Shown piece after piece: positions 1 through 64,000 of a stretch of DNA of 64,000 nt. Both the position numbers and the translations under genes were made by a program. The stretch lies in the IMG/VR virus record IMGVR_UViG_3300033145_003233, positions 186,001 through 250,000 of that record; one strand, 5' to 3'. The notes beneath the pieces were generated by a model. The model did not search any database and was not told the origin of the DNA. It saw nothing but the letters and a program-made list of their open reading frames with translations. Within the stretch, counting starts at the first letter, position 1, and each line of letters opens with the position of its first letter.

Positions 1-419
1 TGATTCTTATCTGAAAACCTTTCTAGATTCTCATATTGAGTAGTAAGAGTTTTAAGGTCTTCTGTGATCTGCCCTAACTCTCCATCCATTTCTTTTTTCG
101 CGGAAAGAAAAGTACTGACACTACTCATTTGTTGTTTCTCTTCAGTCCATCCTCTTACCCACCAATTAGAAGAATCTTGAGTTAAAGAACCACTACCATA
201 AGGATTATCTTTAAGTTGCTTACCATCCATAAAAGCTATCTTACCTTCTGCATAAGCCTCTGACATATTAATATTGTAGAGAATAAGCTCTTCTGTAGAA
301 GTTACTGTTTCAGATAGTTCTATTTCGGTGTTACAGTTACTACATTTTATACAACATTTACCATCTTCCCTAGACCCTATAAAAAGAGTATCATGGTAAC
401 ATTTATTACATTTTAGCAT
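1..419 (-). CDS. Partial ORF (runs off window start): Zn-ribbon plus RMF-like motif protein
   Basis: Not in ORF track. Manual translation from ATG at 419: MLKCNKCYHD...CCIKCSNCNTE...EAYAEGKIAFMDGKQLKDNPY...WWVRGWTEE, open to position 1. Confidence 0.7.
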   Translation of the reverse strand, partial: MLKCNKCYHDTLFIGSREDGKCCIKCSNCNTEIELSETVTSTEELILYNINMSEAYAEGKIAFMDGKQLKDNPYGSGSLTQDSSNWWVRGWTEEKQQMSSVSTFLSAKKEMDGELGQITEDLKTLTTQYENLERFSDKN

Positions 420-420
420 T

Positions 421-1107
421 TTATATCCCCTGCTTAATAACATCGTCACTAGTTATAATAGTACCAATAAACTTATTACTTACATATTTATTACGGTGCT
501 TGAGAAATTTAAACCGCTTATAATTTCTTATAGGAAAGGCCTTTGCGGTGTTAGAGTATGTAGATAATCTATAGAAGAAGATACCATTAGATATACCTCT
601 CTTAGATACCCTCTTCATATCTATAGCAGCACCTACCTGCATTAGTTTGTAGGCATAAGGATGTCTCTCTCCTAGCCTTTGAAAGAATATGAAATTCTCT
701 TGTATCCTACCAATGTGATCCTTACATTTTACAGCATGGTCTCTCTCTGATTTCCCCTTATATTTCTCCCAAGCATTGAAAAAACCTGGTCCCTTGGCTG
801 GGATGGCAGACATGATTGCTTCTATCTTTTTAAGAACATCAGATAAACTATGCCATTGATTGCCACCTAACAAGAATAGAGATTGTATTTGATAATAGTA
901 AATACCTTTTCTATAGGGGTTAAAAAATAACCTACCTGATTTTTTCCTAATTCTCTTATCTACTTTTCTAACATCTAATAACCAGCTTGTTCTAGTAGCT
1001 GTTTTCTCTTCCTCTGTCATGTGATATTTTCTTCTCAATACTAATTTTCCATTCTTACTGATGACTTGCTTCCCTGCTTCTTCCGGGTTGTAAATTATAT
1101 CGGACAT
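421..1107 (-). CDS. Basic hypothetical protein, possible winged-helix DNA-binding regulator (228 aa)
   Basis: Long Lys/Arg-rich ORF with RBS, directly downstream of the operator-flanked sigma70 promoter. The wHTH call is a weak impression only. Confidence 0.6.
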   Translation of the reverse strand: MSDIIYNPEEAGKQVISKNGKLVLRRKYHMTEEEKTATRTSWLLDVRKVDKRIRKKSGRLFFNPYRKGIYYYQIQSLFLLGGNQWHSLSDVLKKIEAIMSAIPAKGPGFFNAWEKYKGKSERDHAVKCKDHIGRIQENFIFFQRLGERHPYAYKLMQVGAAIDMKRVSKRGISNGIFFYRLSTYSNTAKAFPIRNYKRFKFLKHRNKYVSNKFIGTIITSDDVIKQGI

Positions 1108-1140
1108 ATTTATATTTCCTTTCTAAAGAACCTATTTTTG

Positions 1141-1180
1141 TAGTCTGGAAAGTTATTTGATAGTTTAATTTTCCAGACTA
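1141..1180. promoter_or_regulatory. Palindromic operator-like element, copy 1
   Basis: TAGTCTGGAAA-N18-TTTCCAGACTA, perfect 11-bp arms. Confidence 0.8.
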
Positions 1181-1192
1181 TCGATTTTCTAT

Positions 1193-1221
1193 ATCATACT
1201 ACTTTCTAACCAACTTGTCAA
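1193..1221 (-). promoter_or_regulatory. sigma70-type promoter for the 228-aa gene
   Basis: TTGACA-17-TATGAT on the minus strand. Confidence 0.8.
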
Positions 1222-1234
1222 GCAAAAAACAGTT

Positions 1235-1272
1235 GTCTGGAAAGTTATTCGATAGTTTAATTTTCCAGACTA
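1235..1272. promoter_or_regulatory. Palindromic operator-like element, copy 2
   Basis: GTCTGGAAA-N18-TTTCCAGAC; direct repeat of 1143-1180 with one mismatch, 92-bp period. Confidence 0.8.
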
Positions 1273-1358
1273 TTAATTTTTAGATTTAAAATCTATTTTT
1301 ATTTCAAGACAAAAAAGATCCAGTTTATCCATTTCTGTCGATAAACCATTTTTTCTTC

Positions 1359-1645
1359 CTATTCACTACTCTCTAGTTTTTTTAATCTTTCATTTAAATT
1401 TTCAACATTTTTTCTATTAGTTTGAATGTTACGATCTATTGTGTACAACAATACACCTATTACAACTATCAAAGCAATTCCATAAAATTCCAGCATTTTT
1501 CTTTCTCCTATTGATCTTTCAATTCTCTTATTTTCTTTTGTACATCTCTATGTAATTTTCTCATAAGGAAGAGATGACCACTTATAGCCAACACACATAT
1601 CCCAAAGAACACAACAACTAATATTATCTCATCCTTATTAATAAT
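1359..1645 (-). CDS. Two tiny single-TM ORFs (1359-1496 and ~1508-1645)
   Basis: Manual translation gives MLEFYGIALIVVIGVLLYTIDRN... and a 45-codon hydrophobic ORF with uncertain (ATT) start. Confidence 0.45.
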
Positions 1646-2117
1646 TAACCTCTTTGAAAGTTTCTACTTCTACTCTATCAAAACTATGATCTTGTCCTAC
1701 TATATCAAATCCCTTTGTTACTATAACTTCTGATTTTTCTTGTCCTTCTACCCCTATATCCGTAATCAACCTTTTTGGTATTAAGCATTTTATTATTTTT
1801 CTACTTGATGAAGTTAAACATAGCCATCGTGTTGCTCCCCCTCTATTCACATGTAAATGATAATAAGCTATATATGATGTCCATCCTCTTTTTGGAGTAT
1901 CGCACCATGTTATCTCTTTTTTGGAAGTATTACCTTCCCTAGGTTTTTGGAGTCTATTTTTTCTTTTATATGGTTTGCCATCATATATAGGTGGAGAGAA
2001 CTGTTTTCTTCCTCCTATAGTTGTTACCTCTACTGCTTTATAAGCAGTTATCATTTCTGGCTTATCTTTCAACCATTCTCTTTTTTGTTTTGCAGTATAT
2101 TTTCTACTAAGGCACAT
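1638..2117 (-). CDS. Hypothetical protein, paralog family A (MCL..KYT...EWLK..PEMITAYK)
   Basis: Clear similarity to the two adjacent ORFs. Confidence 0.8.
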   Translation of the reverse strand: MCLSRKYTAKQKREWLKDKPEMITAYKAVEVTTIGGRKQFSPPIYDGKPYKRKNRLQKPREGNTSKKEITWCDTPKRGWTSYIAYYHLHVNRGGATRWLCLTSSSRKIIKCLIPKRLITDIGVEGQEKSEVIVTKGFDIVGQDHSFDRVEVETFKEVNY

Positions 2118-2119
2118 CT

Positions 2120-2566
2120 TTAATTCTCCTGAAAAACTTCATCTTCTCCTACTATCTCAAATCCTTTAGCTATTATAACTTTTGAATGATAGTATCCTTC
2201 TTCTCCTATCTCTGTAATAAGATTCTTTGGTATTAAACATTTTATTATTTTTCTATATGTTGGTAAACAACATGTCCATCGTTGTGCTGCTTCTTTATCT
2301 GCATATAAGTGATAATAAGCTATATATGAAGTTTCGTCTCTTCTTGGGTTCTTGTAACGTACTGATATATTTTTATCTTTATCTTTATTAGTATGAAGTC
2401 TATTTATTCTTTTGTATGGTTCATCACAAAATATAAGTGGATAGAATTTTATTTTTCCTTCTTCAGTTCTTACTGTCATTATTACTTTATAGGCAGTTAT
2501 CATCTCTGGTTTATCTTTCAACCATTCTTCTTTTTGTTTCTTCGTATATTTTACCCTTAAGCACAT
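2120..2566 (-). CDS. Hypothetical protein, paralog family A
   Basis: Shares EWLKDKPEMITAYK, SYIAYYHLY, IIKCLIPK and IG.EG motifs. Confidence 0.8.
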   Translation of the reverse strand: MCLRVKYTKKQKEEWLKDKPEMITAYKVIMTVRTEEGKIKFYPLIFCDEPYKRINRLHTNKDKDKNISVRYKNPRRDETSYIAYYHLYADKEAAQRWTCCLPTYRKIIKCLIPKNLITEIGEEGYYHSKVIIAKGFEIVGEDEVFQEN

Positions 2567-2568
2567 CT

Positions 2569-3018
2569 TTAATTCTCCTGAAAATGCCTATCTTGTTCTA
2601 CTATGTCAAATCCTTTTGTTACTATAACCACTACATCATTTGCACCTTCTATCCCTATCTCTGTAACAAACCTCTTTGGTATTAAACATTTTATTATTGA
2701 TCTGCTCACGATAGAATGTCGTAACCATCGTTGTGCTGATTCTTTATCTACATATAAATGAAAATAAGCTATATATGAGGATCTGCTTTGGCATGTAGTA
2801 TCATAACATACGGGAGTTCTCTTATACCAATCATTCTTCTTATGTTTACGAAGTCTATTTTTTCTTTTATATGGTTTATAACCATATACGATTGGATAGA
2901 ATTTTACCTGTCCGTCTTTATTTTTCACATCTACTGCTTTATAGGCAGTTATCATTTCAGGTTGATTTTTCAACCATTCTTCTTTTCTTCTTTTCGTATA
3001 TCTTCTATTTAGGCACAT
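2569..3018 (-). CDS. Hypothetical protein, paralog family A
   Basis: Same motifs as neighbours. Confidence 0.8.
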   Translation of the reverse strand: MCLNRRYTKRRKEEWLKNQPEMITAYKAVDVKNKDGQVKFYPIVYGYKPYKRKNRLRKHKKNDWYKRTPVCYDTTCQSRSSYIAYFHLYVDKESAQRWLRHSIVSRSIIKCLIPKRFVTEIGIEGANDVVVIVTKGFDIVEQDRHFQEN

Positions 3019-3163
3019 CTCTATTGGTCCTCAACTATCTCTGAATTACCATTACTTCTAAATTTCTCAAGTGTCTCTTTTCCCTCTACAGATATAATAG
3101 AGCTAAGGACTATCATAACAAACATAGTAGCTAAGAATATTATAACTAATAATCTACGAAAGC

Positions 3164-3463
3164 TCATACCATTGCTTCTTCCATCCTATTAACCTCTATA
3201 TCAAGTGCTTCTTCTTCTATTATTGATCCTGCAAACCAAGCATCAACATCTTCATATATAAATGGTTCAGCCAAATCTCTACCACCCACTCTTCCTAAGG
3301 CTTTGATTGTCCCATTCTTAAGTAGTCTAGCACTTTCGCTACAGCCTCTCCAATGGATTCTAACATGCTTCCTTGCTTGAAGATGTCTAAGAAGAAATTC
3401 TTTAACATCATTATCATCTTCATAGCTTTCTTCACCATTGATTGTAAATTTTCTAAAGCTCAT
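3164..3463 (-). CDS. Hypothetical protein
   Basis: ORF with RBS, fits the gene packing. Confidence 0.65.
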   Translation of the reverse strand: MSFRKFTINGEESYEDDNDVKEFLLRHLQARKHVRIHWRGCSESARLLKNGTIKALGRVGGRDLAEPFIYEDVDAWFAGSIIEEEALDIEVNRMEEAMV

Positions 3464-3498
3464 ATTGTCCTTTCACCCTATAAACCTTATCAAACAAA

Positions 3499-4062
3499 CT
3501 ACCCATCATTCTGATCTGCTATTTCATCAGCAATTATCTCAGCTTCGATAGTATCAAGTTCTTCCTCTATATAGATGGTCCTATCCTCATATTCTATTGT
3601 TTCCATAGTCATTAGTTTATTAGGTTCAGTAACATCATCAAAGACTACTCTTCCACCTACTGACATTTCCACCATCTCAGGGGGAGCTTTATCTGCCTCA
3701 TCTATAATAGGTGATAGCTTATCAGGGTCTAACACTTCACCTGTTCCAAGTGCTTCTTTAGGTCCCAAGTCTACATCTCCTATTTTCGGTGGAACAAGGA
3801 GAACTTTATCTCCCTCTTCTAACCCTTCTGTAATAACGACATAGGTATCATTATATGACCCTATTTGGACCTCTACCTCTTTAGTTCCTTTAGGTATTCC
3901 ATCCTTACCCAATAGTAGGATAGCTGCTGCCCCTCCAATAACAATAAGTATCACCAATGCTATTTGTCCAGCAGTTATTGGAGGTTCTGGTTCAATTGAT
4001 GACAGTCCTTGTTGTTCCATTCTCTCTTTATTAGCTTTTTCTTGATCTTCAATTAGTCCCAT
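3499..4062 (-). CDS. Membrane protein carrying an RND/MacA-type periplasmic adaptor C-terminal fragment
   Basis: One TM helix, then EVEVQIGSYNDTYVVITEGLEEGDKVLL, matching the V.tG..d...veI.sGL.eGd.V motif of membrane-fusion proteins; acidic tail. Confidence 0.6.
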   Translation of the reverse strand: MGLIEDQEKANKERMEQQGLSSIEPEPPITAGQIALVILIVIGGAAAILLLGKDGIPKGTKEVEVQIGSYNDTYVVITEGLEEGDKVLLVPPKIGDVDLGPKEALGTGEVLDPDKLSPIIDEADKAPPEMVEMSVGGRVVFDDVTEPNKLMTMETIEYEDRTIYIEEELDTIEAEIIADEIADQNDG

Positions 4063-4095
4063 GATTTTTTCCTTTCCGAAATTTTGTTAATTCTG

Positions 4096-4985
4096 TTATA
4101 TTTTCTCAGTGCTTTCTTTTTGTTTTTGTTTTTCTTTATAGAGTTTATAGTCTGCATAGAAGTGTCGTATTACTAGGACAAGCCATATACCAATGAATAC
4201 CACAGCTACTATTGGTTGTCCATGTCCTACAGCACTTCCTACTATGAATCCTACAAGTAATGACATAAGCCATATATTAACCCATTTTGTTTGTTTTTCA
4301 GTCATATGGTTTTGTTCCTTTTCTAATTTTTTTCTCTATCTTATGCAATCTATAGAACATATGTAATATTGGTGCTAGCAATGCTGCTATCACTAATACT
4401 ATTGATAAGACATGATTTGTCATTTGTATAGCTATCGCTACTATTATCATAGCTCCCAGTGAGATTAGTATAGTTATTATTTTATCTTTTAATGTCATTT
4501 AGGTGCTTCCTTTTTTCAGTGTTATCTTAATTTCTTTCTTTTCTTTATGGAAGAAACAAAAATAAATAGTCGCTGCGGCATAGATTATAAATATAGCTAT
4601 CATTGCTGGGAATGCTATATGTGCATATGTGCTATGTAGCACATAATCTATAACCTTGAACATCAAGCCTATACCTATTACTATCAGTCCCATTATAGTA
4701 AGGAATATTAAGATAGATTTAATTATCTGCATCTACAGGTTCTTCTATCATAAGCATAGTCTCTAGTGTTTCAATACGTTTATTAGCTGTTTCTAATGCT
4801 ACACTTTTCTTATAGATAATTATATTAGCAAAAAACAGTGCCAGAGACATACATATAAGAGATATTATCCATCCATTCTGCCCTATAAATATATTAGATA
4901 GTAGTTTTTTCATTATTCTTTCTTTAGTAATGTAATATATTGCCAATGGGTGATATATTCTTTTTGTATTCCGTGACAGGACCAT
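4096..4985 (-). CDS. Run of four small membrane proteins (4096-4305, 4298-4498, 4499-4732, 4719-~4915)
   Basis: Hydrophobic 1-2 TM ORFs with overlapping start and stop codons. Confidence 0.65.
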
Positions 4986-5287
4986 CCTTTGCTCATGTTA
5001 TAATTAGTAGTATCACCGGGTTCTATTTTTCTTTTTGTATAATCATAACGATAGCCCTCGACTACTATTTTCCCATCTGTAACACGGACCCACTTACTTT
5101 GCATATCTTTCCCTATTCTTGGTAGTCCTTTACTAACAGGTCTCCATCTAAGTTTATTAAGCTCTTTCTCCATCTCTTTTATAAAGATGGTAGCTTCTGT
5201 AAGCCTAGCTCTTAAATCAATAGGTCCAATGATCATTATATTTCCCTTACAGTTTTTTAACTTTTCCCCACATAATCGCGAGCACAT
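4913..5287 (-). CDS. DUF551-like phage protein (true start probably MIIGPID, ~5236)
   Basis: WRPVSKGLP...ITHWQ pattern. Confidence 0.55.
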   Translation of the reverse strand: MCSRLCGEKLKNCKGNIMIIGPIDLRARLTEATIFIKEMEKELNKLRWRPVSKGLPRIGKDMQSKWVRVTDGKIVVEGYRYDYTKRKIEPGDTTNYNMSKGWSCHGIQKEYITHWQYITLLKKE

Positions 5288-5408
5288 ATCCTACTATAAA
5301 TGGCATTATTGTTCCCGTTATTAGTGCTAGAGATAGTGCAATTATCGTCAGGCATAAAGATGCTGCTATTATTATTCTAATTTTGATATATCTCTCCATA
5401 TTATTTCC

Positions 5409-5606
5409 TTAAGGATCTCTCAAATTACATTCTGCACACCATCTCTCATCTTCATCTCCATGGATGAGATTATGTGGGCATAATTTTTGTATTTCCATTA
5501 TTGCACTATAGGCTTTACACACTTCACTATATCCATGATTTTTTGCAATTAGTGCTTCTAGTTCTCTTCTAAATTTCTCTACTTTTTGTTTAATCGTTCT
5601 TGCCAC
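5409..5606 (-). CDS. Small coiled-coil plus CPH..CxxC Zn-binding protein
   Basis: IQKLCPH...WCAEC; similar layout in 11660-11851 and 30043-30393. Confidence 0.55.
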   Translation of the reverse strand: MARTIKQKVEKFRRELEALIAKNHGYSEVCKAYSAIMEIQKLCPHNLIHGDEDERWCAECNLRDP

Positions 5607-6189
5607 TTTTTTCTTCTCCCAGAATTTTTTGTATTCCTTTAATCATCACAACTATAGATACCACTGATATTAGTATTAGTGCTACGATTACGAAGATATC
5701 TATAATAGATGCTACCAGTAGTAATAGCCCCATGCCTAATATCATTGTTATTGGTTTTATTATATCAGTCATATTTCTTTTCTTTGAAGCACTTCTTTCC
5801 TTCCATTAATAGTAGTAATAGAACTCCCAGAGGTCCGAGGAGTGACCATGCTCTAATAAAGCCTCTGTCGCTATCAGTTAATGGTCCTATATAAGTTAGG
5901 GCATTTAGTCCCATTTTTTCACAAATGAAATAACTTATTATATATCCCATTATGATTATTAACCATATCATTATCATTATTATTCCCACTTCTTTTCTTT
6001 AAAACATTTCTTTCCTCTTAGTGTCAATATTGTAAAAATTGCAAGAGGTCCAAACAATGCCCATTTTTTAGCAAAGTTCTTATTTTCTTCATCAATTGGG
6101 GCGATATAGCTTAGAGCATTTAGTACCATCTTCCTTGCTATGAAATTGCTTATTACATATCCCACTATGATGACTATTAACCATACCAT
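5590..6189 (-). CDS. Three small membrane proteins; 5765-5989 and 5980-6189 are tandem paralogs
   Basis: Both paralogs share WLIxII.GY.IS.FI..KM.LNAL.YI.P...W.L.GPL...L.GKKCFKEKK. Confidence 0.7.
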
Positions 6190-6490
6190 TATTATCTATC
6201 TCCTAATTGGGTCAATGTTTTTTATCACATTGATTTCCTGCGAACCACACTGCTAACATCATCAATATAATAATAGTACTTCCTGCCATCTTATACTACC
6301 TTTAGAACAATCAATATTAGCACTATATAAAGTAAGATTTTCATAATAAAAAATATATTTAAAAAATTTCGAGGAGTAAGGATGGATTCATTATCCCATT
6401 CTATCCCATTATCCCCATTTTTTCTACTTTAAGGTGGTACTATCAATAGTTATTCCCTATCTCTACCACTCTCTACCACTTCATTCCACT

Positions 6491-6535
6491 TAAATTGCCA
6501 TAGTCAAAAAGTGATTATACTATAAATTGCCATAG
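6491..6535. repeat. Direct repeat TAAATTGCCATAG x2 overlapping a promoter (possible operator)
   Basis: Copies at 6491-6503 and 6523-6535. Confidence 0.65.
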
Positions 6536-6542
6536 ATGTCAA
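6514..6542 (-). promoter_or_regulatory. Consensus sigma70 promoter
   Basis: TTGACA-17-TATAAT. Confidence 0.85.
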
Positions 6543-6543
6543 G

Positions 6544-8447
6544 CTATTTTTCCCTCTCATGAATCTTCTTTCTATTGGAATAAATTAGTATTAAGGTATT
6601 TACCGTTATCGAGAATAGCAATATTAGAACGACTACTCCTACTCCACATTTAACTATAGAAACGATAGCAAATAAGATTACTTCTATTAAGCATATAATA
6701 ACAGTTATAAATAGAAACATATCTATCCTTGCTTGCCATTGTTCTTTTTTACCTCGTTGTCCTTTTAGGTCTTGTTTGACATTATTATAGAGATTAGTTA
6801 TCATCGTTTTTAGTGTCATCATCTTCTCCGCATTTATCACATTTTGTTTGCATTTTTCTTCCTGAAAATTCTATTTTACATTCAGGGCAGGTTCTCCAGT
6901 ATTGTGATCCCTTGCCTTCATCTACAAGTTTATTGTATTTATCTTGTGCTTTTTTCACAGCTTCTATCCATTTGGGGTCTGGGTTTTCTTCTGATTCATT
7001 GATATAGTCTAACCATGTAGAGTATTTCATATAAGTATTAAAATGCGTAGGATCTTCAAAGAACTTTTGATAATTCTGATCATACACTGCTTTAGTTATC
7101 TGTTTCTGAGTCAACTTTATCTCTTAATTTCTTAGCTGCTTCTATCATATGTTTATTACCCCCTACGAAATATGAGGGTAGACAATTTAATACTTTAGCT
7201 AATTCTGTAATAAATTTTTGATCATTAATTTGTACTAGACCTGCTCTCACTTTTTCTTCTATAGTATTAAGGTCTATACCGCATTTACAATCATATATCT
7301 GTTCTTCCCCGCATTTTTTACAGACTGGCCAGAACACTATCTCTCCCTCTTCGCTAATAGATGGGAAAGCAAATGGTGCTTCTTCTGGTCTTGGCACTTT
7401 CTCCATTATAATATCATCAGGTGTAGCTACATTCTTTCTGTGACATTTATGGCAATATTCTTCTGCTTTTCTTCCTTCCCATTTATAGTTACAGTGAGCG
7501 CAAGCATGGTTTACTTTTACTCTTAAATCAAATTTTGGTGTTTCGTTATTAATCATTTTTCAACCTGTATATTTTGTACCATTGAACTCCATTAACTGAT
7601 TGGAACCATTGTATTTCGACTCTTTGTAGCCATACCCATCTATGATCTTGTATTTGTATAGAATACCATGCGAACCACTCTTTGTATTTGCTTAGTAGCT
7701 CTTCTTTTTTTTCGCTATCTTCTTGCTTCTCTTCTATAGTTTTTCCGAATATCATATTATTTTCTTTTCAGCTATAGCTTGCTATACCTTATATTGTCTT
7801 CTCTTCTTAATTTAGCATTTCTCTTCTTATAGTAATTTGTTCTTTTTCTCCATCTATGTATTATATCCGTCTTTATTCTGTACCAAAGAGGGAGTTTAGG
7901 ATATTTGATATATGCCCATCTATACGGTTCGCTAACAGAATAACAAGTCCAAGGGGTTTCACCGTACCAACAGTTATACTTTTCCCACCAAATAATCACT
8001 GGATAAGGTCTAGGTGGAAATGCCGCTACTCCGTCTCTATTTTTTGGTTTCTTTTTTTGTGGATCATACCACTTCATGTTAGAAACCTAACAAGGCAAGC
8101 TACTACGCCTATTGTTCCTGATGCTAGCAACATTAATCCAAAGACGCATATCATACCTAGCAGTGCTATATATGCCACCTCTAACCATGTTAACTTTACC
8201 CTAAGTTGTTCTTCTAATATTTTTTTAATATTCATAATAAGAAATACAATCCAAAAGATACAACCCATATAAATATGATAACACACTTTATAACACCCCA
8301 GTTAGCTTCTGAACCACCACCTCCCCAAATCTGGGTCAAAGCAGACATAAAATCAGTACAGAGTCCACCGAAGAGAATTAGAAATGTTGCAACAAGACAC
8401 CATCCAATTATTGCCATTATTCCTGCAAAACTTGCTGCTACAATCAT
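6544..8447 (-). CDS. Run of seven hypothetical ORFs (6544-6840, 6794-7114, 7092-7556, 7549-7755, 7772-8077, 8074-8286, 8232-8447); several are Zn-ribbon or membrane proteins
   Basis: Contiguous minus-strand ORFs; CxxC pairs in 6794 and 7092. Confidence 0.6.
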
Positions 8448-8458
8448 ATTATTGTTCC

Positions 8459-8992
8459 TTACATATTTTCTATATCTTCTGCATCATTCAATCTCTGCCA
8501 AAACTCATATTCAAGTTTATGCATTGACCATTGAAAAGCTTGTATCAAACATGGTTTGGGAGCAGAGAATAAATCATCTTTCTTCATTTTTCTAATTGCT
8601 GCTATGGCATCCTTTTGAATTGCCTCGCCAACATATTTCCCTCTTATTTCTTCTATACACCCTTCTTTAATTTCCGCAAGTGTATGAATTTCTCCCTTGG
8701 GGTCTGGGTAATCAGAGAATGCCATTTGAGCATCTACTCTTTTCTTGACTATTTTTCCAGTCTCGTTAGTATAGACATTATAGGCTGTTCCTTCTTTTGG
8801 CACAAAGCCATATCTTTTTTTGCAGGTTTTTTGACTCTGACGACTTGATCCATGAGAGGTATATTCTAACGATGCTCCTGTACCAAAGCAGACGCATCCA
8901 TGGAATATCCTTATACCTTTTTCTACATTTTTCCATACTCTCACAGTTTCTATGTCACTATCTCTCGTTACAAATACGTCAAATTCTTTCAT
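8459..8992 (-). CDS. Hypothetical protein, paralog family B (FDV..TRD / HGC / GTAYNVYT / FSDYP)
   Basis: Motifs shared with 9014, 9571 and 14931. Confidence 0.8.
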   Translation of the reverse strand: MKEFDVFVTRDSDIETVRVWKNVEKGIRIFHGCVCFGTGASLEYTSHGSSRQSQKTCKKRYGFVPKEGTAYNVYTNETGKIVKKRVDAQMAFSDYPDPKGEIHTLAEIKEGCIEEIRGKYVGEAIQKDAIAAIRKMKKDDLFSAPKPCLIQAFQWSMHKLEYEFWQRLNDAEDIENM

Positions 8993-9013
8993 CGTTATTT
9001 CCTTCCTTGTTTT

Positions 9014-9568
9014 TTATTCATTAAATGGTTTTAGATTTGGTGCTTTATTAATTGATTCCCAGAAATCAGTTCCTTCTTCTGTCCTCCACCATGCAAAGCC
9101 ATGTCTGATATTAGCTCCTCGTCCGTATTGAGACGGACATAGACTCCTTCTTGTAAGTTTTTCAATTCCATTGATTGCTTTCAATCTTTTTTTCTTAGAG
9201 AGTTTCTTAACTCCCAGTTCTCTTATACATGCTCTTTGAAGTACTTTCAGGGTAATTTTTCTACTCTCTGCCTGAGATGACGGATAATCAGAGAAGTCCA
9301 TTTCTGTATCTATCCTTTCTCTGATAACCTTACCTTCTTTGGTATAGACATTATAGGCAGTCCCGCGTTTGGGCTTAAATCCATATTTTGCCTTACAATC
9401 TTCAGTTGATATATTTCTACACCCCTGTTTATAAGCATATTGATGATATTTCGCATTGCCATATTCTATGCAGCCATGGAACTTACGAATTCCAACTGTT
9501 ACAGGCCATACTGCCACATTACCAAAAGAATAAGTATCTCTTGTTAAATATACATCAAATTCTCTCAT
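9014..9568 (-). CDS. Hypothetical protein, paralog family B
   Basis: Same motifs. Confidence 0.8.
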   Translation of the reverse strand: MREFDVYLTRDTYSFGNVAVWPVTVGIRKFHGCIEYGNAKYHQYAYKQGCRNISTEDCKAKYGFKPKRGTAYNVYTKEGKVIRERIDTEMDFSDYPSSQAESRKITLKVLQRACIRELGVKKLSKKKRLKAINGIEKLTRRSLCPSQYGRGANIRHGFAWWRTEEGTDFWESINKAPNLKPFNE

Positions 9569-9570
9569 CG

Positions 9571-10116
9571 TTATTTACCTTTCTTATCCTTTGCGAAACT
9601 AATATCTTCCCAGAAATCACGTCCCAATTCATTAGAACTCCATCCAAAAGCACCCAATAAGTTAGGTGATGCAGAATGAAATAGATCCTCTTTCTTCAGT
9701 TTTTTGATAGCAGCTACTGCTTTTTCTCTTATTTTATCAGAGATATTTTTTCTATTTATTTCCTTTATACATCTCTCTTTAATTTCTGAAAATGTATAAC
9801 TTTTTCCATTTTTAGGGCCTGGGTAATCTGAGAATTCCATTTCTTGATCTACTCTTTCCTTGACTATTTTCCCAGTCTTAGTTGTATAGACATTATAAGC
9901 GGTTCCTCCTCTTGGCAAGAATCCGTATCTATCCCGGCAGATTTCTATAGAGATGTGTTTTACTCCTTTATCACTATAATCATCAGTGCGTCTTCCTGAT
10001 CCGAAATAAGTACATCCATGCCACTTTGTTATACCTGTTTCAATATCTTCCCATACGCCTACATCATCACAATGGGAATTTCTTGTTAAATATACATCAA
10101 ATTGTTTCTTCATCAT
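9571..10116 (-). CDS. Hypothetical protein, paralog family B
   Basis: Same motifs. Confidence 0.8.
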   Translation of the reverse strand: MMKKQFDVYLTRNSHCDDVGVWEDIETGITKWHGCTYFGSGRRTDDYSDKGVKHISIEICRDRYGFLPRGGTAYNVYTTKTGKIVKERVDQEMEFSDYPGPKNGKSYTFSEIKERCIKEINRKNISDKIREKAVAAIKKLKKEDLFHSASPNLLGAFGWSSNELGRDFWEDISFAKDKKGK

Positions 10117-10453
10117 TATTTCCTTTAATCGTTTTTTCGACTATTTGTTTTCCTACCATATACTGAGCCTCTACTTCCATTGTTGGTCCTCCTCCGCAGC
10201 CCATATCTTGCCATACATCTTCAAGCATTTTTAGAACTTCTTTTCTTTTTTCTACAGGAAGAAGATTCATTAACTCTCTTGCTGTCATTTCTTTGTCTAC
10301 ATTATATAAGACAACGTATATTAACTTCCCATTATCTGATGTTATTTTAGTATCAACTACAATTACATTGGGATTATCTTTTAACCATTTCCCTACTTGG
10401 CTTGCCATCGATCCAGCACAAGAAATGAACTCATCGAATATTTTTACTTCCAT
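10097..10453 (-). CDS. Hypothetical protein
   Basis: ORF track, fits gene packing. Confidence 0.6.
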   Translation of the reverse strand: MEVKIFDEFISCAGSMASQVGKWLKDNPNVIVVDTKITSDNGKLIYVVLYNVDKEMTARELMNLLPVEKRKEVLKMLEDVWQDMGCGGGPTMEVEAQYMVGKQIVEKTIKGNNDEETI

Positions 10454-10466
10454 TATTATTCCTTCC

Positions 10467-11483
10467 TTATTTTACTGCTACAGCACTCTTAACTAATGGG
10501 CATTGAGGATTCCCATGTTTAAAATTTCCATATTTTGCGAAAGTTGCACTCTGACAATCTGTTCTGGAGCATTTGTCCCAATATCCACATCCTTCGCATT
10601 CTTCAGGCTTGGGCTTTTCTGCCTTTTCCCGAACTATTTTTAACAGGGGATGATTATACCATATGTCAGTCACTTTGTCAAGTGAAATATTCCCAAGTGA
10701 AATAGGATATGCCCCACATATCTTCACATCTCCATTAGGAGTGACGACAAGGTATCCTGTTGGCCCTTTCCCACAGTTACAGGGGCTAAGTTCCTCTGAG
10801 GATATAGTATCATCTACAAGGAACTCATAGCACAGGGGCAGGAGGTCTGTCCTGATCTCAGGATTATTCTTTTTGAATTGTATTAGAGTTTTAGCCATCA
10901 TAAGGACTTGGTGTGGTTCCATTTCGTATTCATTATCTATTTCTTCTACTTCTACTCTGTTGTAGGGTTTGATTTGGAACCATTCTATTCCTGCTTTAGG
11001 GACATTTTCTAAGACCATATCAAGACGTTTATTTAAGTAGCTTTCTCTTGTTACGGTATATTTGACCATTTGAGGAAATCCATATAGTTTCAACACCTCC
11101 ATAAGTTTTTTTATTTCTTCCCAATCGACAGGATCATAGATACTTATTCTGAATCTTGTCAGTCCTGCACTTTTAAAATCTGCTAATGTTCTATAATCTA
11201 TAAGTGTTCCATTAGTAAATATACAGGTTTCTTTTCCTTGGCTGTGGGCTAGTTCCACTATTTTAAGAGTCGTATTTATATATGGCAGGTATAGTGGTTC
11301 TCCTCCTGTAATGATAATTCTATCTACATTTTCCCTTACCATTTCTTCGTTCATCACTTTTTCAACATGGTCAAAATCAAGCATTGGAGATTTATCTTTT
11401 AGTTGTTGCAGGCAGAATCCGCATTTAAGATTGCAATCATAGCCTATTGCCAGTTTAAGTTGTTTTAGTATAGGAGCATCCAT
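10467..11483 (-). CDS. Radical SAM/SPASM-domain protein
   Basis: CNLKCGFC (CX3CX2C), ITGGEP, CNCG...VVTPNGDVKIC, CEGC...C...C. Confidence 0.9.
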   Translation of the reverse strand: MDAPILKQLKLAIGYDCNLKCGFCLQQLKDKSPMLDFDHVEKVMNEEMVRENVDRIIITGGEPLYLPYINTTLKIVELAHSQGKETCIFTNGTLIDYRTLADFKSAGLTRFRISIYDPVDWEEIKKLMEVLKLYGFPQMVKYTVTRESYLNKRLDMVLENVPKAGIEWFQIKPYNRVEVEEIDNEYEMEPHQVLMMAKTLIQFKKNNPEIRTDLLPLCYEFLVDDTISSEELSPCNCGKGPTGYLVVTPNGDVKICGAYPISLGNISLDKVTDIWYNHPLLKIVREKAEKPKPEECEGCGYWDKCSRTDCQSATFAKYGNFKHGNPQCPLVKSAVAVK

Positions 11484-11486
11484 ATT

Positions 11487-11851
11487 TTATCTTACCACAT
11501 CTTTCAGGCTAAAATTCTTTATTTTATATGGTCGTGAATTTTTACACTGTCCACATGTTACTTTCTTTTTATCTTTTGTCCAAAGTTTACCTTCAGGCCA
11601 GACTCCACAAGCGAGGTTTATCTGGTGAATCATTACTTTATAATGTATCTTTTTCTTCTTTATATTTTTTCTCCGCAATCATTACACCACTCACTTTCAG
11701 CATCTTTGAGAGTTGAACCATGCCCCTTTTTCCCACACTCTTTTTGAAGAGCCTCGAGTTCCATATAAAAGCCGGTCCTAACCTGCTTCGCCTCCATATC
11801 GGCAATAACAATAGATCTTTCTATTCTTACTCTTCTTTCTTCTATAGTCAT
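11487..11851 (-). CDS. Two small Cys-containing proteins (11487-11678, 11660-11851)
   Basis: VTCGQC and WCNDC motifs. Confidence 0.55.
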
Positions 11852-11852
11852 T

Positions 11853-12947
11853 TTATCCTTCCACCTCCTGAGGTATTAAATTTGCCGATTCTAAATATTT
11901 TACAATATGATCAAACACAAAATAATACCCCTTACAGAAATCTTCTCTGTCTTTGTATTCTTCTATCCCTGCTGCATATGCCAGGAAGAAACAACCTCCC
12001 TTACATATAGAGTTATATTTACAGGTAGGGCAAACTTCTCCTGTGGACTTCCCCACTTTCGCCAAGAAGGTTTTTCGTTCCTCTGAATTTAGAATATCTT
12101 CCAGGTTATTAGTAGTTAAACTACCAAAGCAGGTCTTGGGATGAGCTAGGAACTTATTACATGATGGAAAGACCATACCTTCTGGGTTAATAGCAAATAT
12201 TTGATCTTGACAATGGAAACAGGGCCTATCTACATCTATCTGCTTAAGATGTTTCTGACAGGCATTCATTATATTATCTAATGGAGTTATTCTTTCGAGA
12301 CATTGTTCTCCTCTTTCTCCCATCCACAAGTCGAACAGTTCTATCAGGAATCTACCAAACTGACCTTTCTCCTGTATCATGAGATCTGTATTCTGTTCTC
12401 CATTCCCTTGTACCACAAAGCGAGATACTGAGAAGCTGGTTATATTCTGCTGTTGTAAGAATTGATAAATTTCTTTTGCTTGATGTATATTTCTATTAGT
12501 AACTACTGTATTAACATTTACTGCCATTCCTGCTTTTTGGAGTTTCTTAATTGTTTCCATAGTATCTCTGAAGTTATTCACCACTCTTAGAGAATCATGG
12601 TTTTGTGATGGCAGGTCAAGGCTTGTTCTTATTTGAAAATTATGATCTGCAAAGTATGTCATACGGTCTTCAGACATTAATGTAAGATTAGTTTGTATTA
12701 TATTAGTGAAGTTGATATTAGTTATTTTCTTTTGTGTTTTAACTATTGTTACGAAATATGACATAGACTGTAATAGAGGTTCTCCTCCTGTCCATGAGAT
12801 AGTTACATCTCCATCGCAGAATTCAGCTATTTGGTATAGAACTTTCTCTACTGTCTCATTTGACATATATTTAGGATCATCTGTTTTAGCATAGCAATAA
12901 TCACAATCCAGATTACAGTAATCAGTTGTCCTGATAGCGAAGTTCAT
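11853..12947 (-). CDS. Radical SAM/SPASM protein, anaerobic sulfatase maturase (AtsB/anSME)-like
   Basis: CNLDCDYC, WTGGEPLL, TSLD, INPEGMVFPSC, CPTCKYNSICKGGC. Confidence 0.9.
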   Translation of the reverse strand: MNFAIRTTDYCNLDCDYCYAKTDDPKYMSNETVEKVLYQIAEFCDGDVTISWTGGEPLLQSMSYFVTIVKTQKKITNINFTNIIQTNLTLMSEDRMTYFADHNFQIRTSLDLPSQNHDSLRVVNNFRDTMETIKKLQKAGMAVNVNTVVTNRNIHQAKEIYQFLQQQNITSFSVSRFVVQGNGEQNTDLMIQEKGQFGRFLIELFDLWMGERGEQCLERITPLDNIMNACQKHLKQIDVDRPCFHCQDQIFAINPEGMVFPSCNKFLAHPKTCFGSLTTNNLEDILNSEERKTFLAKVGKSTGEVCPTCKYNSICKGGCFFLAYAAGIEEYKDREDFCKGYYFVFDHIVKYLESANLIPQEVEG

Positions 12948-14740
12948 GATTTCTCCTTTTCTATTTTATATCCTACAAGATCAAACACCACAGTATCTAT
13001 TCCACCATCTTCTATTGCTATACCGTAAAACCCTTCATCTTCAGCATCTATTTCCATATCTTTCAGTCTCAACATAACTTCTACGATGCCGCCTGTTAAA
13101 GTTACATTTCTTTGTATAATTTGTTTTACAGGTTGTCCTGCTGAAATGCTCAATCAATTCTCCTTAATAGTGATGGATTTGTTCTGTTCCATCAGCATTT
13201 GTCTCTACAATATCTCCTGTTTTATCATGTATGGTATAACGATGGCCTCTACCTTCAGCACTAATTTTAGCACAGACATCTCCACACACTACTATTTTTC
13301 CGCAGCCTAGTCCTTTTTCATCGAAATCAAATTCTTCTTTACATACGGAGCATATTCTCATATCACTCATATATTTTCTCCTTCTGCTTTTTTATTATAA
13401 GCATCTTGTTCTTCTTTTGTCATACATTCACAAAAATATTCATCTCCGAAGCCATTTCCTATGATACCTTCTCCATTACAATTCCTTAATTTACATACTC
13501 TTAGTCCTAGTATTTCCCTAGTCCCCCAGAATAAATCTTCATGGTCATAGAATAGTCCTAAATAATCTCTACCTTGATGTTCCTCAAGAAGCTTTATAGC
13601 AGTTTGGAGTTTTTCCTGATCGGCTTTCATCCTCTCATATGCTTTCTTTGGATTTTCTCGTATATTATTAACTGCTTCTAATATTGGATCTGATACTTCA
13701 TTAACTTTCATCTGTCATGCCTTATTATAAAATCTAATCCTATACTTAGAGGTTTAAAGATACACCATAATAACAAGCATACTATAGCGATTATCACCAT
13801 CATCCACGAGAACAAGGCTCCTGCTGCTGCTATAACCCCTTCATCATGATCATCAAATAATGTTTTTCTTAATAGTATATAAGCTGCTAAATAACCTATT
13901 AGATATATAACTATTGGCATTGTTTCTTCTCCTTTTCTTCTAGGTCATTACAATATGCTAATATTCTCATAATTCTAAAAGGCAGATCTCTATGTTCTAT
14001 TTTATCTGCTCCTATTTTTTCAAGTGTTTCTGGTTCTATAAGCATTTCAATATGGATTTCTATATCTTTCAGTTGTTGTTCCCATGGTCTTGGGTCTGTC
14101 CAATGACAATTACAGGGTTCTGAGTGTGTACATGGGTTCCCATCATCATCATGGACATTGAGTTGTTCCATATACATCTTAATGGCTTCTCGAGACTCTT
14201 CTAGTTCTTTTATTGCCTCTATTGTTTCGATAGCCCATTTCAGTTGTTCTTCCCATACTGGTATAGATATTCTTTTCATCCATCCTGTATAGTGGTCTCC
14301 ATCTTGCTCTTCGAATTTTTTATGTTGTTCTAAATCTCTTTTCAGACATTTTTCGATACGCTCCTTGTCTGAGATAAGGTATTTTTTTAGTTCTTCTAAA
14401 TCTATCATATTTTCCTCTTCTTCTTTATCTTTTTTCTCTTTGCCCTTATAGCATCTACTGTAGCTGATACTTTAGCTGATATTCGAGCTTCAGCGTTACA
14501 TGGGCCACAAATCACAGTGGTTGGTCCTTTTTCATCAGTAGTTGCCCATGTTCTTTTACAGACAGGGCATCTCATTTGTCTATATTCTATATAGATAGCA
14601 ACTTCCCCATCTGAACATATTCCTGAAATAGGCCTAGATGATTCTACCATATCACCTTCTATCTTGATAATCTCAAGTTCTAGGTCTCCCCATTGGTCTA
14701 TCTTTTCTTGTATTTTTTTTATTACTTCTGAAGCTTTCAT
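12944..14740 (-). CDS. Run of six hypothetical ORFs (12944-13153, 13164-13370, 13367-13711, 13708-13920, 13911-14408, 14405-14740)
   Basis: Contiguous, overlapping starts and stops. Confidence 0.6.
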
Positions 14741-14964
14741 TATTCTACCTCTGTAAAACTTACGCTATTAAATGGTTCATCAAAACCTGTTAGATAATAT
14801 AGAGTATGCCATGTATGGGGTTCTATATCGTCTACTTCATAGGTCTCACCAATTGTAAGACATTTCCTGGGATCTGATCCTTGTCCCCAGTTTGCTTGTT
14901 CATCTTCACAACCATCAAATTTAACTTTCATTATTCTTGATGCTCCTTTTTCCATTTTGCACAA
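14740..14964 (-). CDS. Small beta-rich phage protein, paralog of 20136-20402
   Basis: LT.G.TY.....E.H..HT...L..F...PFNS..F shared between the two. Confidence 0.6.
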   Translation of the reverse strand: MCKMEKGASRIMKVKFDGCEDEQANWGQGSDPRKCLTIGETYEVDDIEPHTWHTLYYLTGFDEPFNSVSFTEVE

Positions 14965-15509
14965 CTAATATTTGACCAGAATGAGCTTCTCAGATCGTGC
15001 TCCATCTCATGCTCTCCCCATGCAAAAGCAGATACAAGGCTAGGTGCTGGATGGTCGAATAAATCTTTCCATTTTAATGCCTTAATAGCATCCAGTGCTT
15101 CTCTCGTTCTTTGCGTAGAGATTCTCTTTCCGATTATCTCTTTTATACACCCTTCTTTAACTTCTCTGAGTGTATATTTTCTCCCATTCTTAGGGTCTGG
15201 ATAATCCGAGTATACCATTTCGGTATCAACTCTTTTACGGATTCTTCTTCCAGTCTTACTTGTATAAACATTATAGGCTGTTCCTTCTTCTGGATAAAAT
15301 CCATATCTTTCCAGACAGATCATGGCAGAGATCTCTACTCCTCCGCGAGAGCGAAAATTATCTATGTTTCGTCCTGACCCAAAGCAGGTACACCCATGCC
15401 ATTTTGTTATACCTGTTTCAATATCTTCCCATACTTTTACGTCATTGCTCTGGGTGTCTCTTGTTACGTATACATCAAATTGTTTCTTCATCATTATTTC
15501 CTTTCTCAT
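14931..15509 (-). CDS. Hypothetical protein, paralog family B (dispersed copy)
   Basis: MMKKQFDVY start identical to 9571-10116. Confidence 0.8.
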   Translation of the reverse strand: MRKEIMMKKQFDVYVTRDTQSNDVKVWEDIETGITKWHGCTCFGSGRNIDNFRSRGGVEISAMICLERYGFYPEEGTAYNVYTSKTGRRIRKRVDTEMVYSDYPDPKNGRKYTLREVKEGCIKEIIGKRISTQRTREALDAIKALKWKDLFDHPAPSLVSAFAWGEHEMEHDLRSSFWSNISCAKWKKEHQE

Positions 15510-16308
15510 TTATAATTTTCCAGTATTTAGCATATTCAGCTATTTGTTCTTCCAGTTTAATTGGTTGATCATGCATTCGTCTATGGTAGCTTGTAAGGAT
15601 AATACCTGACATATCATCAGCATGGTGTACACCTTTAGCTTCGAACCATACTTTTAAAGGACCTACTTCCCATAGTCCCCATTCATTCCTTATCCACCTA
15701 CCCATACAATGATGCATTTCCACAGTAAATGTTTCTTCGTCTGTATTTTTTATTTCTTCTCTATCAATATCTTCCAAATGAGTATCCAGAGCTACTATTG
15801 CTTCTTCAAGAGTTGTTGGTATTTCTATCGCCAACTTTTCCGGTTCTGGTTGTTTATCCATTCTCAAAGCTTCTCTTGCTCTTTTAATACGCATGTAACC
15901 TATCGAAGCATTATATACGACTTGTTGTGGTGCTACTTCTATTCCTCCTCTAGGCACAGTAGCATCATCTATAGTGAGGTACATATCGAGGAGGTATCTT
16001 AATGCATTTCTTAGTATTTTTATTTCTTCTACTGCATCAAAATCATCTTTCCGATCATGTATTCCTCTATGATTAGAGCATAGCAGTCCTGGATATGTTC
16101 TTATATGATTTCCGCAATAGTGATATGTCGAGTTATGATTCTCACTTATTTCTATCATAAGCTTTCTAAGATTATCATTATCTACAGAGAGACTTTTATG
16201 TTCTTTAACCATTCGTGAGGCACAGTGAAGACAATATCCCTCTACGCTAACATATTGTCCTGTTTCCTCTTTGCATTTTTTACATTTTTTGCTTTTTGCT
16301 TCAGGCAT
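15475..16308 (-). CDS. Protein with C-terminal DUF6794-like domain
   Basis: HHCMGRWIRNEWGLW...GVHHADDMSGIILTSYHR. Confidence 0.65.
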   Translation of the reverse strand: MPEAKSKKCKKCKEETGQYVSVEGYCLHCASRMVKEHKSLSVDNDNLRKLMIEISENHNSTYHYCGNHIRTYPGLLCSNHRGIHDRKDDFDAVEEIKILRNALRYLLDMYLTIDDATVPRGGIEVAPQQVVYNASIGYMRIKRAREALRMDKQPEPEKLAIEIPTTLEEAIVALDTHLEDIDREEIKNTDEETFTVEMHHCMGRWIRNEWGLWEVGPLKVWFEAKGVHHADDMSGIILTSYHRRMHDQPIKLEEQIAEYAKYWKIINEKGNNDEETI

Positions 16309-18769
16309 TTTTTTTAAATCCTCTTAGCCATGTTTTAAAATTTTCTTTTGTTTGGGTCCTATCGGGATCTCTGATATAACTCCATGCAAAACCTATTAAT
16401 ACTCCTATCCCTACTATTCCGCTATTTATCAGGAGAGATTCTCCCGCTAAATAACAAACAAACAATACTACCAGGATAGTTATTGCCGATATTAATACCA
16501 TTTTAGTTGGACGTCTCATTTTATTCTTCTTTCTAACCTATTTATTCTTTCTCTTAGTCTCGCTATTATATAAACGCAGATAGGTATCTTCCCTTTTCTT
16601 ACTTGCATTGCCCACCACTGCCAGTATCGTTTATTAACCACCTACATCTACCTCTATCTTTTTAATTTCTTCCATATATTTTCTAACTGCTTTTAAAACG
16701 TCCTGATGAAATTCATTACAAGCATCTGGAAATAGTTTTAACTCACTCATTACAGAACCCAACTTCTCTGAGCCAATGCATGCTTTACCGCATACAAGTG
16801 AAACATTATTTGATTCTAACAATTTTTCACACTCGATAATCATTTCCAAGACTTTTAGTTTTCTCTCTGCTTCTGATTTTTCTAAATAGAATTCTGATAT
16901 TTTAGCCATCGATTTTCTCCATTAAAGTTCTCACTTCATCTGGGTCTGGAGTCCCATCCATTTCCTCTGCAAGCTCTTCATCTAAATCATCTCCTCTGCA
17001 TAGGCACTCCATTATATACAGAGCATGAGTAATAAGAGTTTTTTCTCTGGGATTTAGATTCATGTTTTTTTCTGTTTCTTCTTCTTAGTTTTAGCCTTAG
17101 CCTTAACTTTGGGTTCCTGTTCTCCTGCTTCGTGATATTCTCTACCCCAAGCATCTGGCCTTCCGTACCCGCTTGCCAGTACTTGATCTACTCTCCATCC
17201 ATTGAATGGAACTTTTTTTACAGTTTCAACGAAATCTGGTTTCTTCTTCGGCTTTTCATCGAATGAAGAATATTTACGAATAGGCATTATAATCACTTCG
17301 CATTCCCACATCTCAGAGAACATCTCATTTTCAGGTAGTACTAGTTTTCCTCCTTTGGGAGAAACTACTGCTCCTGCCATTAGCACAAGAGGCATACCAC
17401 CTATCTCTCCTCCTCTTGGAGACATGTAGAATTTTCCTATGCAGGTTACTGCTCCTTTTCTTCCTGAAATTTGTTCAGCATAATCATCTGTCATTATAAC
17501 ATCTCCTTTTTAATCTTCTTCTCCTAGTAGATAAACGCAATTTCCTTCACTAGAAATATCTATAACGCTTATATGTGTACACATTCCTGTTTCACACCTA
17601 TATTCTGATTGCCCGCAACTGTTGCAGGATTCATCTCTTCCTATTTCCATATGTAATTTCACATCATCTCCATGTTTTTTTTGTATTTGCTGGAGAGTTT
17701 CTATCGCTTCTTTAATTGTAATCATTTTCATTTTTAACTTTCTATTTCTAAAGGTTCCAACGCTGCTATAGCGTTAATGTATTCTTCGTTATCTACAGTA
17801 GCTTGATTCACACTTTTTCTTACTTCCGTTAGATCTACTTTTATCCCTTGTTCTGCTAAAAACTCTGACAACTCTTTAATATTATCAGCTAATAGGTATA
17901 CTGTGCCATAGTGATGATAGAAAAAGACATCTGGAGTTATATACATTTTTACAGGACTAAAAAGTTTAAGGATAGGATCTTTTAATTTTTCCAGCCAATC
18001 TTTATAACTTTGAGTATGGATTGTTGTCCCTGCTACTATTTGATATCTATTATGTGATCCACCTGGGATATACTTCCATATCACATCAGCTAGGATTTTT
18101 CTACTTCTCAGCAATTTCATACAATACTGTTCTCTCATCTTCAATATCTGTTGCTTCTCATTGAGAAGAGCATTTACGTGCTCGGACAAGTCTTCCATCT
18201 CTTCTGTTGCTTCATTGATAGATTTTATTAGGTCTTCTTCTATTTTTTTATCCATTTTATTCACTCTCCATGGAATCTATCATAAAATCTTCGAAAGACT
18301 TATCAAATTCGAATCCCAGTTTCGTCATTAATTCCCATATCGCTTCTCTCTTCTGTAGAATCCCTGATTCCCATATCCCGTCCATCGCTTCACCGAATCC
18401 ATAATCATTAAGAGCATTTGAAGTATCATCCGAGTAGAAATCAGCACAGCATTTATTATTTACCCATGTATCTTTATCAGAAACAAATACATAAAACATA
18501 TTTGGATCATCAAAGCATGGTAATTTCCCTATTCCAAAGACAGAGTTGATCTGATAACATTTTGAAGCTTGTTCCAAATCGGGAGGAGAAATAGGAGAAA
18601 GATCAACTACATCATCTTTTTCTAATGCATACTTTAGTTGTTCGATTGTATGAATCTTATTGTCTCGTAATATTATACCTACCTGATTAACCGCATTGGC
18701 TTGTGTATATTTCAATTGTTCACTTAAGAAACCCGATATTTCTAATAATTGTTCTGATATTTTTTCCAT
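16301..18769 (-). CDS. Run of hypothetical ORFs (16301-16519, 16634-16909, 17060-17494, 17510-17731, 17734-18264, 18257-18769, plus two unlisted ORFs <60 aa)
   Basis: Contiguous minus-strand ORFs. Confidence 0.6.
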
Positions 18770-18774
18770 GTTTT

Positions 18775-19221
18775 TTATCCTACAATAGAGGTTTTATCTT
18801 CTGGGTCTGGCATCCACATTTTTTTAGTCACAATACACATATATCCGTCCTGATCTCCTATAGCTCTGATATATTTTTTAGGTATTTGAACCTTCACTAC
18901 CACGAACCTTGTAGTAGGATATGGGAACATCATATTTTTATATCTTGATGCCCCATATTTAGTTTTAAAGCAATGATAATAAGGAAGATATCTGAAGTCA
19001 GCTTTGCCAAAACGATAACGAAAAACTCTCATTCTTTTTCTTGTTGGGGCCTCGTTCCATCCTGTCTCAAAAGCTCCAATTTGTAGAATAGGAGCATAGT
19101 ATACTCCCTGGCCTGGAACAACATTCTTTACCCTCACTAACTTATAAGCTGTAAAAGTATCAGGAAGCTTTTCCTTCGCTTTTCTTTCTTCTTTCATTGA
19201 TAATTTTGTATCTATGCACAT
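18775..19221 (-). CDS. Divergent member of paralog family A
   Basis: MCI...FTAYKLV...YYHCF...A...IPKK.I..IG.QDG...IVTK. Confidence 0.65.
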   Translation of the reverse strand: MCIDTKLSMKEERKAKEKLPDTFTAYKLVRVKNVVPGQGVYYAPILQIGAFETGWNEAPTRKRMRVFRYRFGKADFRYLPYYHCFKTKYGASRYKNMMFPYPTTRFVVVKVQIPKKYIRAIGDQDGYMCIVTKKMWMPDPEDKTSIVG

Positions 19222-19226
19222 ATTAT

Positions 19227-19487
19227 TTATTTTCTACAAAAAGTAGTAACTATTTGTTTCCTTTTATTATCATAAACTACCCTATAAGTCTTTTCTTCGA
19301 ACTCAACGTCCCACACACCTACTCTTAATGATTGCTTTCTTACCAAAGTTGCTTTCTGATTTTGAATAAGAGCAACAAATTGTGCATTCTTATGCTTTCC
19401 AAAATTTATGCCTTGACGTTCTAGAAACCTATTTCTAACATGAATCGCCTGACAACGTTTCTTACTCTTCTTTGCCTTTTTTCTCAA
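19227..19487 (-). CDS. Small basic protein, possible RelE/BECR-like RNase fold
   Basis: H..NRF.ER helix followed by VWDV....YRVVYD....IVT strands. Confidence 0.4.
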   Translation of the reverse strand: MRKKAKKSKKRCQAIHVRNRFLERQGINFGKHKNAQFVALIQNQKATLVRKQSLRVGVWDVEFEEKTYRVVYDNKRKQIVTTFCRK

Positions 19488-19523
19488 TAACTTTCTAACT
19501 ACTTTACTCCTACTTTAATCTAA

Positions 19524-19669
19524 TCGGCGCGGGTGGATTCGAACACACCGTCCTTCTAGTTGTTCCACACAGGCTTAACTAGTATTTCCTTGTCTCTCTT
19601 GATGCCCAAGTTGCAACTTAGGCGAGAGTGACTGTGTGGCTAACTGCTCTACCGCTGAGCTACGCGCCG
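19524..19669 (-). ncRNA. tRNA-like RNA with the anticodon loop replaced by an ~80-nt multi-stem hairpin
   Basis: Acceptor CGGCGCG/CGCGCCG plus A73; U8 A9; D-arm GCTC-AGCGGTA-GAGC; T-loop GTTCGAATC. Extended arm has stems CCACACAG/CTGTGTGG, TCTC/GAGA and GCCTAAG/CTTGGGC. No CCA encoded. Confidence 0.8.
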
Positions 19670-19683
19670 TCTTAACTTTTTAA

Positions 19684-20136
19684 TTACTGATAATTTTCAT
19701 CTTGAATAATTCTATATCTATGAAAATATTCTAATGGTCTTAGCATATGATCTTCTCTATCCCAGAAGCCCCAATTTCTTCTTTTGGGCCAAAATAATAA
19801 CAACGTCCAAGCTCCTGCTTTTGGTATATCTAAATAATGTCTATCTTCTGCTTTAGCTCTCCATACTTCCCATGCTTTAACTTCTATCTCTTTTTTCCCA
19901 TCAGGGCTATCCTTATCAGGCACTACATTTTTATATCCACCTTTTAATATACAAGAGATAAGGTCAGAACCATGATCGTGAAAAAATCTTCTGTCATCTG
20001 ATTTCAACCAATGATGCAATCTAATAGAGAAACCAAAGAATAAGAATGTCCATCTATAGAGGTAAGGGCATTCAGGTTTACCTAATGCCTCTCTCCATCT
20101 TATTTGGAATTTCTTAAATTTTCTATAAGGTTTCAT
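19684..20136 (-). CDS. Cupin-like phage protein
   Basis: RLHHW..SDD..FFHDH...S.ILKGGY...RH...WTLL. Confidence 0.6.
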   Translation of the reverse strand: MKPYRKFKKFQIRWREALGKPECPYLYRWTFLFFGFSIRLHHWLKSDDRRFFHDHGSDLISCILKGGYKNVVPDKDSPDGKKEIEVKAWEVWRAKAEDRHYLDIPKAGAWTLLLFWPKRRNWGFWDREDHMLRPLEYFHRYRIIQDENYQ

Positions 20137-21487
20137 TATTTCGTCATTCTAAAATGAGTGCTATTAAATGGTATATTTGGAAATTCTTGTAAAAACATTT
20201 TTGTATGGCTTGAATGGCTTTCCACTCTTTCTATTGTATATGTTTTACCTACTGTCAGGTATAATTCTATAGCAGCACATCCTCCATAATTATTATCAAA
20301 GTTGCTTATACACCTTACCTTATCGTTAGGCTTAGCATTCTCTGCTCTTTTTCCTTTATTAACTGCTTTATCCATCAGTTGCCTTATGATATTCTTCATC
20401 ATCTTTTCCTCTTAAACTTTGGGCATACACTACTATATAATGGTGTTGTCCCATATCTCTCTGATTTCTTATTTACACAAGTTCTAGTAAACATAGAGTC
20501 TTTTCTCGGATTCTCTTCCCAGGAAATACAATCTCGACATTCTCGTTCTAATTTTCTTGTTTTTTTCTTAGCGGGATTCTTGTCGGAATAAGGAACATAG
20601 ACTTCAAAATCTTCAAAATCTTCTTCTATTTGTACGATAGGTGTATGAGATCCATGGTCACAACGAGGGTTATTTTCAAATATAGATTGATGGACTGCTG
20701 GATTTCTCATTAATAGATATATTTCTTCATGATCTACTATAAGTTGTCCATCTATTGGATCTCCTCTCCACGCAAGAATAGCTTTCGCTCCATACTCATC
20801 AGTGGCTTCTTTTTGCCTTCTTAGTATGTCTAGGGCCAGCTCTTTGGCTTTATTCCATCTACGTTGGTAATTATTTAATGTCTTCGTTTTCAATCTTCTT
20901 TTCTTTCCCGCATTTTTAAAGTATAGTAGGAAGTTTTTATAAACATAATAAGACTGATTCCCATTACCCCACCAAGAACAAATTGCAATATCATAATGTC
21001 CATAGGTGATGGAGCAAAAAGGAATGCTATGCCACCTATCAAAAGCAACCTAAAGACAAGTGTTTCTGCATCTACTCTTACTCCTGTTTCTTTCTTTTCT
21101 TCAGGCATATTTATTTCCATTCTTTAAAGAACAAAAGATAGACAACTACAGCAATACCAAAAATAACCAGTGTGACTTTAGAGGTTGCTATAGCCCACGC
21201 TGCTTGAAATATACATGAGCAGATCATGGCAATCAGAAACAATATAAGCAGTATTACAACTATTAGTTTCATTATAAACCTTCCTATTCCTGGCTCGCCA
21301 TTTCCTTATAGACATATATTCCCGCTAGTGCTACTATTCCTCCCACAACAGCACCTATCATGAGACCTGAAGTGAATATAGCGTTCAGCGTATTGAAAGC
21401 TATAAAGAATAAAGATATAGCTGCCAGAACGAGAACAAAGATAACCATTGGATCGTCTAAAAATTTGTCCCAAAATTTGTCCCACAT
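20136..21487 (-). CDS. Hypothetical ORFs (20136-20402, 20399-20893, 20890-21120, 21284-21487 and one unlisted ~52-aa TM ORF)
   Basis: Contiguous ORFs. Confidence 0.6.
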
Positions 21488-21488
21488 T

Positions 21489-22208
21489 TTAACTTCCTTT
21501 CACTAATGAACTATTACAAGGGTCATATTTCGAACAGAGAACAGCAGTTTTGCAATATAAGCTGTCCAACAGTTCCCATTTATTTCTGAATAAAGTTCCT
21601 TCTGGAATATGCACTCTCATAAGACCATGGTACACCACACAGAGAGTCAAGTTTGTGCATCTTTTACAAGATCTTTGTAGATAGGTTCCTTTTTGAGCCA
21701 ATTGCTTTATAGAGGCTTTAGTGGTGTCGCTCACTGTAACACCAAGAATCTTCATTACTTCTCCCTTAACTCCTGCTAGGGTTAATCCTTGCCCAGAGAG
21801 ATGGTAATAAGCTTCACTCTCAGCTCCTTCTTTTGTTTTTTGAGAATGCAGAAGTCCTAATAAAATGTGTTCTGATCCCACGTAATTATGACTTAAAGAT
21901 CTGGCTTCTTCTATAGCATATTCTATAACTTTTTTGCTAGTCTCTGTTTGGGGTAATTTTTCTCCCACTGAAGAAGATGATTCGCCTTCTTTATCTTCTA
22001 ATATGGCATGAACCAAAACTAGTAGTTGGTCTCTGGTTATTTTCAACTCTTCACTATGATTTAAAGCGGTATGTCCCACTCCGCTGCCTTCTTTGAGTAG
22101 ACCATAAAGCACATGTATAGTGCCTATATAATCACTATTAAATGTATGAGCAGCCTCGTTAGCCAACTTCATTACTTTTCTTGCTCTATCAGTAAATCTT
22201 TCAAACAT
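21489..22208 (-). CDS. ClpC N-terminal (double Clp-N) domain protein lacking AAA modules, with Cys-rich C-terminus
   Basis: MFERFTDRARKVMKLAN...YIGTIHVLYGLLKEGSGVG and KKVIEYAIEEARSLSHNYVGSEHILLGLL; tail CKRC...C...C...C. Confidence 0.9.
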   Translation of the reverse strand: MFERFTDRARKVMKLANEAAHTFNSDYIGTIHVLYGLLKEGSGVGHTALNHSEELKITRDQLLVLVHAILEDKEGESSSSVGEKLPQTETSKKVIEYAIEEARSLSHNYVGSEHILLGLLHSQKTKEGAESEAYYHLSGQGLTLAGVKGEVMKILGVTVSDTTKASIKQLAQKGTYLQRSCKRCTNLTLCVVYHGLMRVHIPEGTLFRNKWELLDSLYCKTAVLCSKYDPCNSSLVKGS

Positions 22209-22392
22209 AATTTCCCCTTGTTTAAAGGTTAAATCTAAAGGTTATCCTTTTAGAAATTTCATTTAGGGCCTCAATGTCTCATCTTTTATCCAAACTATTT
22301 TTTTGGGCGTTCTTCTTTGTATTTTAAAACAGCAATGCCTACATTGTTTGCCATCAAATTCGAAAGCTGTAGAGCAAAGTGGGCATATTTTA

Positions 22393-23871
22393 TCATTTGT
22401 TTTTTCCATTTTCTAACTTCTCCAATTTCTCTAATATCGAATTAATATCTACCTGCATTTTAGTTAGCATCTCTGTTTTCTGAGAAGCCTGTCTGTGTCT
22501 TTGAATATCTAGTAGGACTCTACTTTCTTTTTTACCCCAGAAATATTCCAGAGCATAATGGACATATTCAGAGGCAAGATGAACTATTACTAATATAGAT
22601 AAAACACAGTCCCACATATTTAATCTTCCTCAAGTCCAAGTCCTGGTATCTTCTTTTTTGTATAATCAGGGTCCCCTTTCATAAGATGTGATGGACAATC
22701 ATTGCAAAGGCACTTTGCCCCGCATAACTCACATGGGCCATGCGAAAGAGCTAGAGTTTTAACATAACCATTTTTTTCGGCACAGGGGTCACAATAAAAC
22801 ATTATTGCTCCTTACTCTCACTTTTTATTATAGCGGCTACAATTCTTCCTGTAGCTTCCAGAACTGCCTTACTCACATCTATTCTATCTTTAGGCATCAT
22901 AGATATTGTCTTGCTAGCGACAGAATCATAACATGCATCAAAAACAGTTCTTATATCAGTTGTTATTTGTTCTCTTATCATTTTTTCTTTCTTTTGAATA
23001 TATTCTTTTCATGCTTCAATTTCCTTGTCCACCATCTAAGATAGCGACCTGAGGGAACAACTTCAATTTGTTCTATTTTTTCTTTTTTTTCTTTCTCATC
23101 ATTCTCCCGTACATACCACATTATCGGCCATATAATTTAGAACTGCTCTGATTTTTTCTTTACCTATAGTTTCATCATCGCACATTATCTGATCATCCTT
23201 CATATAGAACGTAAGCTCTCCATATCCATACTGATCTATAACCCACCCTATTTTTGCGCACTCACCATAGAAATGGACATGTTGCACATTTATCTCTTTT
23301 GATTCTCTCATCCTCATCTCACGCAAATCTTCTATATCCACATAAACGAATTTTTGTCCGCATAGAATGCACATATCTTCTGCTGTTATCTCAAGAGTTT
23401 CTTGATCTCTACGTACTAGCAGAACCCCTATTTTACAGACAGGGCATTCAGAACGAAACAGAGATTCAGTATGAGCAAGTCTCTTTAGTTCTGCATGTTT
23501 CACTTCCACAGCAGGTTCGTTTATATTGACACCAGAGAATTTTTTAGCTTCTTCGTCCATTACTGACTCCTTCTAACTATCAGTCGAAAGTCCATCCTTT
23601 TTCTTCAATTAGCCCAGCCTTTTTCGTCAACCAGTTCTAGGAGGGCAATAATCAATCCTACGATTGCTGCTATCCAGCCGCCTATAAAGATGATACCAGC
23701 GAACCATCCCAGTAGTCCTGTGAGTAATCCAAATGAAGAGGATGATACAAGTGCCCCTTTAAAGACAGCGGCTACTCCCGCTGAGATCATGGAGATTAAC
23801 CATAGTCTGAAAAACCTGTTCATTTTTTGGGGTTCTTCTGTTTCTGTAGTTTGTGTTTCTTCCTTTGCCAT
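22393..23871 (-). CDS. Hypothetical ORFs (22393-22617, 22620-22802, 23099-23560, 23605-23871 and small unlisted ORFs)
   Basis: Contiguous ORFs; several CxxC or TM segments. Confidence 0.6.
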
Positions 23872-23892
23872 TTTGTTTCTTCCTTTCTAAAT

Positions 23893-24351
23893 TTAGTGTA
23901 CAAAAATTTCTACTTCTTGATCTGCTCTCATTTCTGAGCCATCTCTTTTCGTTACCTGTGTAATAATAGTCATCTTAGATAGTCCTGTTTCTTGTGGTGT
24001 CCATTGAAGAAAAGAAACAAGCCCTTCGTCTTTTATATGTTCTACTTCCATCGTCATTCCTTCGGGACGATTAAAAACAGAGATAGTAGGTTTAGAACCA
24101 TTTGAGATAAAGGCCGGAGATAGAGGAATCTTATAAGTAATCCCTACTTGCAAATTTAGATTCCCATTTTCTATTTTAACTACTTGAGTATTGGCTGAGG
24201 TCTCGAGTGTCTCTTTGTCTTCTTTTATCTTATCTCTCACCAATTTAGCGGCTGGGACAAGCAAGCCTATAAGAATGGCTACGCATCCCATTACCGTCAA
24301 AAGTTCTACTATTGTAAAGCCTTTTCTCTTCATAGTTTTCCTAATGCACAA
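23893..24351 (-). CDS. Prepilin-type N-terminal cleavage/methylation protein with Ig-like domain
   Basis: KRKGFTIVELLTVMGCVAILIGLLVPA; C-terminal P.G......LQWTP...G. Confidence 0.8.
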   Translation of the reverse strand: MCIRKTMKRKGFTIVELLTVMGCVAILIGLLVPAAKLVRDKIKEDKETLETSANTQVVKIENGNLNLQVGITYKIPLSPAFISNGSKPTISVFNRPEGMTMEVEHIKDEGLVSFLQWTPQETGLSKMTIITQVTKRDGSEMRADQEVEIFVH

Positions 24352-24802
24352 AAACTTCTACTATCCGTTCTTCTTTCATCTCTGAACCGTCTCTTTTCGT
24401 TGACTGTGTAACAACAATCATTTTAGATAGTCCTGTTTCCTGTGGTGTCCAATACAGATAAGAAAAGACAGATCCTCCATCTCCCTCTTCCACACCTATA
24501 GATATTCCTGCTGGTGGATCTTTGATGGACATGGTAGGAGCAGAACCATCTGAGACAAAAGATGGAGATAAAAGAATCTTGTAAGTAATCCCTACTTTCA
24601 GATTCAGATTTCCATTTTCTATCTGTGCTACTTGGGCATTATCTTGTATCTCAGCCTCTTCTACTGCCTGCCGGATTTTGTTACAGGCAGGAGCTAATAT
24701 CGCTGCCAGCATAGCCACTATAGCTATCAGTACCATCAACTCAATTAATGTAAAACCTTTCTTCTTCATAACTTGTCCCTTTCTAATTTTCTTTCCAAGC
24801 AA
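24341..24802 (-). CDS. Prepilin-type N-terminal cleavage/methylation protein with Ig-like domain (paralog)
   Basis: KKKGFTLIELMVLIAIVAMLAAILAPA; LYWTPQETG. Confidence 0.85.
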   Translation of the reverse strand: MLGKKIRKGQVMKKKGFTLIELMVLIAIVAMLAAILAPACNKIRQAVEEAEIQDNAQVAQIENGNLNLKVGITYKILLSPSFVSDGSAPTMSIKDPPAGISIGVEEGDGGSVFSYLYWTPQETGLSKMIVVTQSTKRDGSEMKEERIVEVFVH

Positions 24803-25805
24803 AAAACTTTCCTGATTTCCATGGTTCTAATCTTCCTACCCGACATTTAAAACCACAACTTTCTAACACATCCGTTATAACCTCTGGACGATGATTCTCT
24901 AGCCTCGTATGATATTCTCCTGCTATTTTTCTAACAGAAGTAGAAAGAAAATCTTTGTCCCAATTTTCAAATATCTCATATTCAGAACCTTCTGCATTAA
25001 TTTTTACGTAATCGAGATGATCTATGTTTTGTTCTTCTAAAAATTCATTAATATTAATAACCGATATCTCTTCTGTTCCAAGAGGTTCGAAATCAGAATG
25101 CGAAAAGAATGTAGCGCAACAGGATGCCCAGTAAACATTCATTGGTTTCTTTTCTGTAGTATCTCCTATAGCGCAATTAAACGGCACTATAGCTCTACCA
25201 TAAGAACTATCTATTCCTATATTTTTCAACAGATAATGATAAGTAGAGGGAACTGCTTCAACAGCATAAATTTTAGATGCCTCACGCAAAGATGCTAGAA
25301 GACTGAAAAAGCCATAGTGTGCCCCTATATCTAAACAGACATCTCCCTTTTCGATTGGGCAGGGATCTCCTGTGTAAGAATTATCGAATAGAACTAGTTC
25401 ATAAGTAAGCCAAGCTGGATCATCTGGAGCAGTATATAATTCATGAGTTATTATTTCATATTCTTTTTGTTTAGGACCATTATGTTCTTTATATATTACT
25501 TCGTTATTTTGATCTTCAATTTTTACTACTATATTATTAAGGTATCTGATATATATACGTATCTCTTGAAAACCTGATTTGTCAAATTCTATTGCTTGTT
25601 TAATAAGAAGAATGTTTGTGGTCTCATCTCTTAGACAAATATGGCACATATCTTTATCATCAGAGGATGCAAGAAAATAGAACATAGGAGTTACATCTTC
25701 TCTTAAAAAAGGAAAACATAAAAAAACTACTTTTGTGGTAGTTCCATTCTCCAAATTTTCTTGGATAGACTTAGTACTTCCATTAATTTTCTTACAACTT
25801 ATCAT
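24783..25805 (-). CDS. FkbM-family methyltransferase with N-terminal extension
   Basis: CLDIGAHYGFFS, AVEA.P, VKINAEGSEYEI. Confidence 0.85.
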   Translation of the reverse strand: MISCKKINGSTKSIQENLENGTTTKVVFLCFPFLREDVTPMFYFLASSDDKDMCHICLRDETTNILLIKQAIEFDKSGFQEIRIYIRYLNNIVVKIEDQNNEVIYKEHNGPKQKEYEIITHELYTAPDDPAWLTYELVLFDNSYTGDPCPIEKGDVCLDIGAHYGFFSLLASLREASKIYAVEAVPSTYHYLLKNIGIDSSYGRAIVPFNCAIGDTTEKKPMNVYWASCCATFFSHSDFEPLGTEEISVININEFLEEQNIDHLDYVKINAEGSEYEIFENWDKDFLSTSVRKIAGEYHTRLENHRPEVITDVLESCGFKCRVGRLEPWKSGKFFAWKEN

Positions 25806-26844
25806 CTAACGATTTCTACTGCCTTTCCCATCTTCAAATTATAGCATTTCAACATATTATCCAACACATAAAAACATTTATCTGCATCTTCTCTTGACCA
25901 CCCATAATGGCACTCAAGAATTACCTTTACAAAATCAGTATGAAACTGATAAGTAGATTCTTCAAACCTTGCATCTTTATACACATGATATAGATGTAAA
26001 GCTAGGCTTTTCCAATCATTATCAAGTACTGTTTTCAACAGTTTCCTTTTCATCAACTTCCTCTTCCACAACCATGTTACTATCTATTTTAGCTATTGAA
26101 TATCTAAAAGTCCACCGGCAAGTTTCGCTAAAGCAGCTAAAGCTGCCACTCCAAGACCTCCTGCGAATATAGATAGGATGATACTAAGCAACACCATAGA
26201 TGGATATATCATCCCGACAACAGCCGCTAAACTCAAAGACAAAAATCCGAACAAAATGGTATACACTACCATTCTTTGTGTCTCAGTTAATCTCGATAGT
26301 ATTTCTTCAGCCATTTCTTGTCCCTTTCAAATTATTCGTCAAATTTTGATCGTTCATCAAACGCATTACAAACCATAATATGAGCATTAGCCAAAAGTTG
26401 TTTTCTCGTTATGTTGCAAGCATGCCCTTCACAATTAGTTGAGGCTTTACGTTCTATTTCTGCCTCATCCATAGCAGTCTCTATGTCTTTCAAAATCTTT
26501 TTAACTATAACTTTCATAGTCTATATTCCGTCATCATCGCTGTCTTGATCTTTCCACTCATCGCCTTCATTCAAATCCTTATTCATGTTGTCTACCATTT
26601 TGCCCATTCCTGGGAGAATTTGCTTATAGAGTTTTGTTAAATCTTGAGTTCCTTCCATTTGTTTTCTCTGAATCTCCGATGCTCTATCCATAGCATCTGC
26701 TATCAATTTGCCAGCTACAGCAAGACCAACAGCTATATTTCTCCCATCGCCTTCTCGAGTGTTTGTTTTGGTTGTTTCAATTACTTCCTTCATCGTCATC
26801 TTAGTTTTCCTTCTCAAAAAATTCTTTATCATTAACAGGTTCAC
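25802..26844 (-). CDS. Four hypothetical ORFs (25802-26071, 26093-26314, 26332-26517, 26521-26844)
   Basis: Contiguous ORFs. Confidence 0.6.
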
Positions 26845-27682
26845 CGACCTTTTGACTTTCTTTTCTCAACTTCTCTGCTGCCTTCGCTCTTCTTTTCTTT
26901 TGTTTGCTACTCAGATTAATTTTATTCCAGAAATCATCACTCTCAGCTTCTTTTTTCAATTCATCATCTTCTATTTGAGGGAGAAGTCTTTCATAGGCTT
27001 CTCTTCTTGTTTCCTTAGTTAGCTGATGCAAATAATCGATCCAAGCTCCATCTCTAAAAAGCATCTCTTGTCGAATTTTGCCCTGTGAAAAACCAAAAGT
27101 ACAAAAATCATAAGGTTTTAAAACAGAGTGATAAACCAATGTTTTTTCATCATCCTCAGAAGGCCATAAGCCAGTATTAAGCCATACCTTAATATAAATT
27201 GTTTCACCATCACTAGCTAAGAAATAAGGCAGACTTCTATGGCTAGGCCTCAGCCCCCAACTTCTCTCATATGGATTTATTAGATTATCTGCTCTAGGAA
27301 TATATTTATCTTCTCTATAATTAGATTCTATTATAATCTTATCATCCGAATAAGTCATTGTATAATCTCTATAATCCTTCCATCCATCTTCCCCAATCTT
27401 ATGGACCTGCTCAACCACACTTACCATAGCAAAAGCATCTAATTCAATATTAGTATATTTAGAATTAATATTAGCTGCCAGTCCCATTCCTTTTCCCATA
27501 CAAAAGACAATTGCCGCCATGATTCCCAACACTATAAGTAGGTCTCTTACTTTAACCGCTTGATTAATCGGCTCTGGCTTTACCTCTACTGCCTGTTCTT
27601 CCTGCTCTACCTGTACCTCTGCTACCTGTTCTTCCTGCTCTACCTGCTCTACCTGTTTTTCCTGTTCTTTCTTTTCATCCAT
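26801..27682 (-). CDS. Membrane-anchored hypothetical protein, paralog of 27685-28434
   Basis: Shared T.IELDA, DKIII.S, WI.YLH and P.NDK..F; N-terminal EQ repeat. Confidence 0.7.
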   Translation of the reverse strand: MDEKKEQEKQVEQVEQEEQVAEVQVEQEEQAVEVKPEPINQAVKVRDLLIVLGIMAAIVFCMGKGMGLAANINSKYTNIELDAFAMVSVVEQVHKIGEDGWKDYRDYTMTYSDDKIIIESNYREDKYIPRADNLINPYERSWGLRPSHRSLPYFLASDGETIYIKVWLNTGLWPSEDDEKTLVYHSVLKPYDFCTFGFSQGKIRQEMLFRDGAWIDYLHQLTKETRREAYERLLPQIEDDELKKEAESDDFWNKINLSSKQKKRRAKAAEKLRKESQKVGEPVNDKEFFEKEN

Positions 27683-27684
27683 TT

Positions 27685-28434
27685 TTAAATCTCCCCTTTA
27701 AACAAATCTTTATCATTAATAGGTCGTAAAATTTTAATACGATCTTCTTTACTTTCTTGTTGAGCTTGTTCTTCCAGCTCTTTTTGTTCTTTCTCAGCCT
27801 CCATCTTAATCAAGCGTTTTTCATACTCTTTCATATTTTCCTCTGCCCATGCGTCTATCTGAGGTTGTGCTTTTTTAAGAGTTTCTGTTCTTTTATCATC
27901 GGCTATCTTATGTAAATACTTTATCCAATGACCCTTATTAATAGTCAGTTGTGTTCTAAACTGATCTTGCCCTCTTGGAGTAGACCATACAGTTGCCTTC
28001 TTGTCTGTAATAGAGCCATGGACCATTCTTGTTCCAAACATAATCGTATCATTAGGATCTGGTTTAATCCATATTGCAATAGTAACAGGTCCATCATCCG
28101 GCAAGAATCTACAAGTCCTTTGAAAAGGATCAGTGTAGGGATATTCATTAGGGAGATATTGACCTCCGTGATGACTTGAAGCTATTATGATCTTATCATT
28201 TTCATAGCGATATATCCAAGGCTCATCTGCATCTCTATCAAAATATTCTGTTGCATCAGCATCGCACATTACCATAGCATCTAATTCTATTTGAGTGAAC
28301 GTAGAAGGATACTCTGTCCACCATCCATAAAATCCCACAAATAGAAGTCCAACTAGTAGGATAATAACACACGCCCATGCAATCTTTCTTGTTATCCAAT
28401 CGAGAAAGTCATATTTATTTTCTTGATCTGCCAC
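27685..28434 (-). CDS. Membrane-anchored hypothetical protein (paralog pair)
   Basis: As above. Confidence 0.7.
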   Translation of the reverse strand: MADQENKYDFLDWITRKIAWACVIILLVGLLFVGFYGWWTEYPSTFTQIELDAMVMCDADATEYFDRDADEPWIYRYENDKIIIASSHHGGQYLPNEYPYTDPFQRTCRFLPDDGPVTIAIWIKPDPNDTIMFGTRMVHGSITDKKATVWSTPRGQDQFRTQLTINKGHWIKYLHKIADDKRTETLKKAQPQIDAWAEENMKEYEKRLIKMEAEKEQKELEEQAQQESKEDRIKILRPINDKDLFKGEI

Positions 28435-28773
28435 TTTAAATTACTCCCAGAATAAGGTCACAGAACCAAAGAACAACACATAGAACAACACCAGCTAAAA
28501 CAAGTTTGGTGCATCTTCTAGTAACTATAGATTGATATCTTGCTTTAGCCGCAAAATACTGTGCCATAGTCTCAAAATCTTTTTCTTTAGGTCTCTTCAC
28601 TTTAAAATATTCCCATTTGTTAATTGTAAAATAATATCATCATCTATAGATAACTGACTAAGCAGTTCTTTTTCTGTCTCTGTTAAAGAATTTAGCCCTT
28701 TTTTAAGCAAAGCAATATATAACTCCTTCTTACTCTTTCTAAGAGTTATTATCTCTTGTATTCTGACGGTCAT

Positions 28774-29187
28774 TTACAATATTCTCAAACATTGCACTTT
28801 TATATGCTCAACAAGATCTTTATCTAAAAATTTATACCATCCCCTGCCTACCCTTGTTAAGATACCCTTCTTAACTAATCTTGTTAAAATAGCTGAGAGA
28901 TGAGAATGTTGTTTTATCCTCACTTTATCAACCACATCTTTAAGTTCGAAACCCCAGCTCTTTCCTTCCAGCTCTCCTACCAATCTAACTGTTACTGCTC
29001 GTTCTTGAACGGACAACTGTTGTTCAAGAAGAAGCCTATAAACTGGTCTTAGTTTTTCTCTTCGTTCATTCTTTGCAGCAAGCTCGTCAAGTAAGTCAAG
29101 TTGACCTAAAATCCAATCGCCTCTTTCTTTAGTAATCATTTTCCTACTCCTTACCACCAGTGCATTAAGGCTGCTATTGCCGCCCAA
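28774..29187 (-). CDS. Winged-helix DNA-binding protein
   Basis: HLSAILTRLVKKGILTRVGRGWYKF, a typical wHTH recognition helix and wing. Confidence 0.7.
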   Translation of the reverse strand: MGGNSSLNALVVRSRKMITKERGDWILGQLDLLDELAAKNERREKLRPVYRLLLEQQLSVQERAVTVRLVGELEGKSWGFELKDVVDKVRIKQHSHLSAILTRLVKKGILTRVGRGWYKFLDKDLVEHIKVQCLRIL

Positions 29188-31293
29188 GCTATAACCAACC
29201 GTGCTAATGCATTAATATATTTCATTCCAGTATCTCCCGGAACAGAGGGAGAATTTAAAAAAGCTGCTATCATAAGAGCTATAAGAAAAGTAAGAAGTAA
29301 TATAATCACTACACAACAAAACATAGCTATTATGGAGAATACAGGCATTAGTTATCTCCCTCAGCCTGTGTTCTTACAAGTTCTTCCATATCATATATCC
29401 CTTTCAATTCTTTCCAGTATGGAGGATATATTTTTTCTGCCCTTCCCGGTTTAATTTTAAGATAATGATGTAAACCACAAGTGCAAATACGAATAGTGGA
29501 ATAGATATAACAATCCCCATCATGGACAATTGCCCCTTCTGGATGAGCCATAACTTTTCTCTTATACCTTTTGTAGATATGAGGATAACGTTTCTCTAAA
29601 TCTTCTTGATCCTCATCCTTTATATTCTCTATACATTCATCAATATCTCTTTTGACAATCCCTTCCGTTACACCTTTAGGTGGTTCAAACTCTTCTACAA
29701 CAATAGTAGATTCTTCTTTTCTCTTCTTTTCCCAGTATTTTATGATACCGCCTTTAACCGCAACAATTGCTGCGGCATTCATATATTTTTCAACAGAACC
29801 AGCTTCTTCTAAATCATACATATAGGCAAAGACTACATACATAATCGTTGCTACATCTGTTAGATTTTTAGGACAACAAAAACTTAATCTCAATGTAATC
29901 TCTCTTATATCAGAATCATATTCTCCTATAGGAGTACCTAATCTCATAAAACCTATAGGGTCTAAATCCAGGATTACTTCTCTGACGATATCTTCATAAT
30001 CATCAATAGCCTGTTGCTCAAGTTTAGTTAAAGGTTCTCTCATTAGAACTCCGGCGTTTTCTCTATCTTATTTTTAGTCTGAGTAGTGTATTCTACTTTT
30101 CCGCATTTTTCACAAACACGCTTCCACCGATGTTCCGTTTTAGCAGGAACATGCAGAGGCAATTGTCTATCTACTCCCATCGTTCCAGGGGCATCTCCTG
30201 GGGAATAAAATCCTTTATGATGGATATGGTCAGGCGTAATTTCTCCCCACTCATGTGGACATGTTCGGTCAATCTCTGCCAACTGCCTTTGTGCCTCTTT
30301 AAAAGCAGTATCGGATTCAGTCTTGACCCTTATTAATCTTAATCTCTTTTGTAAAAGTGTTTCTTCCATAATTACTCCGGTATCAGACACCATTCTTTAA
30401 CCTCTTTTAATGCCCGCCCGCCTCGTGGAGACGTTCTATCAGTCTCAAGTTTCCATTCTTCCTTTTCTGTTACATAGCCAGTGGTGATAATCAATTTGCT
30501 GTCAAATCGGCCGAGTGGAATTCTGATAAGAACTGTTTTATCCACAGGTGGTTTCTCTATAGATGCCATCTTCCATTGAAGTATTGACTTCGGAGGGGCC
30601 ACAATTTTAGGTTTCGCTTTGGCTCTAGCCTTAACCTTAGCTTTAGCTTTCTTCCTTGTATATTTCCATTTATAATAAGTATCTCCATCGTGGTCTGCTT
30701 TATATAAGATACCATGATCTCCGATGCTAGGCCATTTTTCATCTATATTATTATCTTTCCATATCCATTCAAAATCCTTACCATCGAAATAATATGCACA
30801 ACCAATCTTGCCATTCTGATTAATGAGAGGATCTACATCTACAATAGTACCAGATATATGCTCTTCCCATTCAAACTTGTGTTCTCTCCTCTTACCATAG
30901 GCTGTGGATACTTCCAAATGGGCAGCAACAGAAAGACACCCTAAAATTAAAATAATTGTTATAACATTTTTCATGGTTGAAATCACATTCATTTTATGTC
31001 TCCTAATCATCTTCATCATCATATACGGCCCATTGCCTTATATGTTTCGAACTTAATTCCTCAAATAAATCTACATCTCCTATATAGATTCCTGTCCATA
31101 TCATTATGATACCTGGGAGTAATCCCATTTCACAAAGCACTGCACGAAGAATTCCCCATACAACCTTAGAATTATCTACCCCCCAGCTCTCTACAGCTTG
31201 CATAATCCCACCATAGAGCATAACGCACCCGCCCAGCCATATGGCAAAAATAATTCCACCGATAATTAAACCCAAACCTATAAGAATTTTCAT
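29151..31293 (-). CDS. Five hypothetical ORFs (29151-29348, 29348-30043 with DUF1871-like N-terminus, 30043-30393, 30372-31022 with DUF551-like C-terminus, 31003-31293)
   Basis: DPIG....P..EYD..I in 29348; W....EKPP....VL...W.LIPE in 30372. Confidence 0.6.
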
Positions 31294-31309
31294 ATTATAT
31301 TCCCTTTCT

Positions 31310-31346
31310 AATATATGGTTAAAATTTTTTACTTGTCTGGAAAATT
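31310..31346 (-). promoter_or_regulatory. Box promoter TTTTCCAGACA-N18-TATATT
   Basis: CAGACA at 31339-31334; -10 at 31315-31310. Confidence 0.65.
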
Positions 31347-31374
31347 ATTATAACCACTTTCTACAAAATTGCAA
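31347..31374 (-). promoter_or_regulatory. sigma70-type promoter
   Basis: TTGCAA-16-TATAAT. Confidence 0.6.
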
Positions 31375-31437
31375 GTCTATTTATATTTATTTGTAACTCC
31401 TTTATTAACAGATAGTTATAAATAAGGAGTATCACTT

Positions 31438-32013
31438 TCACTTTCCAACCAGCTCTGTCATATTTTCATATTCCCACCATACCAGCAAAGAACTTTCTTG
31501 ACATTTCTGAATGCCTCTCTTGATAGTAGTACAAGTAGTGCATTCTTTTATACCCAATATTTCTCCAGTTTCTTTAAGACTTCTTTCTTCGAAATAATAA
31601 TGAAAAATTGCTTTCAACTGTCTTTTAGTGGGTTCTTGAAGTAACAACTTCCAGAGTAATTCATTGTTCTCTAATCTTAGCAAGCCGGGATCTTCCCATG
31701 GGTTTTTCCTCTCAAGATAACTATCTTCGTGTCCATCATCAACTCCTCCACTAACGTCCACATTAGTTAAAAGCTTGGGTCTTTTTCTTCTCACTTTTTT
31801 AATGGAAATATCTCTTGTTTGGGACTTGATATAACTCAACATATCAAACTTTGCTCTATTAACTACTATGGGTGGATCAGGATGATAAAAATCCCCGCAT
31901 GTTAACCATGCTTCATTAACGAGTTCATTAGGTTCAAAACGGCCGCCCCAATTCTTCGCAATTTTATGCGCCACTCTGGTGATAGGTTCTAAAAGTTCTT
32001 CAAATCTTGCCAT
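31438..32013 (-). CDS. Sigma-70-family RNA polymerase sigma factor (regions 2 and 4)
   Basis: ELVNEAW (region 2); QLKAIFHYYFEERSLKETGEILGIKE...IKRGIQK (region 4 HTH, FliA/ECF-like). Confidence 0.8.
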   Translation of the reverse strand: MARFEELLEPITRVAHKIAKNWGGRFEPNELVNEAWLTCGDFYHPDPPIVVNRAKFDMLSYIKSQTRDISIKKVRRKRPKLLTNVDVSGGVDDGHEDSYLERKNPWEDPGLLRLENNELLWKLLLQEPTKRQLKAIFHYYFEERSLKETGEILGIKECTTCTTIKRGIQKCQESSLLVWWEYENMTELVGK

Positions 32014-32046
32014 GTAATCTTTCTACTTTAACATTTCAACTTTGGC

Positions 32047-32075
32047 ATTATACCATAATCTACTTTTGTTTGCAA
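32047..32075 (-). promoter_or_regulatory. sigma70-type promoter for the phage sigma gene
   Basis: TTGCAA-17-TATAAT. Confidence 0.7.
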
Positions 32076-32100
32076 CAAAAAAATATAAAAAAATATAAGT

Positions 32101-32469
32101 TTATTTGGCATTTTCTTTTGCCCATTTTACTGCTTCTCTGATAGCACGCCTAACCATTCTTGTTTGCTCTTTCTGTGGGACAGTCTCAATGCTAAATAGT
32201 TTACAAGCCAGCATCTCAACTATTGGATGGTTAGGCTCTACAACCAGATCTCCGAGTCTATCTCTCTGTTTTTTCTCTCTCACTATCTCCTTACAAAATT
32301 GCTGTGCCCATTTTGCTGCCACCTTAACTGTATTTTCTACCATTTTCATCTTCTCTTTTGGCGGCACAATCTCAATACCGAATAGTTCCGTTCCCAAAAG
32401 TTCAGCTAATGGATGATCAGGTTGAACAGCAGAAGCATTAAGCTTCTTTGTAAGTTCGTCTCTATCCAT
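32101..32469 (-). CDS. Hypothetical protein with internal duplication
   Basis: V.P.HP..E.L...LF.IE.VP.KE...MV......A.KWA occurs twice. Confidence 0.65.
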   Translation of the reverse strand: MDRDELTKKLNASAVQPDHPLAELLGTELFGIEIVPPKEKMKMVENTVKVAAKWAQQFCKEIVREKKQRDRLGDLVVEPNHPIVEMLACKLFSIETVPQKEQTRMVRRAIREAVKWAKENAK

Positions 32470-32480
32470 TTATTCTCTCT

Positions 32481-32777
32481 TTACAAAATTGGGAAATCAA
32501 AAACAGCGGAGGTAGCCTTAAGTTCAGCACCCCAACAACCACAACCAGCCAATTGCCCGCCACATTTAGGGCATCTCTCACAATCACAACCAAAATGATG
32601 AAGTTGGCCAGGCATTGCATTACAGTCGTGGCAAAAATAACCCCTATTAGGTTCTTTGCTAAAATCAACTCTAATCCTTTCAATGCCCATTTCCGATGAT
32701 GAGTTTTGTAAGTATCGGAGCGTACATCCATTTCCCTGTTTCATTTCTCTTTTGCAATCATTACAATCAACCGACAT
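32481..32777 (-). CDS. Cys-rich Zn-binding phage protein
   Basis: CHDC...G..H..GCDCERCPKCGGQL..CGC. Confidence 0.7.
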   Translation of the reverse strand: MSVDCNDCKREMKQGNGCTLRYLQNSSSEMGIERIRVDFSKEPNRGYFCHDCNAMPGQLHHFGCDCERCPKCGGQLAGCGCWGAELKATSAVFDFPIL

Positions 32778-32794
32778 AATTCTCCTTCTCGATT

Positions 32795-34138
32795 TTAAAT
32801 TTCATCCTCTATCTGTCTCAATATTTGTTCGGCAATAGCTTTAAGAGCATTATAGCCACCACCACCCTTTGAAATTTTGGCTTGGTTTTCCCAGAGCCGG
32901 GGTTGGGTAAGAGTTTTACTCTTCTTAAGAGAGTTATAAACATTCTCGATATTCCAGTCTATATCCCTATTGAAGAATTTGCTATACATGCGACCTAAAA
33001 GATATGACATACCAGCGATACCCAGAGAACGATGCATGATGTAATTGTCAGGATTTCTCCATATCTTAGGGCAAGCCCTTTTTAATGCTGACCAAAAAAC
33101 TGTCGTGATACGACTCAAATCATCTGCCTTCACTCCCTGAATAGTCCCTTCGCTCCAATACTCAGCTTGCATCCACTTAACAAGAGGTTTCATTCCAGTT
33201 ATAAAACTTGAAGAGCGAGAGCTTATTTTTTTACCCTTTGGAGTATCAGGCAATTCAACCAGATTATGCCATGGGCTAATCCGATCATCACACATTGCGG
33301 TAACTGCTCCAGCAATAACAGCTTTTGTCACATCATCCCACGTCTGATTAGGACCAATGACAAGATGTTTGTTGTTATTAAAATCGACAATAGCGCTATG
33401 AGCAGTTGATACTCTTGTCTGTTTTCTATTGTGATTTAAAAAGAGACCCTCTTCCTCTGCATAAGAAAGTTGAGAGACACAGAAAGGAACAGTTAAATTG
33501 CTATAATTGATACCTCCGTCTGTAGCCATACTTGCCAAATGATAATGCAACAAAGCGATATAACCGAAACGCCGTGTTTGACCATCATAAGTCCAAAGAG
33601 TGCAATCAGCTGGAATCCTCAATATGCCCACCACCGAAGAAAGTTTACGTTTGGGAGCATCTGCCATCATATCCTTAAGGGGGATAAAAGTAACCTTCTT
33701 ATCCCGGTCATTGACCATCAGTTCTCCGAAACAGATATTCGACTCACCCTGCATAAACGTTCCAAATGCTCTACCGTTCTTCTCAGTGTTATTCCGTTGA
33801 TATCCCGGTTCTCCATCTTGATGATGATTATAATTAGGAACCTGTACGATAGAAGCTAACTGAGCCACAGTTAACTCTCCCGAATAATAGTAAATACCTT
33901 TCTGACATTTCATAACTACCGGGATTTCGAAATAAGATTGTTTGTCATTCTTATACTCATCCGGAACAATAGAAACATTGTCAGATTTAGCTATCCTAGC
34001 CATGGCTCCTTTCTGAGAAGATGTATGCATACTAGCTGATGTTTTTTGAGCTTGTGTTCTCCTTTTCTTTCCCTTCCTCTTCCTTGCTCTAGCTTCTTGT
34101 TTTTCTTTCGATCTTGACATCTTAGGACTTCCTTTCAA
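32795..34138 (-). CDS. DGQHR-domain (DndB/ParB-superfamily) protein with basic N-terminal tail
   Basis: LWTYDGQTRRFG; EGLFLNHNRKQTRVS. Confidence 0.75.
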   Translation of the reverse strand: MKGSPKMSRSKEKQEARARKRKGKKRRTQAQKTSASMHTSSQKGAMARIAKSDNVSIVPDEYKNDKQSYFEIPVVMKCQKGIYYYSGELTVAQLASIVQVPNYNHHQDGEPGYQRNNTEKNGRAFGTFMQGESNICFGELMVNDRDKKVTFIPLKDMMADAPKRKLSSVVGILRIPADCTLWTYDGQTRRFGYIALLHYHLASMATDGGINYSNLTVPFCVSQLSYAEEEGLFLNHNRKQTRVSTAHSAIVDFNNNKHLVIGPNQTWDDVTKAVIAGAVTAMCDDRISPWHNLVELPDTPKGKKISSRSSSFITGMKPLVKWMQAEYWSEGTIQGVKADDLSRITTVFWSALKRACPKIWRNPDNYIMHRSLGIAGMSYLLGRMYSKFFNRDIDWNIENVYNSLKKSKTLTQPRLWENQAKISKGGGGYNALKAIAEQILRQIEDEI

Positions 34139-34181
34139 CTTAATAATCTAATCAACATCAAAACTTCACATCTCTCACTAT

Positions 34182-34210
34182 TATATACGCTCGAACTGAT
34201 GACTTGTCAA
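34182..34210 (-). promoter_or_regulatory. sigma70-type promoter for the DGQHR gene
   Basis: TTGACA-17-TATATA(AT). Confidence 0.7.
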
Positions 34211-34211
34211 G

Positions 34212-34929
34212 CTATTTTTTATTTTGTTCTTCTTTTTCTCTTAAAGTTCTAATACTATCTTTCACCAATGTCACTCCCTCATCTATCTTCAATTTCTTTT
34301 TAACTTTTGTGACTTTCTCTCCCAATCCGAATAAATGTATATTTTTAACGAACCACTCTATCCCCCATTTACAGAACATTCCCAATACCACTACTATAAG
34401 AGCTATCAAGAGGGGGAAAAAAAGAAAAAGAAGAAAACCAAAAAGCAGTGTTGTAACAAGGCATATGACTCCTGCGACTACAACAACCAACAAAGCTTTT
34501 TTCTTCTTTTTATTCAGCATTTTCATAATCTATTATTTCAAATCTTTCTGTATCATCTTTCATTTCTTTTCTTAACCCAATCGCACCGCCACAGGCACAT
34601 ACAACGGTATAAAGAAGTTTAATTTCTATTTTCTGTTCCCAGTTATTATTAGATAGCTCTATAACTTTTGCATTACCCATTATTTCATAAGAATTATTCC
34701 CTATTAAAAGAATCGCCCTATGTTCGCTATCCCTTTTCAAAAGTAGCTTACGTTTCATATCATCCATTGCTATTCTAAAATACAGCCAATAGACAACTTT
34801 ATCATCTATCATATGAATAGTAACACTAGCAACCTTATCTATATGTATCTCAAAAGCTGGATCTGTGCAAAATTTTATATAATTATTTTTTCCATTTGGC
34901 ACAAAAAATTTATAATCTATTTTTTTCAT
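34212..34929 (-). CDS. Membrane protein (34212-34526) and RF-motif protein (34510-34929)
   Basis: The second ORF ends ERFEIIDYENAE. Confidence 0.65.
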
Positions 34930-34936
34930 TCAAAAG

Positions 34937-34965
34937 ATTATAACAATCTTTCACTTTCTTGTCAA
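34937..34965 (-). promoter_or_regulatory. Consensus sigma70 promoter with extended -10
   Basis: TTGACA-17-(TGT)TATAAT. Confidence 0.85.
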
Positions 34966-35234
34966 GTCTTTTTTTTCATATGTCGAACTAAACCATTATA
35001 TTTAGCAAGAAACTGATGTATTGTCGATAATTTCCATCCACATTTTCTAAAGAGAAAATTACTAATTGATCGTAACATAGATTGATGAGGTCTAGAGGTA
35101 ACTTTACTTACTGGAATTTGTGGATTTTGTTTTATCATAAAATAAAGAGCATTTGCCATGTGTTCTGGGCTATGAGAGGGAGCAACATGGGCCACCATCC
35201 TCATCATTTCATCTTTAAAAGTAGTATATTTCAT
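34962..35234 (-). CDS. Hypothetical protein, possibly HTH
   Basis: ORF directly downstream of a box promoter. Confidence 0.55.
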   Translation of the reverse strand: MKYTTFKDEMMRMVAHVAPSHSPEHMANALYFMIKQNPQIPVSKVTSRPHQSMLRSISNFLFRKCGWKLSTIHQFLAKYNGLVRHMKKKT

Positions 35235-35258
35235 TTTTCTCTCTTTAACGAGGTTTTC

Positions 35259-35297
35259 ATACTACTCCATGCAAAAATTATTTGTCTGGAAAATTAA
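35259..35297 (-). promoter_or_regulatory. Box promoter TTTTCCAGACA-N18-TAGTAT
   Basis: CAGACA at 35288-35283; -10 at 35264-35259. Confidence 0.7.
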
Positions 35298-35339
35298 CAA
35301 AAAAAGGCATAAGCCCCTTAGACGCAGGAAGTTATGCCA
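35298..35339 (-). terminator. Intrinsic terminator
   Basis: GGCATAA-C-TTCC-N9-GGGG-C-TTATGCC followed by T7. Confidence 0.7.
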
Positions 35340-35386
35340 ATTGAGATAGTCTCGCCTTTTTAATTTTCGGTTTTGAAGACTCACTC
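35298..35386 (-). ncRNA. Candidate ~85-nt small RNA
   Basis: Lies between a box promoter (-10 at 35395-35390) and a terminator; 5' hairpin GAG.AGTCTT/GAGACT.CTC; no credible ORF. Confidence 0.45.
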
Positions 35387-35389
35387 AAC

Positions 35390-35428
35390 AAGCTACGTCT
35401 CAGAAAAAACATTTGTCTGGAAAATTAA
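35390..35428 (-). promoter_or_regulatory. Box promoter TTTTCCAGACA-N18-TAGCTT
   Basis: CAGACA at 35419-35414. Confidence 0.65.
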
Positions 35429-36511
35429 TTATTCCACAATTTCTGCAATTGAATTTACTTCTCTTTGGAACTTAGCATAATCGTCCCCGCCAAGAGCTTC
35501 CCTAGTATAAGAGATGTATTTAGAACTTATATCTATTCCCACATATTTTCTATGATAATGTTTGCAAACATGACCTGTCGTTCCTGTTCCATTGAAAGGA
35601 TCGAGAACTAAACACTCTTGAGCTAGGCCGTCCAAGCAATCACAGCCGGACTCCCATTCTAAGATATTACTTTTCTTTCTTACCCATGGAGTTTTACATT
35701 GAGAGCAACATCCCCCTGAAGAAGTTCCAGCCATAAGACATGGTTTAATTAAATCTATAGGATATATAGCAAAATGTTTTATCTTACTATTAGCAGTAGC
35801 TACTTCCCAAATATCTCTCTTATTACGTTTTATATGATCTGATAATTTTTCATCATCAGAAAGACCTTCCTTTAAATCATCTATTATTTTTCTCATCTTC
35901 TCATATGTCTTATCCTGAGATTTTCCACTAATAGCATAATTATCATCTTGATAATCTTTTCTTTTTTTTACTCTATTCTTAGAATATGCTCGTCTAATAG
36001 AGATTTCTTTCTGAGGTTCTTTAATGGCTTCATAATCGTAGAAGTACTTTTTATTTTTCGAGAAAAGAAACAAATGCTCATACGATTTTGAAGGTCTATT
36101 TTTAACGCTCTCAGGCATAGGATTCGTTTTCTGCCATATGACATCACAACGCAAATACCATCCAGCATCCCTCATAGCAAATGCCACCATCCACGGAATA
36201 CCTAGTAAATCTTGTGGTTTAAGAGAAGATCCCTTAATAGCTTTCTTACAATAACCATCTCCTATATTGAGCCAGAAGGTTCCATCTTTCCTTAATGTTC
36301 TCCTAACCTCTTCTGAGATTGCTACCAGATTTGCGACATATTCTTCAGGAGTTTCCTCTTGTCCCAACTGCTCCTTTTCTCCGTAATCTCTCTGGTCCCA
36401 ATAGGGAGGACTAGTAATAGCACAGTGGAAAGTATTATCATCGAAGTCCCTTAAGGATGTTAAAGTATCCCCTACTATTAGCTTGAATTTAAAAATCTGT
36501 TCATCACTCAT
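35429..36511 (-). CDS. Beta-class DNA methyltransferase (N4-C/N6-A)
   Basis: TSPPYW (motif IV) precedes VLDPFNGTGTT (motif I); Cys-rich insert. Confidence 0.92.
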   Translation of the reverse strand: MSDEQIFKFKLIVGDTLTSLRDFDDNTFHCAITSPPYWDQRDYGEKEQLGQEETPEEYVANLVAISEEVRRTLRKDGTFWLNIGDGYCKKAIKGSSLKPQDLLGIPWMVAFAMRDAGWYLRCDVIWQKTNPMPESVKNRPSKSYEHLFLFSKNKKYFYDYEAIKEPQKEISIRRAYSKNRVKKRKDYQDDNYAISGKSQDKTYEKMRKIIDDLKEGLSDDEKLSDHIKRNKRDIWEVATANSKIKHFAIYPIDLIKPCLMAGTSSGGCCSQCKTPWVRKKSNILEWESGCDCLDGLAQECLVLDPFNGTGTTGHVCKHYHRKYVGIDISSKYISYTREALGGDDYAKFQREVNSIAEIVE

Positions 36512-36519
36512 ACAAGCTT

Positions 36520-36548
36520 AGTATATGAAAAATGTTATCACTTTTCAA
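36520..36548 (-). promoter_or_regulatory. sigma70-type promoter for the MTase
   Basis: TTGAAA-17-TATACT. Confidence 0.65.
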
Positions 36549-36550
36549 GA

Positions 36551-36579
36551 AAAAAATGCCCCCTAAAAAGAGGGCATTC
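36551..36579 (-). terminator. Intrinsic terminator
   Basis: ATGCCCTC-TTTTTA-GGGGGCAT followed by T-tract. Confidence 0.75.
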
Positions 36580-36621
36580 CGGGTGGGTGATGAAACGCAC
36601 CATAACACGCAGCACTTGGAA

Positions 36622-37125
36622 TTATTTAAAATCAGCTTCTAACATCTGACTTTCTTTTGTACGAAGGACACACTCTACGAATACTACAGTCATGCAATAA
36701 GATAGAAGAGACACATCGTTATCAGTTATTTTTTGCTTCTTTTCCGCAGTCATTTTTAAAAGCAAAGCTACAAGATCCTCAATATAAATAGCAATATGCC
36801 CCCATATAATCTTGCGCATACTCTCTATATAAGAGATACAAGCTTCCGTATCTTGTAAATTAGGACAAGGTTCTGAAATTTCTTTTATCATTAATTCTAC
36901 AAAATCTTCATCTCTGTAATTGTGTGGAGGATATTTGCTATATTTCTTTGGCTCTAACCTCATCTCGCTCAATACTAACCTGAGACAATCATAGAATAGA
37001 AGATCAATACCATCTGACAATTTCTGTTCGGACAAAAAATCTTTCATAGGGGAAAGCTTCCCCTTCATTATTTCCCACGTCTCATCAATAAATGTGATGA
37101 CTTTTATTTTATCCTTATCGCTCAA
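36622..37125 (-). CDS. Helical hypothetical protein, paralog of 37201-37713
   Basis: Shared F..CL.LVL.E..L, .R...WG and D..LL..C motifs. Confidence 0.65.
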   Translation of the reverse strand: MSDKDKIKVITFIDETWEIMKGKLSPMKDFLSEQKLSDGIDLLFYDCLRLVLSEMRLEPKKYSKYPPHNYRDEDFVELMIKEISEPCPNLQDTEACISYIESMRKIIWGHIAIYIEDLVALLLKMTAEKKQKITDNDVSLLSYCMTVVFVECVLRTKESQMLEADFK

Positions 37126-37165
37126 ATTCTAATCCTCAATAAAAATTGTCCATACAAGCCCTTCA

Positions 37166-37200
37166 CCTATACCACTAACAAAAAACATTTGTCTGGAAAA
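37166..37200 (-). promoter_or_regulatory. Box promoter TTTTCCAGACA-N18-TATAGG
   Basis: CAGACA at 37195-37190; imperfect -10. Confidence 0.55.
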
Positions 37201-37713
37201 TTAATTATCTTCTAAAATTTCTATCTCTTTCTCTTTTATCTCAAGTTGCACAATAATCAAAGAGACACACTGAAAAAGTAATGCCATATCTTCTGTATCG
37301 TTCATATGGGGGAATTTTCTAACTAGCTGAATAAGTTTATCCTTATGGGGAACCATACTTCCCCATACACACTCTCTCAGCTTCTCAAGAGTTTTTAATT
37401 TATCTTCTTGACTATTATCTTCTTCTACAAACTTCCAAAGAGAGGCCTCCTCGATAATCCTTAAGAAAGCTCCTTCTGGGCTTTTATCAAAAAGCAACTT
37501 TCCAATCTTTCCATCGGAGCATACAAAATCTTTTTCATATAAAGATATCTCAGTTAACACTAACGTCAGGCATTGAAAAAAAGCAAGAAAATCATGTTGC
37601 GTTATTCTTCTTTCTCCTGAAGCTAGGGTATTGAGTTCTTCTTTACGCAGTCTCATTTCGACCCAGCAACCATCTCTAATGGCTTCTTGTGCTAATCTAT
37701 TAGTATCTTCCAA
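37201..37713 (-). CDS. Helical hypothetical protein (paralog pair)
   Basis: As above. Confidence 0.65.
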   Translation of the reverse strand: MEDTNRLAQEAIRDGCWVEMRLRKEELNTLASGERRITQHDFLAFFQCLTLVLTEISLYEKDFVCSDGKIGKLLFDKSPEGAFLRIIEEASLWKFVEEDNSQEDKLKTLEKLRECVWGSMVPHKDKLIQLVRKFPHMNDTEDMALLFQCVSLIIVQLEIKEKEIEILEDN

Positions 37714-38118
37714 TTAACTATCACCATCTTCTCTGAAATTGTATTCATCTGCTTTTTTATTATGTTCTACTGCTCGTTGATTTAACCATTCTGCCAGCTC
37801 TTTACGTTTTTCAACGGACAACGGAACGCCCTCTGCATTATGTATAAGCACTGATGGAAGAACATTCTCCGGCATCTTCTGCATCACAAATGGCTCTTCA
37901 ATTAATCTTCTTAATTGCAATTGCATCATAGCATCTGAGTCTAATCCCAGAGCATAAACTATTGCCCAAAACCATTCCATATCATCTGAGGGAGGGGCAT
38001 AGCCCTGTTCTATATCAGATAATTCGGAAGGTGGCATCTTTATGGTATCTGCAAATTTTCTTAAGCCCATCCCTGCCTTATGTAATCGCAAATCTTTTAA
38101 CAGTTGACCAAAAAACAT
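37714..38118 (-). CDS. XRE-family HTH protein
   Basis: FGQLLKDLRL...GLRKFADTIKMPPSELSDIEQG..PP. Confidence 0.8.
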   Translation of the reverse strand: MFFGQLLKDLRLHKAGMGLRKFADTIKMPPSELSDIEQGYAPPSDDMEWFWAIVYALGLDSDAMMQLQLRRLIEEPFVMQKMPENVLPSVLIHNAEGVPLSVEKRKELAEWLNQRAVEHNKKADEYNFREDGDS

Positions 38119-38119
38119 T

Positions 38120-38773
38120 TTATATCTCCAAAACTATTGGTTCTTTGTTCATCCTATATTGCTCATCTACCAAAGAACAATTAACAAACTTAATACCTTC
38201 ATGTTCTTCGACTCCATACCCATCATGATTATGTCCGAAAATAGCTATTTTAGGTTTTATCTTAAGTATCCTTTTTAACAAGGACACAGAACCTATCTGT
38301 CTAGAGCGACCATTATATTTAACTGTGTCCATAATACCATAAGGAGGACTATGACATACTAAAATATCAGTATCGTCTGGGATATTTTCCCAATGAAGTT
38401 TTATTCTGTCAGAATTTTTATTGAATGCCCAATTATTAAAAGGCAACTGCCAAGGAGTCCCATAAATCTTCTGCCCCATTAACTCAATGCTCTCATCTTC
38501 AAGATAATGAAAATTAGCATTCATTTTAGGAACTCTCTTTTTATCCGTCTCCCATATCCAGTCATGATTACCAGCAACAACCACACACTCCTTAACAGGT
38601 TGATCTACAAGCCAATACCGAAAATCTACACTTAACCATTCAGCTTGTTGCTCTATGGATAAATAAGCCTCATGATAAGCAGGGCACAGATCCCCTGCCA
38701 CCAAAAGCAAGTCTGCCTCTGGTACAGGGAATTTTAAATTACCATGCATATCTGCAATACACGCTATCTTCAT
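38120..38773 (-). CDS. Calcineurin-like metallophosphoesterase
   Basis: DMHG, AGD, GNHD, HSPP, GHNH. Confidence 0.92.
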   Translation of the reverse strand: MKIACIADMHGNLKFPVPEADLLLVAGDLCPAYHEAYLSIEQQAEWLSVDFRYWLVDQPVKECVVVAGNHDWIWETDKKRVPKMNANFHYLEDESIELMGQKIYGTPWQLPFNNWAFNKNSDRIKLHWENIPDDTDILVCHSPPYGIMDTVKYNGRSRQIGSVSLLKRILKIKPKIAIFGHNHDGYGVEEHEGIKFVNCSLVDEQYRMNKEPIVLEI

Positions 38774-39537
38774 TATTTTTTCGCAGGTTGTATCGTAAGA
38801 TCAACCATCCCTACAAAATATTTTTGTTTTTTACTAAGCACTTTTTGAAGGGCATCATCCACAGTTTTAGACAATTTATCAAAAACTGGATAAACCCTTC
38901 TAGAAGGAGAATCATATTCGAACATAACAAAGCGTGCTCCTCTCCTTCTTCCTTCCAGAGTCCACTTCTCTCTTTGTTTCTGCCTAACAGGTTCAAACAA
39001 ATCTGAAAAAAATTCAAAAAATCCCATCTTTGTCTCCTAATTTAATTGCAGTTTATGTTCTTTCATCCATTCTTTGGACCCAGCTATTTCTTCTGGTTGT
39101 AACCATTTAGCTTCTTCGGTTAAAAACCTATCATTTTTATGACTAATAATAAATCTAGCCGCGTCTTTCAGATTACCAGCATAAATTACAGAACCTTGTT
39201 TAAACTTAGAGCGATTATAACGTTTATCCGTTTCTATAATATCTTCGCTCATCTCTGTTTTAACTACTAGCCAGTGTCCTGATCTTCTCTTTTCATAAGG
39301 GAAATAACGAGTCTTTCCCCAAGGTATTCCATATAGCCCATACCGAATGTCTATATCTTTTGTGAACTTTTCTGCTTCTATATATCCATCAAGGGGATAT
39401 TTATTACCCCCTACATCCATCCATTCTTCATCAACATATACCAGCATAAAAACATAAAAACCTTTTACTTTCATAATCCGTACCTGCCACAACAAGTTGC
39501 CATTACTAAATAGCATTATATACGAATTATCTTTCAC
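38773..39537 (-). CDS. Two hypothetical ORFs (38773-39027, 39037-39537)
   Basis: ORF track. Confidence 0.6.
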
Positions 39538-39546
39538 TTACAAGAG

Positions 39547-39586
39547 AAAAAAGTGTGCAAAATAGATAATTATTCTGCACACTTTT
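39547..39586 (-). terminator. Hairpin terminator after the RNA ligase gene
   Basis: AAAAGTGTGCAGAAT / ATTTTGCACACTTTT followed by T-tract. Confidence 0.7.
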
Positions 39587-39597
39587 CAGGTCAATTC

Positions 39598-40812
39598 TTA
39601 CAAATCATCAGCAAATCTAGTAGCCGCAGATGATGGTAAATATCCTAGTAAAACATTTGCCTTTGGTCTGAAAGCAGTAAACATTTTCCTACGAGAAAGT
39701 GAACTAAAATCATCAAGTGCTGCATGAAACTTATTTTTCCTCATTAAGAAAATATATTTTATTGACTCATTAAACTTCCTTTTACCAAAAGGTTGAGGAC
39801 GTTGAGCTAGATAAAGTCCTAACTCTTTATCAGACATATGTTCAGTAAGGTCATACATATCCTCTACCTCAGAAACAAATGACTCCAACTTTTGAGAAAG
39901 AATCCAAACGATAGTATCGAAGTCTTTTTCTAGTTCCTCAGGAAGTTCCTTTTTCACTTCGTCCAAATCGTCACCATTCAATAATAAATCCCAGATAGCT
40001 AATGGAGTTACCTTTGAAATCAGTTTATGGATACGAACATACTCTGCACCTTTTACCTTTATACGAACACCGCTCTCAAAACGGATAACATATCCTTCTT
40101 CATTTTGAGTTAGAGTCTCAGCCTTTTCCACAATAGATGTCATGTCGTCAAAATCATGCTTAGGCACAAATGCTACTCTTAACTTCTTGCTTGCCTCTAC
40201 TTGAAGATCTTCATAAGAGTACTCTACACCTTGAGGATCAAAAATAGCCAACAACACTAACCCTGAGAAATTGTAATTTACAACTATTTTATTCTCTGGA
40301 TAAATTATCTCGAACAGATAAGTGTTCTTTTTCCAAGCTGACCGAAGGACAACATGATTGCTGATTATCCATTCCTCAGCCCACTTAGCTTGTTCAGATG
40401 TAAAAGAGCCACACGTAGCAACTCTCCATGCTCCCTCGTAGTAGAACATGATTCCAAGAGAACCATCCATTTTTTCAGTAACAGTGAATTCTGATTCTAT
40501 AATAGATGCAGAACCTGATTCTATTTCACCGAAATTAAAAAACTTCATGAAAGGAGAAGCAACTACCACCTTATTTTTAAGGTCCAGAATTAGACCTCTT
40601 GACATTAGAGTAAAGACATTCCAGTTTCTTCCAGCAACACAGTCAATAGAATACTTGAACAAAGCCAAATGTGGAAAATCTGGATGGTAATTAACATTGA
40701 TATTTCCTCTGTTAATTTCCTCGAACAGTCCATCAACAAGGGCTTGAAACTCCATTACTCTAGATGGATGTTTCTTTCCATGTTTTAATAATATTTCCAT
40801 TACGTCATTCAT
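39598..40812 (-). CDS. RNA ligase, T4 Rnl1-like
   Basis: SPFMKFFN, TEKMDGSLG (motif I), EGYVIRF (motif IV), KVKGAEY (motif V). Confidence 0.9.
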   Translation of the reverse strand: MNDVMEILLKHGKKHPSRVMEFQALVDGLFEEINRGNINVNYHPDFPHLALFKYSIDCVAGRNWNVFTLMSRGLILDLKNKVVVASPFMKFFNFGEIESGSASIIESEFTVTEKMDGSLGIMFYYEGAWRVATCGSFTSEQAKWAEEWIISNHVVLRSAWKKNTYLFEIIYPENKIVVNYNFSGLVLLAIFDPQGVEYSYEDLQVEASKKLRVAFVPKHDFDDMTSIVEKAETLTQNEEGYVIRFESGVRIKVKGAEYVRIHKLISKVTPLAIWDLLLNGDDLDEVKKELPEELEKDFDTIVWILSQKLESFVSEVEDMYDLTEHMSDKELGLYLAQRPQPFGKRKFNESIKYIFLMRKNKFHAALDDFSSLSRRKMFTAFRPKANVLLGYLPSSAATRFADDL

Positions 40813-40836
40813 AATAACACCTTAGAAAATACCAAT

Positions 40837-40866
40837 AAAAAAAGATGCGGTTAAAAAGCCGCATCT
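40837..40866 (-). terminator. Intrinsic terminator
   Basis: AGATGCGG-N8-CCGCATCT followed by T-tract. Confidence 0.75.
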
Positions 40867-40905
40867 CTATCCTCTACTCCAGTGGGTTATAGGTTATAGC
40901 TTTTT

Positions 40906-41235
40906 CTATCTCGGGCTTCGACAGATATAGCGACATTTCTCTTTATAAACTTTCCAGAAAGACGTTCTATCCTTCCTGTTAAATTCACCCTTAACGAGAG
41001 CACGCTTAAAAGCGATTTTCCTGCCTATTACATCATTAGGCTGATCCTTGCAATGCTGCTTAGCTGTTCCCAACCCAACTGCATCAGTCACACGTCTGTT
41101 ATTATCTGGATCTAATGCATAAATGTTACAACTTATAATCGACACTTTTTTGCCATTTTCTCCAGGCCTCGCAGAAGCACAAAGCGAACGGCAGAAAGAA
41201 ACCGCATACGTCTTATTTCCAACATTGACCTTCAT
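40906..41235 (-). CDS. Conserved phage hypothetical protein
   Basis: G.A..H.KD.....GRKIAFKRAL pattern. Confidence 0.6.
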   Translation of the reverse strand: MKVNVGNKTYAVSFCRSLCASARPGENGKKVSIISCNIYALDPDNNRRVTDAVGLGTAKQHCKDQPNDVIGRKIAFKRALVKGEFNRKDRTSFWKVYKEKCRYICRSPR

Positions 41236-41283
41236 CTTACACTCCTTAAATTATTCTACATCATTATCAATTATTAACCAATT

Positions 41284-41320
41284 ATACTATGGCTGAGAAA
41301 AAACATTTGTCTGGAAAATT
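41284..41320 (-). promoter_or_regulatory. Box promoter TTTTCCAGACA-N18-TAGTAT
   Basis: CAGACA at 41313-41308. Confidence 0.7.
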
Positions 41321-41372
41321 AATTATTCCCAAAATACTACACCAACAAATCTACATTTATACTCTAAAAATC

Positions 41373-41963
41373 CTACCCTGCTACTTTAACAATATCGGTA
41401 TTATACTTGTCAAATAGAATTAAGGCTTCTTTATAATTTTCATAATAAGCCATTTCTTGAGGAGTATGACCGTTATTGTCTCTTTGGTCTCTGTATTCTT
41501 TTACTTTGATAAATCTCTTAACCAAACGGAGATTTCTCATTGCTATAGCTTCGTGGAGAGGAGTCCTGCCATATCGAGTAGAGAGTTTTTCTTTTCTTGC
41601 TTCTACTTCTTCTGGGGTATCAGGCTCTACAATACCTTTGTCTATTAGTTCTTGCTGTTTACGTTGAAGCCTTTCTTCAACCTCTATGAGGTACTGATTT
41701 CTCTTTCTCCCTTTGATCTCCGGATGTTGCTCATAATTCTTTTGATGGTGTAACGAAAGAATCTCTTTTATTTTTACAGATGGTTCTTTACTGCTGAAAA
41801 TTATATCCGCTTCCTGCTCTAACAAACTTCCATCATCCTCGTATTCTACTTCATCAAATATCCCCGCTCCCTCCAAATCTTCCATAATTTTATTAAGGTG
41901 TTCTCTTTTTATGTCGTTCCTTAATAAGATATGTAGCATCCTATTTTTTTCCCGTACAGACAT
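41373..41963 (-). CDS. Ankyrin-repeat protein
   Basis: YGRTPLHEA...LVKRFI...RDNNGHTPQEMA. Confidence 0.8.
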   Translation of the reverse strand: MSVREKNRMLHILLRNDIKREHLNKIMEDLEGAGIFDEVEYEDDGSLLEQEADIIFSSKEPSVKIKEILSLHHQKNYEQHPEIKGRKRNQYLIEVEERLQRKQQELIDKGIVEPDTPEEVEARKEKLSTRYGRTPLHEAIAMRNLRLVKRFIKVKEYRDQRDNNGHTPQEMAYYENYKEALILFDKYNTDIVKVAG

Positions 41964-42021
41964 ACCAATTCTCCTATTAATAGGTCATTTATTAAATTCT
42001 TCAAAGAACCGTTATAACAAG

Positions 42022-42055
42022 ATAAGGGTAATGGGAATAATCCCATCACCCTTAT
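42022..42055 (-). terminator. 15-bp hairpin after the Ro60 gene (terminator or processing site)
   Basis: ATAAGGGTGATGGGA-TTAT-TCCCATTACCCTTAT, one G-U pair. Confidence 0.65.
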
Positions 42056-42068
42056 TGAAAATATTAAC

Positions 42069-43823
42069 TTACAATTTTCCCGCAGCGAACTCAGAAAGAA
42101 TACGAGGCACATTAGAATCTAGCCCTGCTATGTCCATCATTCCTGCATCACTAGGATCAGCAATAGTGAACTTATTTGCTGCAAAAGCCATAACAACAAG
42201 TTTCGCATTCTTGTTAAACTTCTTTCTGTATCTCTTCAATGCCTCAAACGGATGCGCATATCCAGTATTTGTCTCATTATCTGTTAAAACAACAAACACA
42301 TCGACATCCATTTCGTTATCCATGGCATATTGCATAGGCAAAGAACAATCCGTACTACTAAACGGAAGATTAGAAGTCCTTCTGATAACAGTATCAAGAC
42401 TATCTTTCGCTGTGATATTCAACGGAACGAAAGTACGTGAGAAACCCATCATCGCATAATTCTTTTCCGTCCTAGCAATAGTCATAGCCACAACTGATGC
42501 TGCTTCACGAGGAACTATTCCGCTTGGATGATCAAAAGAACCCCAACCACTAGAAGCCATTGAAGCACTAACATCAATTCCTAACAAGAATTTCTTTCCT
42601 GTTGGTTCAACATAGTTGAACGCCTTATAAAAAGCCTCTTCCAAAGCATCTTTAATAGCAGACACAGGACTCCATGAAGTTCTCATACCACTACCCTTGC
42701 TATAAGTCTTAAGGGCCAACATAATCGTCATTGGATGGAGACGACTCTTCTTCAATGCTTCCTCATTTGTAATCTTACCAATAGCCAATGAAGTCTCATC
42801 ACTCAATGACTTCAAAAGTCCTGAAGAAGTCATTTGACCCAAGTTACGAATTAAAGCACCTATAGGCATCTTAGGAAGCAATGCTTTTTGTACCTTTTTT
42901 TCATTCCTGAATTGAGGAGGAATAGACTCTCTTGTTAGACCATAAGCTGTAACCAACTTCACCACTTCATTAATGTCAGTTGAGTTCATACTTTGCTCAT
43001 GTGCCCAAATATACTTCAGAGTTCCATCTTTCAATGCCTCTAGTTCAGAAACTAAAAGACCAGGACTTTCTTGAGTTTTTCCAGAAGCCTCAGAATCTTT
43101 TGCTCTCTTTACAAGAACCTCTTCGCTTGTTACTCCATGTGTCGCATAATGGAAAATAGTAGCATGCTCATCAGAAGGAGTAGTCAATGCCCTACCATTT
43201 CTAGCAGGCTTTCCATCAGCAGTAGGGCGAGAGATTCTGCACATACGAAGCAGATCCCCATGAGTCAACCTTTGCCCACCAACTGAACGACCAGGGTACT
43301 TGCAAATTTGATATGCTAATTTAACAGCATCTTTTTCAGTGTACCATCTTCCCATTGCTCTAAGCATACCCTTAGCCTTATGCCCTTCTTTCAATGAAAG
43401 AACAGCAAGCACCCACTCAAAAAGAGCAGTTGAAAAACGAGCAACCTTAGGCATCATCTTATTAGCGTATGCTCTTGTCTTGTCGTCTCCGTGAACACTG
43501 CAAACTGCCAATGCAAAAATAGCAGGAGCATTCTTAACAGCACGACCTTCATCGCTAATTTGAACGATAGTATCTACCGTACGCTTACTATCTAATTTCA
43601 GACAACGCAAAATGACATCATAGTTTTCCATAGTCAGTTCGCGAGCTGAAGCATAATAAGTGCCATTCTCATTCCCTATAATTAAGAAACGATTTAGCCT
43701 CGTCCAGTCATCAGCCGTAAACACAAAACCACCTGAACGGTTTTCGACTTGCGTACTCTTAGCTCTTTTTCTTTGGTTAGTTTGAGGGTTTGCTACAATA
43801 TTAGCATAATTTTTCTCAGCCAT
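42069..43823 (-). CDS. rsr: Ro60/Rsr TROVE-domain RNA-binding protein (TROVE plus vWA)
   Basis: GGFVF..DDW.RL.RFLIIG...GTYY; LLGIDVSASM (MIDAS); TDCSLPM; FVVLTDNET; DPSDAGMMDIAGLD. Confidence 0.95.
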   Translation of the reverse strand: MAEKNYANIVANPQTNQRKRAKSTQVENRSGGFVFTADDWTRLNRFLIIGNENGTYYASARELTMENYDVILRCLKLDSKRTVDTIVQISDEGRAVKNAPAIFALAVCSVHGDDKTRAYANKMMPKVARFSTALFEWVLAVLSLKEGHKAKGMLRAMGRWYTEKDAVKLAYQICKYPGRSVGGQRLTHGDLLRMCRISRPTADGKPARNGRALTTPSDEHATIFHYATHGVTSEEVLVKRAKDSEASGKTQESPGLLVSELEALKDGTLKYIWAHEQSMNSTDINEVVKLVTAYGLTRESIPPQFRNEKKVQKALLPKMPIGALIRNLGQMTSSGLLKSLSDETSLAIGKITNEEALKKSRLHPMTIMLALKTYSKGSGMRTSWSPVSAIKDALEEAFYKAFNYVEPTGKKFLLGIDVSASMASSGWGSFDHPSGIVPREAASVVAMTIARTEKNYAMMGFSRTFVPLNITAKDSLDTVIRRTSNLPFSSTDCSLPMQYAMDNEMDVDVFVVLTDNETNTGYAHPFEALKRYRKKFNKNAKLVVMAFAANKFTIADPSDAGMMDIAGLDSNVPRILSEFAAGKL

Positions 43824-43887
43824 TTCTTTCTCCTTTTTCTTATCAACCTAATTTAATTTTAGATATATCGATATCAACACATTAGCA

Positions 43888-43915
43888 ATTATACAATTTT
43901 CTACTTTTTTGTCAA
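43888..43915 (-). promoter_or_regulatory. sigma70 promoter of the Ro60 gene, overlapped by an inverted repeat (43898-43922)
   Basis: TTGACA-16-TATAAT; TTTCTACTT-N7-AAGTAGAAA. Confidence 0.75.
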
Positions 43916-44069
43916 GTAGAAAGTTCATTTTATTTTGAAAAAACTTAAAAAATCCTCTATTTTCTTCATAATTTTTTATAACCCCCTATCAAATAAGGAG
44001 TTAAGAAATCAACTTTTTTTACACTATTTTCATATATCGGCTAAAAAACTTTAAAACTTTAATCTTTTT

Positions 44070-45719
44070 TTACTCTCTTTTTCCAAATCCGAAAGCAGAA
44101 CTAGTTTCTCCAACTCCGAATTTCTCCATAGTTTCTATGATCTCATCGGCCCATTTAATATCAATTCTTTTGACTTTTCTTCGACTACTGATATGCTTAA
44201 GATTCAAGCTATTAATAAATTCCTGAGCCTCAGCCCCTGTCCATCCATCAGTTTTAGAAACAATATGATCCAATGTCTTTTTATTTGTTTTCCATTGTTT
44301 TAATCTGTCTTTAAACATCCTTTGCCTAAGTTCTTCACAAAGAGCAGGCACTTCCACTACTCTATCAAAACGACCTGGCCTGTTCTTCAAGGCACTCTCA
44401 ATAATTCTTAATCTATTAGTCGTCCCTATGGTAACAGAATTTTTAATAGAATTCACTCCATCAAGAATATTCATCAATGCACCGAGAGAAATCACATCTC
44501 CACCCTTCTCTCTATCTTGACTAAACAAGTCTAAATCCTCTAAGATTATGATACAAGGAGACAAGAAATCTGCTAGCTTATATAAGGCCTTAATAGAAGT
44601 TATAGCTTTATAATTATTCTCTGCTAATATCTCAGGAGTAATCCATATAACAGTATAATCAGGAACTAGATTACAAATGATATTACCTATAGTGGTCTTA
44701 CCAGTCCCTGCTCTCCCGTGTAAAATTATTCCTCTTTTAGTTATTCCGCAAGCATTGTATTTTTTAACATTTTTAACAAAACCAAAAATCTCTAAATCAA
44801 AGAGATCTTTAATACTCTCTGGATAATAATAATTGTCCCATGTATATGAATCTTTGATCTCTACCTCTGAGAAAGATGCTGATATCATATTAACATCTTT
44901 TAATTTTGCTCCTCTTAGACAATTATGTTTTTTAGCAAACTCTTGCAAATCATTAATAATATTTTTTGAGCAACCCGTATCAGTACTAAAACATGTTATA
45001 GAAGCTCCTCCTCGTTCCCCATCAAAATACAAGAAAAAAGCTACATTTTCTTGTTTCTTCCCCTTCACCTTTTCAAAATATAAAAATCCCGTAGTGGTAA
45101 ATGTGGTTTCTTTACCTTTAACACTCCATGGATTCTTTTCTGGAGGAATAGAATTACCATGATCATCAAAATTCAATTCTCCTGCAAAGCTAAAACCCTC
45201 TTCCTCCATAAATTTAACCATACACTCCATTAAAATCAAAGTGATAAGAGGATGTGCTTGATAGGGATGATTTTTAATATCATTAACACTTGTAACTCCT
45301 AGAAATCTACAAAGAATTCTATAATCAATAGAACGAATAAAATCTATTTTAATCTGATCTGCAAATTTAACCGCTACTAACTCTTTATATCTTTGTTCTG
45401 CTATATCCTCTGCTATAGATTGAAGAGGACGTGGAACACCTCCACTTATAGTCGCTGTTTGAGTCTCAAACATGCGATCATCGCACGGAACAGGCATACA
45501 TTCATCACCATCATCATCAAAATTTAACTCTTCAATTACTTGTTTTACTATTTCTGTTGAAGTTGAAGCACGATGTACCGGGCTTTTTACAATAGATTGA
45601 TCTTTAATCATACGAGTATTACCTTCCATTAATATAAGTTTTTCATAATCTTCCTCCCGGATATCAAAAAATCTACACCAGAATGCTTTTAATTCTCTTT
45701 GTACCTTATTTCTTTTCAC
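44070..45719 (-). CDS. Classical-clade AAA+ ATPase with a long N-terminal domain
   Basis: GRAGTGKT (Walker A), IIILEDLD (Walker B), TTNR...ALKNRPGRFDR (SRH). Confidence 0.92.
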   Translation of the reverse strand: MKRNKVQRELKAFWCRFFDIREEDYEKLILMEGNTRMIKDQSIVKSPVHRASTSTEIVKQVIEELNFDDDGDECMPVPCDDRMFETQTATISGGVPRPLQSIAEDIAEQRYKELVAVKFADQIKIDFIRSIDYRILCRFLGVTSVNDIKNHPYQAHPLITLILMECMVKFMEEEGFSFAGELNFDDHGNSIPPEKNPWSVKGKETTFTTTGFLYFEKVKGKKQENVAFFLYFDGERGGASITCFSTDTGCSKNIINDLQEFAKKHNCLRGAKLKDVNMISASFSEVEIKDSYTWDNYYYPESIKDLFDLEIFGFVKNVKKYNACGITKRGIILHGRAGTGKTTIGNIICNLVPDYTVIWITPEILAENNYKAITSIKALYKLADFLSPCIIILEDLDLFSQDREKGGDVISLGALMNILDGVNSIKNSVTIGTTNRLRIIESALKNRPGRFDRVVEVPALCEELRQRMFKDRLKQWKTNKKTLDHIVSKTDGWTGAEAQEFINSLNLKHISSRRKVKRIDIKWADEIIETMEKFGVGETSSAFGFGKRE

Positions 45720-45737
45720 TTTTCAACTATAAAAATT

Positions 45738-46724
45738 TTAATAATCACTAGTAGCGGTTAAGTGAAAAGCTCCTTCACAATCTTTCCTTCTTAACCACAA
45801 GTAAGTATCTACATCACACATACTACAACCTGCTAATTCAGCTATTTCCTTACAAACCATAATAGAAGTCGCTCTTATCTCACATTCTTCCAATGACCCG
45901 CGAGGAATCAATTCGTTATTAGATATTTTTGCTTGGAGAAGAGGAGAGTAATAGAGACAACCCAAGTGGGATAGCATTTTCGGTATTTGGTAATCAGCGG
46001 GGACAGGGACTTTTTCTATTTCATCTTTAAACCATTGAACTCTTCTATATAGCATCATAACTAATAGAAATATCCTTTTAAGAAACATATCTTCTCCATA
46101 ACCAGGATAGGTTGTAATAATAAGTTGGATAAATTTTTCTACGCCTATTTTCCCCGACTTTATTTTATCCACTACTGTTTCCGAAGTTTCTTCTATTCTC
46201 CAAGAATGTCTAAGAGATTTATAACCATAGCAACCCATTCCCGCTGCTATTTCTCGAAGATGTCTAATTCTATCAGTTAAATTGGGGAATCTATACAAAG
46301 TCAACTTGCTTACAAAATTACCAATTACATCTTGGCAAAGATTAGGAAGACGATCATGCCCAAATATTTCGGATCTTTCTTCTGCAAAAGCTTGATCCAG
46401 CAATTCATACATCAATGTTGCCCCAGCATTATTGGGCCTACAATCATGAACACCATACCAATATTGATAGTTAATAGAGCCAGCTATCAACTCATAAAGA
46501 AACAACTCTTGATCTAAGCGATTCTCCTTGGGGGGAGTTTCTCTATCAGAAGAAATAAGACACTTTGGATATCCAAGCCAAAAATCCTTACCGTCCTTTA
46601 ATCCTTCTTTAATTAAAGCTGCTGTTTCTGTTATCCCTTTACAAGTCATCCAAACATGAGAAGGATTCTTTGTAAATTTCTCAGAAAGTTCCATTACTCC
46701 ACTAATTAATTTATTCTTCATCAC
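45738..46724 (-). CDS. Queuosine salvage protein (DUF2419 / QNG1-like Q-5'-phosphate N-glycosylase)
   Basis: PADYQIPKML..LG.L.YS..L...I....GS.EECEIRA.SI; D..LW; FHLT.T..Y C-terminus. Confidence 0.85.
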   Translation of the reverse strand: MMKNKLISGVMELSEKFTKNPSHVWMTCKGITETAALIKEGLKDGKDFWLGYPKCLISSDRETPPKENRLDQELFLYELIAGSINYQYWYGVHDCRPNNAGATLMYELLDQAFAEERSEIFGHDRLPNLCQDVIGNFVSKLTLYRFPNLTDRIRHLREIAAGMGCYGYKSLRHSWRIEETSETVVDKIKSGKIGVEKFIQLIITTYPGYGEDMFLKRIFLLVMMLYRRVQWFKDEIEKVPVPADYQIPKMLSHLGCLYYSPLLQAKISNNELIPRGSLEECEIRATSIMVCKEIAELAGCSMCDVDTYLWLRRKDCEGAFHLTATSDY

Positions 46725-47079
46725 CTTTCTCCTTAATTTTTATTCCGCATTCTTTACATTGATCCCATAAAAGGCTCATCCCAAAAGCCATTTCAGGAGA
46801 GGGAATTAATTCCACCACTTCTTGTTTCCCTGTTTTTTGATTTATTTTTACCCTTGCAATAATAACAGAATCATCACTATTACTATCGAAATCTCCCCAC
46901 CCAAGATAACTACAATACCCATCTGCTTGTTTAGGCCAGTCTTCTCTTACGCTCCAATAAGGACAAGGACGATATTCTTCATCATTAGGTGCTCTACTCC
47001 CAAAATAACAATATTGCCCAGACGGTATCTTAGGATAAGCTTTAAGAAACTTTATAAATTTACGTAGTTGTTTTAGCAG
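46711..47079 (-). CDS. Unlisted 122-aa Cys-rich phage protein (CTG start)
   Basis: Manual translation: LKQLRKF...IPSGQYCY...CPYWS...GYCSYL...LLWDQCKECGI; AAGGAAG upstream; fills the intergenic gap. Confidence 0.7.
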   Translation of the reverse strand: MLKQLRKFIKFLKAYPKIPSGQYCYFGSRAPNDEEYRPCPYWSVREDWPKQADGYCSYLGWGDFDSNSDDSVIIARVKINQKTGKQEVVELIPSPEMAFGMSLLWDQCKECGIKIKEKGDEE

Positions 47080-47957
47080 TCTCTTCTTCCTTTATTTGTT
47101 TCATGGCCATCTTAAGACCTATAAGATGGGAATTACATCTTATATCTATTTTCTCTCCTACGCTACCGGCCCACTCATAATAATAATTTCCAAGAATCTT
47201 ATTACCATGCTGTCTACACCAAACCAACCATTCTTCCTTATGGCATACGGCATATTCACCACTCTCATCTTGAAATTCTTCCCATTTCTTATCAGCATAA
47301 TCTTCTATACATCTACAAGTATCTGTTTCGGGTGGGCACGTACACTTAAAACAATCATCTGCACTAGCAGCTTCTGAAAGATGTTCTTTCACATATTGAA
47401 GAGCTTCATCCGGATCCCACATCGTATAACCTCTACCATGTTCAGAAGCTTCGCACTTCGAAGCGAAATAATCAAGACTGAATTTACTAGAAATCGATCT
47501 TAAAGAAATCTCTCCTGACCACCTATAAACTGCCGAACCCAAATCTCCTGTAACAAAAAGGGTATTATATATTCGGGCATAAGCTACTTTATATACTCCT
47601 GTTCCAGGTTTGGCCCAGACTAACATTTCCATAGAAGGCCCATTATCCGAATAGGAAAAATATTGTGCCTCATGATCTTTAAACCACCCCTCAATTTGTT
47701 TGTTCTCTTCTTCTCTTTTCATTTTTCTTCCTTTCTGCTGTTTTTCTACTATTGATTTTCTACCCATATGTATCTACTAAAGCATTCAAAGAAGGAAGGC
47801 AGGTTGGGCAAATATCCCAATAACTACCATTCGGTACTTTCATATATTTCCAAGAATTATCTTTGGCAAATTTTCTTACTTCTCTAATGCTTTCTCCTGC
47901 CTCCTTATACTCTCTAGTGCAGTTAGTACAATATAAATAGTAAAGAGCATGCACCAT
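47060..47957 (-). CDS. Two hypothetical ORFs (47060-47767, 47760-47957)
   Basis: ORF track; LFVTGDLG..VY.W in the first. Confidence 0.65.
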
Positions 47958-47958
47958 T

Positions 47959-48255
47959 TTAAGCTATAATCTCTTTAGTAGGAGTAACTATCCCACTTCC
48001 AAATTTACTACTATACTCGTTGATCATCTCGGCTGTTGGTTTAACCTTAGCCATGATAAAATTATTTTTAATAGATACTTTCTTATCATTAGAATAAGGA
48101 AGCCATACCATAAGAGCCATGCCTATGCCATGTTCTTCTGCGGGGAACAAAACAATCTTGGCAGGATTTTCAACGATGATATCATCTTTTGACCCGTACT
48201 CTATCTCTCCAATAATATCTTCTCCACTTGTTAATTTTAAAATTTTAATACTCAT
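47959..48255 (-). CDS. Phage Sm-like domain protein
   Basis: IKILKLTSGEDII.E...ENP...W.PYS....I....P...M.NEY...FGSGIV, typical of the T4-like phage Sm-like family. Confidence 0.65.
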   Translation of the reverse strand: MSIKILKLTSGEDIIGEIEYGSKDDIIVENPAKIVLFPAEEHGIGMALMVWLPYSNDKKVSIKNNFIMAKVKPTAEMINEYSSKFGSGIVTPTKEIIA

Positions 48256-48307
48256 TAGTACCCTTTCTATTTATTTCCAAATACAATATTTTCCTGTTGT
48301 GAGCATC

Positions 48308-49252
48308 TTACAAAAGATAATAAGCCGAAGATTTTAGATCTTCTATCTTATTCCCACCAATGTAGGAAATAGCACTTTGCAAATCCTCTTTTAATTCTCC
48401 CATTAACCTCTCCATATTCCCCCTAAATTTAATCAAAATTTTCTTTCCCTCTATATTGTTGTATTCTTGTTTGTTATATTTAGAAGCACTACCATAATAT
48501 TCCTTGTACATATTATCTTCTATTTCAATTATATTCCCAGCGGATTGCTCATATCCTGCGAATAAAGATCCAGCCATAACCATATCTGCACCGCAAGCAA
48601 GGGCTTTTGCTATATCCCCATGTTCAACCACCCCTCCATCAGCTATAATAATAACTTTCTCTCTAGCCCTTACACAATCTAATATTGTACTGACCATTGG
48701 ACGATGCACACCTGTTTTATTCTTTGTAATACAAACGCTTCCTCCAGCAATCCCGCATTTAATAGCATCTACACCCCACCCCTCAATCTCTTTCACAGCA
48801 TCTCCTGTAGCCACATTACCAATAATTAAGAAAGTTTCCGGAAAGTTGTCTTTAATAAAAGTTGTCATCTGTCTAGCTTCATCTGACCACGCATTGGCAA
48901 CATCTATAGTAATATAATCAGGTATTTGGTTGTCTTTTAATAGCCCTTCTAATTGATTTTTAGATCCCCAACTAATACCTACACTTACAGAAGTTAAATA
49001 TTCATGCTGTTTCATAGTAGTTATAAAAAATCCATAATTTACATCGAAACGATGCATTGTATAAAACCAGTTGTGTTTAGCAAAAAATTGACAAGTTTTC
49101 ATATCTACAACGCTCTTCATATTAGCAGGATATATAGGCATATTAAAAATATGCTTACCAAGTTGAACAGAAGTATCTATATGACCACGACTACTCACGA
49201 TGCATTTCTTGGGTATTAATGATATATCAGAATAACTTAATTGTTTTTCCAT
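48308..49252 (-). CDS. guaC: GMP reductase
   Basis: PANM, ITIDVAN, GNVAT, KCGIAGGSVCIT, IADGG...GDIAKA, YYGSAS, EGKK. Confidence 0.92.
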   Translation of the reverse strand: MEKQLSYSDISLIPKKCIVSSRGHIDTSVQLGKHIFNMPIYPANMKSVVDMKTCQFFAKHNWFYTMHRFDVNYGFFITTMKQHEYLTSVSVGISWGSKNQLEGLLKDNQIPDYITIDVANAWSDEARQMTTFIKDNFPETFLIIGNVATGDAVKEIEGWGVDAIKCGIAGGSVCITKNKTGVHRPMVSTILDCVRAREKVIIIADGGVVEHGDIAKALACGADMVMAGSLFAGYEQSAGNIIEIEDNMYKEYYGSASKYNKQEYNNIEGKKILIKFRGNMERLMGELKEDLQSAISYIGGNKIEDLKSSAYYLL

Positions 49253-49920
49253 GCTATTTTCTTACAAAGTTTAATAAAATATTCTTGTTCGAATTTCTGC
49301 TTCATATAATTAACATCCTTATGGACCCATTGAACATTACCATTTATATACCCCCTTGTATTATCTATCCTATCTAAAGAAGCCGTTGCCCGATGGCGAT
49401 TCGTGAGGGCGAGTTCTATCGATAAACCGGATAAAGCACATTTTTTATTCTGGCTTACAAATAAATTCCAGGCATATTTTATAGAGATTTTAAATTTATG
49501 AGATCTTTTAATAGCCCCCCGTTTTATCCCTCCCCACCACTTACCTGTTATCTCCTTATATCCTTTCCAATTTTTATAATTATTTCTATTAACTCTAATC
49601 CAACATCCACAGGATTTGGTATTACCGCTTTTTAATTCATGTGTAGAAAGAATTGTTTCATTGCCACAGGCACACTGGCACTCCCACATTCTTTGACCCT
49701 TATACTTGCCCTTAATTCCATCAAATCTTTTTATAACTATAAGCCTAGTAAAAGTCTGGCCTGCTAATGAATAATTTCTTTTAATTTTATATTTTTCTAA
49801 GTAATTTCTAACCGTACTTTTATGACATCCAATTTCTTTAGCGATCGAATTCATTGTTCTGTTATTTTTGATATATTCCCGTTTTAAATAAGATTGACTA
49901 ATATCATATTTAATCCCCAT
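49237..49920 (-). mobile_element. Free-standing HNH-type homing endonuclease
   Basis: GQTFTRL.V...WECQCACG...L.SG.TKSCGC; CALSG...SLDRIDN..GY..GNVQWV...N.MK. Confidence 0.75.
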
Positions 49921-49993
49921 TTTGATCTCCCCATATAAACAATTCGTATATATATAGTTCTATCAAACCTGCTTTAATCCTTTTTCTACATTC

Positions 49994-50218
49994 TTACGCC
50001 TTCACATCAATATGAGTGATTTCTTCCTTCTTCTCTATCTTCTCTATTAATTTTAATTCATGGATACTCTTCACAAGAAAATATTCCACCTCTCTCAAAG
50101 ATTGTCTTACAGTTGCCATATCTTCATGTCCCTCTAAAGCCTTTCTAATGGCTGTTGTGCTCTCTTTTTTATTCCCCAACTGTTGTAGTAAACTGTACTT
50201 TTGATTATCAGTTATCAT
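49994..50218 (-). CDS. Hypothetical protein
   Basis: ORF track. Confidence 0.55.
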   Translation of the reverse strand: MITDNQKYSLLQQLGNKKESTTAIRKALEGHEDMATVRQSLREVEYFLVKSIHELKLIEKIEKKEEITHIDVKA

Positions 50219-51075
50219 TCATACACTTCCCCGGTCCACACCATATACTCCCTTTCATCGACAGGGAGCTTAAAACTATAAAATAATTCTTTTAAACATT
50301 TTTCACATATATCAAAGAGATAGGCAGTACAATCAGAAAGAATGGGAGAATGATAAAAGCCTTTTGCCTGAGCACCTATAAGACCATAAAAACTTTCTGG
50401 TCCCTCATGCTCTATTGCCATAGAACATGATTCTCCGCACATATTGCACAAACATGTTTTATGTATTTCATGTGGTATTTTCTCCGCTATCTCATCGTCC
50501 CATTTAGACACTTTAGTTTTTAAAGTTGCTATATATGGCAAATCTCTTAATTCTCCATCTAGGTCTAAACCACCCCCAACTAAGAAATCTTTAGTTGTAA
50601 CCTTATGACCTACAAATAGTGGCTGCATCTTATAAGCATGCTCTATCTCCCTCTCTAGCATCACACAATATTCTATAGTTAATGGAGATAACTGTTCAAC
50701 AATGCCATGAAGTATATATAAGGTTTTACCCGTATCATAAATATCATCGATAATTAGAACATGCTTACCTGCAATTGTCTTTTTTATATAATCTGACAAT
50801 TCTACATCAACCACTCCAGTAGATTTTGTTCCTTCATAACTACTAGCTTTAACATGGTGAGTACTAGAATTAGCATGAAACTTTGGTGGTAATTTAATTT
50901 CTACATCTCTTGCGAAACGGATAGCTCCTTCTCTTATCACAAGAATCACCACTTGATCTCCCCCACCCTTCACATTTGGATAATGAGCAACTATTTCATT
51001 TGCAATAGTGGATGAGATTCTTGTTAGGTCATTACTATGAAGTATAACATCTTTAATAACATTTAGTCTTTGCAT
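50215..51075 (-). CDS. hpt: Hypoxanthine-guanine phosphoribosyltransferase fused to a C-terminal Cys-rich domain
   Basis: SSYEG..STG.V; VLIIDDIYDTGKTL (PRPP loop); FLVGGGLD....RDLPYI; then CNMCG...FDICEKC. Confidence 0.85.
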   Translation of the reverse strand: MQRLNVIKDVILHSNDLTRISSTIANEIVAHYPNVKGGGDQVVILVIREGAIRFARDVEIKLPPKFHANSSTHHVKASSYEGTKSTGVVDVELSDYIKKTIAGKHVLIIDDIYDTGKTLYILHGIVEQLSPLTIEYCVMLEREIEHAYKMQPLFVGHKVTTKDFLVGGGLDLDGELRDLPYIATLKTKVSKWDDEIAEKIPHEIHKTCLCNMCGESCSMAIEHEGPESFYGLIGAQAKGFYHSPILSDCTAYLFDICEKCLKELFYSFKLPVDEREYMVWTGEVYE

Positions 51076-51076
51076 T

Positions 51077-52820
51077 TTACCCCCAATAAGTATAAATCAT
51101 AGGTCTTAGTTCTTGGATTGTCTTATAAAAATCTTTAAAAATATCTAGCCAATAAATATGTAATACAATTGAACCGGCAATTACAGGACGATAATATGTT
51201 TTATAATAATCCAATTTATCTCCTGATAATAAGGGTGGAGTCTTTTCTGTCCATATTCCTATTGCCATGTTATACTCCCCTCCATTCATGTAATCAGGAT
51301 ACCCTTCTTTTCCATATTTTGGACTACCTGGAATATGAATTATTCCCTGATAAGGCCATATACCACATCTATGAGTCAAATCCTTAACGCTATCCTGAGA
51401 TTCATCGCATTCATAATAGTCCATGATATCATCATACCTACCCCAGTCCTGATGAGTTAAATGACGAAACATCATAACATTGGACATCCCATATTCTCCA
51501 CGAACAACAGGTCTTATAAATTTGGACTTATCTATTTTCCCATCTTCTATCTTTCCAAAAATAAAAGTCATGTCCAATGAGCTAGAAGATCTACCTTCTT
51601 CTCTCCCATCAACCTTATCAACTATATTTTTACATTCTTCTTTATTATTTTGAACCCAGTTTATAAAACCTTCAAAGTCTCCCTCCTTCTTGTAAAAAAT
51701 ACTTGGCTTAAATGCTTCCACATTTAACCTATGGTCAATAGGAATATCCTTCTCATCACACTTAATATCTGTTAATCCCCATCCTATTACTTTATGAATT
51801 CTTGTTCCCACTTAACTACTCCTTACTTTCTTTTTGGGGTTCAGGATGATCTCTCATCTCTTCAAAAGCCCACCTTATTTGATGAAAGGCAGATTCTACC
51901 CATGGATAAAGACCTATATAAGAATCACCGCGACCAAATTCTTCCCACTTAGCTATAAATCCCCCGTCCCTACTATCTTGATATGTTGTTTTAAAATTAG
52001 TTTTTTTATACCACCTCAAATCTGGTCTGTGTGGGCCGTATTTTTGCCCCGGCAAATTATCACTGAAATTTTCGACTAACCATCGTGCATGCAAAATTGC
52101 CATTCTCTTCCCTCTCTTTTTAAACTCCCTTTCTTCTTGTTTGTCCCATTTGTCTTCTGGCTTTAGGTATCTATCCCAATATCGATAAATATACCAGTTA
52201 GGAGGAGTTTTTTCTAACCCCGGAGTTACATAGAATTTCTTTACCACTATATAGTTAAGACTTTGTGATTCCAGAGCAAAGACATGAAGATTCTGTACTA
52301 ACTCAGGGTAATTTTTGCAAACTACCTTTTTGGAGGGAAGATAAAAGATATGATTATCCATATCATTATATTCATATTGATTATTCTCGGTATATTTATA
52401 TTCTACCAATTTTTGATAAATAAAATCCATGTCCTCAAAATTCTCTTCAAATTCCTCTGCCACAAAGTTTTCACAAACCCACTCTAAATAAAGTTGCCCT
52501 ATCCATCTATCTTTCTCTCCAAAATCAAAGTACTTAAGAGCTTTTGCTATGATCTTAGGAGCACTTATGCTACTCCCACCACTCTCCTCTTGTGCTTCTG
52601 GATAATATCTTTTGCACCATCTTAAAAGAGCTTTCGTGGCTTTTGCTTCATGTATCCTTTCTCTCTCCAAATAATCCATTCCCATTATCTTTTCTATTTC
52701 TGTTTTTTGCTTTTTAGTTAGCTTTTTCTTTTTAGGGACTTTCTTTTTCCCTTTCCTCCATGCCACCATCTTATTCTTTGCTTTCTTTACTTTCTTTTTT
52801 TTCTTTGTCATATTATTCAC
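51077..52820 (-). CDS. Two hypothetical proteins (51077-51811, 51816-52820)
   Basis: Long ORFs that fit the gene packing. Confidence 0.7.
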
Positions 52821-54128
52821 CTAATTATCTAATGATTTTCTAAAAATATTACTCCATGCCTTCCGAGACAAATAATCATAAAATCCTGACAAGGGAAGCC
52901 TTACCAGAATAAATAGAAAATATCTCAGTATGGGAAATTCAACAACCAACATAGCTAAAGCATACAATCTACCTATTAATTTGTAATCAGAGGTATAGGG
53001 ATAATTGATTTTAAACCTATTAAAAGTAGAACTTAATATAGAAGATTTAACATTGTCATCAAAAAATGCCGCTCCTGGGTATGGCTGAAAAACAGTAAAT
53101 TTACCAACATCAGGTTTTAATTTAAGAATCATATCAATAGTTTCTAGTGATTCTTTGTACGTCTCAGAAGGAGATCCGAACATAGCATATGTATGAAACT
53201 TAATCCCACACTTTTTAACTAACTCTATTTTCTTATAAATAAAATCATTCGTTAAGTTCTTACCTAATATCGAATTACGTATATGCTCATTACCACTTTC
53301 TACACCTATCCCTATTTGATAACATCCAGTTTCTACTAATTTTGCTAACAACTCCTCCGTGATAATTTCAAATCTAAGATGACACCAATATGGCAAATCT
53401 ACTTCTTCTGAATATCTATCCAAGAATTCTGAAGTCCACTTTTTGTTGGCCCCAAATGTTTCATCAAAAAATTCTATCCTTTTAGCATTCCCTTTGTAGG
53501 TATTTATTTCTTCAAAAATATCATCCATGTCCCTGAGTCTATAATATTTATTATTAAAAAGACTGTTTATTCCCTTGTTTGTACAAAAATTACAATTGTA
53601 GGGACATCCTCTAGCACAAGATATATATAAAGAATCTTCTAAAACAGTTTTATAATTATTATAAATTCTTCTGGAAGGGATTGGTATCTCATTACTTGGC
53701 AATAATTCTCCCAACTCATTCCTTTGCCCTTTTGTCCATAAAGATGGAATATTAAATGTGGATATATTTTCATCAATATTATTTAATAAAGTTAAAAGGG
53801 GTTTCTCTCCTTCTCCCATACAAATCATATCAATATTCTCATCAAAAACAATGTCAGGGTACGATGTGGGATGAGGCCCACCTACAACAGTCACAATCTT
53901 ATTATTTATACCTTTAACTTTTTTAACCATGTCCAAAAGCCAGCAATGATTAAGTGTAAGAGAATAAATCCCTATTACATGAGGATCAAAAGACTGAATC
54001 TTATAAGGCAACTTCCCATGACCGTCCATAAAAACATCACATTCATGTTTATCTTCGATATAAGAAGTCAATGTCATAATACTCAACCATCTTATACTAT
54101 CATTCTGAAGGAATAGAATCCTTGCCAT
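52821..54128 (-). CDS. Cobalamin-binding (class B) radical SAM protein
   Basis: VVGGPHPT, GEGE, RGCPYNCNFC, GVESG, YAMFGSPSET. Confidence 0.92.
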   Translation of the reverse strand: MARILFLQNDSIRWLSIMTLTSYIEDKHECDVFMDGHGKLPYKIQSFDPHVIGIYSLTLNHCWLLDMVKKVKGINNKIVTVVGGPHPTSYPDIVFDENIDMICMGEGEKPLLTLLNNIDENISTFNIPSLWTKGQRNELGELLPSNEIPIPSRRIYNNYKTVLEDSLYISCARGCPYNCNFCTNKGINSLFNNKYYRLRDMDDIFEEINTYKGNAKRIEFFDETFGANKKWTSEFLDRYSEEVDLPYWCHLRFEIITEELLAKLVETGCYQIGIGVESGNEHIRNSILGKNLTNDFIYKKIELVKKCGIKFHTYAMFGSPSETYKESLETIDMILKLKPDVGKFTVFQPYPGAAFFDDNVKSSILSSTFNRFKINYPYTSDYKLIGRLYALAMLVVEFPILRYFLFILVRLPLSGFYDYLSRKAWSNIFRKSLDN

Positions 54129-55331
54129 TTTTATTATCCTTCTCCCCCGTAACGCTCTTAGTCCTCTCCTCCAGAGTTTCCCATACTTCTAATGCAGCTT
54201 TTAAATAAGTTCCTACATAACCCACATAGCTTTGCACAAACTGTTTTAACGTTCTTCTTCTACCTTGCTCCATCCCTAGTTGGACTGCTAATCCTATTAT
54301 TTCTTCATAAACATCTCTTCCTTGATCTTCTTTAGAATAAGTCAGATGCCAAGCATCTAAAGTTTCGCTAGGATGTATATTAGCACATCTCTCAGTTTTT
54401 CCCCTATCTAAACCTTCCCATTCAATCCCTTCTTCATAAACCTTATCTCCCTTTTCCATAGCAGTTCTCAAAGCTTTTAGAAGAGGATCTGTAACATCAT
54501 TAAACATAACTGGCTCTCCATCTGAGGGCCATGGCTTATTGTTTCCTTCTTTAAAAGGCTCTTTTGTATTCATTCTGAAAATCCCCTTGCCTGAGAGTAG
54601 AGAGGGGCCAGTAGAGCCATGCCATCTATTAACCCAGACATGTACCCTCTTATATAATCCTCTCCCCCGCATTTTTCTGGATTGTTTTTTAAATTTTTCT
54701 CTGCTGCTTTATATTTCTTTTCTAATCGCTCATAATCCCTTTTCCGTTCTTCTGTTCTTTTATCTATTGCAGAATTTTCACTCATTTAATCTCCCCTTCC
54801 ATATCTAACATATCAAAGCGATTAGACTGAGACTCATCAGAAGATACTTCAACAACCTCTCCTTGCTCTGGCTCCTGTGATCCCCCAAATACAACATCAG
54901 TCACTTCTACCTTAAAAATTTTCATAATAGATGAAACGATTCTTAGACACAATAACATAGAAGCGAACACAGGCCAGAAAGCAATCAATAACATACCATT
55001 ATCATCAACTGAGAAAACTTGATTAGTAACCCTATAATAAAGAGCTACCACAATAATCCCCAATAGGAAATATAACACAGCCCCCGCTGCTAAAATCAAT
55101 TCTAGCCCCATCCCCATATCCTCTTAAATCTAACTATCCAAATGGACAGTCGCAATGATCATCTACTGTGCCACAATCTGGACAAATTTTCTTACTTTCT
55201 AACATCCTAAGATATTTCTCACTATCTCTCTTGTAAGCTGTTCTATCTTTACGTAGATTTATTATCTCTCCGTCTCGTACTTTGAGAATCTTAATTAAAT
55301 CTTCTTTAGTTCTACCTATATCATATTCCAT
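54100..55331 (-). CDS. Four hypothetical ORFs (54100-~54573, 54570-54785, 54782-55117 TM with RF motif, 55134-55331)
   Basis: ORF track; 54782 ends NRFDMLDMEGEIK. Confidence 0.65.
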
Positions 55332-55332
55332 A

Positions 55333-56448
55333 TTATTCGTCAGAGAAGTCTACTACTTCCCCCTTCGCCTCTTTTTTATTCTTCATAAGAAGATAATCTT
55401 CATTAAGCATTTTTAGAATAGCCCTACCGCAAGACCATTCTTCTCTTTCTTTTAGAGAGCAAATAACTATACCTTCTCTAATATGGTCAGCACCATTTCT
55501 TTTAGCGAGAAAAGAAGGGCCTGTAGAAAGGCCTTTCATCAAATTCATATTAAATGACCCCTCGATAATAAGAGGAACCATAGGGACAGAAAAAGCCTTA
55601 CATAGATTATTAAATAGTTCCCAATCAACATACTTACCATCTATCTTCAATGAAAATGCCACAAAGTTAAGAGAATTAGGTTTTCCATAATGCATAGATT
55701 TATGTCCACCTCTTACTCTTCCATACACTTCTCCGTATAGAGTAGCACTTTTCTTGCAGCCATAACGAGGATCATTACCTAAAGCCGAAAGAAGATATTT
55801 AACTGACTCAAGAGTAAAGGGATACCAGTAGCTATTAGAAAGCATTTCTTCATCTGTAGGCATTTTTCTCTTAACCCTATGAGAACCACCTTTCCACTCT
55901 AGTTCTCCTTCCTCAGATTTGAAGAAGCCTATCCTACAATTAGTCCCATCTATTTTTTCTGTAACACAAACTTCCTCTCCCTTTTCAAAAATATCAGGGA
56001 AATTTCTGATATTCTCTATGTCTGTATATTTAGTAAACAGAGGGTCATCGGGAGCAGCATCTCCAGCCATAGCTCTTAGAGGTGGTTCGTATTTAGTAAT
56101 TCCATAATGTTCAGCTACATCTGTCCCTACTTCCCAATTTTCTTCGTTATTTATAATCAGTCCGTAAGACATCGCCCCACGAAGTCTGGCACACCTAACG
56201 CGATTGTGAAGTTTACCTCCGAGATAGTTACCCACTCCAAGTCTCTCTACAAGTTCGAGAGGAAGCACAGCATCAACAGGGATATAAACAACAATATCTC
56301 CTACTTTATAATCTCCCTTGCCAACTATGCACTCCCATCCCTTGACAACGGCAATTTCTAGCCTGTCAGCATTCTCGTGCGAGAGAACTTCTTTTATATC
56401 ACAAACTTCTACTATTAAACTACTGCTCATCCTTCTTCCTTTCTTCAT
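55333..56448 (-). CDS. RNA ligase, DRB0094 family
   Basis: N-terminal H.NADRLE...GW...V.KG; TEKIDGTN, REGIVI, KMLNEDYL. Confidence 0.9.
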   Translation of the reverse strand: MKKGRRMSSSLIVEVCDIKEVLSHENADRLEIAVVKGWECIVGKGDYKVGDIVVYIPVDAVLPLELVERLGVGNYLGGKLHNRVRCARLRGAMSYGLIINNEENWEVGTDVAEHYGITKYEPPLRAMAGDAAPDDPLFTKYTDIENIRNFPDIFEKGEEVCVTEKIDGTNCRIGFFKSEEGELEWKGGSHRVKRKMPTDEEMLSNSYWYPFTLESVKYLLSALGNDPRYGCKKSATLYGEVYGRVRGGHKSMHYGKPNSLNFVAFSLKIDGKYVDWELFNNLCKAFSVPMVPLIIEGSFNMNLMKGLSTGPSFLAKRNGADHIREGIVICSLKEREEWSCGRAILKMLNEDYLLMKNKKEAKGEVVDFSDE

Positions 56449-57193
56449 CCTTCAATCTTTTTTTTGCTTCATCAACTGTTTCAGAGATATCTTCCCATTG
56501 AGCATCTCTATCATCTGGAGAGCCACAAAAACTAATCTCTGAGAGTATAGCTCCAAAAACCTCAAAAACAGTAAATCTATTTTTACCTTCTACTACTGGC
56601 TCTTCATTCCCACATGTGTTCTCGGGTCTAATTATAAAATCTTCATTTAATTTAAGAGGCAAATGTTTCATTCTATACAAAGGAGTAAACTCTATTGCAA
56701 AACTAGTATAGGGCATATCAGGATCGAATGGTTCTTCTTCACTCGGTTCGTGTTTGCCCCATCCATGTACACCAACAGCAATACTTACCTCATTAACATC
56801 ATCATCTTTAGGTTCGGTTAATTTCTTACCGAACATCGGGTCTTTATCATTTTTATGTTTTTCATAATAAAGAGCATAATCAAATTGATCGATATCCCAG
56901 CTACAAAAGATATAGTCTAAATCTTCTTCACTATCTGGAGGACAATCTTTTTTAATTTCTTCCAAAAATGGTTCTAACGGAAATCTTCCAAGATGAGAAC
57001 TAAAAATAATTTCCATTATTTCCTCTTCCTCTTCTATTATAGAGAAAAAGTCCAGCAAGGTAAAATCTTCATCTATTTCTACAACATCGCTAAGATGAGA
57101 AATTATACTCTCTACCTTCTCATGAACATAATTTTTATGCCCAGGAATATAGTTATTTGTATAAAATATTCCACTTTTCGTCAAAGTTATCAT
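56420..57193 (-). CDS. Acidic conserved phage hypothetical protein
   Basis: ORF downstream of a box promoter. Confidence 0.7.
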   Translation of the reverse strand: MITLTKSGIFYTNNYIPGHKNYVHEKVESIISHLSDVVEIDEDFTLLDFFSIIEEEEEIMEIIFSSHLGRFPLEPFLEEIKKDCPPDSEEDLDYIFCSWDIDQFDYALYYEKHKNDKDPMFGKKLTEPKDDDVNEVSIAVGVHGWGKHEPSEEEPFDPDMPYTSFAIEFTPLYRMKHLPLKLNEDFIIRPENTCGNEEPVVEGKNRFTVFEVFGAILSEISFCGSPDDRDAQWEDISETVDEAKKRLKDEERKKDEQ

Positions 57194-57195
57194 AT

Positions 57196-57232
57196 ATTCT
57201 ATTTCTACTATTTTCTACTTGTCTGGAAAATT
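57196..57232 (-). promoter_or_regulatory. Box promoter TTTTCCAGACA-N18-TAGAAT, embedded in the MTase 3' end
   Basis: CAGACA at 57225-57220; the box encodes ...INFPDK*. Confidence 0.7.
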
Positions 57233-58234
57233 AATTAGTCTTTCCCTAGTCGCCTTACAATACTCAGGATTCAAATCTATACCTAAATACTGCCTATTTA
57301 ATGACTTAGCGGCAAGACACACTTGCCCACTTCCACAGAATGGGTCTAAAATTATATTATTTTCTGCTGAGAGTAATAATATCAGTTCTCTTATCACTTT
57401 CAAAGGAAAAACAGCCGGATGATCAATATTTTTAGTATTAGCTACAGAAGTCTCTATTGCATCTCTTTTTATCTTATTCCCATGCATCTTGATTATAGTA
57501 TAGCCTTGCAACTCTATTTGGCTGTTACGCCCACCAGATTGGCCACCAAAGGCTTTTTTATGGATTCCCCTTATCTTCATACGGAAATCTGTTATTTCGC
57601 CCCTATGAAGCTCTGAGAGGGCTTCTGCAATACCCGCCCTTGCCCTATACTTCTCAATATCTGTTAAATCAGATGTGGCTATTAATTCTAAATATCCAGC
57701 TCCCTTTTTAGGACTTATTTTCTTAGGAAGTGTATTCTCCCTTACAAGAAAAGCATCTCTATTATAATAATAATCATCACTTTTAACGAAGTGAAAAAAT
57801 GGTTCTGTGGAACTTACTAATCTTCTTTTGTATTGACGAGGAGTAGGATTAGATTTTACCCATGTGATATCATTTATGAGTTTCATCTCTTCCATGAACT
57901 CTTTAACTGTTAGAGCAAAACGATAAGGAATAAGTTGTAAATCTCCATCAATATATTTATCACCGATATTAAAAATGATATTACCAGTAGGCTTACAAAC
58001 CCTCGCACAATTACTAAAAATTACAAATAAGTTATGTAAGTAATCAGAAATGTATTTTTCAGTACCTATCTCTTCATCTACATTAGGGATATATTTTCTT
58101 TGTCCAAAATATGGTGGAGAAGTAATAATTAAATCAACACTATCAGAATCTATTTTCATTAACTCTGTATAAGCATCTCCACATCTAATTTCATTCATTA
58201 CAATATTTTTCCTGTAGCCTGACATTTTCCGCAA
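57215..58234 (-). CDS. Beta-class DNA methyltransferase (N4-C/N6-A)
   Basis: ITSPPYF, HPAVFP, ILDPFCGSG. Confidence 0.92.
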   Translation of the reverse strand: MRKMSGYRKNIVMNEIRCGDAYTELMKIDSDSVDLIITSPPYFGQRKYIPNVDEEIGTEKYISDYLHNLFVIFSNCARVCKPTGNIIFNIGDKYIDGDLQLIPYRFALTVKEFMEEMKLINDITWVKSNPTPRQYKRRLVSSTEPFFHFVKSDDYYYNRDAFLVRENTLPKKISPKKGAGYLELIATSDLTDIEKYRARAGIAEALSELHRGEITDFRMKIRGIHKKAFGGQSGGRNSQIELQGYTIIKMHGNKIKRDAIETSVANTKNIDHPAVFPLKVIRELILLLSAENNIILDPFCGSGQVCLAAKSLNRQYLGIDLNPEYCKATRERLINFPDK

Positions 58235-58434
58235 GACTCCTTATGTTTAATTGTGTCTCCCCATATATCATGCTCCCATTTCCGAATTCCAGTCCCATCA
58301 CATTGGTCACATTCTTTAACCATTCTTATAGCTTCATTAAGACGTTCTCTTACTTTCCAGATATTATTTTGTGCTGCAAATCTTTTAGAACTATTTAACA
58401 AGCTTATAATTTTTTTCCCTTTTTCTTTTGTCAT
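58198..58434 (-). CDS. DnaJ-type Zn-finger small protein
   Basis: CDQCDGTG...CGKCQATG. Confidence 0.65.
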   Translation of the reverse strand: MTKEKGKKIISLLNSSKRFAAQNNIWKVRERLNEAIRMVKECDQCDGTGIRKWEHDIWGDTIKHKESCGKCQATGKIL

Positions 58435-58446
58435 CTCTTCCCCTCT

Positions 58447-58854
58447 CTAAAAATCCATATTCTTAAAACGCTCATCATAATGTCTTAATTTTTTAATCGC
58501 TAGAATAAAATCTTTTCTTTCTTTTTCAAGAGTTTGTATCGCTCCTTCTTGATTCTTTACTCTCTTCTTTAATTCTTCATTCTCACTCTCTACTCTATGG
58601 AACGCTTCTCTATAACCGTCTTTCTCCCTTTCTTCATCCTCGAAATAATATTTCCAAGAATTAACCTCTTCTTCTAACTTCTCTACTTCGTCTCTATGTT
58701 TCTGAAATACACCATCAGAACAATCCATAGCCTCATCCCAACTAAGATTGTAGCGATGTGCAAAATCTGTAAAACAACTTATAGAGCAAAATCCATGATA
58801 GTTATTAATAGAAAATTTATTACAATTTCTGCAAAGTATAGTTAAATCATTCAT
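58447..58854 (-). CDS. Zn finger plus coiled-coil protein with terminal RF motif
   Basis: CRNC...FCSISC; ends ERFKNMDF. Confidence 0.7.
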   Translation of the reverse strand: MNDLTILCRNCNKFSINNYHGFCSISCFTDFAHRYNLSWDEAMDCSDGVFQKHRDEVEKLEEEVNSWKYYFEDEEREKDGYREAFHRVESENEELKKRVKNQEGAIQTLEKERKDFILAIKKLRHYDERFKNMDF

Positions 58855-58859
58855 CTATT

Positions 58860-59369
58860 TTAAAAGGGACAATCATCTTCGGCTTCTTTGGCTTCTGCCT
58901 CGTAGGGATTATAATTAGAGTCCCAATCTCCATCATCTTCTTTTTCATCCAGACCTGCTATCCCAGAAGGAATTGGTTTATCTATAGCGTCTACAGGATT
59001 TAAATCTATATTACCAAAACGGTCATCAGCATTTCTAAATAAAGTTAAAAGAGACTCTTCTTTCTTGCTATAATGGAATTTAAGATACTTATCATCATCG
59101 CTCACAGAAACTTTCCAGTCAGAATATCGGTCTTTTATAAGAGCTACTAAGGCATCTTGATAATGTTCTGGAAAATATTGATCACCAATAGCAGTGGTAT
59201 CTGTAGTTCCTATAATGATATCTCCTATAGAGATACGAGCTATTCCCTGTTCTCTCAATTGTTCAAAGTTCAGAACTAGCAATTCATCTATATTTTTTTC
59301 ATATTTCTTAAATAGGTTATAAGTCCGTTTAACATATTCTTCTTCTGCTTGTTTTTTATTATATGCCAT
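58860..59369 (-). CDS. Hypothetical protein with RF motif and acidic ...DDCPF tail
   Basis: DRFGNIDL internal; SSB-like C-terminus. Confidence 0.7.
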   Translation of the reverse strand: MAYNKKQAEEEYVKRTYNLFKKYEKNIDELLVLNFEQLREQGIARISIGDIIIGTTDTTAIGDQYFPEHYQDALVALIKDRYSDWKVSVSDDDKYLKFHYSKKEESLLTLFRNADDRFGNIDLNPVDAIDKPIPSGIAGLDEKEDDGDWDSNYNPYEAEAKEAEDDCPF

Positions 59370-59371
59370 AG

Positions 59372-59564
59372 TTATAAATCCAAAATTTCAAATCTACTTT
59401 CTATAGGATCACATATCCCTAATCTTGGTGTTGCTATAGAGAAATAATAAGCATCCTGACACTCTACGCTGCAAAATTGGCGGGCCACAGCACCGACATT
59501 ATCATAAATGCTAATTTGAGTAGCGGTTCATGTCGCAATATGCACAATCACCTATAAGAAACAT
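59372..59564 (-). pseudogene. Frameshifted small Zn-finger gene with terminal RF motif
   Basis: Frame 0 MFLIGDCAYCDMN...; +1 frame ATQISIY...FCSVECQ...ESRFEILDL*; span of 193 nt (3n+1). Confidence 0.6.
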
Positions 59565-60019
59565 TATATATCTAACAATTCATATCTAAAGATAGATTTA
59601 GCATGTTTCTCTACCATCTCATTGATATTTTTCACTTCTTCTCTTATCTCTTTTTTAATATCTCTAACTTGTGTTTTAAGAGCAAGGATAGCTAGTTTTA
59701 AGGATTCTTTCTCTTTTTTTAATTCTTCGAGAGTTGACATAATTTTTTGTGATTCCGTTTTTATATGTTGTTCCAATTCTCTATTCAGCCATTTCTTTAT
59801 TTCTTTCTCTACTTTTTTAGAGGGGAAACGATCCTTCATGCCATAACAGTTAGCATCTGTAGATGAGACAGCGGGTACAGCGGGAACAGTTGTCCAATCA
59901 TTTATATTAGAAGTAGAAGTAGATGCTGAAATTTTTGGATTATAGTTAGATATCAGATCTTCTAAGGTCTTCTCTTTATACATGTTATATTTACCGTGAT
60001 AACTTGGCATCTTTGGCAT
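59564..60019 (-). CDS. Coiled-coil protein with terminal RY motif
   Basis: Ends FRYELLDI. Confidence 0.7.
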   Translation of the reverse strand: MPKMPSYHGKYNMYKEKTLEDLISNYNPKISASTSTSNINDWTTVPAVPAVSSTDANCYGMKDRFPSKKVEKEIKKWLNRELEQHIKTESQKIMSTLEELKKEKESLKLAILALKTQVRDIKKEIREEVKNINEMVEKHAKSIFRYELLDI

Positions 60020-60021
60020 CT

Positions 60022-60522
60022 TTACAAATCTATTATGTCAAAACGATCATAATATTCTGACAACTCTTTATTCTTTTCTTCTAACTCTGATATTCTTATC
60101 ATCATATCTGCTCTAGTTATTTTATTTTTCTTAATTTTGGCTCTGAGATCTTTTATTTGTTTCTTGGATTTTGTCAAGGCATGTTGCAGCCCCTTCTTCT
60201 TCTCAGAAACCAACTTCAACTCTGCAATAAGATCTGCCTTGGTTTTATTAGTTGTTTTAGTTTTTCTCTTTTTCTTGGATGCAATTATCTTCTTAAGCTT
60301 CTTTGTCAAGGCCTTAGTTTCTTTTTGATCATCATGACCATACGAAGTTGCTCCATCTCCTATGTTCTTATAATACCCATCAACATATGCTGCTAGCTTC
60401 TCGATCTCCCCAAACATATTTTTATCAGTTTCGCTCATCTTGATAATCTGTACCAGCTCTTCTTGCCACTTGTTGTTGAAGTAATCTGCCATCTCCCATC
60501 CGACATTTCCCTCTTCGCCCAT
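60022..60522 (-). CDS. Coiled-coil protein with terminal RF motif (true start probably MSETDK, ~60438)
   Basis: Ends DRFDIIDL; ATGA overlap with the upstream ORF. Confidence 0.7.
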   Translation of the reverse strand: MGEEGNVGWEMADYFNNKWQEELVQIIKMSETDKNMFGEIEKLAAYVDGYYKNIGDGATSYGHDDQKETKALTKKLKKIIASKKKRKTKTTNKTKADLIAELKLVSEKKKGLQHALTKSKKQIKDLRAKIKKNKITRADMMIRISELEEKNKELSEYYDRFDIIDL

Positions 60523-61211
60523 TCTTGCATTCTTTCATTATCACTTGTAAGCCACTCTTCAAACACACAGAGTGATTGAACTACTGGATTATCATAATAA
60601 CTATCTAACAGCAGCCCCGATTCTTCTATCTCCCATCTCTTCATTATTATCCATTTCGAAATATAACCGCCTGTTATATAACTTATCGTCATGGATAATA
60701 ACATTTAAGAAATAATTCATACTTCGCCCTTCTCTTCCCAGAATTTATCTCTTATTATATTTAAGATAACCTCTTCTTTTCCAAACTGCCTATCTTTATC
60801 AACTATACCTCCCCATCCATTAGCAAATACTTCTTGTGTATATTCAAGAAAACTAAAACCATATTTCTCCACTAATTTTTCTGCTATTTCTTCAAAGATA
60901 TCAGAGAAAGTAGAATACCATCTGTAACCACAAATATCTATATAATCTTCTACACTAGTATGTCCTGCAAATACCCCATTTTCGTCACAAGATTTTTTAA
61001 ACCAATCTCTCATCCACTCCAAATCTTTTTCCCTTATTTCTCCTTCTTCATAATCGAGAACATCCTTATCCTTTTCCCGGAGAAGGACGTCCATCACAGC
61101 ATCTATAACTACTTGATTAAATGTTTTTTTGGTAAAATAATTAGGATGAGATAATTCTATAGTGTCGCTCTCTTCTTCGCTCGTATGACCTATTCTATAT
61201 AAATATGACAT
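60435..61211 (-). CDS. Two hypothetical ORFs (60435-~60644, 60717-61211)
   Basis: ORF track; start of the first is uncertain. Confidence 0.55.
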
Positions 61212-61214
61212 ATT

Positions 61215-62864
61215 TTATATCCCCACATCAATACACTCTAATAATGACCAACTTCCACCATTGTTATTCCACACTTTAAGACTAGCAACGGAACCATCAA
61301 CCTCTACAGAAACAAACGTATGAAAATTATCCCCTCCGCTTTCATTCCCTGCATTTCCTGCATCTATTTGCCATACTTGACCATCTCCTCCGCTCCACAT
61401 ATCACCTGTGACCCTAGAAGTATTATCCCAAGAATTATTTACTTGATAGCGGCTATAAGCATGAGTATGCCCGCAGAAAAAAGCAACTACATTATTGTCT
61501 TCCATTAATTGCCAAAGAATATTTCTATCACTAGGATAAGCATTTAAAGAATCCGTCAAATGTCTATTGTGAGGAAAGACAGGAGCATGAGCTATTACGA
61601 ATTTAGGAGACTGAGGATACAAGTCAAATACCCCATCCAACCACTGCACCAATTGAGGGGTAGCACGTCCACTATATCCATTTACTGTAAGCCCTCGATA
61701 ATCAGCATTAGCATTAGTAGTCCCGTCCCAGTATATATTAAGAACCACAAATAGAAATCCCTTATGTTCGAAATAATACATTGTCTCTTCACAACCAACA
61801 GGGCCAGCAAACGCATAATCTGATATCGCTTCTCTACTACTAGACCCATTAGCATTATTCCATTCTGCCCTCAACCACGGCACATCATTAACACTACTGA
61901 TCTCATGATTCCCTATAGCAGGAATCCATCTATAATTGCTCCCAAATTTACTATTGATTATATTCCTGATATCAGAAACAGTTTCTCCAGAGGAGTTCCC
62001 ACACATATCTCCAGCTATAATATGAAAATCTCCTTTTCCTGCATTGACTTTAATAGCATCGCATACACTTCTGAATTGGGAATAGCTATTTCTCATATCT
62101 GCTGTAACTATAAAATGCCAAGGTAGAAAATTAGGTTCTGTCTCAGATGATTTAGATTTAACTGGTTCGGGAATATGAGCCAACCAATGTTGAGAGAACA
62201 TGGTGAAATCTACTATATCTACCGAACCATCTTTATTAAAATCATAAGGCATATCTTCATATCCAAGAGGATGGACCGTAATTTTTATATTACTTATATC
62301 CTGCTTCGATGGACCTATTGCAGGATTATCTGTTGCAGTTAATACCATCTCATGAAGACCCACTTGCTCCATTGTGGGGTTCCATATAAATAGTTTAGGG
62401 TCATATTGAGAACCTTCAAAAGTAGCTCCTGAAGGAAGATCACTTGTTGTTAATTCAACATTATCTCCATCTGGATCTGTAGCAGTAAATAAATATTCAA
62501 ATTCAGTTTTGACAGGAATTGCAAATTGAGTATTAGAAACAATTATCCCTACAGTTTTAAAAATAGCGGCTGAAGTAAAAGTTATTCTATAATGGCCGGC
62601 CTGAACATCCGTAGGAGTCCATTGAAATAAGGTTCCATCAAATACGCTTCCTTCCGGCAGGTTCCTTGCATAGACAAGAGAATTACTATCTGAGACAATA
62701 GTAATAGACAAAGATTCTCCCTCATCTACTTTTTTAAAATCTACTATCTCTTGAGATCCCCCCTCTACATCAGAAATAGAGATTGCAGAATAAGAGATAG
62801 AAGAGAAGGCGAGAATTATTAATGCCAAAAATATTTTACTGTTTCTACAAATTGTTTCCACCAT
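61215..62864 (-). CDS. Secreted protein: two Ig-like (He_PIG-type) domains, EF-hand/dockerin motif and metallophosphoesterase
   Basis: Signal peptide; LP.G..F...F.W.P twice; DFNKDGSVDIVDF; ADMR, AGD, GNHE, AHAP, GHTH. Confidence 0.85.
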   Translation of the reverse strand: MVETICRNSKIFLALIILAFSSISYSAISISDVEGGSQEIVDFKKVDEGESLSITIVSDSNSLVYARNLPEGSVFDGTLFQWTPTDVQAGHYRITFTSAAIFKTVGIIVSNTQFAIPVKTEFEYLFTATDPDGDNVELTTSDLPSGATFEGSQYDPKLFIWNPTMEQVGLHEMVLTATDNPAIGPSKQDISNIKITVHPLGYEDMPYDFNKDGSVDIVDFTMFSQHWLAHIPEPVKSKSSETEPNFLPWHFIVTADMRNSYSQFRSVCDAIKVNAGKGDFHIIAGDMCGNSSGETVSDIRNIINSKFGSNYRWIPAIGNHEISSVNDVPWLRAEWNNANGSSSREAISDYAFAGPVGCEETMYYFEHKGFLFVVLNIYWDGTTNANADYRGLTVNGYSGRATPQLVQWLDGVFDLYPQSPKFVIAHAPVFPHNRHLTDSLNAYPSDRNILWQLMEDNNVVAFFCGHTHAYSRYQVNNSWDNTSRVTGDMWSGGDGQVWQIDAGNAGNESGGDNFHTFVSVEVDGSVASLKVWNNNGGSWSLLECIDVGI

Positions 62865-63052
62865 TCTTTTAGTTCCTTTTTTTTCTTTTTTGAAAATGAA
62901 CCATCAGGGACCACTTTAGTTGGAAGTAATCCAGCATTCCTCAGTTCTATTATGGCCTGTCTCGAGGAAAGAGTTTCAATAGTCCCGCTGACATCTTCCC
63001 CATCTTCATTAAGAGCTTCGTAATAATATCTCACATAATACCTCAGGCACAT
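62819..63052 (-). CDS. Stand-alone PilC/GspF N-terminal-domain-like protein
   Basis: YYYEALNEDGEDVSGTIETLSSRQAIIELRNAGLLPTKV matches the F.Y.A....G....G.i.A.s...A...Lr..Gl.p..i pattern. Confidence 0.7.
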   Translation of the reverse strand: MCLRYYVRYYYEALNEDGEDVSGTIETLSSRQAIIELRNAGLLPTKVVPDGSFSKKKKKELKEWWKQFVETVKYFWH

Positions 63053-63509
63053 GATAATTCTTTTTCTACATTTTTTAATGTCTTCTGAAGATCTTTAATT
63101 TCTTTTTTTAATTCTTTTTTTCTTGCTCTTAATCTAAATTTATGTTGTATTTCTTTAGTCTCTAATCTAAATAAAACACTTTCTAAATTATATACATATC
63201 TAGAACGACAGGAATAATATGCTAATTGATAACCTGATTTATTCTCTGCCCCATCAACAATACACTCCCACTCAGAATGACCCTTCCATAATATATATAG
63301 AACGATATATTCTCTCATGTCAGAGATATTGGCCAGGAATCTCCCGCATTATTATCCCACCTAGCGTATTGATATATAATTCCTTTTACCGTAGAATGGG
63401 TCTTAGGGAAATGGGCTATAAATAAACCATCATTAGATTTGATTTTATAAGATCTTTTTAGATCTGGTAGCTTTATTTCTAATTGTGTAGTATATGTATA
63501 GTTTCTCAT
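63043..63509 (-). CDS. Two hypothetical ORFs (63043-63318, 63315-63509)
   Basis: ORF track. Confidence 0.55.
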
Positions 63510-63518
63510 ATCCCCCCT

Positions 63519-63546
63519 ATTATATCACATAATTTTCACTTTTCAA
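63519..63546 (-). promoter_or_regulatory. sigma70-type promoter
   Basis: TTGAAA-16-TATAAT. Confidence 0.6.
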
Positions 63547-63551
63547 GTATA

Positions 63552-64000
63552 TTAAAACCACTTTTTGTAGATATTAGCATAAGTCCCATTCTCATAAAGA
63601 GTTAGAATAATCTTATCTATAGGACGTTTTAATTCACTTCCCTTAGATAGAACAAATCCATAGTATTGTTCATCAAACATACCGCCCGCCATAACAACCT
63701 TATCGGGATTGTCTTTTACATAGTTTAAGAGGATAGGATAGTCATAGACAACAGCATCTCCTCTTTCAAGCAGCAGATTATCACAGGCACTACTAATACT
63801 ATCAACTGTTTTAACTTTTGCTCCTAATTCTTTCACATATCCAACACTTGTTGTCCCTTTTTGAGTTAAGACAATTTTGCCTTTTAAATCGTCAGGGCTT
63901 TGAATATCTCCAGCTATCTTTTCCGTTGTATAATCAGCAGACAAAAGAGCAGTAAAATTACAAAAAGCCATAATCCCGCAAAAGATAAGTGCTATTGTTA
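63552..64000 (-). CDS. C-terminal part of a GluR0-like ligand-gated channel / SBP_bac_3 protein (5' end outside window)
   Basis: Frame is open to the window edge: TIALIFCGIMAFCNFTALLSADYT (TM) then IQSPDDLKGK..TQKGTTS...DAVVYDYP...YYGF...GTY..IYKKWF. Confidence 0.75.
   Translation of the reverse strand, partial: TIALIFCGIMAFCNFTALLSADYTTEKIAGDIQSPDDLKGKIVLTQKGTTSVGYVKELGAKVKTVDSISSACDNLLLERGDAVVYDYPILLNYVKDNPDKVVMAGGMFDEQYYGFVLSKGSELKRPIDKIILTLYENGTYANIYKKWF

What the first reader, a model, noticed from the sequence alone, without database searches (positions are those of the whole stretch)
421..1272. The same box arranged as two palindromes bracketing a sigma70 promoter: possible autoregulated master regulator
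Seen: GTCTGGAAA-N18-TTTCCAGAC occurs twice (1143-1178, 1235-1270), one copy upstream and one just downstream of TTGACA-17-TATGAT, which drives a basic 228-aa ORF. These copies have no -10 at 18 nt. Inference: a protein that binds the box activates the single-box promoters and represses or loops this promoter. The 228-aa product is the simplest candidate for that protein.
Basis: partly seen in the sequence, partly recalled or inferred. Interest (0 to 1): 0.65.

Follow-up and report, generated by a model that had tools for sequence, protein, structure and literature searches.

The report
Promoter-box palindromes flanking a phage promoter
Two 36-bp palindromes built from a giant phage's own 9-bp promoter box flank the host-type promoter of a conserved, basic, winged-helix-like protein gene in dozens of related uncultivated phages; this looks like a feedback switch tied to a class of about 40 phage promoters, but nobody has yet shown which protein binds the box.

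Summary
GTCTGGAAA-N18-TTTCCAGAC occurs at 1143-1178 and 1235-1270 as a 39-bp direct repeat (38/39 identical). The two copies bracket an 11/12 sigma70-type promoter on the minus strand that drives a 228-aa protein of pI 10.2. The window lies in a 548-kb virus record. There TTTCCAGAC sits at a rigid 17 nt from a (T/G)ATAGAWT element at about 40 intergenic, gene-strand sites. In 46 of 63 related loci the homologous gene has the same two palindromes, with centres 92±1 bp apart. Their half-sites change between lineages together with that lineage's single-box promoters. All four half-sites of a locus are equally alike, which argues against an RNA hairpin and for four protein sites on DNA. The 228-aa protein belongs to an orphan family (274 clusters, no Pfam). 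It has a weak but consistent winged-helix-like core and one helix position that tracks deviant boxes. It is translationally coupled to a Zn-ribbon/RMF-like protein and is always near a DnaB-like helicase gene. The operator reading is well supported. That the 228-aa protein is the binder is plausible (about 0.5) but unproven. The main rivals are a phage ECF-type sigma factor and a replication-initiator role.

The parts
1143..1178 (.). Proximal palindrome (pal1): arms 1143-1151 and 1170-1178 with an 18-nt centre. About +9..+44 of the promoter, so it lies in the transcribed leader.
   Evidence: a palindrome at the same place in 48/63 related loci
1235..1270 (.). Distal palindrome (pal2): arms 1235-1243 and 1262-1270. 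About -84..-49; its gene-strand box ends 13 nt before the -35 hexamer.
   Evidence: a distal palindrome in 51/63 related loci, centre spacing 92 bp in 35/48 and 91-93 in 45/48
1193..1221 (-). Sigma70-type promoter: TTGACA (1221..1216), 17-nt spacer, TATGAT (1198..1193), followed by a conserved ATAGAAAA discriminator.
   Evidence: 11/12. A promoter of at least 9/12 lies between the palindromes in 39/48 relatives, with a 17-nt spacer in 35/48. The rTAGAAA after the -10 is read from the sequences.
421..1107 (-). Gene A: 228 aa, pI 10.2, orphan family, winged-helix-like core (residues about 60-190). Candidate box-binding protein.
1..419 (-). Gene B (193 aa; ATG at 419; runs past the window start to genome 185838). 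Its start is 1 nt after gene A's stop. It has an N-terminal 4-Cys zinc ribbon, an RMF-like domain and a long helix.
1281..1295 (.). AT-rich 15-bp palindrome just upstream of pal2. Unique in the genome and conserved at this place in many relatives.
31335..31343 (-). Single box (gene strand), placed directly after a TTGCAA-17-TATAAT promoter.
35284..35292 (-). Single-box promoter-like site following a terminator-like hairpin.
35415..35423 (-). Single-box promoter-like site.
37191..37199 (-). Single-box promoter-like site.
41309..41317 (-). Single-box promoter-like site.
57221..57229 (-). Single-box promoter-like site with AATAGAAT 17 nt downstream and the ATG 2 nt after it.

Best explanation
The two palindromes are DNA operators. 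Each is a back-to-back pair of the phage's own 9-bp promoter box, so four copies bracket the host-type (sigma70-like) promoter of a conserved two-gene operon (gene A, 228 aa; gene B, 193 aa). A phage-encoded protein that recognises the box on double-stranded DNA occupies these four sites, at about -84..-49 and +9..+44, with centres 92 bp apart. That binding feeds back on the promoter by occlusion, roadblock or a loop. The same protein at single boxes, placed 17 nt upstream of a (T/G)ATAGAWT start-site element, marks about 40 factor-dependent promoters for small genes, tRNAs and a DnaB-like helicase. The most likely box reader is gene A's product, through its winged-helix-like core and the helix K129-D-x-I132-G-R-I-Q-E-N138. 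That would make the operon autoregulated. Shown: the anatomy, its conservation, the co-variation of box and palindrome, and the absence of extra hairpin-type symmetry. Inferred: who binds, the sign of regulation, looping, and timing (host-type promoter early, box class later).
For: (1) The box is a promoter-type element. Forty single sites share TAAT-TTTCCAGAC-AAnTG-W5T, then a rigid 17-nt distance to (T/G)ATAGAWT, then a purine in 39/40. The pattern box+N19+TA falls 35:3 on the gene strand in this genome and 18:1 in a 350-kb relative, with 0 in reversed-pattern controls. Sites follow stop codons, terminators or tRNAs and precede start codons. (2) Both palindromes occur in 46/63 related loci, against a shuffle mean of 0.07. 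Centre spacing is 92±1 bp. The inner CTGG..CCAG gap is always 23-24 nt, 103 of 104 cases. (3) Half-sites differ between lineages (TTCCAGAC, TTCCAGGC, AACCAGTC, ATCTAGAC, TCCCAGAG, TGCCAGAG and others), and the same variant recurs at single-box sites of the same contig. The locus's own 8-mer occurs at 0.236/kb against 0.021/kb for other loci's boxes, Wilcoxon p=1.2e-4, almost always on the gene strand. (4) The four half-sites of a locus are equally alike whichever way they are paired: 0.78 within a palindrome, 0.80 and 0.77 across palindromes, 0.53 between loci. This means four copies of one protein site, not a selected stem. (5) Gene A's AlphaFold model has pLDDT 86.5 and pTM 0.85. Nearly all top structural matches are winged-helix DNA-binding domains (Fur-DNA, Orc1/Cdc6 WHD-DNA, forkhead, OmpR/PhoB, H5) over residues about 60-190, with Z 4-5.3 and 73-92 residues aligned. 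The protein has pI 10.2. (6) Residue 132 is I/V/L/M in 35/37 lineages with (T/A)TCCAG boxes. It is K, K, C/R or T in 4 of 9 lineages whose box 5' half deviates (Fisher one-sided p=0.0095, not corrected for phylogeny). (7) This is the only promoter in 548 kb with four boxes.
Against: There is no binding data. The structural matches are weak (Z at or below 5.3, within the range the tool itself calls common). A general search for co-variation between protein columns and box positions was confounded by phylogeny and gave nothing decisive. The phage encodes at least 4 ECF-type sigma factors behind host-type promoters, and these could read the box instead. Gene B is co-transcribed, evolves faster (21-34% identity against 50-68% for A) and could be the specificity subunit. 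The A family is linked to a DnaB-like helicase gene in 7/7 informative contexts, including distant homologues that lack such palindromes. This points to an ancestral replication role. Half-site cores are 27-28 bp apart, about 2.6 helical turns, which is awkward for a simple symmetric dimer. In some relatives the positions after CCAG differ between arms or from the single boxes.
Confidence: 0.5

Rival explanations
1. The box is the -35-type element of a phage-encoded ECF-like sigma factor, or of another phage factor that is not gene A. The palindromes are non-productive box copies through which that machinery shuts off or competes with the host-type early promoter. On this reading gene A is only a regulated target, probably a replication protein.
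For: At least 4 sigma70-family (ECF-type) genes are present, each behind a host-type promoter. The 17-nt distance from the box to the downstream element is the classic -35/-10 spacing. No phage RNA polymerase was found, so host core plus phage sigmas is expected. Boxes also lie just downstream of, or upstream of, six other sigma70-like promoters.
Against: From established knowledge, sigma region 4 alone does not bind DNA stably without a -10 element. Four well-kept boxes in a fixed inverted geometry without the downstream element therefore fit a stand-alone binder better. Ten single-box sites place a genuine ATG directly after the 8-mer, including a signal-peptide start. That cannot be reconciled with the 8-mer acting as a -12..-7 element. 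The box does not resemble ECF -35 motifs of the GGAAC type (my knowledge). The palindromes always sit at gene A's own promoter.
Confidence: 0.25
2. Gene A is an origin-binding replication initiator, comparable to lambda O, P22 gp18 with gp12, or iteron-plasmid Rep. The palindromes, the AT-rich palindrome and the strong promoter together form a replication origin or its operator. The initiator represses its own promoter on the inverted repeats and may double as a transcription factor at single boxes.
For: An A-family gene is followed within 1-5 genes by an AAA_25/DnaB_C ATPase that matches phrog_19 'DnaB-like replicative helicase' in 7/7 informative contexts, down to homologues at E about 1e-18. 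Orc1/Cdc6 winged-helix domains are among the top fold matches. RepA of pPS10 binds an inverted repeat at its own promoter as a dimer and iterons as a monomer (PMC4857107). A unique conserved AT-rich palindrome lies beside pal2. One distant homologue sits beside a 1.4-kb gene-free AT-rich stretch with perfect 22-nt inverted arms.
Against: There is no tandem iteron array. The about 40 single boxes are dispersed, oriented with the genes and fixed relative to start codons, which is promoter-like behaviour. There is no GC-skew inflection at the locus. No Pfam Rep, O or DnaA-type domain was found. The protein-atlas 'Rep' look-alikes score 0.84-0.86, which is chance level. The helicase gene has its own single-box promoter, so the linkage may partly reflect a conserved replication gene block.
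Confidence: 0.12
3. Gene B's product (zinc ribbon plus RMF-like domain plus long helix), alone or together with A, is the box reader.
For: Gene B is translationally coupled to A and conserved downstream in at least 33 loci. It evolves fast, as a specificity subunit might. Zinc ribbons can bind DNA or RNA polymerase.
Against: Its best local structural matches are ribosome modulation factor (probability 0.98-0.99, rmsd 1.2-2.0 Å over about 47-50 residues) and generic zinc ribbons. That points to the ribosome rather than to DNA. No DNA-binding fold was detected.
Confidence: 0.07
4. The palindromes act as RNA hairpins: a leader stabiliser for pal1 and a terminator for pal2.
For: Each folds as a 9-11-bp stem, -13.9 and -11.9 kcal/mol, z -6.8 and -4.0. 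pal1 is transcribed. pal2 is followed by AACTGTTTTTT.
Against: Similarity within a palindrome is no greater than between palindromes. The arms equal the DNA promoter box and co-vary with it. The left arm would read differently as RNA. Mismatched arms give C-U or G-A, not wobble pairs (L007, L009). The T-run after pal2 is an A-run in several relatives (L005, L046). The loops are 14-24 nt. There is no Rfam match.
Confidence: 0.04

Closest known systems
Phage T4 MotA / MotA-box middle promoters (sigma appropriation with AsiA)
   Same: In both, a phage early gene behind a host-type promoter could supply a factor that reads a 9-10-bp box occupying the -35 region of some 40-60 phage promoters, many for replication genes and tRNAs. 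In both, early and box promoters can stand in tandem. For T4: box consensus, 12±1 bp to the -10, monomer, about 60 promoters (PMC2988021).
   Different: The genome has no MotA C-terminal domain or AsiA homologue. Gene A looks winged-helix-like, not double-wing. The box lies 17 nt from an element that abuts the start codon rather than 12 nt from a canonical -10. As far as I know, T4 motA is not flanked by paired box palindromes.
Iteron-plasmid Rep initiators (RepA of pPS10, RepE of F, pi of R6K)
   Same: These are winged-helix proteins of about 230-300 aa. Dimers bind an inverted repeat of the recognition sequence at their own promoter and repress it, while monomers bind single copies elsewhere (PMC4857107). 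They are linked to a replicative helicase function.
   Different: There is no Pfam Rep_3 match and no two-WH model match. The single sites are not a tandem iteron array but dispersed promoter-like sites. There are two palindromes 92 bp apart instead of one operator.
Two-operator loops around a promoter (lac O1-O3, gal OE-OI)
   Same: Two operators bracket a sigma70 promoter, one upstream and one in the early transcribed region. The centre spacing of 92 bp equals the lac O1-O3 distance (my knowledge).
   Different: Each operator here has half-sites 27-28 bp apart. No LacI/GalR-type protein is involved. Looping is only inferred from the fixed spacing.
Phage phi29 p4
   Same: A small phage regulator binds inverted repeats with a long central spacer, activates one promoter class and represses early promoters from flanking sites (my knowledge).
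   Different: The fold is unrelated (N-hook). The half-site spacing is about 21 bp. There is no genome-wide single-box promoter class.
DnaA and DnaA boxes
   Same: An asymmetric 9-bp box is used at the protein's own promoter and at many other promoters, by a protein tied to helicase loading (my knowledge).
   Different: There is no AAA+ or DnaA domain IV. No origin cluster of boxes was found.

Membership tests
T4 MotA/AsiA sigma-appropriation system | MotA-type activator (MotA_activ N-terminal domain plus MotCF 'double wing' C-terminal domain) | tested here: not met
   Pfam scan of gene A found no family at E<=1. PF09158 was searched in six frames across the whole genome with no match. Fold matches are winged-helix, not double-wing.
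T4 MotA/AsiA sigma-appropriation system | AsiA co-activator | tested here: not met
   PF09010: no match in the 548-kb genome.
T4 MotA/AsiA sigma-appropriation system | Box centred at -30, 12±1 bp upstream of a canonical sigma70 -10 | tested here: not met
   The box lies a rigid 17 nt upstream of (T/G)ATAGAWT, which directly abuts start codons or SD sequences. No canonical -10 is conserved at the T4 distance.
Winged-helix DNA-binding domain (fold class) | H1-S1-H2-H3-S2-wing-S3 topology superposable on solved wH domains | tested here: inconclusive
   VIA-align Z 4.0-5.3, rmsd 2.5-4.3 Å, 73-92 residues aligned over model residues 60-190, with about 45 inserted residues. Foldseek found nothing at E<0.7.
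Iteron-type Rep initiators | Rep_3-type sequence family or two tandem WH domains | tested here: not met
   No Pfam, NCBIfam or PDB-sequence match for the protein or for profiles A1 and A3. Only one wH-like core is seen in the model.
Iteron-type Rep initiators | Inverted repeat of the recognition sequence at the gene's own promoter | tested here: met
Iteron-type Rep initiators | Tandem direct iterons forming an origin | tested here: not met
   Single boxes are dispersed one per intergenic region. No tandem array was seen.
Sigma70-family sigma factor (for gene A) | Regions 2 and 4 (PF04542, PF04545) | tested here: not met
   Gene A has no hit. The genome's sigma matches lie in other ORFs.
Intrinsic terminator / structured leader RNA | Stem kept by compensatory change, G-U tolerated, U-tract directly after the stem | tested here: not met
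   There is no excess within-palindrome symmetry. The scan did not call these palindromes terminators. The tract after pal2 is not conserved. No Rfam match.
Ribosome modulation factor (for gene B, central domain) | RMF fold and Pfam PF04957 | tested here: inconclusive
   Pfam 23.9 bits, below the 27.9 cut-off. Foldseek local matches to RMF structures 2jrm and 9iot_y have probability 0.98-0.99 but whole-chain E about 0.3-0.9.

The most novel reading that the evidence does not exclude
Gene A founds an undescribed family of phage DNA-binding proteins (274 clusters, no known domain) that acts like a viral DnaA. One asymmetric 9-bp box would serve three roles: as paired palindromes it would autoregulate the gene, as single copies it would switch on a promoter class with leaderless-type start sites, and with the always-adjacent DnaB-like helicase it would start replication. 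Box and protein would co-evolve rapidly between huge-phage lineages, so that each lineage has a private promoter code. The co-transcribed RMF-like protein might tilt translation toward the leaderless messages.
Probability: 0.15. Interest if true: 0.85.

Novelty: new variant of a known kind. Interest (0 to 1): 0.6.

Why it matters
Half-megabase phages are known almost only from metagenomes, and how they schedule their genes is essentially unknown. This locus gives a concrete, conserved and testable regulatory module. It comprises a lineage-specific promoter box, an operator pair built from that box, and an orphan protein family that is the leading candidate reader. The box differs between relatives while the architecture stays fixed, so specificity swaps can be tested with natural variants. 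The single-box promoters also show an unexplained geometry, with a conserved element abutting the start codon. That hints at non-canonical initiation by host RNA polymerase with phage factors.

Tried and rejected
These steps led nowhere.
- Complex prediction on two copies of gene A gave no support (score 0.02). This is not evidence either way.
- No public sequencing run holding the locus was listed, so no transcript ends could be examined and read laying was not used.
- Megablast and tblastn against GenBank phages found nothing. GTDB genomes hold no relative. IMG/VR holds only one other contig.
- Foldseek against PDB and BFVD, and the atlas shape search, found nothing significant for A.
- Protein-atlas feature hits to Rep-type clusters scored 0.84-0.86, which is chance level.
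- Pfam, PHROGs, NCBIfam and PDB-sequence profile searches of A, of 10 long relatives and of 46 diverse relatives found no domain.
- The mutual-information scan between protein columns and box positions was dominated by clade structure. No residue is shared by the three TACCAG lineages.
- The search for a phage RNA polymerase found none. PF00623 and PF00562 gave no match. PF00940 also gave no match, but its control genomes did not respond either, so that result is uninformative. The only DFDGD-bearing ORF (2035 aa) is a Laminin_G/Kelch structural protein.
- Sigma genes could not be examined in the variant-box contigs because those records are not held.
- One pattern search was mis-spaced by 1 nt and found nothing. 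It was corrected.
- An origin reading from GC skew failed: there is no inflection at the locus.
- Distant homologues showed no clear box palindromes.

Full report
**What is in the sequence**

The window is bases 186001-250000 of a single 547,943-bp virus record (CheckV 100%, GC 33.6%) that is transcribed almost entirely from the minus strand. The reported 9-mers are exactly where stated. The repeated unit is really a 39-bp direct repeat, 1143-1181 and 1235-1273, 38/39 identical including the 18-nt centres, with a period of 92 bp. Between the copies, on the minus strand, lies TTGACA (1221..1216), a 17-nt spacer and TATGAT (1198..1193). This is the best sigma70-type match in the region at 11/12. 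It drives ORF 421-1107, here called gene A: 228 aa, pI 10.18. If the start site is near 1186 (my inference), pal1 covers +9..+44 and pal2 covers -84..-49.

**What the box is**

The genome holds 49 exact TTTCCAGAC copies. About 40 of them are intergenic and on the local gene strand. Aligned, they read TAAT-TTTCCAGAC-AAnTG-(T or A tract), then exactly 17 nt to (T/G)ATAGAWT, then a purine in 39/40.

- The pattern box+N19+TA occurs 35:3 (gene strand: other strand) here and 18:1 in a 350-kb relative. Reversed-pattern controls gave 0.
- The sites follow stop codons, terminator hairpins or tRNAs.
- They cluster at 155-186 kb, directly downstream, in the sense of transcription, of gene A, a 27-tRNA array and a DnaB-like helicase gene.

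So the box is part of a promoter-type cassette.

**An unexplained point: the start-site geometry**

In 10 sites the ATG of a real ORF, one of which begins with a signal peptide, starts immediately after the 8-mer. In others AAAAAGGAG follows at once. With T at the last 8-mer position and a purine next, the start site is most likely that purine. The 8-mer would then lie at about -8..-1, not at -12..-7. A canonical leaderless arrangement (-10, 8 nt, ATG) does exist at a sigma70-type promoter of this phage, so the box class is different. I found no phage RNA polymerase. The genome does carry at least 4 ECF-type sigma genes, each behind a host-type promoter.

**Conservation**

Gene A has at least 193 close relatives (43-68% identity, all about 230 aa, none annotated). 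I recovered 80 metagenomic loci and one IMG/VR locus.

- Of 63 loci with at least 197 nt upstream, 48 have a proximal palindrome, 51 a distal one and 46 both (9-nt arms, at most 1 mismatch). Shuffles gave 0.07 loci with both, maximum 1.
- Centre-to-centre spacing is 92 bp in 35/48 and 91-93 bp in 45/48.
- The inner CTGG..CCAG gap is 23 or 24 nt in 103/104 cases.
- A promoter of at least 9/12 lies between the palindromes in 39/48 loci, mostly with a 17-nt spacer.
- In this genome no other box palindrome exists, and no other sigma70-like promoter has four boxes.

**Co-variation and the DNA-versus-RNA question**

The half-site differs between lineages, and the same variant appears at single-box sites on the same contig. 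A locus's own 8-mer occurs elsewhere in that locus at 0.236/kb, against 0.021/kb for other loci's boxes (Wilcoxon p=1.2e-4), and almost always on the gene strand. Across the six variable flanking positions, identity is 0.78 between the two arms of one palindrome, 0.80 and 0.77 between arms of different palindromes, and 0.53 between loci. There is therefore no extra symmetry within a palindrome. All four arms track one lineage-specific sequence in either orientation. That is what a double-stranded-DNA-binding protein predicts and what a selected RNA stem does not. The RNA folds are stable, but that follows from the palindromy itself. Rfam has nothing.

**The candidate protein**

Gene A has no Pfam, PHROG, NCBIfam or PDB-sequence match. 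A profile search finds 274 clusters at E<=1e-3. None of the members tested carries a known domain. None is in GenBank phages or GTDB genomes.

The AlphaFold model is confident (pLDDT 86.5, pTM 0.85). Foldseek finds nothing. An exhaustive structural alignment and a second look both return almost only winged-helix DNA-binding domains, over residues about 60-190, at Z 4-5.3. This is consistent but weak.

The best-conserved segment, K129-D-x-I132-G-R-I-Q-E-N138 followed by Q143-R144-L145, heads the helix that precedes the beta-hairpin 'wing'. Residue 132 is hydrophobic in 35/37 lineages with (T/A)TCCAG boxes. It is K, K, C/R or T in four of nine lineages whose box 5' half deviates (p=0.0095, not corrected for phylogeny). 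Broader co-variation tests were uninformative.

**Context that widens the picture**

Gene A's stop is followed after 1 nt by the ATG of gene B (193 aa). Gene B is conserved downstream in at least 33 loci but at only 21-34% identity. Its model (pLDDT 89) shows an N-terminal 4-Cys zinc ribbon, a domain that locally superposes on ribosome modulation factor, and an 85-residue helix.

Next come a 158-aa gene and a 308-aa AAA_25 ATPase, each with its own single-box promoter. The ATPase matches 'DnaB-like replicative helicase'. An A-family gene is followed by such an ATPase within 1-5 genes in all seven informative contexts, including homologues at E 1e-18 to 1e-48 that lack the palindromes.

This deep linkage suggests an ancestral role beside the helicase, as an origin-binding or loading protein. 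It recalls iteron Rep proteins, which repress their own promoter on an inverted repeat as dimers and bind single sites as monomers (PMC4857107). I found no tandem iterons and no skew inflection, so I keep this as a rival or an additional function.

**Most likely mechanism**

Shown: four outward-facing copies of the promoter box bracket a host-type promoter, at fixed positions and spacing, across a broad phage clade, and they co-vary with the clade member's promoter box.

Inferred:
- A stand-alone box-binding protein occupies them. My estimate is about 0.75-0.8 that they are protein operators of the box reader.
- That protein is gene A's product, about 0.5 overall.
- Binding at -57..-49, abutting the -35, and at +9..+17 / +36..+44 lowers or gates transcription by occlusion, roadblock or a 92-bp loop.
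- The same protein at single boxes enables initiation at about 40 promoters, which is logic of the T4 MotA type (PMC2988021). It is not membership of that family: no MotA or AsiA homologue is present, and both the fold and the geometry differ.

The main rival is that a phage ECF-type sigma factor reads the box and gene A is merely regulated.

**Verdict**

This is a new variant of a known kind of regulatory circuit, carried by an uncharacterised protein family in uncultivated huge phages. It comes with one real oddity, the start-site geometry, and one open alternative, replication.

Noticed in passing
window 1281-1295: An AT-rich 15-bp palindrome (TAGATTTAAAATCTA on the plus strand) lies just upstream of pal2. 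It is the only copy in 548 kb, allowing up to 2 mismatches with both arms intact. A similar element (AATAGATTTT...) sits at the same place in many related loci. Its function is unknown; it could be a second regulator site or an unwinding element.
   Followed up: partly
window 1-419 (-), continuing to genome 185838 (L096:2241-2819:-): Gene B is translationally coupled to the 228-aa gene. It has a 4-Cys zinc ribbon, a domain that superposes locally on ribosome modulation factor (probability 0.98-0.99), and an 85-residue helix. An RMF-like protein next to a promoter class that yields leaderless-type messages is suggestive but untested.
   Followed up: partly
genome 155-168 kb (L097); also window 57221 site: At 10 single-box sites the start codon follows the (T/G)ATAGAWT element with no gap, which implies leaderless or near-leaderless mRNAs. 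At others the SD follows at once. The conserved element therefore lies at about -8..-1, which does not fit sigma70-family -10 geometry.
   Followed up: partly
window 31438-32013 (-); genome 44.6-45.5 kb, 256.5-257.7 kb: At least four sigma70-family (ECF-type) sigma factor genes are present. Those inspected sit behind host-type TTGxxA-17-TATAAT promoters, and one has a canonical leaderless arrangement.
   Followed up: partly
window 31447 and 39543 (-), and 18 further genome sites: A second recurrent promoter-like motif, TTGAAAGTGAAAG followed by TATAAT-like hexamers, occurs at 20 sites (up to 1 mismatch). All appear to lie on the local gene strand, several next to single boxes, and one lies upstream of a sigma gene.
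   Followed up: no
genome 184337-185263 (-) (L096:737-1663:-): A 308-aa AAA_25/DnaB_C-like ATPase matches phrog_19 'DnaB-like replicative helicase' and has its own single-box promoter. A homologous ATPase follows A-family genes in 7/7 informative contigs, including very distant ones.
   Followed up: yes
genome 171686-183550 (-): An array of 27 tRNA genes lies just downstream of the operon. Single boxes directly follow some tRNAs here and in the relatives L003, L013 and L032.
   Followed up: partly
window 1638-3018 (-): Three tandem paralogous genes of about 150 aa (each starting MCL..KYT..K..EWLK) lie immediately upstream of the locus. They have no family match.
   Followed up: no
window 39598-40812, 42069-43823, 55333-56448 (-): An RNA-repair-type gene set is present: two RNA ligase families (phrog_562, phrog_968) and a 584-aa protein matching phrog_850 'RNA-binding protein'. 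Nearby are DNA methyltransferases and radical-SAM genes.
   Followed up: no
genome 442265-448384 (-) (L095): A 2035-aa ORF carries VWA-like, Laminin_G_3 and Kelch beta-propeller domains and is probably a virion or fibre protein. Its DFDGD motif is not an RNA polymerase signature.
   Followed up: yes
L013/L001 9190-9222: One relative lacks the distal palindrome at gene A but carries a further box palindrome (TCTGGTA..TACCAGA) upstream of another promoter-like site about 3 kb downstream. Palindromic use of the box is therefore not strictly limited to gene A's promoter in every lineage.
   Followed up: no

Follow-up and report, generated by a model that had tools for sequence, protein, structure and literature searches.

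A family of tRNA-shaped RNAs in huge phages that is linked to a predicted cupin gene

Natural mimics of tRNA are few, and each of them has taught something: tmRNA, the tRNA-like ends of viral genomes, and the bacterial Y RNA YrlA, which is a partner of the protein Ro60 and is found in phages that can encode Ro60 (Chen et al. 2014, PMC4201824; Wang et al. 2018, bioRxiv 10.1101/312249). In YrlA, the D and T arms form a tRNA-like elbow while a long helix replaces the anticodon loop, but the molecule is circularly permuted: the order is T arm, closed acceptor-like stem-loop, D arm, and the RNA ends lie in the long stem. YrlA RNAs carry the motif GNCGAAN0-1G, a putative Ro60 contact near the 5' end, and are encoded within about 4 kb of the Ro60 gene on the same strand, which is the published search criterion (PMC4201824). 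In the tRNA-like domain of tmRNA, an acceptor stem with G3.U70 and a T arm are retained, the D stem is missing, and the anticodon arm is replaced by a long helix leading to further domains, namely pseudoknots and a tag reading frame. Outside the tRNA mimics, the phi29-type packaging RNA (pRNA), the kissing-loop dimerisation site of HIV-1, and the self-assembling phage-associated RNAs ROOL and GOLLD provide examples of RNA-RNA contacts between copies.

Here we analyzed a stretch of 64,000 nucleotides, referred to as the window, from the IMG/VR virus record IMGVR_UViG_3300033145_003233 (positions 186,001 to 250,000). The original prediction, made from the sequence alone, had proposed that positions 19524-19669 encode a tRNA mimic with ordinary tRNA ends but without an anticodon loop, and had interpreted it as a candidate non-permuted Y RNA in a Ro60-encoding phage, as an anticodon-nuclease decoy, or as a tRNA with an unusual small intron. 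The element itself is real: it lies on the minus strand, its coordinates are exact, and it is not an artefact. The interpretation is only partly supported, as the tRNA mimicry holds while the link to Ro60 and Y RNA and the small-intron reading do not find support, and the decoy idea is neither supported nor excluded. The parts of the element, read 19669→19524 (RNA position p = 19670 minus window coordinate), and of its neighboring gene are as follows:

19524..19669, minus strand: the whole tRNA-like RNA, 146 nt.
19663..19669, minus strand: 5' strand of the 7-bp acceptor stem, CGGCGCG, which pairs with CGCGCCG at 19525-19531; A73 is at 19524.
19646..19660, minus strand: D arm, GCUC-AGCGGUA-GAGC.
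19640..19644, minus strand: anticodon-stem equivalent (P0), 5' strand GUUAG, which pairs with CUAG(A) at 19555-19559.
19634..19639, minus strand: helix P1, 5' strand CCACAC, which pairs with GUGUGG at 19565-19570.
19592..19632, minus strand: hairpin A, with the lower stem GUC[AC]UCUC/GAGAGAC, the upper stem GCCUAAG/CUUGGGC (with a U.G pair), and as its apex the 12-nt perfect palindrome AAGUUGCAACUU at 19608-19619.
19571..19590, minus strand: hairpin B, with the stem AGG/CCU and a loop carrying the palindrome ACUAGU at 19578-19583.
19560..19564, minus strand: five unpaired bases, AACAA, on the 3' side between P1 and the anticodon stem.
19532..19549, minus strand: T arm, GGUG[U]G-UUCGAAU-CCACC, with the bulged U at 19545.
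19684..20136, minus strand: the linked gene, encoding a 150-aa protein with a predicted cupin fold, whose stop codon is 14 nt upstream of the RNA.

Direct reading of the sequence confirmed a complete tRNA body, in which about 80 nt take the place of the anticodon loop. The acceptor stem has C1-G72, the variable loop is AGGAC, and the bases required for the tertiary contacts are present: U8, A9, A14, G15/C48, G18 and G19 in the D loop, U54, U55, C56, A58, and G53-C61. Despite this, ARAGORN in default mode and Rfam, including RF00005, both at the gathering threshold and at E ≤ 10, called nothing here, and the tmRNA search of ARAGORN was likewise without result. ARAGORN with introns allowed did find the cloverleaf, but only by forcing a 52-nt intron and a 26-nt variable arm. 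The minimum-free-energy fold has z = -2.9 against shuffled sequences.

That the structure is more than chance follows from its homologues. A covariance model (R1), built from 16 members, finds 24 close relatives at 79-140 bits, and more than 30 more distant ones were found in huge-phage contigs. The window sequence scores 128.2 bits (E about 1e-28), which is partly circular as it was itself in the seed alignment; members outside the seed score 79-127 bits. The original prediction had named missing conservation or covariation of the arm as grounds for its rejection. On the 24 sequences, however, 91.8% of cells pair and 39 of 44 base pairs show compensatory changes, with a covariation score of 0.64 against 0.24 for shuffled alignments (0 of 500 shuffles reach the observed value) and at most 0.13 when the pairing partners are slid. 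Moreover, G.U pairs on the RNA strand argue for selection at the RNA level. Within the acceptor stem, C1-G72 and G3-C70 are invariant in 24/24 sequences, R2-Y71 and C4-G69 are nearly so, and pairs 5-7 covary freely. The D arm is 99% paired across the family; in P0, 4 of 5 pairs show compensatory changes and 96.7% of cells pair; in P1, 7/7 pairs and in the T arm 5/5 pairs have compensatory changes. Most family members have a bulge at the same position of the T arm, and the same bulged arm occurs in ordinary phage tRNA-Met genes. Of the unpaired linker, A107 and C108 are invariant in the 16-sequence alignment, and similar (U/A)ACA(N) linkers occur in divergent members.

Two details of the predicted fold had to be corrected. 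The last two pairs of the helix CCACACAG/CUGUGUGG compete with better-conserved pairs that open a three-way junction, and what had been taken for a 3'-side loop of about 19 nt is a third, short hairpin (hairpin B) with a conserved CUAG-type loop. Both stems of hairpin A as well as the stem of hairpin B covary. The two apical loops of the extra arm are perfect palindromes in the window, and relatives swap them for other palindromes: the apex of hairpin A is UUCGAA in 18 relatives, UUGCAA in 3 and UCUAGA in 1, while the loop variants of hairpin B are UCUAGA, UUCUAGAA, ACUAGU, GCUAGU, AUCGAU, UCGCGA and CAUG. In these changes the palindrome is kept: UUCGAA becomes UUGCAA at three separate places in the tree, although the tree is poorly resolved and the number of independent loop changes is thus uncertain; UCUAGA becomes ACUAGU or GCUAGU, the latter being self-complementary only through G.U, or is replaced outright by AUCGAU, UCGCGA or CAUG. 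In the core family, 36/50 hairpin loops of the insert carry a palindrome of ≥6 nt at their center (dinucleotide shuffles: mean 5.9, maximum 11), and in divergent members with unrelated inserts the count is 20/48 (shuffles: mean 4.3, maximum 8), whereas in Ro60-adjacent tRNA-like RNAs, which serve as a natural comparator, it is 3/55. A few members break the rule: locus L175 (L numbers designate individual retrieved loci) has UUCGGAA, and the two giant CcrColossus elements have no palindromic loops. A perfect palindrome at a hairpin tip can also arise from DNA-level processes; nevertheless, the pattern suggests loop-to-loop self-pairing.

We considered several alternative readings of these loops. 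Hairpin B of many relatives reads UUCUAGA, a perfect anticodon loop with CUA, but an amber suppressor was rejected because the window has A at the U33 position and because L165, L167 and L174/L176 replace CUAG with AUCGAU, UCGCGA and CAUG. The idea that hairpin A is a T-loop mimic (G-UUCGAAA-C) is weakened by the three members with UUGCAA, which breaks C56 but keeps the palindrome. A restriction-site decoy was rejected since TTGCAA and ACTAGT are not avoided in the window (26 observed against 23 expected, and 11 against 10, respectively). No second copy of the insert was found in the window.

We next examined the genomic context. The constant partner of the RNA is the 150-aa predicted cupin gene: the RNA lies within 1.5 kb of it on the same strand in 37 of 45 distinct loci with full flanks and in 59 loci in all, with a median gap of about 47 nt, and can be on either side of the gene. 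Three of the eight apparent exceptions have a long or odd tRNA-like element just upstream of the gene (L137, L235, L236), and in L122 the RNA is 2.6 kb away. No other neighbor is conserved, as the next most conserved neighboring protein is present in only 10/80 loci, and 5/5 hits in genome collections also have the RNA beside the cupin. Gene adjacency does not prove a physical or enzymatic link, and the cupin often lies inside phage tRNA gene clusters, which could explain part of the adjacency. In the window, a scan found neither a promoter nor a terminator belonging to the RNA itself and no promoter-like site between it and the gene, so the two are probably co-transcribed. Relatives, by contrast, have TTGACA/TATAAT promoters a few nt upstream and T-runs downstream, and CCA is encoded after A73 in the cultured phage Paraglaciecola Antarctic GD virus 1, whose family member is at MW805361.1, about 113999-114122, and in the CcrColossus elements. 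The protein has no Pfam, NCBIfam or PDB sequence match and hits phrog_4786. Its residues H41, H42, S46, D47, D48, H53, D54, H55 and H100 are invariant, AlphaFold2 gives a cupin barrel at pLDDT 84, and a fold search returned only generic cupins, with thiol and ergothioneine dioxygenases among them.

Other searches for relatives and descriptions of the RNA gave little. Among GenBank phages there was no DNA match to the RNA or its surroundings, in near or distant mode. A gapped D-arm/T-arm pattern search of IMG/VR retrieved mostly pairs of adjacent tRNAs and otherwise only the window itself plus the unrelated insert-bearing tRNAs L111 and L106, and the exact 17-mer of the T arm retrieved only the window itself and ordinary tRNAs. 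The downstream ORF 18775-19221 has no relatives. Full-text literature searches found no description of this RNA, and the CcrColossus genome paper reports no RNA other than tRNAs (PMC3556154).

Taken together, the analysis shows a transcribed-strand, structure-constrained tRNA-like RNA that belongs to a family confined to large phages and not contained in Rfam 15. This family keeps a tRNA body with a fixed acceptor end (C1-G72, R2-Y71, G3-C70, C4-G69, A73), which among the phage tRNAs compared is closest to tRNA-Pro, and replaces the anticodon loop with a variable module, which in the subfamily of the window is a three-way junction with two hairpins. It is genetically coupled to one small predicted cupin gene and to nothing else. 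Everything beyond this is inferred from sequence and from tRNA biology or is hypothetical, including expression, the RNA ends, CCA addition, dimerisation and any contact with the cupin. By inference, the RNA is released from the cupin transcript or, in relatives, from the transcript of its own sigma-70 promoter, by RNase P and a 3' tRNA-end processing nuclease (RNase Z or exonuclease trimming), receives or keeps CCA, and cannot decode because it has no anticodon loop. Our best guess, held with moderate confidence only, is the hypothesis that two or more copies pair loop to loop in kissing complexes because the two apical loops are self-complementary, which would give a two-fold symmetric tRNA-like dimer or chain. 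In this view, that assembly would be the working form and would act together with the cupin protein as its substrate, scaffold or regulator, and not with Ro60.

A further-reaching reading, which we consider unlikely but which the evidence leaves possible, is that the assembly, as a symmetric dimer or polymer of a new class of self-assembling tRNA-like RNA, would be recognized or chemically acted on by the dimer-prone, thiol-dioxygenase-like cupin encoded next to it, for example as a dedicated carrier whose CCA end or thiolated base is the substrate of the enzyme. This would give huge phages a tRNA-based function outside translation.

Of the competing explanations, a decoy or sponge survives best, although it remains doubtful. 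Here, the RNA would offer its acceptor end and elbow to host tRNA-targeting defense enzymes or tRNA-binding proteins, while the variable arm removes the cleavable anticodon loop. In line with this, the acceptor identity and elbow are conserved whereas the anticodon region is hypervariable in length and sequence, even between near-identical bodies (L197 against L209); the phage carries RNA-repair genes, namely two RNA ligases (39598-40812 and 55333-56448) and Ro60; and in Paraglaciecola Antarctic GD virus 1 the RNA lies next to an RNA ligase and a phosphatase. However, a decoy explains neither the covarying three-way junction, nor the self-complementary loops, nor the tight linkage to the cupin, and no nuclease target is identified.

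An intron-containing tRNA gene, in which the insert is cut out and the halves are joined by the phage RNA ligases to give a decoding tRNA, is improbable. ARAGORN with introns allowed proposes tRNA-Val(cac), the same body exists with and without an insert (L197/L209), and the five unpaired bases AACAA resemble the 3' half of an anticodon loop. Yet a 7-nt anticodon loop with U33 and a purine at 37 is not present directly, and no single excision yields a 7-nt loop with U33: the candidates are CCAACAA, CCACCAA and the like, and every way of joining the two flanks gives C33 or G33. The 26-nt variable arm required by the ARAGORN model contradicts the covarying P0/P1 helices. No Rfam ribozyme or intron family, including group I, reaches E ≤ 10, nor does one appear in the longer relatives; the predicted fold shows no bulge-helix-bulge, and the junction has a 5-nt bulge on one strand only. 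Insert-free relatives also have non-canonical loops of 5-10 nt, and the insert itself is under structural selection with conserved loops.

The originally proposed non-permuted Y RNA, whose extended arm would bind the phage Ro60 while the tRNA-like part recruits a partner, is similarly improbable. It is true that Ro60 is encoded in the same window on the same strand (42069-43823, minus strand), that no other tRNA-like element or Y RNA candidate lies near it (a search for Y RNA near Ro60 in the window gave no Rfam hit at E ≤ 5, and no other T-arm-like hairpin exists anywhere in the window), and that non-permuted tRNA-like RNAs do exist right next to Ro60 in other phages, which makes the architecture plausible in principle. 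However, the RNA is 22.4 kb from Ro60, and a regular-expression scan of 19000 to 20000 on both strands found no GNCGAAN0-1G motif, to which the prediction had seen a partial match; the UUCGAA loops of relatives do not fit it either, and GGRCCGA is also absent from the RNA. Its homologues sit next to a cupin gene in about 60 distinct loci, and of the 23 IMG/VR contigs that carry the cupin, only that of the window is among the best 80 (those most like the window's Ro60) of 283 Ro60-encoding contigs, a comparison made without reading whole contigs. The closest Ro60 relatives have no such RNA within 4-10 kb, with no hit in the Ro60 loci L238-L242 and L154-L156.

Finally, a DNA-level element without RNA function, i.e., a MITE-like palindromic insertion or protein-binding site in a decayed tRNA gene, would fit the perfect palindromes and the inserts that vary in position (D loop or anticodon loop) and are gained or lost between close relatives, but is very unlikely as compensatory changes and G.U pairs fit one strand only, the tRNA body stays intact with all its tertiary-contact bases, the insert has no other copy in the window, and the variant GCUAGU works only with G.U.

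The family would be another tRNA mimic, widespread in huge phages from sediments, peat, lakes and rumen, with strong covariation support, an unusual rule by which both loops of the added arm stay self-complementary whatever their sequence, and a single, highly conserved partner gene. As it is missed by tRNA finders and by Rfam, it is unannotated even in Paraglaciecola Antarctic GD virus 1, a cultured phage in which it is directly accessible at the bench. The analysis also corrects a tempting but unsupported link to Ro60 and, as a by-product, points to a separate set of non-permuted tRNA-like RNAs that do sit beside phage Ro60 genes.

Compared with YrlA, the RNA shares the D and T arms and the replacement of the anticodon loop, but its order is acceptor-D-insert-T-acceptor with open tRNA ends and A73, and it tracks a cupin gene instead of Ro60. 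The Ro60-adjacent non-permuted RNAs in IMG/VR phages (for example L284:5856-6241 and L254:3105-3380) likewise are phage-encoded and have ordinary tRNA ends and a 50-70-nt insert between the D and T arms; they carry, however, a CUUGYCC...GGRCCGA hairpin and a GGUUAUC box, often a normal anticodon stem-loop, acceptor stems that are not fixed, and palindromic loops at chance level. In contrast to tmRNA, G3-C70 is invariant and the D arm is complete. With pRNA, the HIV-1 dimerisation site, ROOL and GOLLD, the RNA has in common a three-way junction that presents two hairpin loops, which in the RNA studied here would only putatively mediate contacts between copies, or self-complementary loop sequences that are swapped for other self-complementary ones; but pRNA loops pair left with right rather than each with itself, pRNA has no tRNA body, ROOL and GOLLD are 500-800 nt, and none of these families matched in the Rfam search. 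As in engineered tRNA-scaffold RNAs, which carry inserts in the anticodon stem, and in viral tRNA-like structures, the tRNA body is used for processing and stability, here by inference, while the functional part replaces or extends the anticodon arm; the present RNA, however, is natural, phage-encoded and conserved with its own partner gene, and it is not at a genome 3' end.

The RNA occupies exactly 19524-19669, as originally predicted, but it reads on the minus strand, from 19669 to 19524, and direct reading of this strand resolves the following parts, in 5' to 3' order except that the two strands of the acceptor stem are named together:
7-bp acceptor stem CGGCGCG/CGCGCCG with C1-G72, followed at its 3' end by A73
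U8 and A9
D arm GCUC-AGCGGUA-GAGC
short anticodon-type stem GUUAG/CUAG, with about 80 nt lying between its two strands
5-nt variable loop AGGAC
T arm GGUG[U]G-UUCGAAU-CCACC with one bulged U

The bases needed for the tRNA elbow are all in place (A14, G15/C48, G18 G19, U54 U55 C56, A58). The bulge in the T arm does not by itself mark a non-tRNA, since the same unusual arm GGUG[U]G-UUCGAAU-CCACC also occurs in otherwise ordinary phage tRNA-Met(CAU) genes (at about 3810-3890 of L148 and about 8135-8215 of L152; L-numbers denote the loci fetched for comparison). Standard detectors see nothing at this site: ARAGORN found no tRNA or tmRNA in the whole window, and Rfam returned nothing at gathering scores in the window and nothing relevant at E<=10 around the site. 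With introns allowed, ARAGORN recovers the cloverleaf, but only as tRNA-Val(cac) with a 52-nt intron and a 26-nt variable arm, a model that is contradicted by the comparative data presented below. The single-sequence fold is modestly better than that of shuffled sequences (z = -2.9).

The window is part of a 547,943-bp viral contig (IMGVR_UViG_3300033145_003233), and all of its genes run on the minus strand at about 35% G+C. The genes relevant to the RNA and to its proposed link with Ro60 are:
19684-20136, minus strand, ORF whose stop codon lies 14 nt before the RNA
39598-40812, minus strand, Rnl1-like RNA ligase
42069-43823, minus strand, Ro60 (TROVE plus Ro60 vWA domains)
about 43880-43910, clear TTGACA-17-TATAAT promoter just upstream of Ro60
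44070-45719, minus strand, AAA ATPase
55333-56448, minus strand, second RNA ligase, with an OB fold

The two ligases, Ro60 and the AAA ATPase form an RNA-repair-type set, and no Y RNA candidate lies next to this Ro60. For the tRNA-like RNA itself, no promoter-like or terminator-like site of its own was found. Pfam matches on five other ORFs (11853-12947, 52821-54128, 32795-34138, 35429-36511 and 24783-25805) comprise a radical SAM/SPASM protein, a B12-binding radical SAM protein, a DndB-like protein, an N6/N4 DNA methylase and an FkbM-type methyltransferase, a rich set of modification enzymes. Moreover, some 6-bp palindromes are strongly avoided across the whole window (CTGCAG 0 observed against 6.0 expected, GAGCTC 0 against 4.7, GGATCC 1 against 6.2, CAGCTG 1 against 5.7, and GTTAAC 4 against 11.9), and CTAG and TGCA are also low, which looks like restriction-site avoidance.

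To find relatives, we first searched GenBank phages at the DNA level, which yielded nothing, and scanned IMG/VR with exact patterns, which recovered only the window's own contig among true relatives. The relatives were found through the ORF upstream of the RNA, whose own relatives in IMG/VR (23 loci) and in metagenomes (118 hits, of which 80 were kept) very often have a long tRNA-like element beside them. An alignment of 16 sequences gave an RNAalifold consensus in which 28 of 34 pairs show compensatory changes, and a covariance model built from this alignment (R1) identified three groups: 24 close members at 79-140 bits, with the window at 128 bits; a further set of more divergent long forms of 124-221 nt; and, at the same genomic spot, short forms of 72-80 nt whose "anticodon" loops have 5-10 nt.

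We then wrote a structure of 44 pairs on the alignment of the 24 close members and counted the pairs. In this alignment 91.8% of cells pair and 39 of 44 pairs show changes on both sides; the covariation score is 0.639, whereas shuffling of the partners gives 0.238, with none of 500 shuffles reaching the observed value, and sliding of the partners by 1-3 columns gives at most 0.13. Every helix is supported, namely the acceptor, the D stem, the anticodon-type stem P0, helix P1, the two stems of hairpin A, the stem of hairpin B, and the T stem. The model refines the structure originally drawn for this RNA in three respects. First, P0 stacks directly on P1 on the 5' side, while on the 3' side five bases stay unpaired (AACAA, with A107 and C108 invariant in the alignment of 16 sequences). 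Second, the last two pairs of the 8-bp helix in the original prediction are less conserved (18/24 and 16/24) than the alternative pairs that open a three-way junction (G-C in 22/24; A-U or G-U in 24/24). Third, what had been read as a 3'-side loop of about 19 nt is a third hairpin.

The acceptor end is fixed within the family: C1-G72 and G3-C70 are invariant, R2-Y71 and C4-G69 are nearly invariant, and A73 is constant, whereas pairs 5-7 change freely. This pattern is typical of an end that is read by a protein. Among 1,396 ordinary tRNAs called in all the fetched loci, tRNA-Pro is on average the closest to the body, although this is a resemblance only. CCA is not encoded in the window, but it is encoded after A73 in the copy of a cultured phage described below.

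A feature that we had not expected is the self-complementarity of the loops. In the window, hairpin A ends in the 12-nt perfect palindrome AAGUUGCAACUU, and hairpin B carries ACUAGU. The variants found in relatives are as follows.

Loop sequences of hairpins A and B in the window and its relatives
Loop A: UUCGAA (18 members); UUGCAA (window, L176, L195); UCUAGA (L177)
Loop B: UCUAGA or UUCUAGAA (15); ACUAGU (3); GCUAGU (L162; self-complementary only through G.U); AUCGAU (L165); UCGCGA (L167); CAUG (L174, L176)

The divergent long forms have unrelated inserts, yet they again carry palindromes at their hairpin tips, examples being UACGUA, AGUGGCCACU, GUUGCAAC, UUGAUCAA, GGUUAACC and CGAUGGCCAUCG. 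To judge how often such loops would arise by chance, we counted the hairpin loops of the insert that have a perfect palindrome of 6 nt or more at the centre and compared these counts with dinucleotide shuffles, with the tRNA-like RNAs found beside Ro60 in other phages serving as a natural comparator.

Insert hairpin loops with a central perfect palindrome of 6 nt or more
Core family: 36 of 50 observed; shuffles, mean 5.9, maximum 11 of 40 runs
Divergent forms: 20 of 48 observed; shuffles, mean 4.3, maximum 8
Ro60-adjacent tRNA-like RNAs: 3 of 55 observed; shuffles, mean 6.0, maximum 11

On a weakly resolved tree UUGCAA appears at three separate places, in one of which it is sister to a UUCGAA sequence with 92/83 support. 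A hairpin gains nothing in stability from a self-complementary loop, and the simplest reading is therefore that two copies would pair with each other through kissing loops, or that such a symmetric duplex would be recognized, both of which are inferred from sequence alone.

We next examined what accompanies the RNA in the genome. Among 45 distinct cupin loci, that is, loci of the upstream ORF and its relatives, with at least 700 nt on both sides, 37 have a family RNA on the same strand within 1.5 kb. In all, 59 distinct loci do, with a median gap of about 47 nt and with the RNA downstream of the gene in 34 loci and upstream in 25. Of the eight apparent exceptions, L122 has the RNA 2.6 kb away, while L137, L235 and L236 have odd or long tRNA-like elements directly upstream that fall below our thresholds. 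No other protein family is conserved next to the cupin, the best being present in 10 of 80 loci. In 185,579 species genomes the cupin appears only five times, each time on a metagenome-assembled contig, and all five have the RNA beside it. The protein itself has 150 aa, is 46-87% identical across these loci, and shows invariant H41 H42 S46 D47 D48 H53 D54 H55 H100. It has no Pfam, NCBIfam or PDB sequence match but matches phrog_4786, whose label is "cysteine dioxygenase"; its predicted fold is a cupin barrel (pLDDT 84), the structural neighbours of which are generic cupins, among them ergothioneine dioxygenase.

Further features were seen at individual cupin loci. In several relatives (L160 at about 670-755, L161, L165 and L175) a hydrophobic ORF of about 30 aa, for example MLAIGTVSIVAGVVGLVCIAAIIILKRREQ, sits between a sigma-70 promoter and the tRNA-like RNA; this ORF is absent from the window. 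In L137 (2556-2708; also in L212 and L213) two tandem tRNAs with anticodon CUA, that is, amber suppressors, lie just upstream of the odd short tRNA-like element and the cupin gene, which hints at stop-codon recoding in that phage, and the cupin ORF of L204 has one in-frame stop. In the cupin locus L222 a 140-nt stretch (5503-5642) passes the Rfam threshold for tmRNA (49.6 bits against 47), which is unusually short for a tmRNA.

Distant cupin homologues occur in 32 GenBank phage records. In the cultured phage Paraglaciecola Antarctic GD virus 1 (150.8 kb), an unannotated 124-nt family member (L317:2689-2812; MW805361.1, about 113999-114122) scores 55.5 bits and has C1...A73 followed by an encoded CCA, as well as a CUAG loop. 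It lies about 180 nt upstream of the gene annotated "cysteine dioxygenase", in a gap after an RNA ligase and a phosphatase. In Caulobacter phage CcrColossus, two unannotated giant elements of 273 and 246 nt (L318:1407-1679 and L318:1695-1940; NC_019406.1, about 241461-241994) each have C1...A73-CCA, normal D and T arms and an insert of about 200 nt, without a group I intron match, and lie upstream of a methyltransferase gene and the cupin. Because they score weakly and have no palindromic loops, we count them only as possible distant kin. The original genome paper reported no RNA other than tRNAs (PMC3556154).

Taken together, the observation that a tRNA mimic lies at this position is confirmed and is far from chance, whereas its interpretation as a Ro60-associated or Y-RNA-like RNA is not supported. 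What the analysis shows is a member of an undescribed, covariation-supported family of phage tRNA mimics tied to a cupin gene; that the RNA pairs with itself and acts in association with the cupin is inferred. With the demonstrated parts included, we consider this self-pairing, cupin-associated reading somewhat more likely than not. A decoy role comes next but is unlikely, while splicing and Ro60 binding are each improbable, and a DNA-level element is likewise improbable.

Several lines of evidence speak against an intron-bearing tRNA. Joining the two flanks of the insert in any register gives loops such as CCAACAA or CCACCAA, never one with U33. No group I or other ribozyme family in Rfam matches the window RNA or its longer relatives, and the junction has a bulge on one strand only rather than a bulge-helix-bulge. 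The insert is, moreover, under structural selection. L197 and L209 share one body with and without a 62-nt insert, yet the insert-free loop is GGGUACG, which is not canonical, and neither form predicts the other by simple excision.

As far as can be told, Ro60 is not the partner either. The three closest Ro60 loci have no tRNA, no Rfam hit and no R1 hit within 10 kb, and the five closest in a second search have none within 4 kb. An alignment-based search found 283 IMG/VR contigs with Ro60 relatives; among the best 80 of these, and judged from the lists of contigs rather than from whole contigs, only the window's own contig is also one of the 23 cupin contigs. In the comparison with YrlA, the published search criterion was a location within 4 kb of Ro60 on the same strand, and YrlA carries GNCGAAN0-1G near its 5' end (PMC4201824) and is circularly permuted, with a closed acceptor stem (bioRxiv 10.1101/312249). 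The window RNA lies 22.4 kb from Ro60 and shows neither this motif nor the permuted order with a closed acceptor stem. Many of the more distant Ro60 loci, by contrast, do carry tRNA-like RNAs of 118-147 nt directly beside the phage Ro60 gene on the same strand, often in tandem:
L284: 5856-5975, 5983-6108 and 6115-6241
L254: 3105-3231 and 3253-3380
L307: 6319-6446 and 6537-6665
L269: 3307-3428 and 3438-3567
L289: 270-389 and 399-528
about 15 further Ro60 loci

These RNAs have ordinary, non-permuted tRNA ends, a CUUGYCC...GGRCCGA hairpin that resembles the GGUCCGA Ro60 contact, a GGUUAUC box, and often a normal anticodon stem-loop; Rfam calls two of them plain tRNA, and they may be an unrecognized non-permuted class of Y RNA. 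The architecture imagined in the original prediction therefore seems to exist, but in a different RNA family from the one in this window.

What the first reader, a model, noticed from the sequence alone, without database searches (positions are those of the whole stretch)
31310..57232. Phage-specific promoter class: TTTTCCAGACA box with a fixed 18-nt spacer to a TAnnnT -10
Seen: six single copies (CAGACA at 31339, 35288, 35419, 37195, 41313, 57225), all in the coding orientation at or near gene ends. Exactly 18 nt downstream lie TATATT, TAGTAT, TAGCTT, TATAGG, TAGTAT and TAGAAT. Known: T4 middle promoters replace the -35 with an activator box and keep the sigma70 -10. Inference: a middle-type regulon read either by an activator plus host sigma or by the phage sigma factor at 31438.
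Basis: partly seen in the sequence, partly recalled or inferred. Interest (0 to 1): 0.7.

Follow-up and report, generated by a model that had tools for sequence, protein, structure and literature searches.

The report
Activator-box promoters of huge phages
The six motifs belong to about 45 phage promoters in which a fixed 9-base box replaces the usual -35 element, and the box is most likely bound by an uncharacterised 228-residue phage protein that also controls its own gene.

Summary
All six exact copies of TTTTCCAGACA lie on the coding (-) strand, and a TA-rich hexamer sits exactly 18 nt downstream of each (five TAnnnT, one TATAGG).

The window is part of a 547,943-bp phage genome. That genome holds about 44-48 such sites, against none in a shuffled control. 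Nearly all are intergenic and point the same way as the genes.

Three other huge-phage genomes and many metagenome contigs have the same layout: box, A/T tract, then a -10-like hexamer at a fixed distance. The box sequence differs between lineages.

In each lineage the same box sequence also forms two palindromes, about 92 bp apart. They bracket a host-type promoter in front of one conserved gene, the 228-aa ORF at window 421-1107.

That protein has no Pfam, PHROG or PDB match. Its predicted structure resembles winged-helix DNA-binding domains.

Best reading: this is a delayed-early or middle promoter class. The 228-aa protein binds the box in place of a -35 contact, and a sigma70-type sigma reads the -10. 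The same protein represses its own promoter and some early promoters.

The ECF-like sigma at 31438-32013 is a weaker candidate reader. No RNA data exist, so transcription start sites, timing and the box-binding protein are all inferred.

The parts
31310..31344 (-). Box promoter 1: box 31344-31334, 18-nt spacer, hexamer TATATT 31315-31310. It drives the 96-aa ORF 31003-31293 and the genes after it.
   Evidence: matrix score 35.5
31347..31374 (-). Host-type promoter TTGCAA-N16-TATAAT ending 2 nt before box 1, so the box covers its predicted start site.
35259..35293 (-). Box promoter 2 (hexamer TAGTAT), directly after an intrinsic terminator. It drives ORFs 34962-35234, 34510-34929 and onward.
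35302..35319 (-). Terminator-like hairpin plus T run between box promoters 3 and 2.
35390..35424 (-). Box promoter 3 (hexamer TAGCTT), 6 nt after the stop of the methylase gene. It would give a transcript of about 90 nt ending at the terminator.
37166..37200 (-). Box promoter 4 (hexamer TATAGG, which lacks the final T), 2 nt after the upstream stop codon.
41284..41318 (-). Box promoter 5 (hexamer TAGTAT), the best-scoring site in the window. It lies upstream of the 109-aa ORF and the RNA ligase gene.
   Evidence: score 43.7
57196..57230 (-). Box promoter 6 (hexamer TAGAAT). It overlaps the last codons of ORF 57215-58234 and lies upstream of the 257-aa ORF and the second RNA ligase.
1234..1271 (.). 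Distal palindrome GTCTGGAA-N20-TTCCAGAC. Its right arm ends 12 nt before the -35 of the 228-aa gene's promoter.
1193..1221 (-). Host-type promoter TTGACA-N17-TATGAT of the 228-aa gene, lying between the two palindromes.
1142..1179 (.). Proximal palindrome. Its first arm starts 14 nt after the -10, about +8 to +16 of the predicted transcript.
421..1107 (-). Gene of the 228-aa protein, the proposed box-binding regulator. Its predicted fold includes a winged-helix-like domain.
31438..32013 (-). ECF/SigW-like sigma factor (191 aa), the rival candidate reader. It has its own TTGCAA-N17-TATAAT promoter.

Best explanation
These are promoters of a phage-specific class. The box occupies about -39 to -31, where a -35 element would sit. 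An A/T tract follows, and a sigma70-type -10 (TAnnnT) lies at a fixed distance of 18 nt in this lineage. The proposed mechanism is as follows; every step is inferred, none is shown. The 228-aa protein (window 421-1107) is made early from its own host-type promoter. It binds single boxes and recruits or stabilises host RNA polymerase carrying a sigma that reads TAnnnT, most simply the host primary sigma. This switches on about 45 transcription units: small genes of unknown function, RNA ligases, a methylase and NAPRTase. The same protein bound to inverted box pairs around its own promoter, and to boxes at about +8 to +16 of some other host-type promoters, shuts those promoters down. That would give an early-to-middle hand-over.
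For: Promoter nature:
- The T1, A2, T6 conservation pattern of the hexamer, the rigid spacing, the intergenic position and the orientation with the genes.
- Sites directly after a terminator.
- Sites at the head of + strand gene blocks, which cannot be reached by read-through.
- None of these promoters has a consensus -35, while about 35 near-consensus host-type promoters exist in the same genome.

Conservation in other genomes (forward / reverse strand / reversed-pattern control):
- G001: 38 / 1 / 0, and G002: 13 / 0 / 0.
- G004: 36 / 0 / 0, with a different box (TGCCAGAGT) and a 16-nt spacer.

Link to the 228-aa gene:
- Two box palindromes flank its promoter in G000, G001 and G002.
- They are the only such palindromes in the two complete genomes.
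- Of 51 metagenome loci with enough upstream sequence, 40 have both palindromes, and they are 89-94 bp apart in 39 of the 40.
- Half-sites differ between lineages, and the single promoter boxes on the same contig carry that contig's own half-site.

Fold: the AF2 model has pLDDT 87. Most of the listed structural matches, including the top-ranked ones, are winged-helix DNA-binding domains, among them OmpR/PhoB and AfsR activators.

Repressor geometry: the box lies at about +8 to +16 of host-type promoters at genome 45532 and 436318, and at the 228-aa gene in three genomes.

No phage RNA polymerase was detected.
Against: - No binding or transcription data exist. No sequencing run was listed for this genome, and only DNA runs for a relative.
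- The winged-helix match is only moderate (Z 4.7-6.2), which the tool itself calls a common level.
- Residue-to-base covariation in the protein is not clean.
- A sigma of the window's type (s191 family) is present in all four large genomes, so it is not excluded.
- The distance from box to -10 differs between lineages (18, 16, 15, 14 nt), and the model does not explain this.
- In about half of this genome's sites the first gene's start codon or ribosome-binding site lies at or before the start site a canonical -10 would give.
- The palindromes could mark the gene as the most tightly regulated target rather than as the regulator.
Confidence: 0.55

Rival explanations
1. A phage sigma factor reads the box as its -35 and the hexamer as its -10. 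Candidates are the ECF-like s191 of the window or another of the four sigmas. The 228-aa gene would then be only a regulated target.
For: The two-block layout with rigid spacing is what sigma promoters look like. CAGACA sits where a -35 with an 18-nt spacer would be. The s191 family occurs in G000, G001, G002 and G004. In G004 a box promoter precedes the s191-like genes, which could be sigma autoregulation. All four sigma genes have host-type promoters, so they can be made early.
Against: s191 is ECF/SigW-like, and ECF sigmas are not known to use TAnnnT (my own knowledge). s190 has no ortholog in the complete genome G004, which still has 36 box promoters. A box precedes the s191-family gene in 1 of the 4 genomes. 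The conserved block is 12-18 bp, longer than a -35 element. Inverted box pairs without a -10 are not what a sigma would use. The spacing varies from 14 to 18 nt between lineages.
Confidence: 0.2
2. The promoters are ordinary early promoters read by the host sigma alone. The box is only the operator of a repressor, the 228-aa protein or another, that shuts them off later.
For: The densest clusters are runs of very small genes, which look like early host-takeover modules. The palindromes and the +8 to +16 boxes point to repression. GACA in the box matches four of six -35 positions in this lineage.
Against: In other lineages the bases at the -35 position do not resemble TTGACA (TGCCAGAGT at 16 nt, TTCCAGAAA at 14 nt). 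Box promoters mostly lack the TG extension. A separate near-consensus host-type class exists in the same genomes and drives the regulators.
Confidence: 0.15
3. Initiation geometry is not canonical: transcription starts right after the hexamer, giving leaderless or near-leaderless mRNAs.
For: The base after the hexamer is a purine in 82 of 82 strict sites. An ATG that opens a long ORF abuts the hexamer in 20 of 82. In this genome the ribosome-binding site often begins 3 nt after the hexamer.
Against: ATG-abutting sites carry a Shine-Dalgarno-like GG just before the hexamer (13 of 20 against 4 of 62, Fisher p = 3e-7). That fits translation from read-through transcripts. By my reading of the sites listed, host-type promoters here also favour a purine at that position (about 78%). 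No phage polymerase was found, and bacterial holoenzyme cannot start next to its -10 (established structural knowledge). In G001 and G002 the leaders are of normal length.
Confidence: 0.07
4. The motif is not a promoter but an RNA-level signal: a terminator, a processing site or a translational operator.
For: The motif sits between the stop and start codons, and a T run follows the box.
Against: No complementary arm precedes the box, and the upstream columns carry no information. The T run can be replaced by an A run. The TAnnnT pattern and the fixed DNA spacing are promoter features. Sites occur at divergent gene-block heads.
Confidence: 0.03

Closest known systems
T4 middle promoters (MotA activator with AsiA, sigma appropriation)
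   Same: The -35 is replaced by an activator box, a sigma70-type -10 is kept, the activator is made early, and many middle units lie downstream of early ones.
   Different: No MotA or AsiA homolog was found. The box ends 18 nt from the -10, not about 12. The sequence is unrelated. The proposed regulator also has palindromic operators at its own gene.
phi29 protein p4 (early-to-late switch)
   Same: One phage DNA-binding protein would both activate a promoter that lacks a -35 and repress host-type early promoters by binding near them.
   Different: p4 binds upstream of -35 at inverted repeats and works with p6. Here a single asymmetric box occupies the -35 position at about 45 promoters. No sequence similarity was detected: Pfam, PHROG and PDB searches found nothing.
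OmpR/PhoB and SARP (AfsR) winged-helix activators
   Same: A winged-helix-like domain and binding sites that overlap or replace the -35. These proteins are among the structural matches.
   Different: Those bind tandem direct repeats as dimers and carry receiver or BTAD domains. Here the box is single, no such domains were detected, and Z is only about 5.
Phage sigma cascades (SPO1 gp28, gp33/34)
   Same: Phage-specific two-block promoters, and several phage sigmas are encoded.
   Different: The -10 here is host-like TAnnnT, and the box co-varies with operators of a gene that is not a sigma.

Membership tests
T4-type MotA/AsiA middle promoters | A sigma70-type -10 is retained | tested here: met
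   T1, A2 and T6 are conserved in the hexamer across 82 strict sites in three genomes
T4-type MotA/AsiA middle promoters | Activator box centred near -30, about 12 bp from the -10 | tested here: not met
   The box ends 18 nt from the hexamer, centred near -35, and its sequence is unrelated
T4-type MotA/AsiA middle promoters | MotA and AsiA homologs are encoded | tested here: not met
   PF09158 and PF09010 give no match in the genome
Alternative-sigma two-block promoter | Two conserved blocks at a fixed spacing | tested here: met
   18 nt in G000, G001 and G002, 16 nt in G004, 14 nt in L149
Alternative-sigma two-block promoter | A cognate phage sigma co-occurs with the motif | tested here: inconclusive
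   The s191 family is in all four large genomes; s190 is absent from G004
Alternative-sigma two-block promoter | Transcription starts 5-8 nt after the -10 | not testable with these tools
   No RNA runs were listed
Winged-helix activators that overlap the -35 (PhoB/SARP-like) | Winged-helix DNA-binding domain | tested here: inconclusive
   AF2 pLDDT 87. Most of the listed matches, including the top-ranked ones, are winged-helix domains, but Z is only 4.7-6.2. Foldseek gave no significant hit
Winged-helix activators that overlap the -35 (PhoB/SARP-like) | Tandem direct-repeat sites bound by dimers | tested here: not met
   Promoters carry a single asymmetric box, and the 60 nt upstream show no conservation
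Intrinsic terminator | G+C-rich hairpin followed by a T run | tested here: not met
   There is no arm complementary to the box except at the two palindromes, and an A run can replace the T run

The most novel reading that the evidence does not exclude
The 228-aa protein founds an undescribed family of phage transcription factors (233 sequence clusters). Members act as a -35-replacing activator at dozens of promoters, as an autorepressor, and as a shut-off factor for early promoters. Their DNA specificity has drifted repeatedly, creating many natural orthogonal pairs of activator and promoter in uncultivated huge phages.
Probability: 0.5. Interest if true: 0.72.

Novelty: new variant of a known kind. 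Interest (0 to 1): 0.62.

Why it matters
Gene timing in uncultivated huge phages is almost unknown. Here sequence alone gives a testable circuit: a candidate regulator, its operators, and its regulon of about 45 promoters in this genome, with matching sets in relatives.

If the protein does read the box, it would be a new solution to the problem that T4 MotA solves. The lineage-specific boxes would supply ready-made orthogonal promoter and activator pairs.

The work also shows that the sigma in the window is not the obvious reader.

Tried and rejected
- Near-identity search of window 31000-42000 against GenBank phages: no match. Protein search with the 228-aa protein against the same collection: no match.
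- The pattern scan of IMG/VR gave mostly single chance hits. Only two contigs were real relatives.
- Sequencing-run searches: none was listed for this genome, and only DNA runs from salt-lake metagenomes for G001. No reads were laid.
- Rfam on the window: no family reached its threshold.
- The generic sigma70 scan does not show the six sites among the 60 matches it lists; 10 weaker matches were not shown.
- Homodimer prediction for the 228-aa protein: no verdict, because the fold itself failed without an alignment. It counts neither for nor against.
- Residue-to-base covariation: residue 151 (Y or T) tracks CCAGA against CCAGG in most rows, but largely through shared ancestry, with counterexamples in another clade. 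Inconclusive.
- Locus L144 (homolog P0007) showed no clear palindromes. In L150 the gene has no upstream intergenic region.
- Literature searches for the motif and for huge-phage promoters found nothing on this class.
- The terminator reading was rejected, because no hairpin arm precedes the box.
Full report
**1. The observation**

The hexamers 18 nt downstream are exactly those listed. Five fit TAnnnT and one is TATAGG. All genes in this region are on the - strand. The boxes lie at or just after gene ends, often with the stop codon TAA forming part of the conserved TAATT that precedes the box.

**2. Genome-wide picture**

The window is bases 186001-250000 of a single 547,943-bp virus record that CheckV rates complete.
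- The genome is 94% coding under the standard bacterial code, and most genes are on one strand.
- A weight matrix built from the sites finds 48 sites at score 14 or more and 44 at score 20 or more. A Markov-shuffled genome gives none.
- Nearly all sites are intergenic and point the same way as the next gene.
- They are densest at 155-168 kb, where almost every small gene has one. Further sites lie at 171-187 kb and 217-243 kb, with scattered ones elsewhere.
- The information profile shows TAATT-TTCCAGACA-A-nTG, a run of T or of A, and then a hexamer with T1, A2 and T6 conserved. That is the pattern of a sigma70-type -10.
- TCCAGAC is the most over-represented intergenic 7-mer in the genome.

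**3. Why these are promoters**
- Site 2 follows an intrinsic terminator.
- Sites at genome 45568, 70773 and 429372 lie in + strand gene blocks that are flanked by - strand genes; 45568 stands at the very head of its block. Such genes need their own promoters.
- No sequence complementary to the box lies upstream, so the T run is not a terminator tail.
- The genome has no detectable RNA polymerase of its own. There is no Rpb1 domain 2 match and no credible DFDGD catalytic motif; the single DFDGD match lies in a 2035-aa ORF and looks like chance. The T7-like family search was uninformative, because it rang in no control genome.
- It does encode four sigma factors. It therefore uses the host core enzyme, the strategy Iyer et al. 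described for jumbo phages that carry sigmas but no polymerase (PMC7824862).

**4. Other promoter classes in the same genome**
- About 35 near-consensus host-type promoters have TTGAAA or TTGACA, often followed by AGTGAAAG, with TATAAT 16-17 nt on and often a TG extension. They precede all four sigma genes and the 228-aa gene. These are the likely early promoters, which makes the box class a distinct, factor-dependent class.
- A third motif, TTTTTCCGATA(T/A), precedes about ten genes.

**5. Conservation in related phages**

Two other IMG/VR contigs carry the same box and spacing. The counts below are forward strand / reverse strand / reversed-pattern control.

| Genome | Size | Box and spacer | Matches |
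|---|---|---|---|
| G001 | 297.7 kb | same box, 18 nt | 38 / 1 / 0 |
| G002 | 350.9 kb | same box, 18 nt | 13 / 0 / 0 |
| G004 | 461 kb, terminal repeats, complete | TGCCAGAGT, 16 nt | 36 / 0 / 0 |

- In G001 and G002 the hexamer is usually followed by a normal leader with a ribosome-binding site 14-21 nt on.
- In G004 the common hexamer is TATAGT.
- Contig L149 uses TTCCAGA(A/G)A with a 14-nt spacer. L146 uses TTCGCAAAA with a 15-nt spacer.

**6. The link to the 228-aa gene**
- Upstream of window ORF 421-1107 lie two palindromes, GTCTGGAA-N20-TTCCAGAC, 92 bp apart. They bracket a TTGACA-N17-TATGAT promoter.
- The orthologs in G001 and G002 (53-54% identity) have the same arrangement.
- The palindromes occur nowhere else in G000 or in the complete genome G004.
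- The protein family is large: 233 clusters at E < 0.001.
- A metagenome scan returned 80 loci. Of the 51 with at least 185 nt of upstream sequence, 40 have both palindromes at the two conserved positions. The two palindromes are 89-94 bp apart in 39 of those 40.
- The half-site differs between lineages: TTCCAGAC, TTCCAGGC, TCCAGGTA, AACCAGTC, CCCAGAGT, ATCTAGAC and others.
- On each contig the single boxes upstream of other genes carry that contig's own half-site, followed by an A/T tract and a TAnnnT hexamer.
- So one factor reads both the palindromes and the promoter boxes, and that factor's specificity evolves together with this gene's neighbourhood. Autoregulation by the gene's own product is the simplest account.

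**7. The protein**
- It has no Pfam, NCBIfam, PHROG or PDB sequence match.
- The AF2 model is confident (pLDDT 87, pTM 0.82).
- Foldseek gives nothing significant.
- The exhaustive structural aligner returns mostly winged-helix DNA-binding domains, including the top-ranked matches (Z 4.7-6.2): Orc1/Cdc6, forkhead, histone H5, Fur, OmpR/PhoB and AfsR.
- This supports a DNA-binding role but is not decisive.

**8. Repressor geometry**
- At genome 45532 and 436318 a consensus host-type promoter is followed 11 nt after its -10 by the box. That puts the box core at about +8 to +16.
- At window site 1 the box overlaps the start site of the TTGCAA-N16-TATAAT promoter at 31374-31347.
- The first arm of the proximal palindrome at the 228-aa gene sits at the same +8 to +16 position in three genomes.
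- This fits a factor that blocks early promoters while switching on the box promoter just downstream.

**9. The sigma candidates**

| Sigma | Position in G000 | Type | Distribution and context |
|---|---|---|---|
| s191 | window 31438-32013 | ECF/SigW-like | Orthologs in all four large genomes. No box upstream here. In G004 its two paralogs lie behind a terminator plus a box promoter. |
| s190 / s199 | genome 256486-257664 | RpoD-like region 2 | s190 has no ortholog in G004. |
| s281 | genome 44614-45459 | FliA/WhiG-like | Ortholog in G004 at 54% identity. It is more likely tied to the CCGATA motif, which resembles the sigma28 -10 (my own knowledge). |

**10. Unresolved points**
- In 20 of 82 strict sites an ATG that opens a long ORF abuts the hexamer.
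- In this genome the ribosome-binding site often starts 3 nt after the hexamer.
- The base after the hexamer is always a purine.
- A canonical start 7 nt downstream would therefore miss the first gene's translation signals at many sites.
- The ATG-abutting sites are enriched for a Shine-Dalgarno-like GG just before the hexamer (13 of 20 against 4 of 62, p = 3e-7). This suggests those genes are translated from transcripts that began at the previous promoter.
- Only 5'-end mapping can settle this.
- The differences in spacing between lineages (14-18 nt) are also unexplained.

**11. Verdict**

The promoter reading is very likely. The identity of the factor is inferred, with the 228-aa protein at about 55% and a phage sigma at about 20%. 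The system works like T4 MotA or phi29 p4 but is not a member of either family.

Noticed in passing
genome-wide; in the window e.g. 32047-32075, 34937-34965, 43888-43915 (- strand): There are about 35 near-consensus host-type promoters: TTGAAA or TTGACA, often followed by AGTGAAAG, then (TG)nTATAAT. The AAGTGA extension after the -35 recurs in distant relatives (L149, L152, G004). It may reflect a shared host or another factor.
   Followed up: partly
G000 genome 32060, 63277, 64722, 258526, 374377, 503167, 529425; sigma gene at genome 44614-45459: An intergenic motif TTTTTCCGATA(T/A) resembles the sigma28/SigD -10. The genome encodes a FliA/WhiG-like 281-aa sigma that is 54% identical to one in G004. 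This may be a late promoter class.
   Followed up: partly
window 42069-43823 (-), with 39598-40812 and 55333-56448: A Ro60/TROVE protein with a vWA domain sits behind a perfect 12/12 host-type promoter. Two RNA ligases and an AAA ATPase lie nearby. Another relative's contig carries a Ro60 gene about 3 kb upstream of its 228-aa homolog. No Y RNA or other Rfam family was detected.
   Followed up: partly
window 35296-35383 (-): Box promoter 3 and the terminator at 35302-35319 bound a unit of about 90 nt with no ORF, possibly a small RNA. Its fold is not unusually stable (z = -1.1).
   Followed up: partly
82 strict sites in G000, G001 and G002: The base after the hexamer is always a purine. In 20 sites the ORF's ATG abuts the hexamer, with a Shine-Dalgarno-like GG inside the promoter spacer.
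   Followed up: yes
G000 genome 171686-183550, just before the window: A cluster of 27 tRNA genes on the - strand. In G004 a box with a weak hexamer fills the 38-nt gap between two tRNA genes.
   Followed up: partly
window 32795-34138 and 35429-36511 (-): A DndB-like protein and an N6/N4 DNA methylase, both downstream of box promoters.
   Followed up: no
window 61215-62864 (-) and 52821-54128 (-): A 549-aa protein with Ig-like (He_PIG), dockerin-like and metallophosphatase domains, and a B12-binding radical SAM protein.
   Followed up: no
G004 383999-385204: Two paralogs of the window's sigma lie directly behind a terminator and a box promoter. In that phage they are part of the box regulon.
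   Followed up: yes

What the first reader, a model, noticed from the sequence alone, without database searches (positions are those of the whole stretch)
38120..45719. Ro60, Rnl1 ligase, phosphoesterase, ankyrin and AAA+ neighbourhood: an RNA repair module without RtcB
Seen: AAA+ ATPase, Ro60, ankyrin protein, a conserved small ORF, Rnl1-like ligase and a metallophosphoesterase within 7.6 kb. Known: bacterial rsr usually sits with Y RNA and rtcB, and T4 repairs PrrC-cut tRNA with Pnkp plus Rnl1. Inference: Ro60 is paired here with an ATP-dependent ligase, with the phosphoesterase as 3'-end healer, to counter host RNA-cleaving defences. No 5' kinase or Y RNA is visible next to rsr.
Basis: partly seen in the sequence, partly recalled or inferred. 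Interest (0 to 1): 0.65.

Follow-up and report, generated by a model that had tools for sequence, protein, structure and literature searches.

The report
Huge-phage Ro60 and RNA-ligase gene block
A 548-kb phage keeps a Ro60 RNA-binding ring, an intact T4-type RNA ligase and a metal-dependent phosphodiesterase side by side in a gene block shared by its relatives. This is probably a variant of the known phage RNA-repair or counter-defence kit, but nothing shows that the parts work together.

Summary
Window 38120-45719 (minus strand) encodes AAA+ ATPase, Ro60 (TROVE+vWA, MIDAS intact), an ankyrin protein, a 109-aa ORF, an Rnl1-family ligase with all catalytic motifs, and a metallophosphoesterase.

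The window belongs to a 547,943-bp phage with 29 tRNAs, no RtcB, no recognisable Y RNA and no kinase in the block.

The block is collinear in 11 related huge-phage contigs. Ro60 is missing in 2, Rnl1 in 1 and AAA+ in 1. Only the ankyrin and DUF7666-fold proteins are present in all.

Among 75 distant Ro60-bearing viral loci, only one has an Rnl1 within 10 kb.

Ro60 and Rnl1 are each bracketed by promoter- and terminator-like sites, so the block does not look like one operon.

The phosphoesterase is MPPED2/class-III-like and matches PADLOC candidate PDC-S10; it is not Pnkp-like. In relatives it sits beside an ADP-ribosylglycohydrolase.

A Pnk-like kinase and a second, Rnl5-like ligase lie elsewhere in the genome.

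TROVE, Rnl1 and calcineurin-like phosphatases were already listed as jumbo-phage RNA-repair parts (PMC7824862).

Verdict: partly supported, a new variant of a known kind, moderate interest.

The parts
44070..45719 (-). AAA+ ATPase, 549 aa. It has one classic-clade (Cdc48/PAN/FtsH-like) AAA domain at residues ~320-530 and an unassigned N-terminal ~300 residues.
   Evidence: PF00004. PDB Cdc48/p97 hits E 1e-37 to 1e-34. NCBIfam CDC48/PAN and weak IteA. Walker A GTGKT, Walker B ILED and RPGRFD are read in the sequence. Present in 11 of 12 contigs.
43979..44003 (-). Terminator-like hairpin after the AAA+ gene.
   Evidence: Read from the sequence. Conserved in relatives.
43888..43921 (-). Perfect sigma-70-type promoter (TTGACA, 16 nt, TATAAT) for Ro60. 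A palindrome unique in the genome overlaps the -35 element.
   Evidence: 12 of 12 consensus match. Palindrome unique in the genome. Promoter and 5'UTR box conserved in L006, L007 and L015.
42069..43823 (-). Ro60/Rsr orthologue, 584 aa: TROVE ring plus vWA domain with a complete MIDAS (D417, S419, S421, T491, D515).
   Evidence: Pfam. NCBIfam Rsr 385 bits. Invariant columns in 45 viral homologues. 35-39% identity to annotated Ro-like proteins of actinophages.
42022..42055 (-). 15-bp hairpin, terminator-like, directly after the Ro60 stop codon.
41373..41963 (-). Ankyrin-repeat protein, 196 aa: about two ANK repeats at the C-terminus and a conserved helical N-terminus.
   Evidence: Ank_2 E 1.6e-5. 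Invariant GR-PLHEA-A and DNNG-T motifs. Present in 12 of 12 contigs.
40906..41235 (-). Small ORF, 109 aa, function unknown. It is followed by a terminator-like hairpin at 40841-40868.
   Evidence: Weakly conserved (28-42% identity) in L007, L008, L015 and L099. Hairpin.
39598..40812 (-). Rnl1-family ATP-dependent RNA ligase, 404 aa. Motif I is K114-x-D-G; E168, E239-G240, K252 and K254 are also conserved. The C-domain is all-helical.
   Evidence: PF09511. T4 Rnl1 2c5u E 1e-13. Invariant residues in 43 homologues. AF2 model pLDDT 94. Foldseek T4 Rnl1 E 2.5e-16, then Trl1 ligase domain.
39515..39587 (-). 17-bp terminator-like hairpin after Rnl1 (39548-39587), then a promoter-like site (39515-39543) ahead of p166.
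39037..39474 (-). p166, a 145-aa protein of DUF7666-like fold, function unknown. It follows Rnl1 (or the position Rnl1 occupies) in all 12 contigs.
   Evidence: 33 metagenomic homologues and no Pfam match. AF2 pLDDT 92.8. Foldseek BFVD hit to a DUF7666 protein E 6.7e-9. ESM Atlas TM 0.72. Present in 12 of 12 contigs.
38773..39027 (-). 84-aa ORF with no detectable family. It occupies the position where relatives carry a second phosphoesterase and/or an ADP-ribosylglycohydrolase.
38120..38773 (-). Metallophosphoesterase, 217 aa, class-III/MPPED2-like. All metal ligands are present (D8, H10, D28, N69, H141, H181, H183), as is H70.
   Evidence: PF00149. MPPED2 3rl4 E 2.7e-26. PADLOC PDC-S10 E 2.5e-68 over the full length. 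Residues read. Present in 10 of 12 contigs.
37714..38118 (-). HTH (Xre-like) protein, 134 aa, directly downstream of the phosphoesterase.
   Evidence: HTH_3/HTH_31. Found in 10 of 12 contigs.
55333..56448 (-). Second RNA ligase, Rnl5 (Naegleria NgrRnl)-like, with an N-terminal OB domain. It lies outside the finding but joins the block in relatives.
   Evidence: PF21189 plus PF09414. NgrRnl 5cot E 4.6e-19. It lies 4-6 kb from the phosphoesterase in L096 and L101.

Best explanation
This is a clade-specific accessory block of a huge, tRNA-rich phage that groups RNA-damage-response proteins. The likely working model has four steps.
1. Host anticodon nucleases or other RNases cut tRNA or rRNA.
2. 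The class-III metallophosphodiesterase opens or removes 2',3'-cyclic or 3'-phosphate ends.
3. A kinase encoded elsewhere (the phage's Pnk-like P-loop kinase, or a host enzyme) phosphorylates the 5'-OH.
4. The Rnl1-type ligase reseals the break.

Ro60 would hold the 3' ends of broken or misfolded RNAs. The AAA+ ATPase, the ankyrin protein and the DUF7666-fold protein are constant companions of unknown role.

Shown: the genes, their intact catalytic or metal-binding residues, the absence of RtcB, and collinearity in 11 relatives.

Inferred: every enzymatic substrate, any cooperation of Ro60 with the ligase, and the counter-defence purpose.
For: - Domain calls.
- Rnl1 has motifs I, III, IV and V invariant in 43 homologues, and full-length structural matches to T4 Rnl1 and Trl1.
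- All phosphoesterase metal ligands are intact.
- Class-III enzymes of this type hydrolyse cyclic nucleotides, and a relative acts on 2',3'-cNMP (PMC10547211, PMC4222275; abstracts seen).
- The Ro60 MIDAS and ring are conserved.
- The genome has 29 tRNAs and a PolyA_pol-family (PF01743) nucleotidyltransferase, the family that includes CCA-adding enzymes, a second Rnl5-like ligase, a Pnk-like kinase, and no RtcB.
- The block order is kept in 11 related contigs down to 43-50% ligase identity, and the second ligase joins the block in L096 and L101.
- The same parts list is described for jumbo-phage RNA repair (PMC7824862).
Against: - Ro60 and Rnl1 are each bracketed by promoter- and terminator-like sites.
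- Ro60 is absent from the block in L097 and L101, and Rnl1 in L008.
- Only 1 of 75 distant Ro60 loci has an Rnl1 within 10 kb. In nine larger Ro60 contigs outside the clade whose Rnl1 passes the Pfam cut-off, the ligase lies about 65-260 kb away.
- The flanking unrelated genes (GMP-reductase-like, Q_salvage, methylase) are collinear too, so the linkage is no tighter than background synteny.
- The phosphoesterase shows no sequence match to Pnkp-type phosphatases. It matches a defence-island candidate family (69), sits near an ADP-ribosylglycohydrolase in relatives, and sits among nucleotide-metabolism genes in phage Tunturi_5 (31).
- No kinase lies in the block.
- No Y RNA was found.
Confidence: 0.42

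Rival explanations
1. The block is a loose accessory or anti-defence island. The genes are neighbours by descent and act independently. The phosphodiesterase degrades host cyclic-nucleotide or ADP-ribose-derived signals. Rnl1 repairs tRNA on its own pathway with the distant kinase. Ro60 does general RNA quality control or recruits host exonucleases.
For: - Separate promoter- and terminator-like sites.
- Independent loss of Ro60, Rnl1, AAA+, the glycohydrolase and the second phosphoesterase across 12 contigs.
- Whole-region collinearity that includes unrelated genes.
- No adjacency in distant Ro60 phages. In actinophages Ro60 sits in tRNA arrays, and in Phosso among tail genes.
- The phosphoesterase matches PDC-S10 and MPPED2.
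- Homing endonucleases are inserted in the block.
Against: - The order has persisted down to about 45% identity.
- RNA-acting or RNA-damage-related functions are enriched within about 10 kb in L096 and L101: two RNA ligases, an ADP-ribosylglycohydrolase and, in L096 only, Ro60.
Confidence: 0.35
2. The system is centred on NAD+/ADP-ribose. Its core is the glycohydrolase plus phosphoesterase(s), perhaps with p166, which reverse ADP-ribosylation of RNA, DNA or protein and dispose of the released ADP-ribose derivatives. The window carries a reduced version that has lost the glycohydrolase.
For: - An ARH3-like glycohydrolase is present in 9 of 12 contigs, next to or one gene from a phosphoesterase.
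- Coupling of the glycohydrolase domain with calcineurin-like phosphatases is a described theme (PMC9503650).
- The p166 model gives a run of weak ADP-ribosyltransferase-fold matches, Z 2.6-3.9 (51).
Against: - The window's genome has no glycohydrolase at all, yet it keeps the phosphoesterase and p166.
- The better-supported fold match for p166 is DUF7666, not an ADP-ribosyltransferase.
- There is no KptA in the genome.
Confidence: 0.13
3. The pair is an AAA+ and vWA remodelling pair. The ATPase acts on the Ro60 vWA/MIDAS domain, like MoxR-vWA pairs, to load or release RNA, independently of ligation.
For: - AAA+ is adjacent to Ro60 in the window and in 9 of the 11 related contigs.
- AAA-domain ORFs also lie beside Ro60 in two distant loci, L031 and L036.
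- The MIDAS is intact.
Against: - The ATPase is classic-clade, not MoxR (23, 68).
- A terminator-like hairpin separates the two genes.
- AAA+ persists where Ro60 is absent (L097, L101), and Ro60 persists without AAA+ (L102).
- In L031 and L036 only the AAA domain itself is similar.
Confidence: 0.07

Closest known systems
T4 tRNA repair pathway (Pnkp + Rnl1 against PrrC)
   Same: An Rnl1-family ligase with the same catalytic motifs and a helical C-domain. It is phage-encoded, in a tRNA-rich genome.
   Different: There is no bifunctional Pnkp. The only kinase candidate is a stand-alone 177-aa protein 160 kb away, with a weak match to T4 Pnk (E 0.018). The neighbouring phosphoesterase is a binuclear metallophosphoesterase of MPPED2 type, not a HAD phosphatase.
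Bacterial rsr-Y RNA-rtcBA operon (Salmonella; PMC7790460)
   Same: Ro60 lies next to an RNA ligase in a presumed RNA-damage response.
   Different: The ligase is ATP-dependent Rnl1 rather than RtcB. There is no RtcB, RtcA or detectable Y RNA in the genome. The genes are not in one operon.
Jumbo-phage RNA-repair repertoire of Iyer et al. 2021 (PMC7824862)
   Same: That survey lists ROT/TROVE in a subset of jumbo phages, Rnl1/Rnl2/RtcB ligases, polynucleotide kinases and occasional calcineurin-like phosphatases as one functional kit.
   Different: In the passages read, it does not describe this collinear block (AAA+, Ro60, ankyrin, Rnl1, DUF7666-fold protein, glycohydrolase, phosphoesterase), and 'ankyrin' does not occur in its text.
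Clostridium thermocellum Pnkp-Hen1 RNA repair
   Same: A binuclear metallophosphoesterase acts as 3'-end healer together with an ATP-dependent ligase.
   Different: The proteins here are separate. The phosphoesterase has no detectable sequence match to the Pnkp phosphatase domain. No Hen1 or fused kinase was seen.
Class-III metallophosphodiesterases (MPPED2, Rv0805, SpdA) and PADLOC candidate PDC-S10
   Same: The best sequence matches of the phosphoesterase, with all metal ligands present.
   Different: Known members act on free cyclic nucleotides. An RNA-end substrate is untested for this family.

Membership tests
Rnl1 (T4 RnlA / Trl1 ligase-domain) family | Nucleotidyltransferase motifs I (KxDG), III, IV (EG) and V (KxK) | tested here: met
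   K114/D116/G117, E168, G240, K252 and K254 are invariant in 43 homologues, and E239 nearly so. They align to the T4 Rnl1 motifs.
Rnl1 (T4 RnlA / Trl1 ligase-domain) family | Family HMM above threshold | tested here: met
   Pfam PF09511 scores 68.4 bits against a cut-off of 28.3. The NCBIfam T4 RnlA equivalog model scores 66.9 against 242, so the protein is a family member but not a T4 equivalog.
Rnl1 (T4 RnlA / Trl1 ligase-domain) family | All-helical C-terminal domain appended to the nucleotidyltransferase domain | tested here: met
   In the AF2 model (pLDDT 94) residues 256-379 are helical. Foldseek aligns 384 columns to the 375-aa T4 Rnl1 at E 2.5e-16, followed by Trl1. TM is only about 0.55, probably because of domain orientation.
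Rnl1 (T4 RnlA / Trl1 ligase-domain) family | Sealing of tRNA anticodon-loop breaks | not testable with these tools
   Needs a biochemical assay.
Ro60 / Rsr | TROVE ring plus vWA domain with MIDAS | tested here: met
   Pfam TROVE and vWA_Ro60. The DxSxS, T and D residues are invariant.
Ro60 / Rsr | Partner Y RNA encoded nearby | tested here: inconclusive
   No Rfam match in the window, in relatives or in the genome. However, the YrlA model did not pass its own cut-off in any control genome, so sensitivity is poor. Extra T-arm-bearing tRNA-like remnants exist in the tRNA array.
rsr-rtcB RNA repair operon | RtcB ligase linked to rsr | tested here: not met
   PF01139 is absent from the 548-kb genome.
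Pnkp-type end-healing enzyme | 5' polynucleotide kinase fused to, or adjacent to, the phosphatase | tested here: not met
   None of the ten proteins scanned across 37714-46724 matched a P-loop kinase family. The only AAA_33 kinase is at genome 62 kb.
Pnkp-type end-healing enzyme | Phosphatase domain homologous to the CthPnkp/lambda-phosphatase or T4 HAD type | tested here: not met
   A PDB sequence search at E<=1 returns only MPPED2 plus chance hits. No fold comparison was run.
Class-III metallophosphodiesterase (MPPED2/Rv0805 type) | Sequence similarity plus the complete binuclear metal site | tested here: met
   MPPED2 E 2.7e-26. D8, H10, D28, N69, H70, H141, H181 and H183 are read. The protein has GHNH where native MPPED2 has GGIH.
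PADLOC PDC-S10 (candidate defence gene) | Family HMM match | tested here: met
   E 2.5e-68 over residues 1-216 of a 223-position model. The family is only a candidate, with no tested function.
Classic-clade AAA+ ATPase | Walker A/B, second region of homology, similarity to Cdc48/PAN/FtsH | tested here: met
   Motifs read.
MoxR-vWA chaperone pair | MoxR-family AAA+ next to a vWA protein | tested here: not met
   The best matches are classic AAA proteins. No MoxR, AAA_3 or AAA_5 family is listed.
DUF7666 (PF24703) | Family HMM match | tested here: not met
   None of the 27 p166 homologues matches PF24703 at E<=1.
DUF7666 (PF24703) | Shared fold | tested here: met
   Foldseek BFVD E 6.7e-9, TM 0.66. 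ESM Atlas TM 0.70-0.72 to DUF7666 clusters.
KptA/Tpt1 or other ADP-ribosyltransferases (considered for p166) | ADP-ribosyltransferase fold and catalytic residues | tested here: inconclusive
   There are many ART-fold rows, but only at Z 2.6-3.9. No PF01885 in the genome. No R-H-R-R, H-Y-E or R-S-E pattern is evident among the invariant residues.

The most novel reading that the evidence does not exclude
The constant core (AAA+ ATPase, ankyrin protein, DUF7666-fold protein, class-III phosphodiesterase) is an undescribed phage counter-defence machine. Ro60, Rnl1, an Rnl5-like ligase and an ADP-ribosylglycohydrolase plug into it as interchangeable RNA-damage-reversal modules. In this reading Ro60 works without a Y RNA and hands damaged tRNA directly to an ATP-dependent ligase.
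Probability: 0.15. Interest if true: 0.75.

Novelty: new variant of a known kind. Interest (0 to 1): 0.45.

Why it matters
No function has been shown for any phage-encoded Ro60. In bacteria, Ro60 is tied to RtcB and Y RNA. A clade of huge phages keeps Ro60 beside an ATP-dependent Rnl1 ligase, with no RtcB and no recognisable Y RNA. That gives a concrete, testable case for whether Ro60 can serve 5'-phosphate/3'-OH ligation, or whether it is only a neighbour. It also flags three uncharacterised proteins (AAA+, ankyrin, DUF7666-fold) and a defence-candidate phosphodiesterase family (PDC-S10) as possible conflict factors on the phage side.

Tried and rejected
- Megablast of the 7.6-kb stretch against cultured phages found no match.
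- A close-relative scan with the ligase in viral contigs found nothing, because the pattern scan is too strict.
- Rfam found nothing relevant: gathering threshold on the window, E<=10 on 36-48 kb, the YrlA and Y_RNA models on the genome, and seven related loci.
- A T-arm motif scan found nothing in the window.
- The AAA+/Ro60 intergenic region contains a terminator, a promoter and a conserved 5'UTR box, not an RNA gene.
- An RNAfold z-score survey of intergenic gaps showed nothing striking near Ro60.
- p166 as KptA or another ADP-ribosyltransferase is set aside in favour of DUF7666: the ART-fold matches are weak, and there is no Pfam match.
- All-against-all clustering of ORFs from 80 Ro60 loci found no neighbour conserved beyond single clades.
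- Complex prediction of Ro60 with the ankyrin protein gave no verdict (score 0.00). This is not evidence either way.
- The sequencing-run search listed none, so expression could not be examined.
- The genome search family scan missed the Rnl1 of L006 and L015, so its tallies are lower bounds.


Full report
**What is there**

The window is bases 186001-250000 of a 547,943-bp IMG/VR virus record. GC content is about 35%, and essentially all genes lie on the minus strand. Reading 45719 down to 38120, the ORFs are as follows.
- A 549-aa AAA+ ATPase. It belongs to the classic Cdc48/PAN/FtsH clade and has an unassigned N-terminal half.
- A 584-aa Ro60/Rsr orthologue, with TROVE and vWA_Ro60 domains and a complete MIDAS.
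- A 196-aa protein with about two ankyrin repeats.
- A 109-aa ORF.
- A 404-aa Rnl1-family RNA ligase.
- A 145-aa protein, called p166 here. Its start is most likely at 39474, behind a promoter-like site.
- An 84-aa ORF.
- A 217-aa metallophosphoesterase.

Its negative statements also hold. No P-loop kinase family matched any of the ten proteins scanned across 37714-46724. No Rfam family matches. RtcB is absent from the whole genome.

**State of the enzymes**

*Ligase.* It keeps motif I (K114-x-D-G), E168, E239-G240 and K252/K254. All of these are invariant or nearly so in 43 homologues, and they align to the T4 Rnl1 motifs. A confident model (pLDDT 94) matches T4 Rnl1 over its full length (E 2.5e-16) and then the fungal Trl1 ligase domain. 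It is therefore an Rnl1-family member with the helical C-domain, though not a T4 equivalog by NCBIfam.

*Phosphoesterase.* All binuclear-site residues are present (sequence). Its only solved relative by sequence is MPPED2 (E 2.7e-26). It also matches the PADLOC single-gene defence candidate PDC-S10 over its full length (E 2.5e-68). Enzymes of this class hydrolyse cyclic nucleotides, and one relative acts on 2',3'-cNMP (PMC10547211, PMC4222275; abstracts seen). No similarity to Pnkp-type phosphatases was found.

*p166.* It folds confidently (pLDDT 92.8). Its best-supported resemblance is to DUF7666 proteins: BFVD E 6.7e-9 and Atlas TM about 0.72. The family HMM does not detect it. A run of ADP-ribosyltransferase-fold rows at Z 2.6-3.9 is only a weak lead.

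**Transcription signals**

- A terminator-like hairpin follows the AAA+ gene.
- A perfect TTGACA-16-TATAAT promoter, overlapped by a palindrome that is unique in the genome, precedes Ro60.
- A 15-bp hairpin follows Ro60.
- Further hairpins follow the 109-aa ORF and Rnl1.
- A promoter-like site precedes p166.

Ro60 and Rnl1 therefore look like separate transcription units rather than one operon.

**Rest of the genome**

- There are 29 tRNA genes, 27 of them in an array that ends 2.5 kb before the window.
- A second RNA ligase of the Naegleria NgrRnl (Rnl5) type lies at window 55333-56448.
- A PolyA_pol-family (PF01743) nucleotidyltransferase, the family that includes CCA-adding enzymes, is present.
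- A 177-aa P-loop kinase aligns along its length, weakly, with the T4 Pnk kinase domain (E 0.018). It lies at 62 kb, directly after an ART-PolyVal ADP-ribosyltransferase.
- No KptA, no 2H phosphoesterase and no ADP-ribosylglycohydrolase were found.
- No YrlA or Y_RNA match was found. The YrlA model is insensitive, because it passed its cut-off in none of the control genomes.
- Four T-arm-bearing tRNA-like remnants lie in the tRNA array. They are untested candidates for a tRNA-like partner RNA.

**Synteny**

Five IMG/VR contigs have Ro60 at 61-74% identity. Six further contigs were reached through ligase homologues at 43-58% identity. All carry the same collinear block.

Presence in the block, over the 12 contigs including the window:

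| Component | Present | Absent in |
|---|---|---|
| Ankyrin protein | 12/12 | none |
| p166 | 12/12 | none |
| AAA+ | 11/12 | L102 |
| Rnl1 | 11/12 | L008 |
| Ro60 | 10/12 | L097, L101 |
| MPPED2-like phosphoesterase | 10/12 | L015, L099 |
| ARH3-like ADP-ribosylglycohydrolase | 9/12 | window, L008, L097 |
| Second phosphoesterase | 7/12 | window, L007, L096, L101, L102 |

- The tallies for Ro60 and Rnl1 are biased upward by how the contigs were found.
- Rnl1 is absent from the whole 42.7-kb L008 contig.
- The Rnl5-like ligase lies 4-6 kb away in L096 and L101.
- Supporting calls for the glycohydrolase and second phosphoesterase: 37, 104, 109.
- Homing-endonuclease ORFs sit beside Rnl1 in L006 and L015 and split the AAA+ gene in L097.
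- Flanking unrelated genes (GMP-reductase-like, Q_salvage, methylase) are collinear too, so the linkage is not tighter than background synteny.

Outside the clade the linkage disappears.
- Of 75 more distant Ro60-bearing viral loci, one (L025) has an Rnl1 within 10 kb.
- 31 of the 80 Ro60 loci (the 75 distant ones plus the five close relatives) have tRNA genes nearby; none of those 31 is a close relative.
- No neighbour family is shared beyond single clades.
- In cultured phages Ro60 sits in tRNA arrays (Karp, Pumpernickel) or among tail genes (Phosso).
- Rnl1-family genes occur somewhere on at least 13 of 36 large Ro60 contigs. In the nine contigs outside the clade whose Rnl1 passes the Pfam cut-off, they lie about 65-260 kb from Ro60.
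- Streptomyces phages such as Gilson carry both genes about 12 kb apart.
- The phosphoesterase family occurs in other phages in nucleotide-metabolism contexts (Tunturi_5).

**Interpretation**

The most economical reading is a clade-specific variant of the phage RNA-repair or counter-defence repertoire. That repertoire has already been catalogued for jumbo phages: TROVE, Rnl1/Rnl2/RtcB, kinases and occasional calcineurin-like phosphatases (PMC7824862).

That the ligase repairs RNA is well grounded by family membership. That the phosphoesterase heals 3' ends is possible but not favoured over action on cyclic nucleotides or ADP-ribose products. A coupling of the glycohydrolase domain to calcineurin-like phosphatases is a described theme (PMC9503650). 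That Ro60 cooperates with the ligase rests only on adjacency in one clade, and separate loss and separate transcription signals weaken it.

I put 0.42 on the repair-module model, 0.35 on an island of independent actors, 0.13 on an ADP-ribose-centred core and 0.07 on an AAA+/vWA remodelling pair.

**What could not be done**

- No sequencing run was listed, so expression is unknown.
- The complex prediction of Ro60 with the ankyrin protein gave no verdict and is not evidence.

Noticed in passing
window 55333-56448 (-): A second RNA ligase with an N-terminal OB domain, closest to Naegleria NgrRnl (Rnl5 type). In relatives L096 and L101 it lies only 4-6 kb from the phosphoesterase, and in L014 and L015 upstream of the block.
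   Followed up: partly
L006:15863-17585, L096:10058-11484, L099-L102: Most relatives carry an ARH3-like ADP-ribosylglycohydrolase, and often a second metallophosphoesterase, between p166 and the MPPED2-like enzyme. The window genome has no glycohydrolase at all.
   Followed up: partly
genome 60.9-62.5 kb (L002:886-1962): A 177-aa P-loop kinase with a weak full-length match to the T4 polynucleotide kinase domain sits directly after an ART-PolyVal ADP-ribosyltransferase.
   Followed up: partly
window 43855-43921 (-): A palindrome unique in the genome (TTCTACTT-N6-AAGTAGAA) overlaps the -35 element of the perfect Ro60 promoter. A 5'UTR box (TATATCTAAA..TAATTAGGTTGAT) is conserved in L006, L007 and L015. 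Together they suggest specific regulation of Ro60.
   Followed up: partly
genome 173145, 173422, 179732, 181800 (- strand; L092): Four T-arm-bearing tRNA-like remnants lie inside the tRNA array and are not called by ARAGORN. One scores 30 bits with the Rfam tRNA model. They are possible degenerate tRNAs or tRNA-like RNAs.
   Followed up: partly
L097:3784-6761; L006:13111-14007; L015:15874-16782: Homing-endonuclease-like ORFs (NUMOD3/TnsA-like, LAGLIDADG) split the AAA+ gene or sit beside Rnl1 in relatives.
   Followed up: no
window 45738-46724 (-): A Q_salvage (queuosine salvage, PF10343) protein lies directly upstream of the AAA+ gene and is conserved in several relatives. Its role (tRNA or DNA 7-deazaguanine chemistry) was not examined.
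   Followed up: no
window 48308-54128 (-): This stretch holds a GMP-reductase/IMPDH-like protein, a phosphoribosyltransferase-domain protein and a B12-binding radical SAM enzyme. It is a nucleotide or base-modification cluster next to the block.
   Followed up: no
window 61215-62864 (-): A 549-aa protein combines He_PIG Ig domains, a dockerin-like segment and a metallophosphoesterase domain.
   Followed up: no
p166 model, BFVD hits: The DUF7666-like fold of p166 also matches T4-type RIIB proteins and giant-virus proteins named 'ankyrin repeat protein'. This hints that ankyrin repeats and this domain are fused elsewhere.
   Followed up: no
L036:9069-9868: In a distant Ro60 phage contig, an 800-nt stretch with no ORF of 60 aa or more on either strand lies between an AAA ATPase gene and Ro60. 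There is no Rfam or tRNA match.
   Followed up: no
L071:128-1804 and 6961-8637: Two Ro60 copies lie in inverted orientation on one 8.8-kb viral contig. This may be an assembly artefact or an inverted repeat.
   Followed up: no
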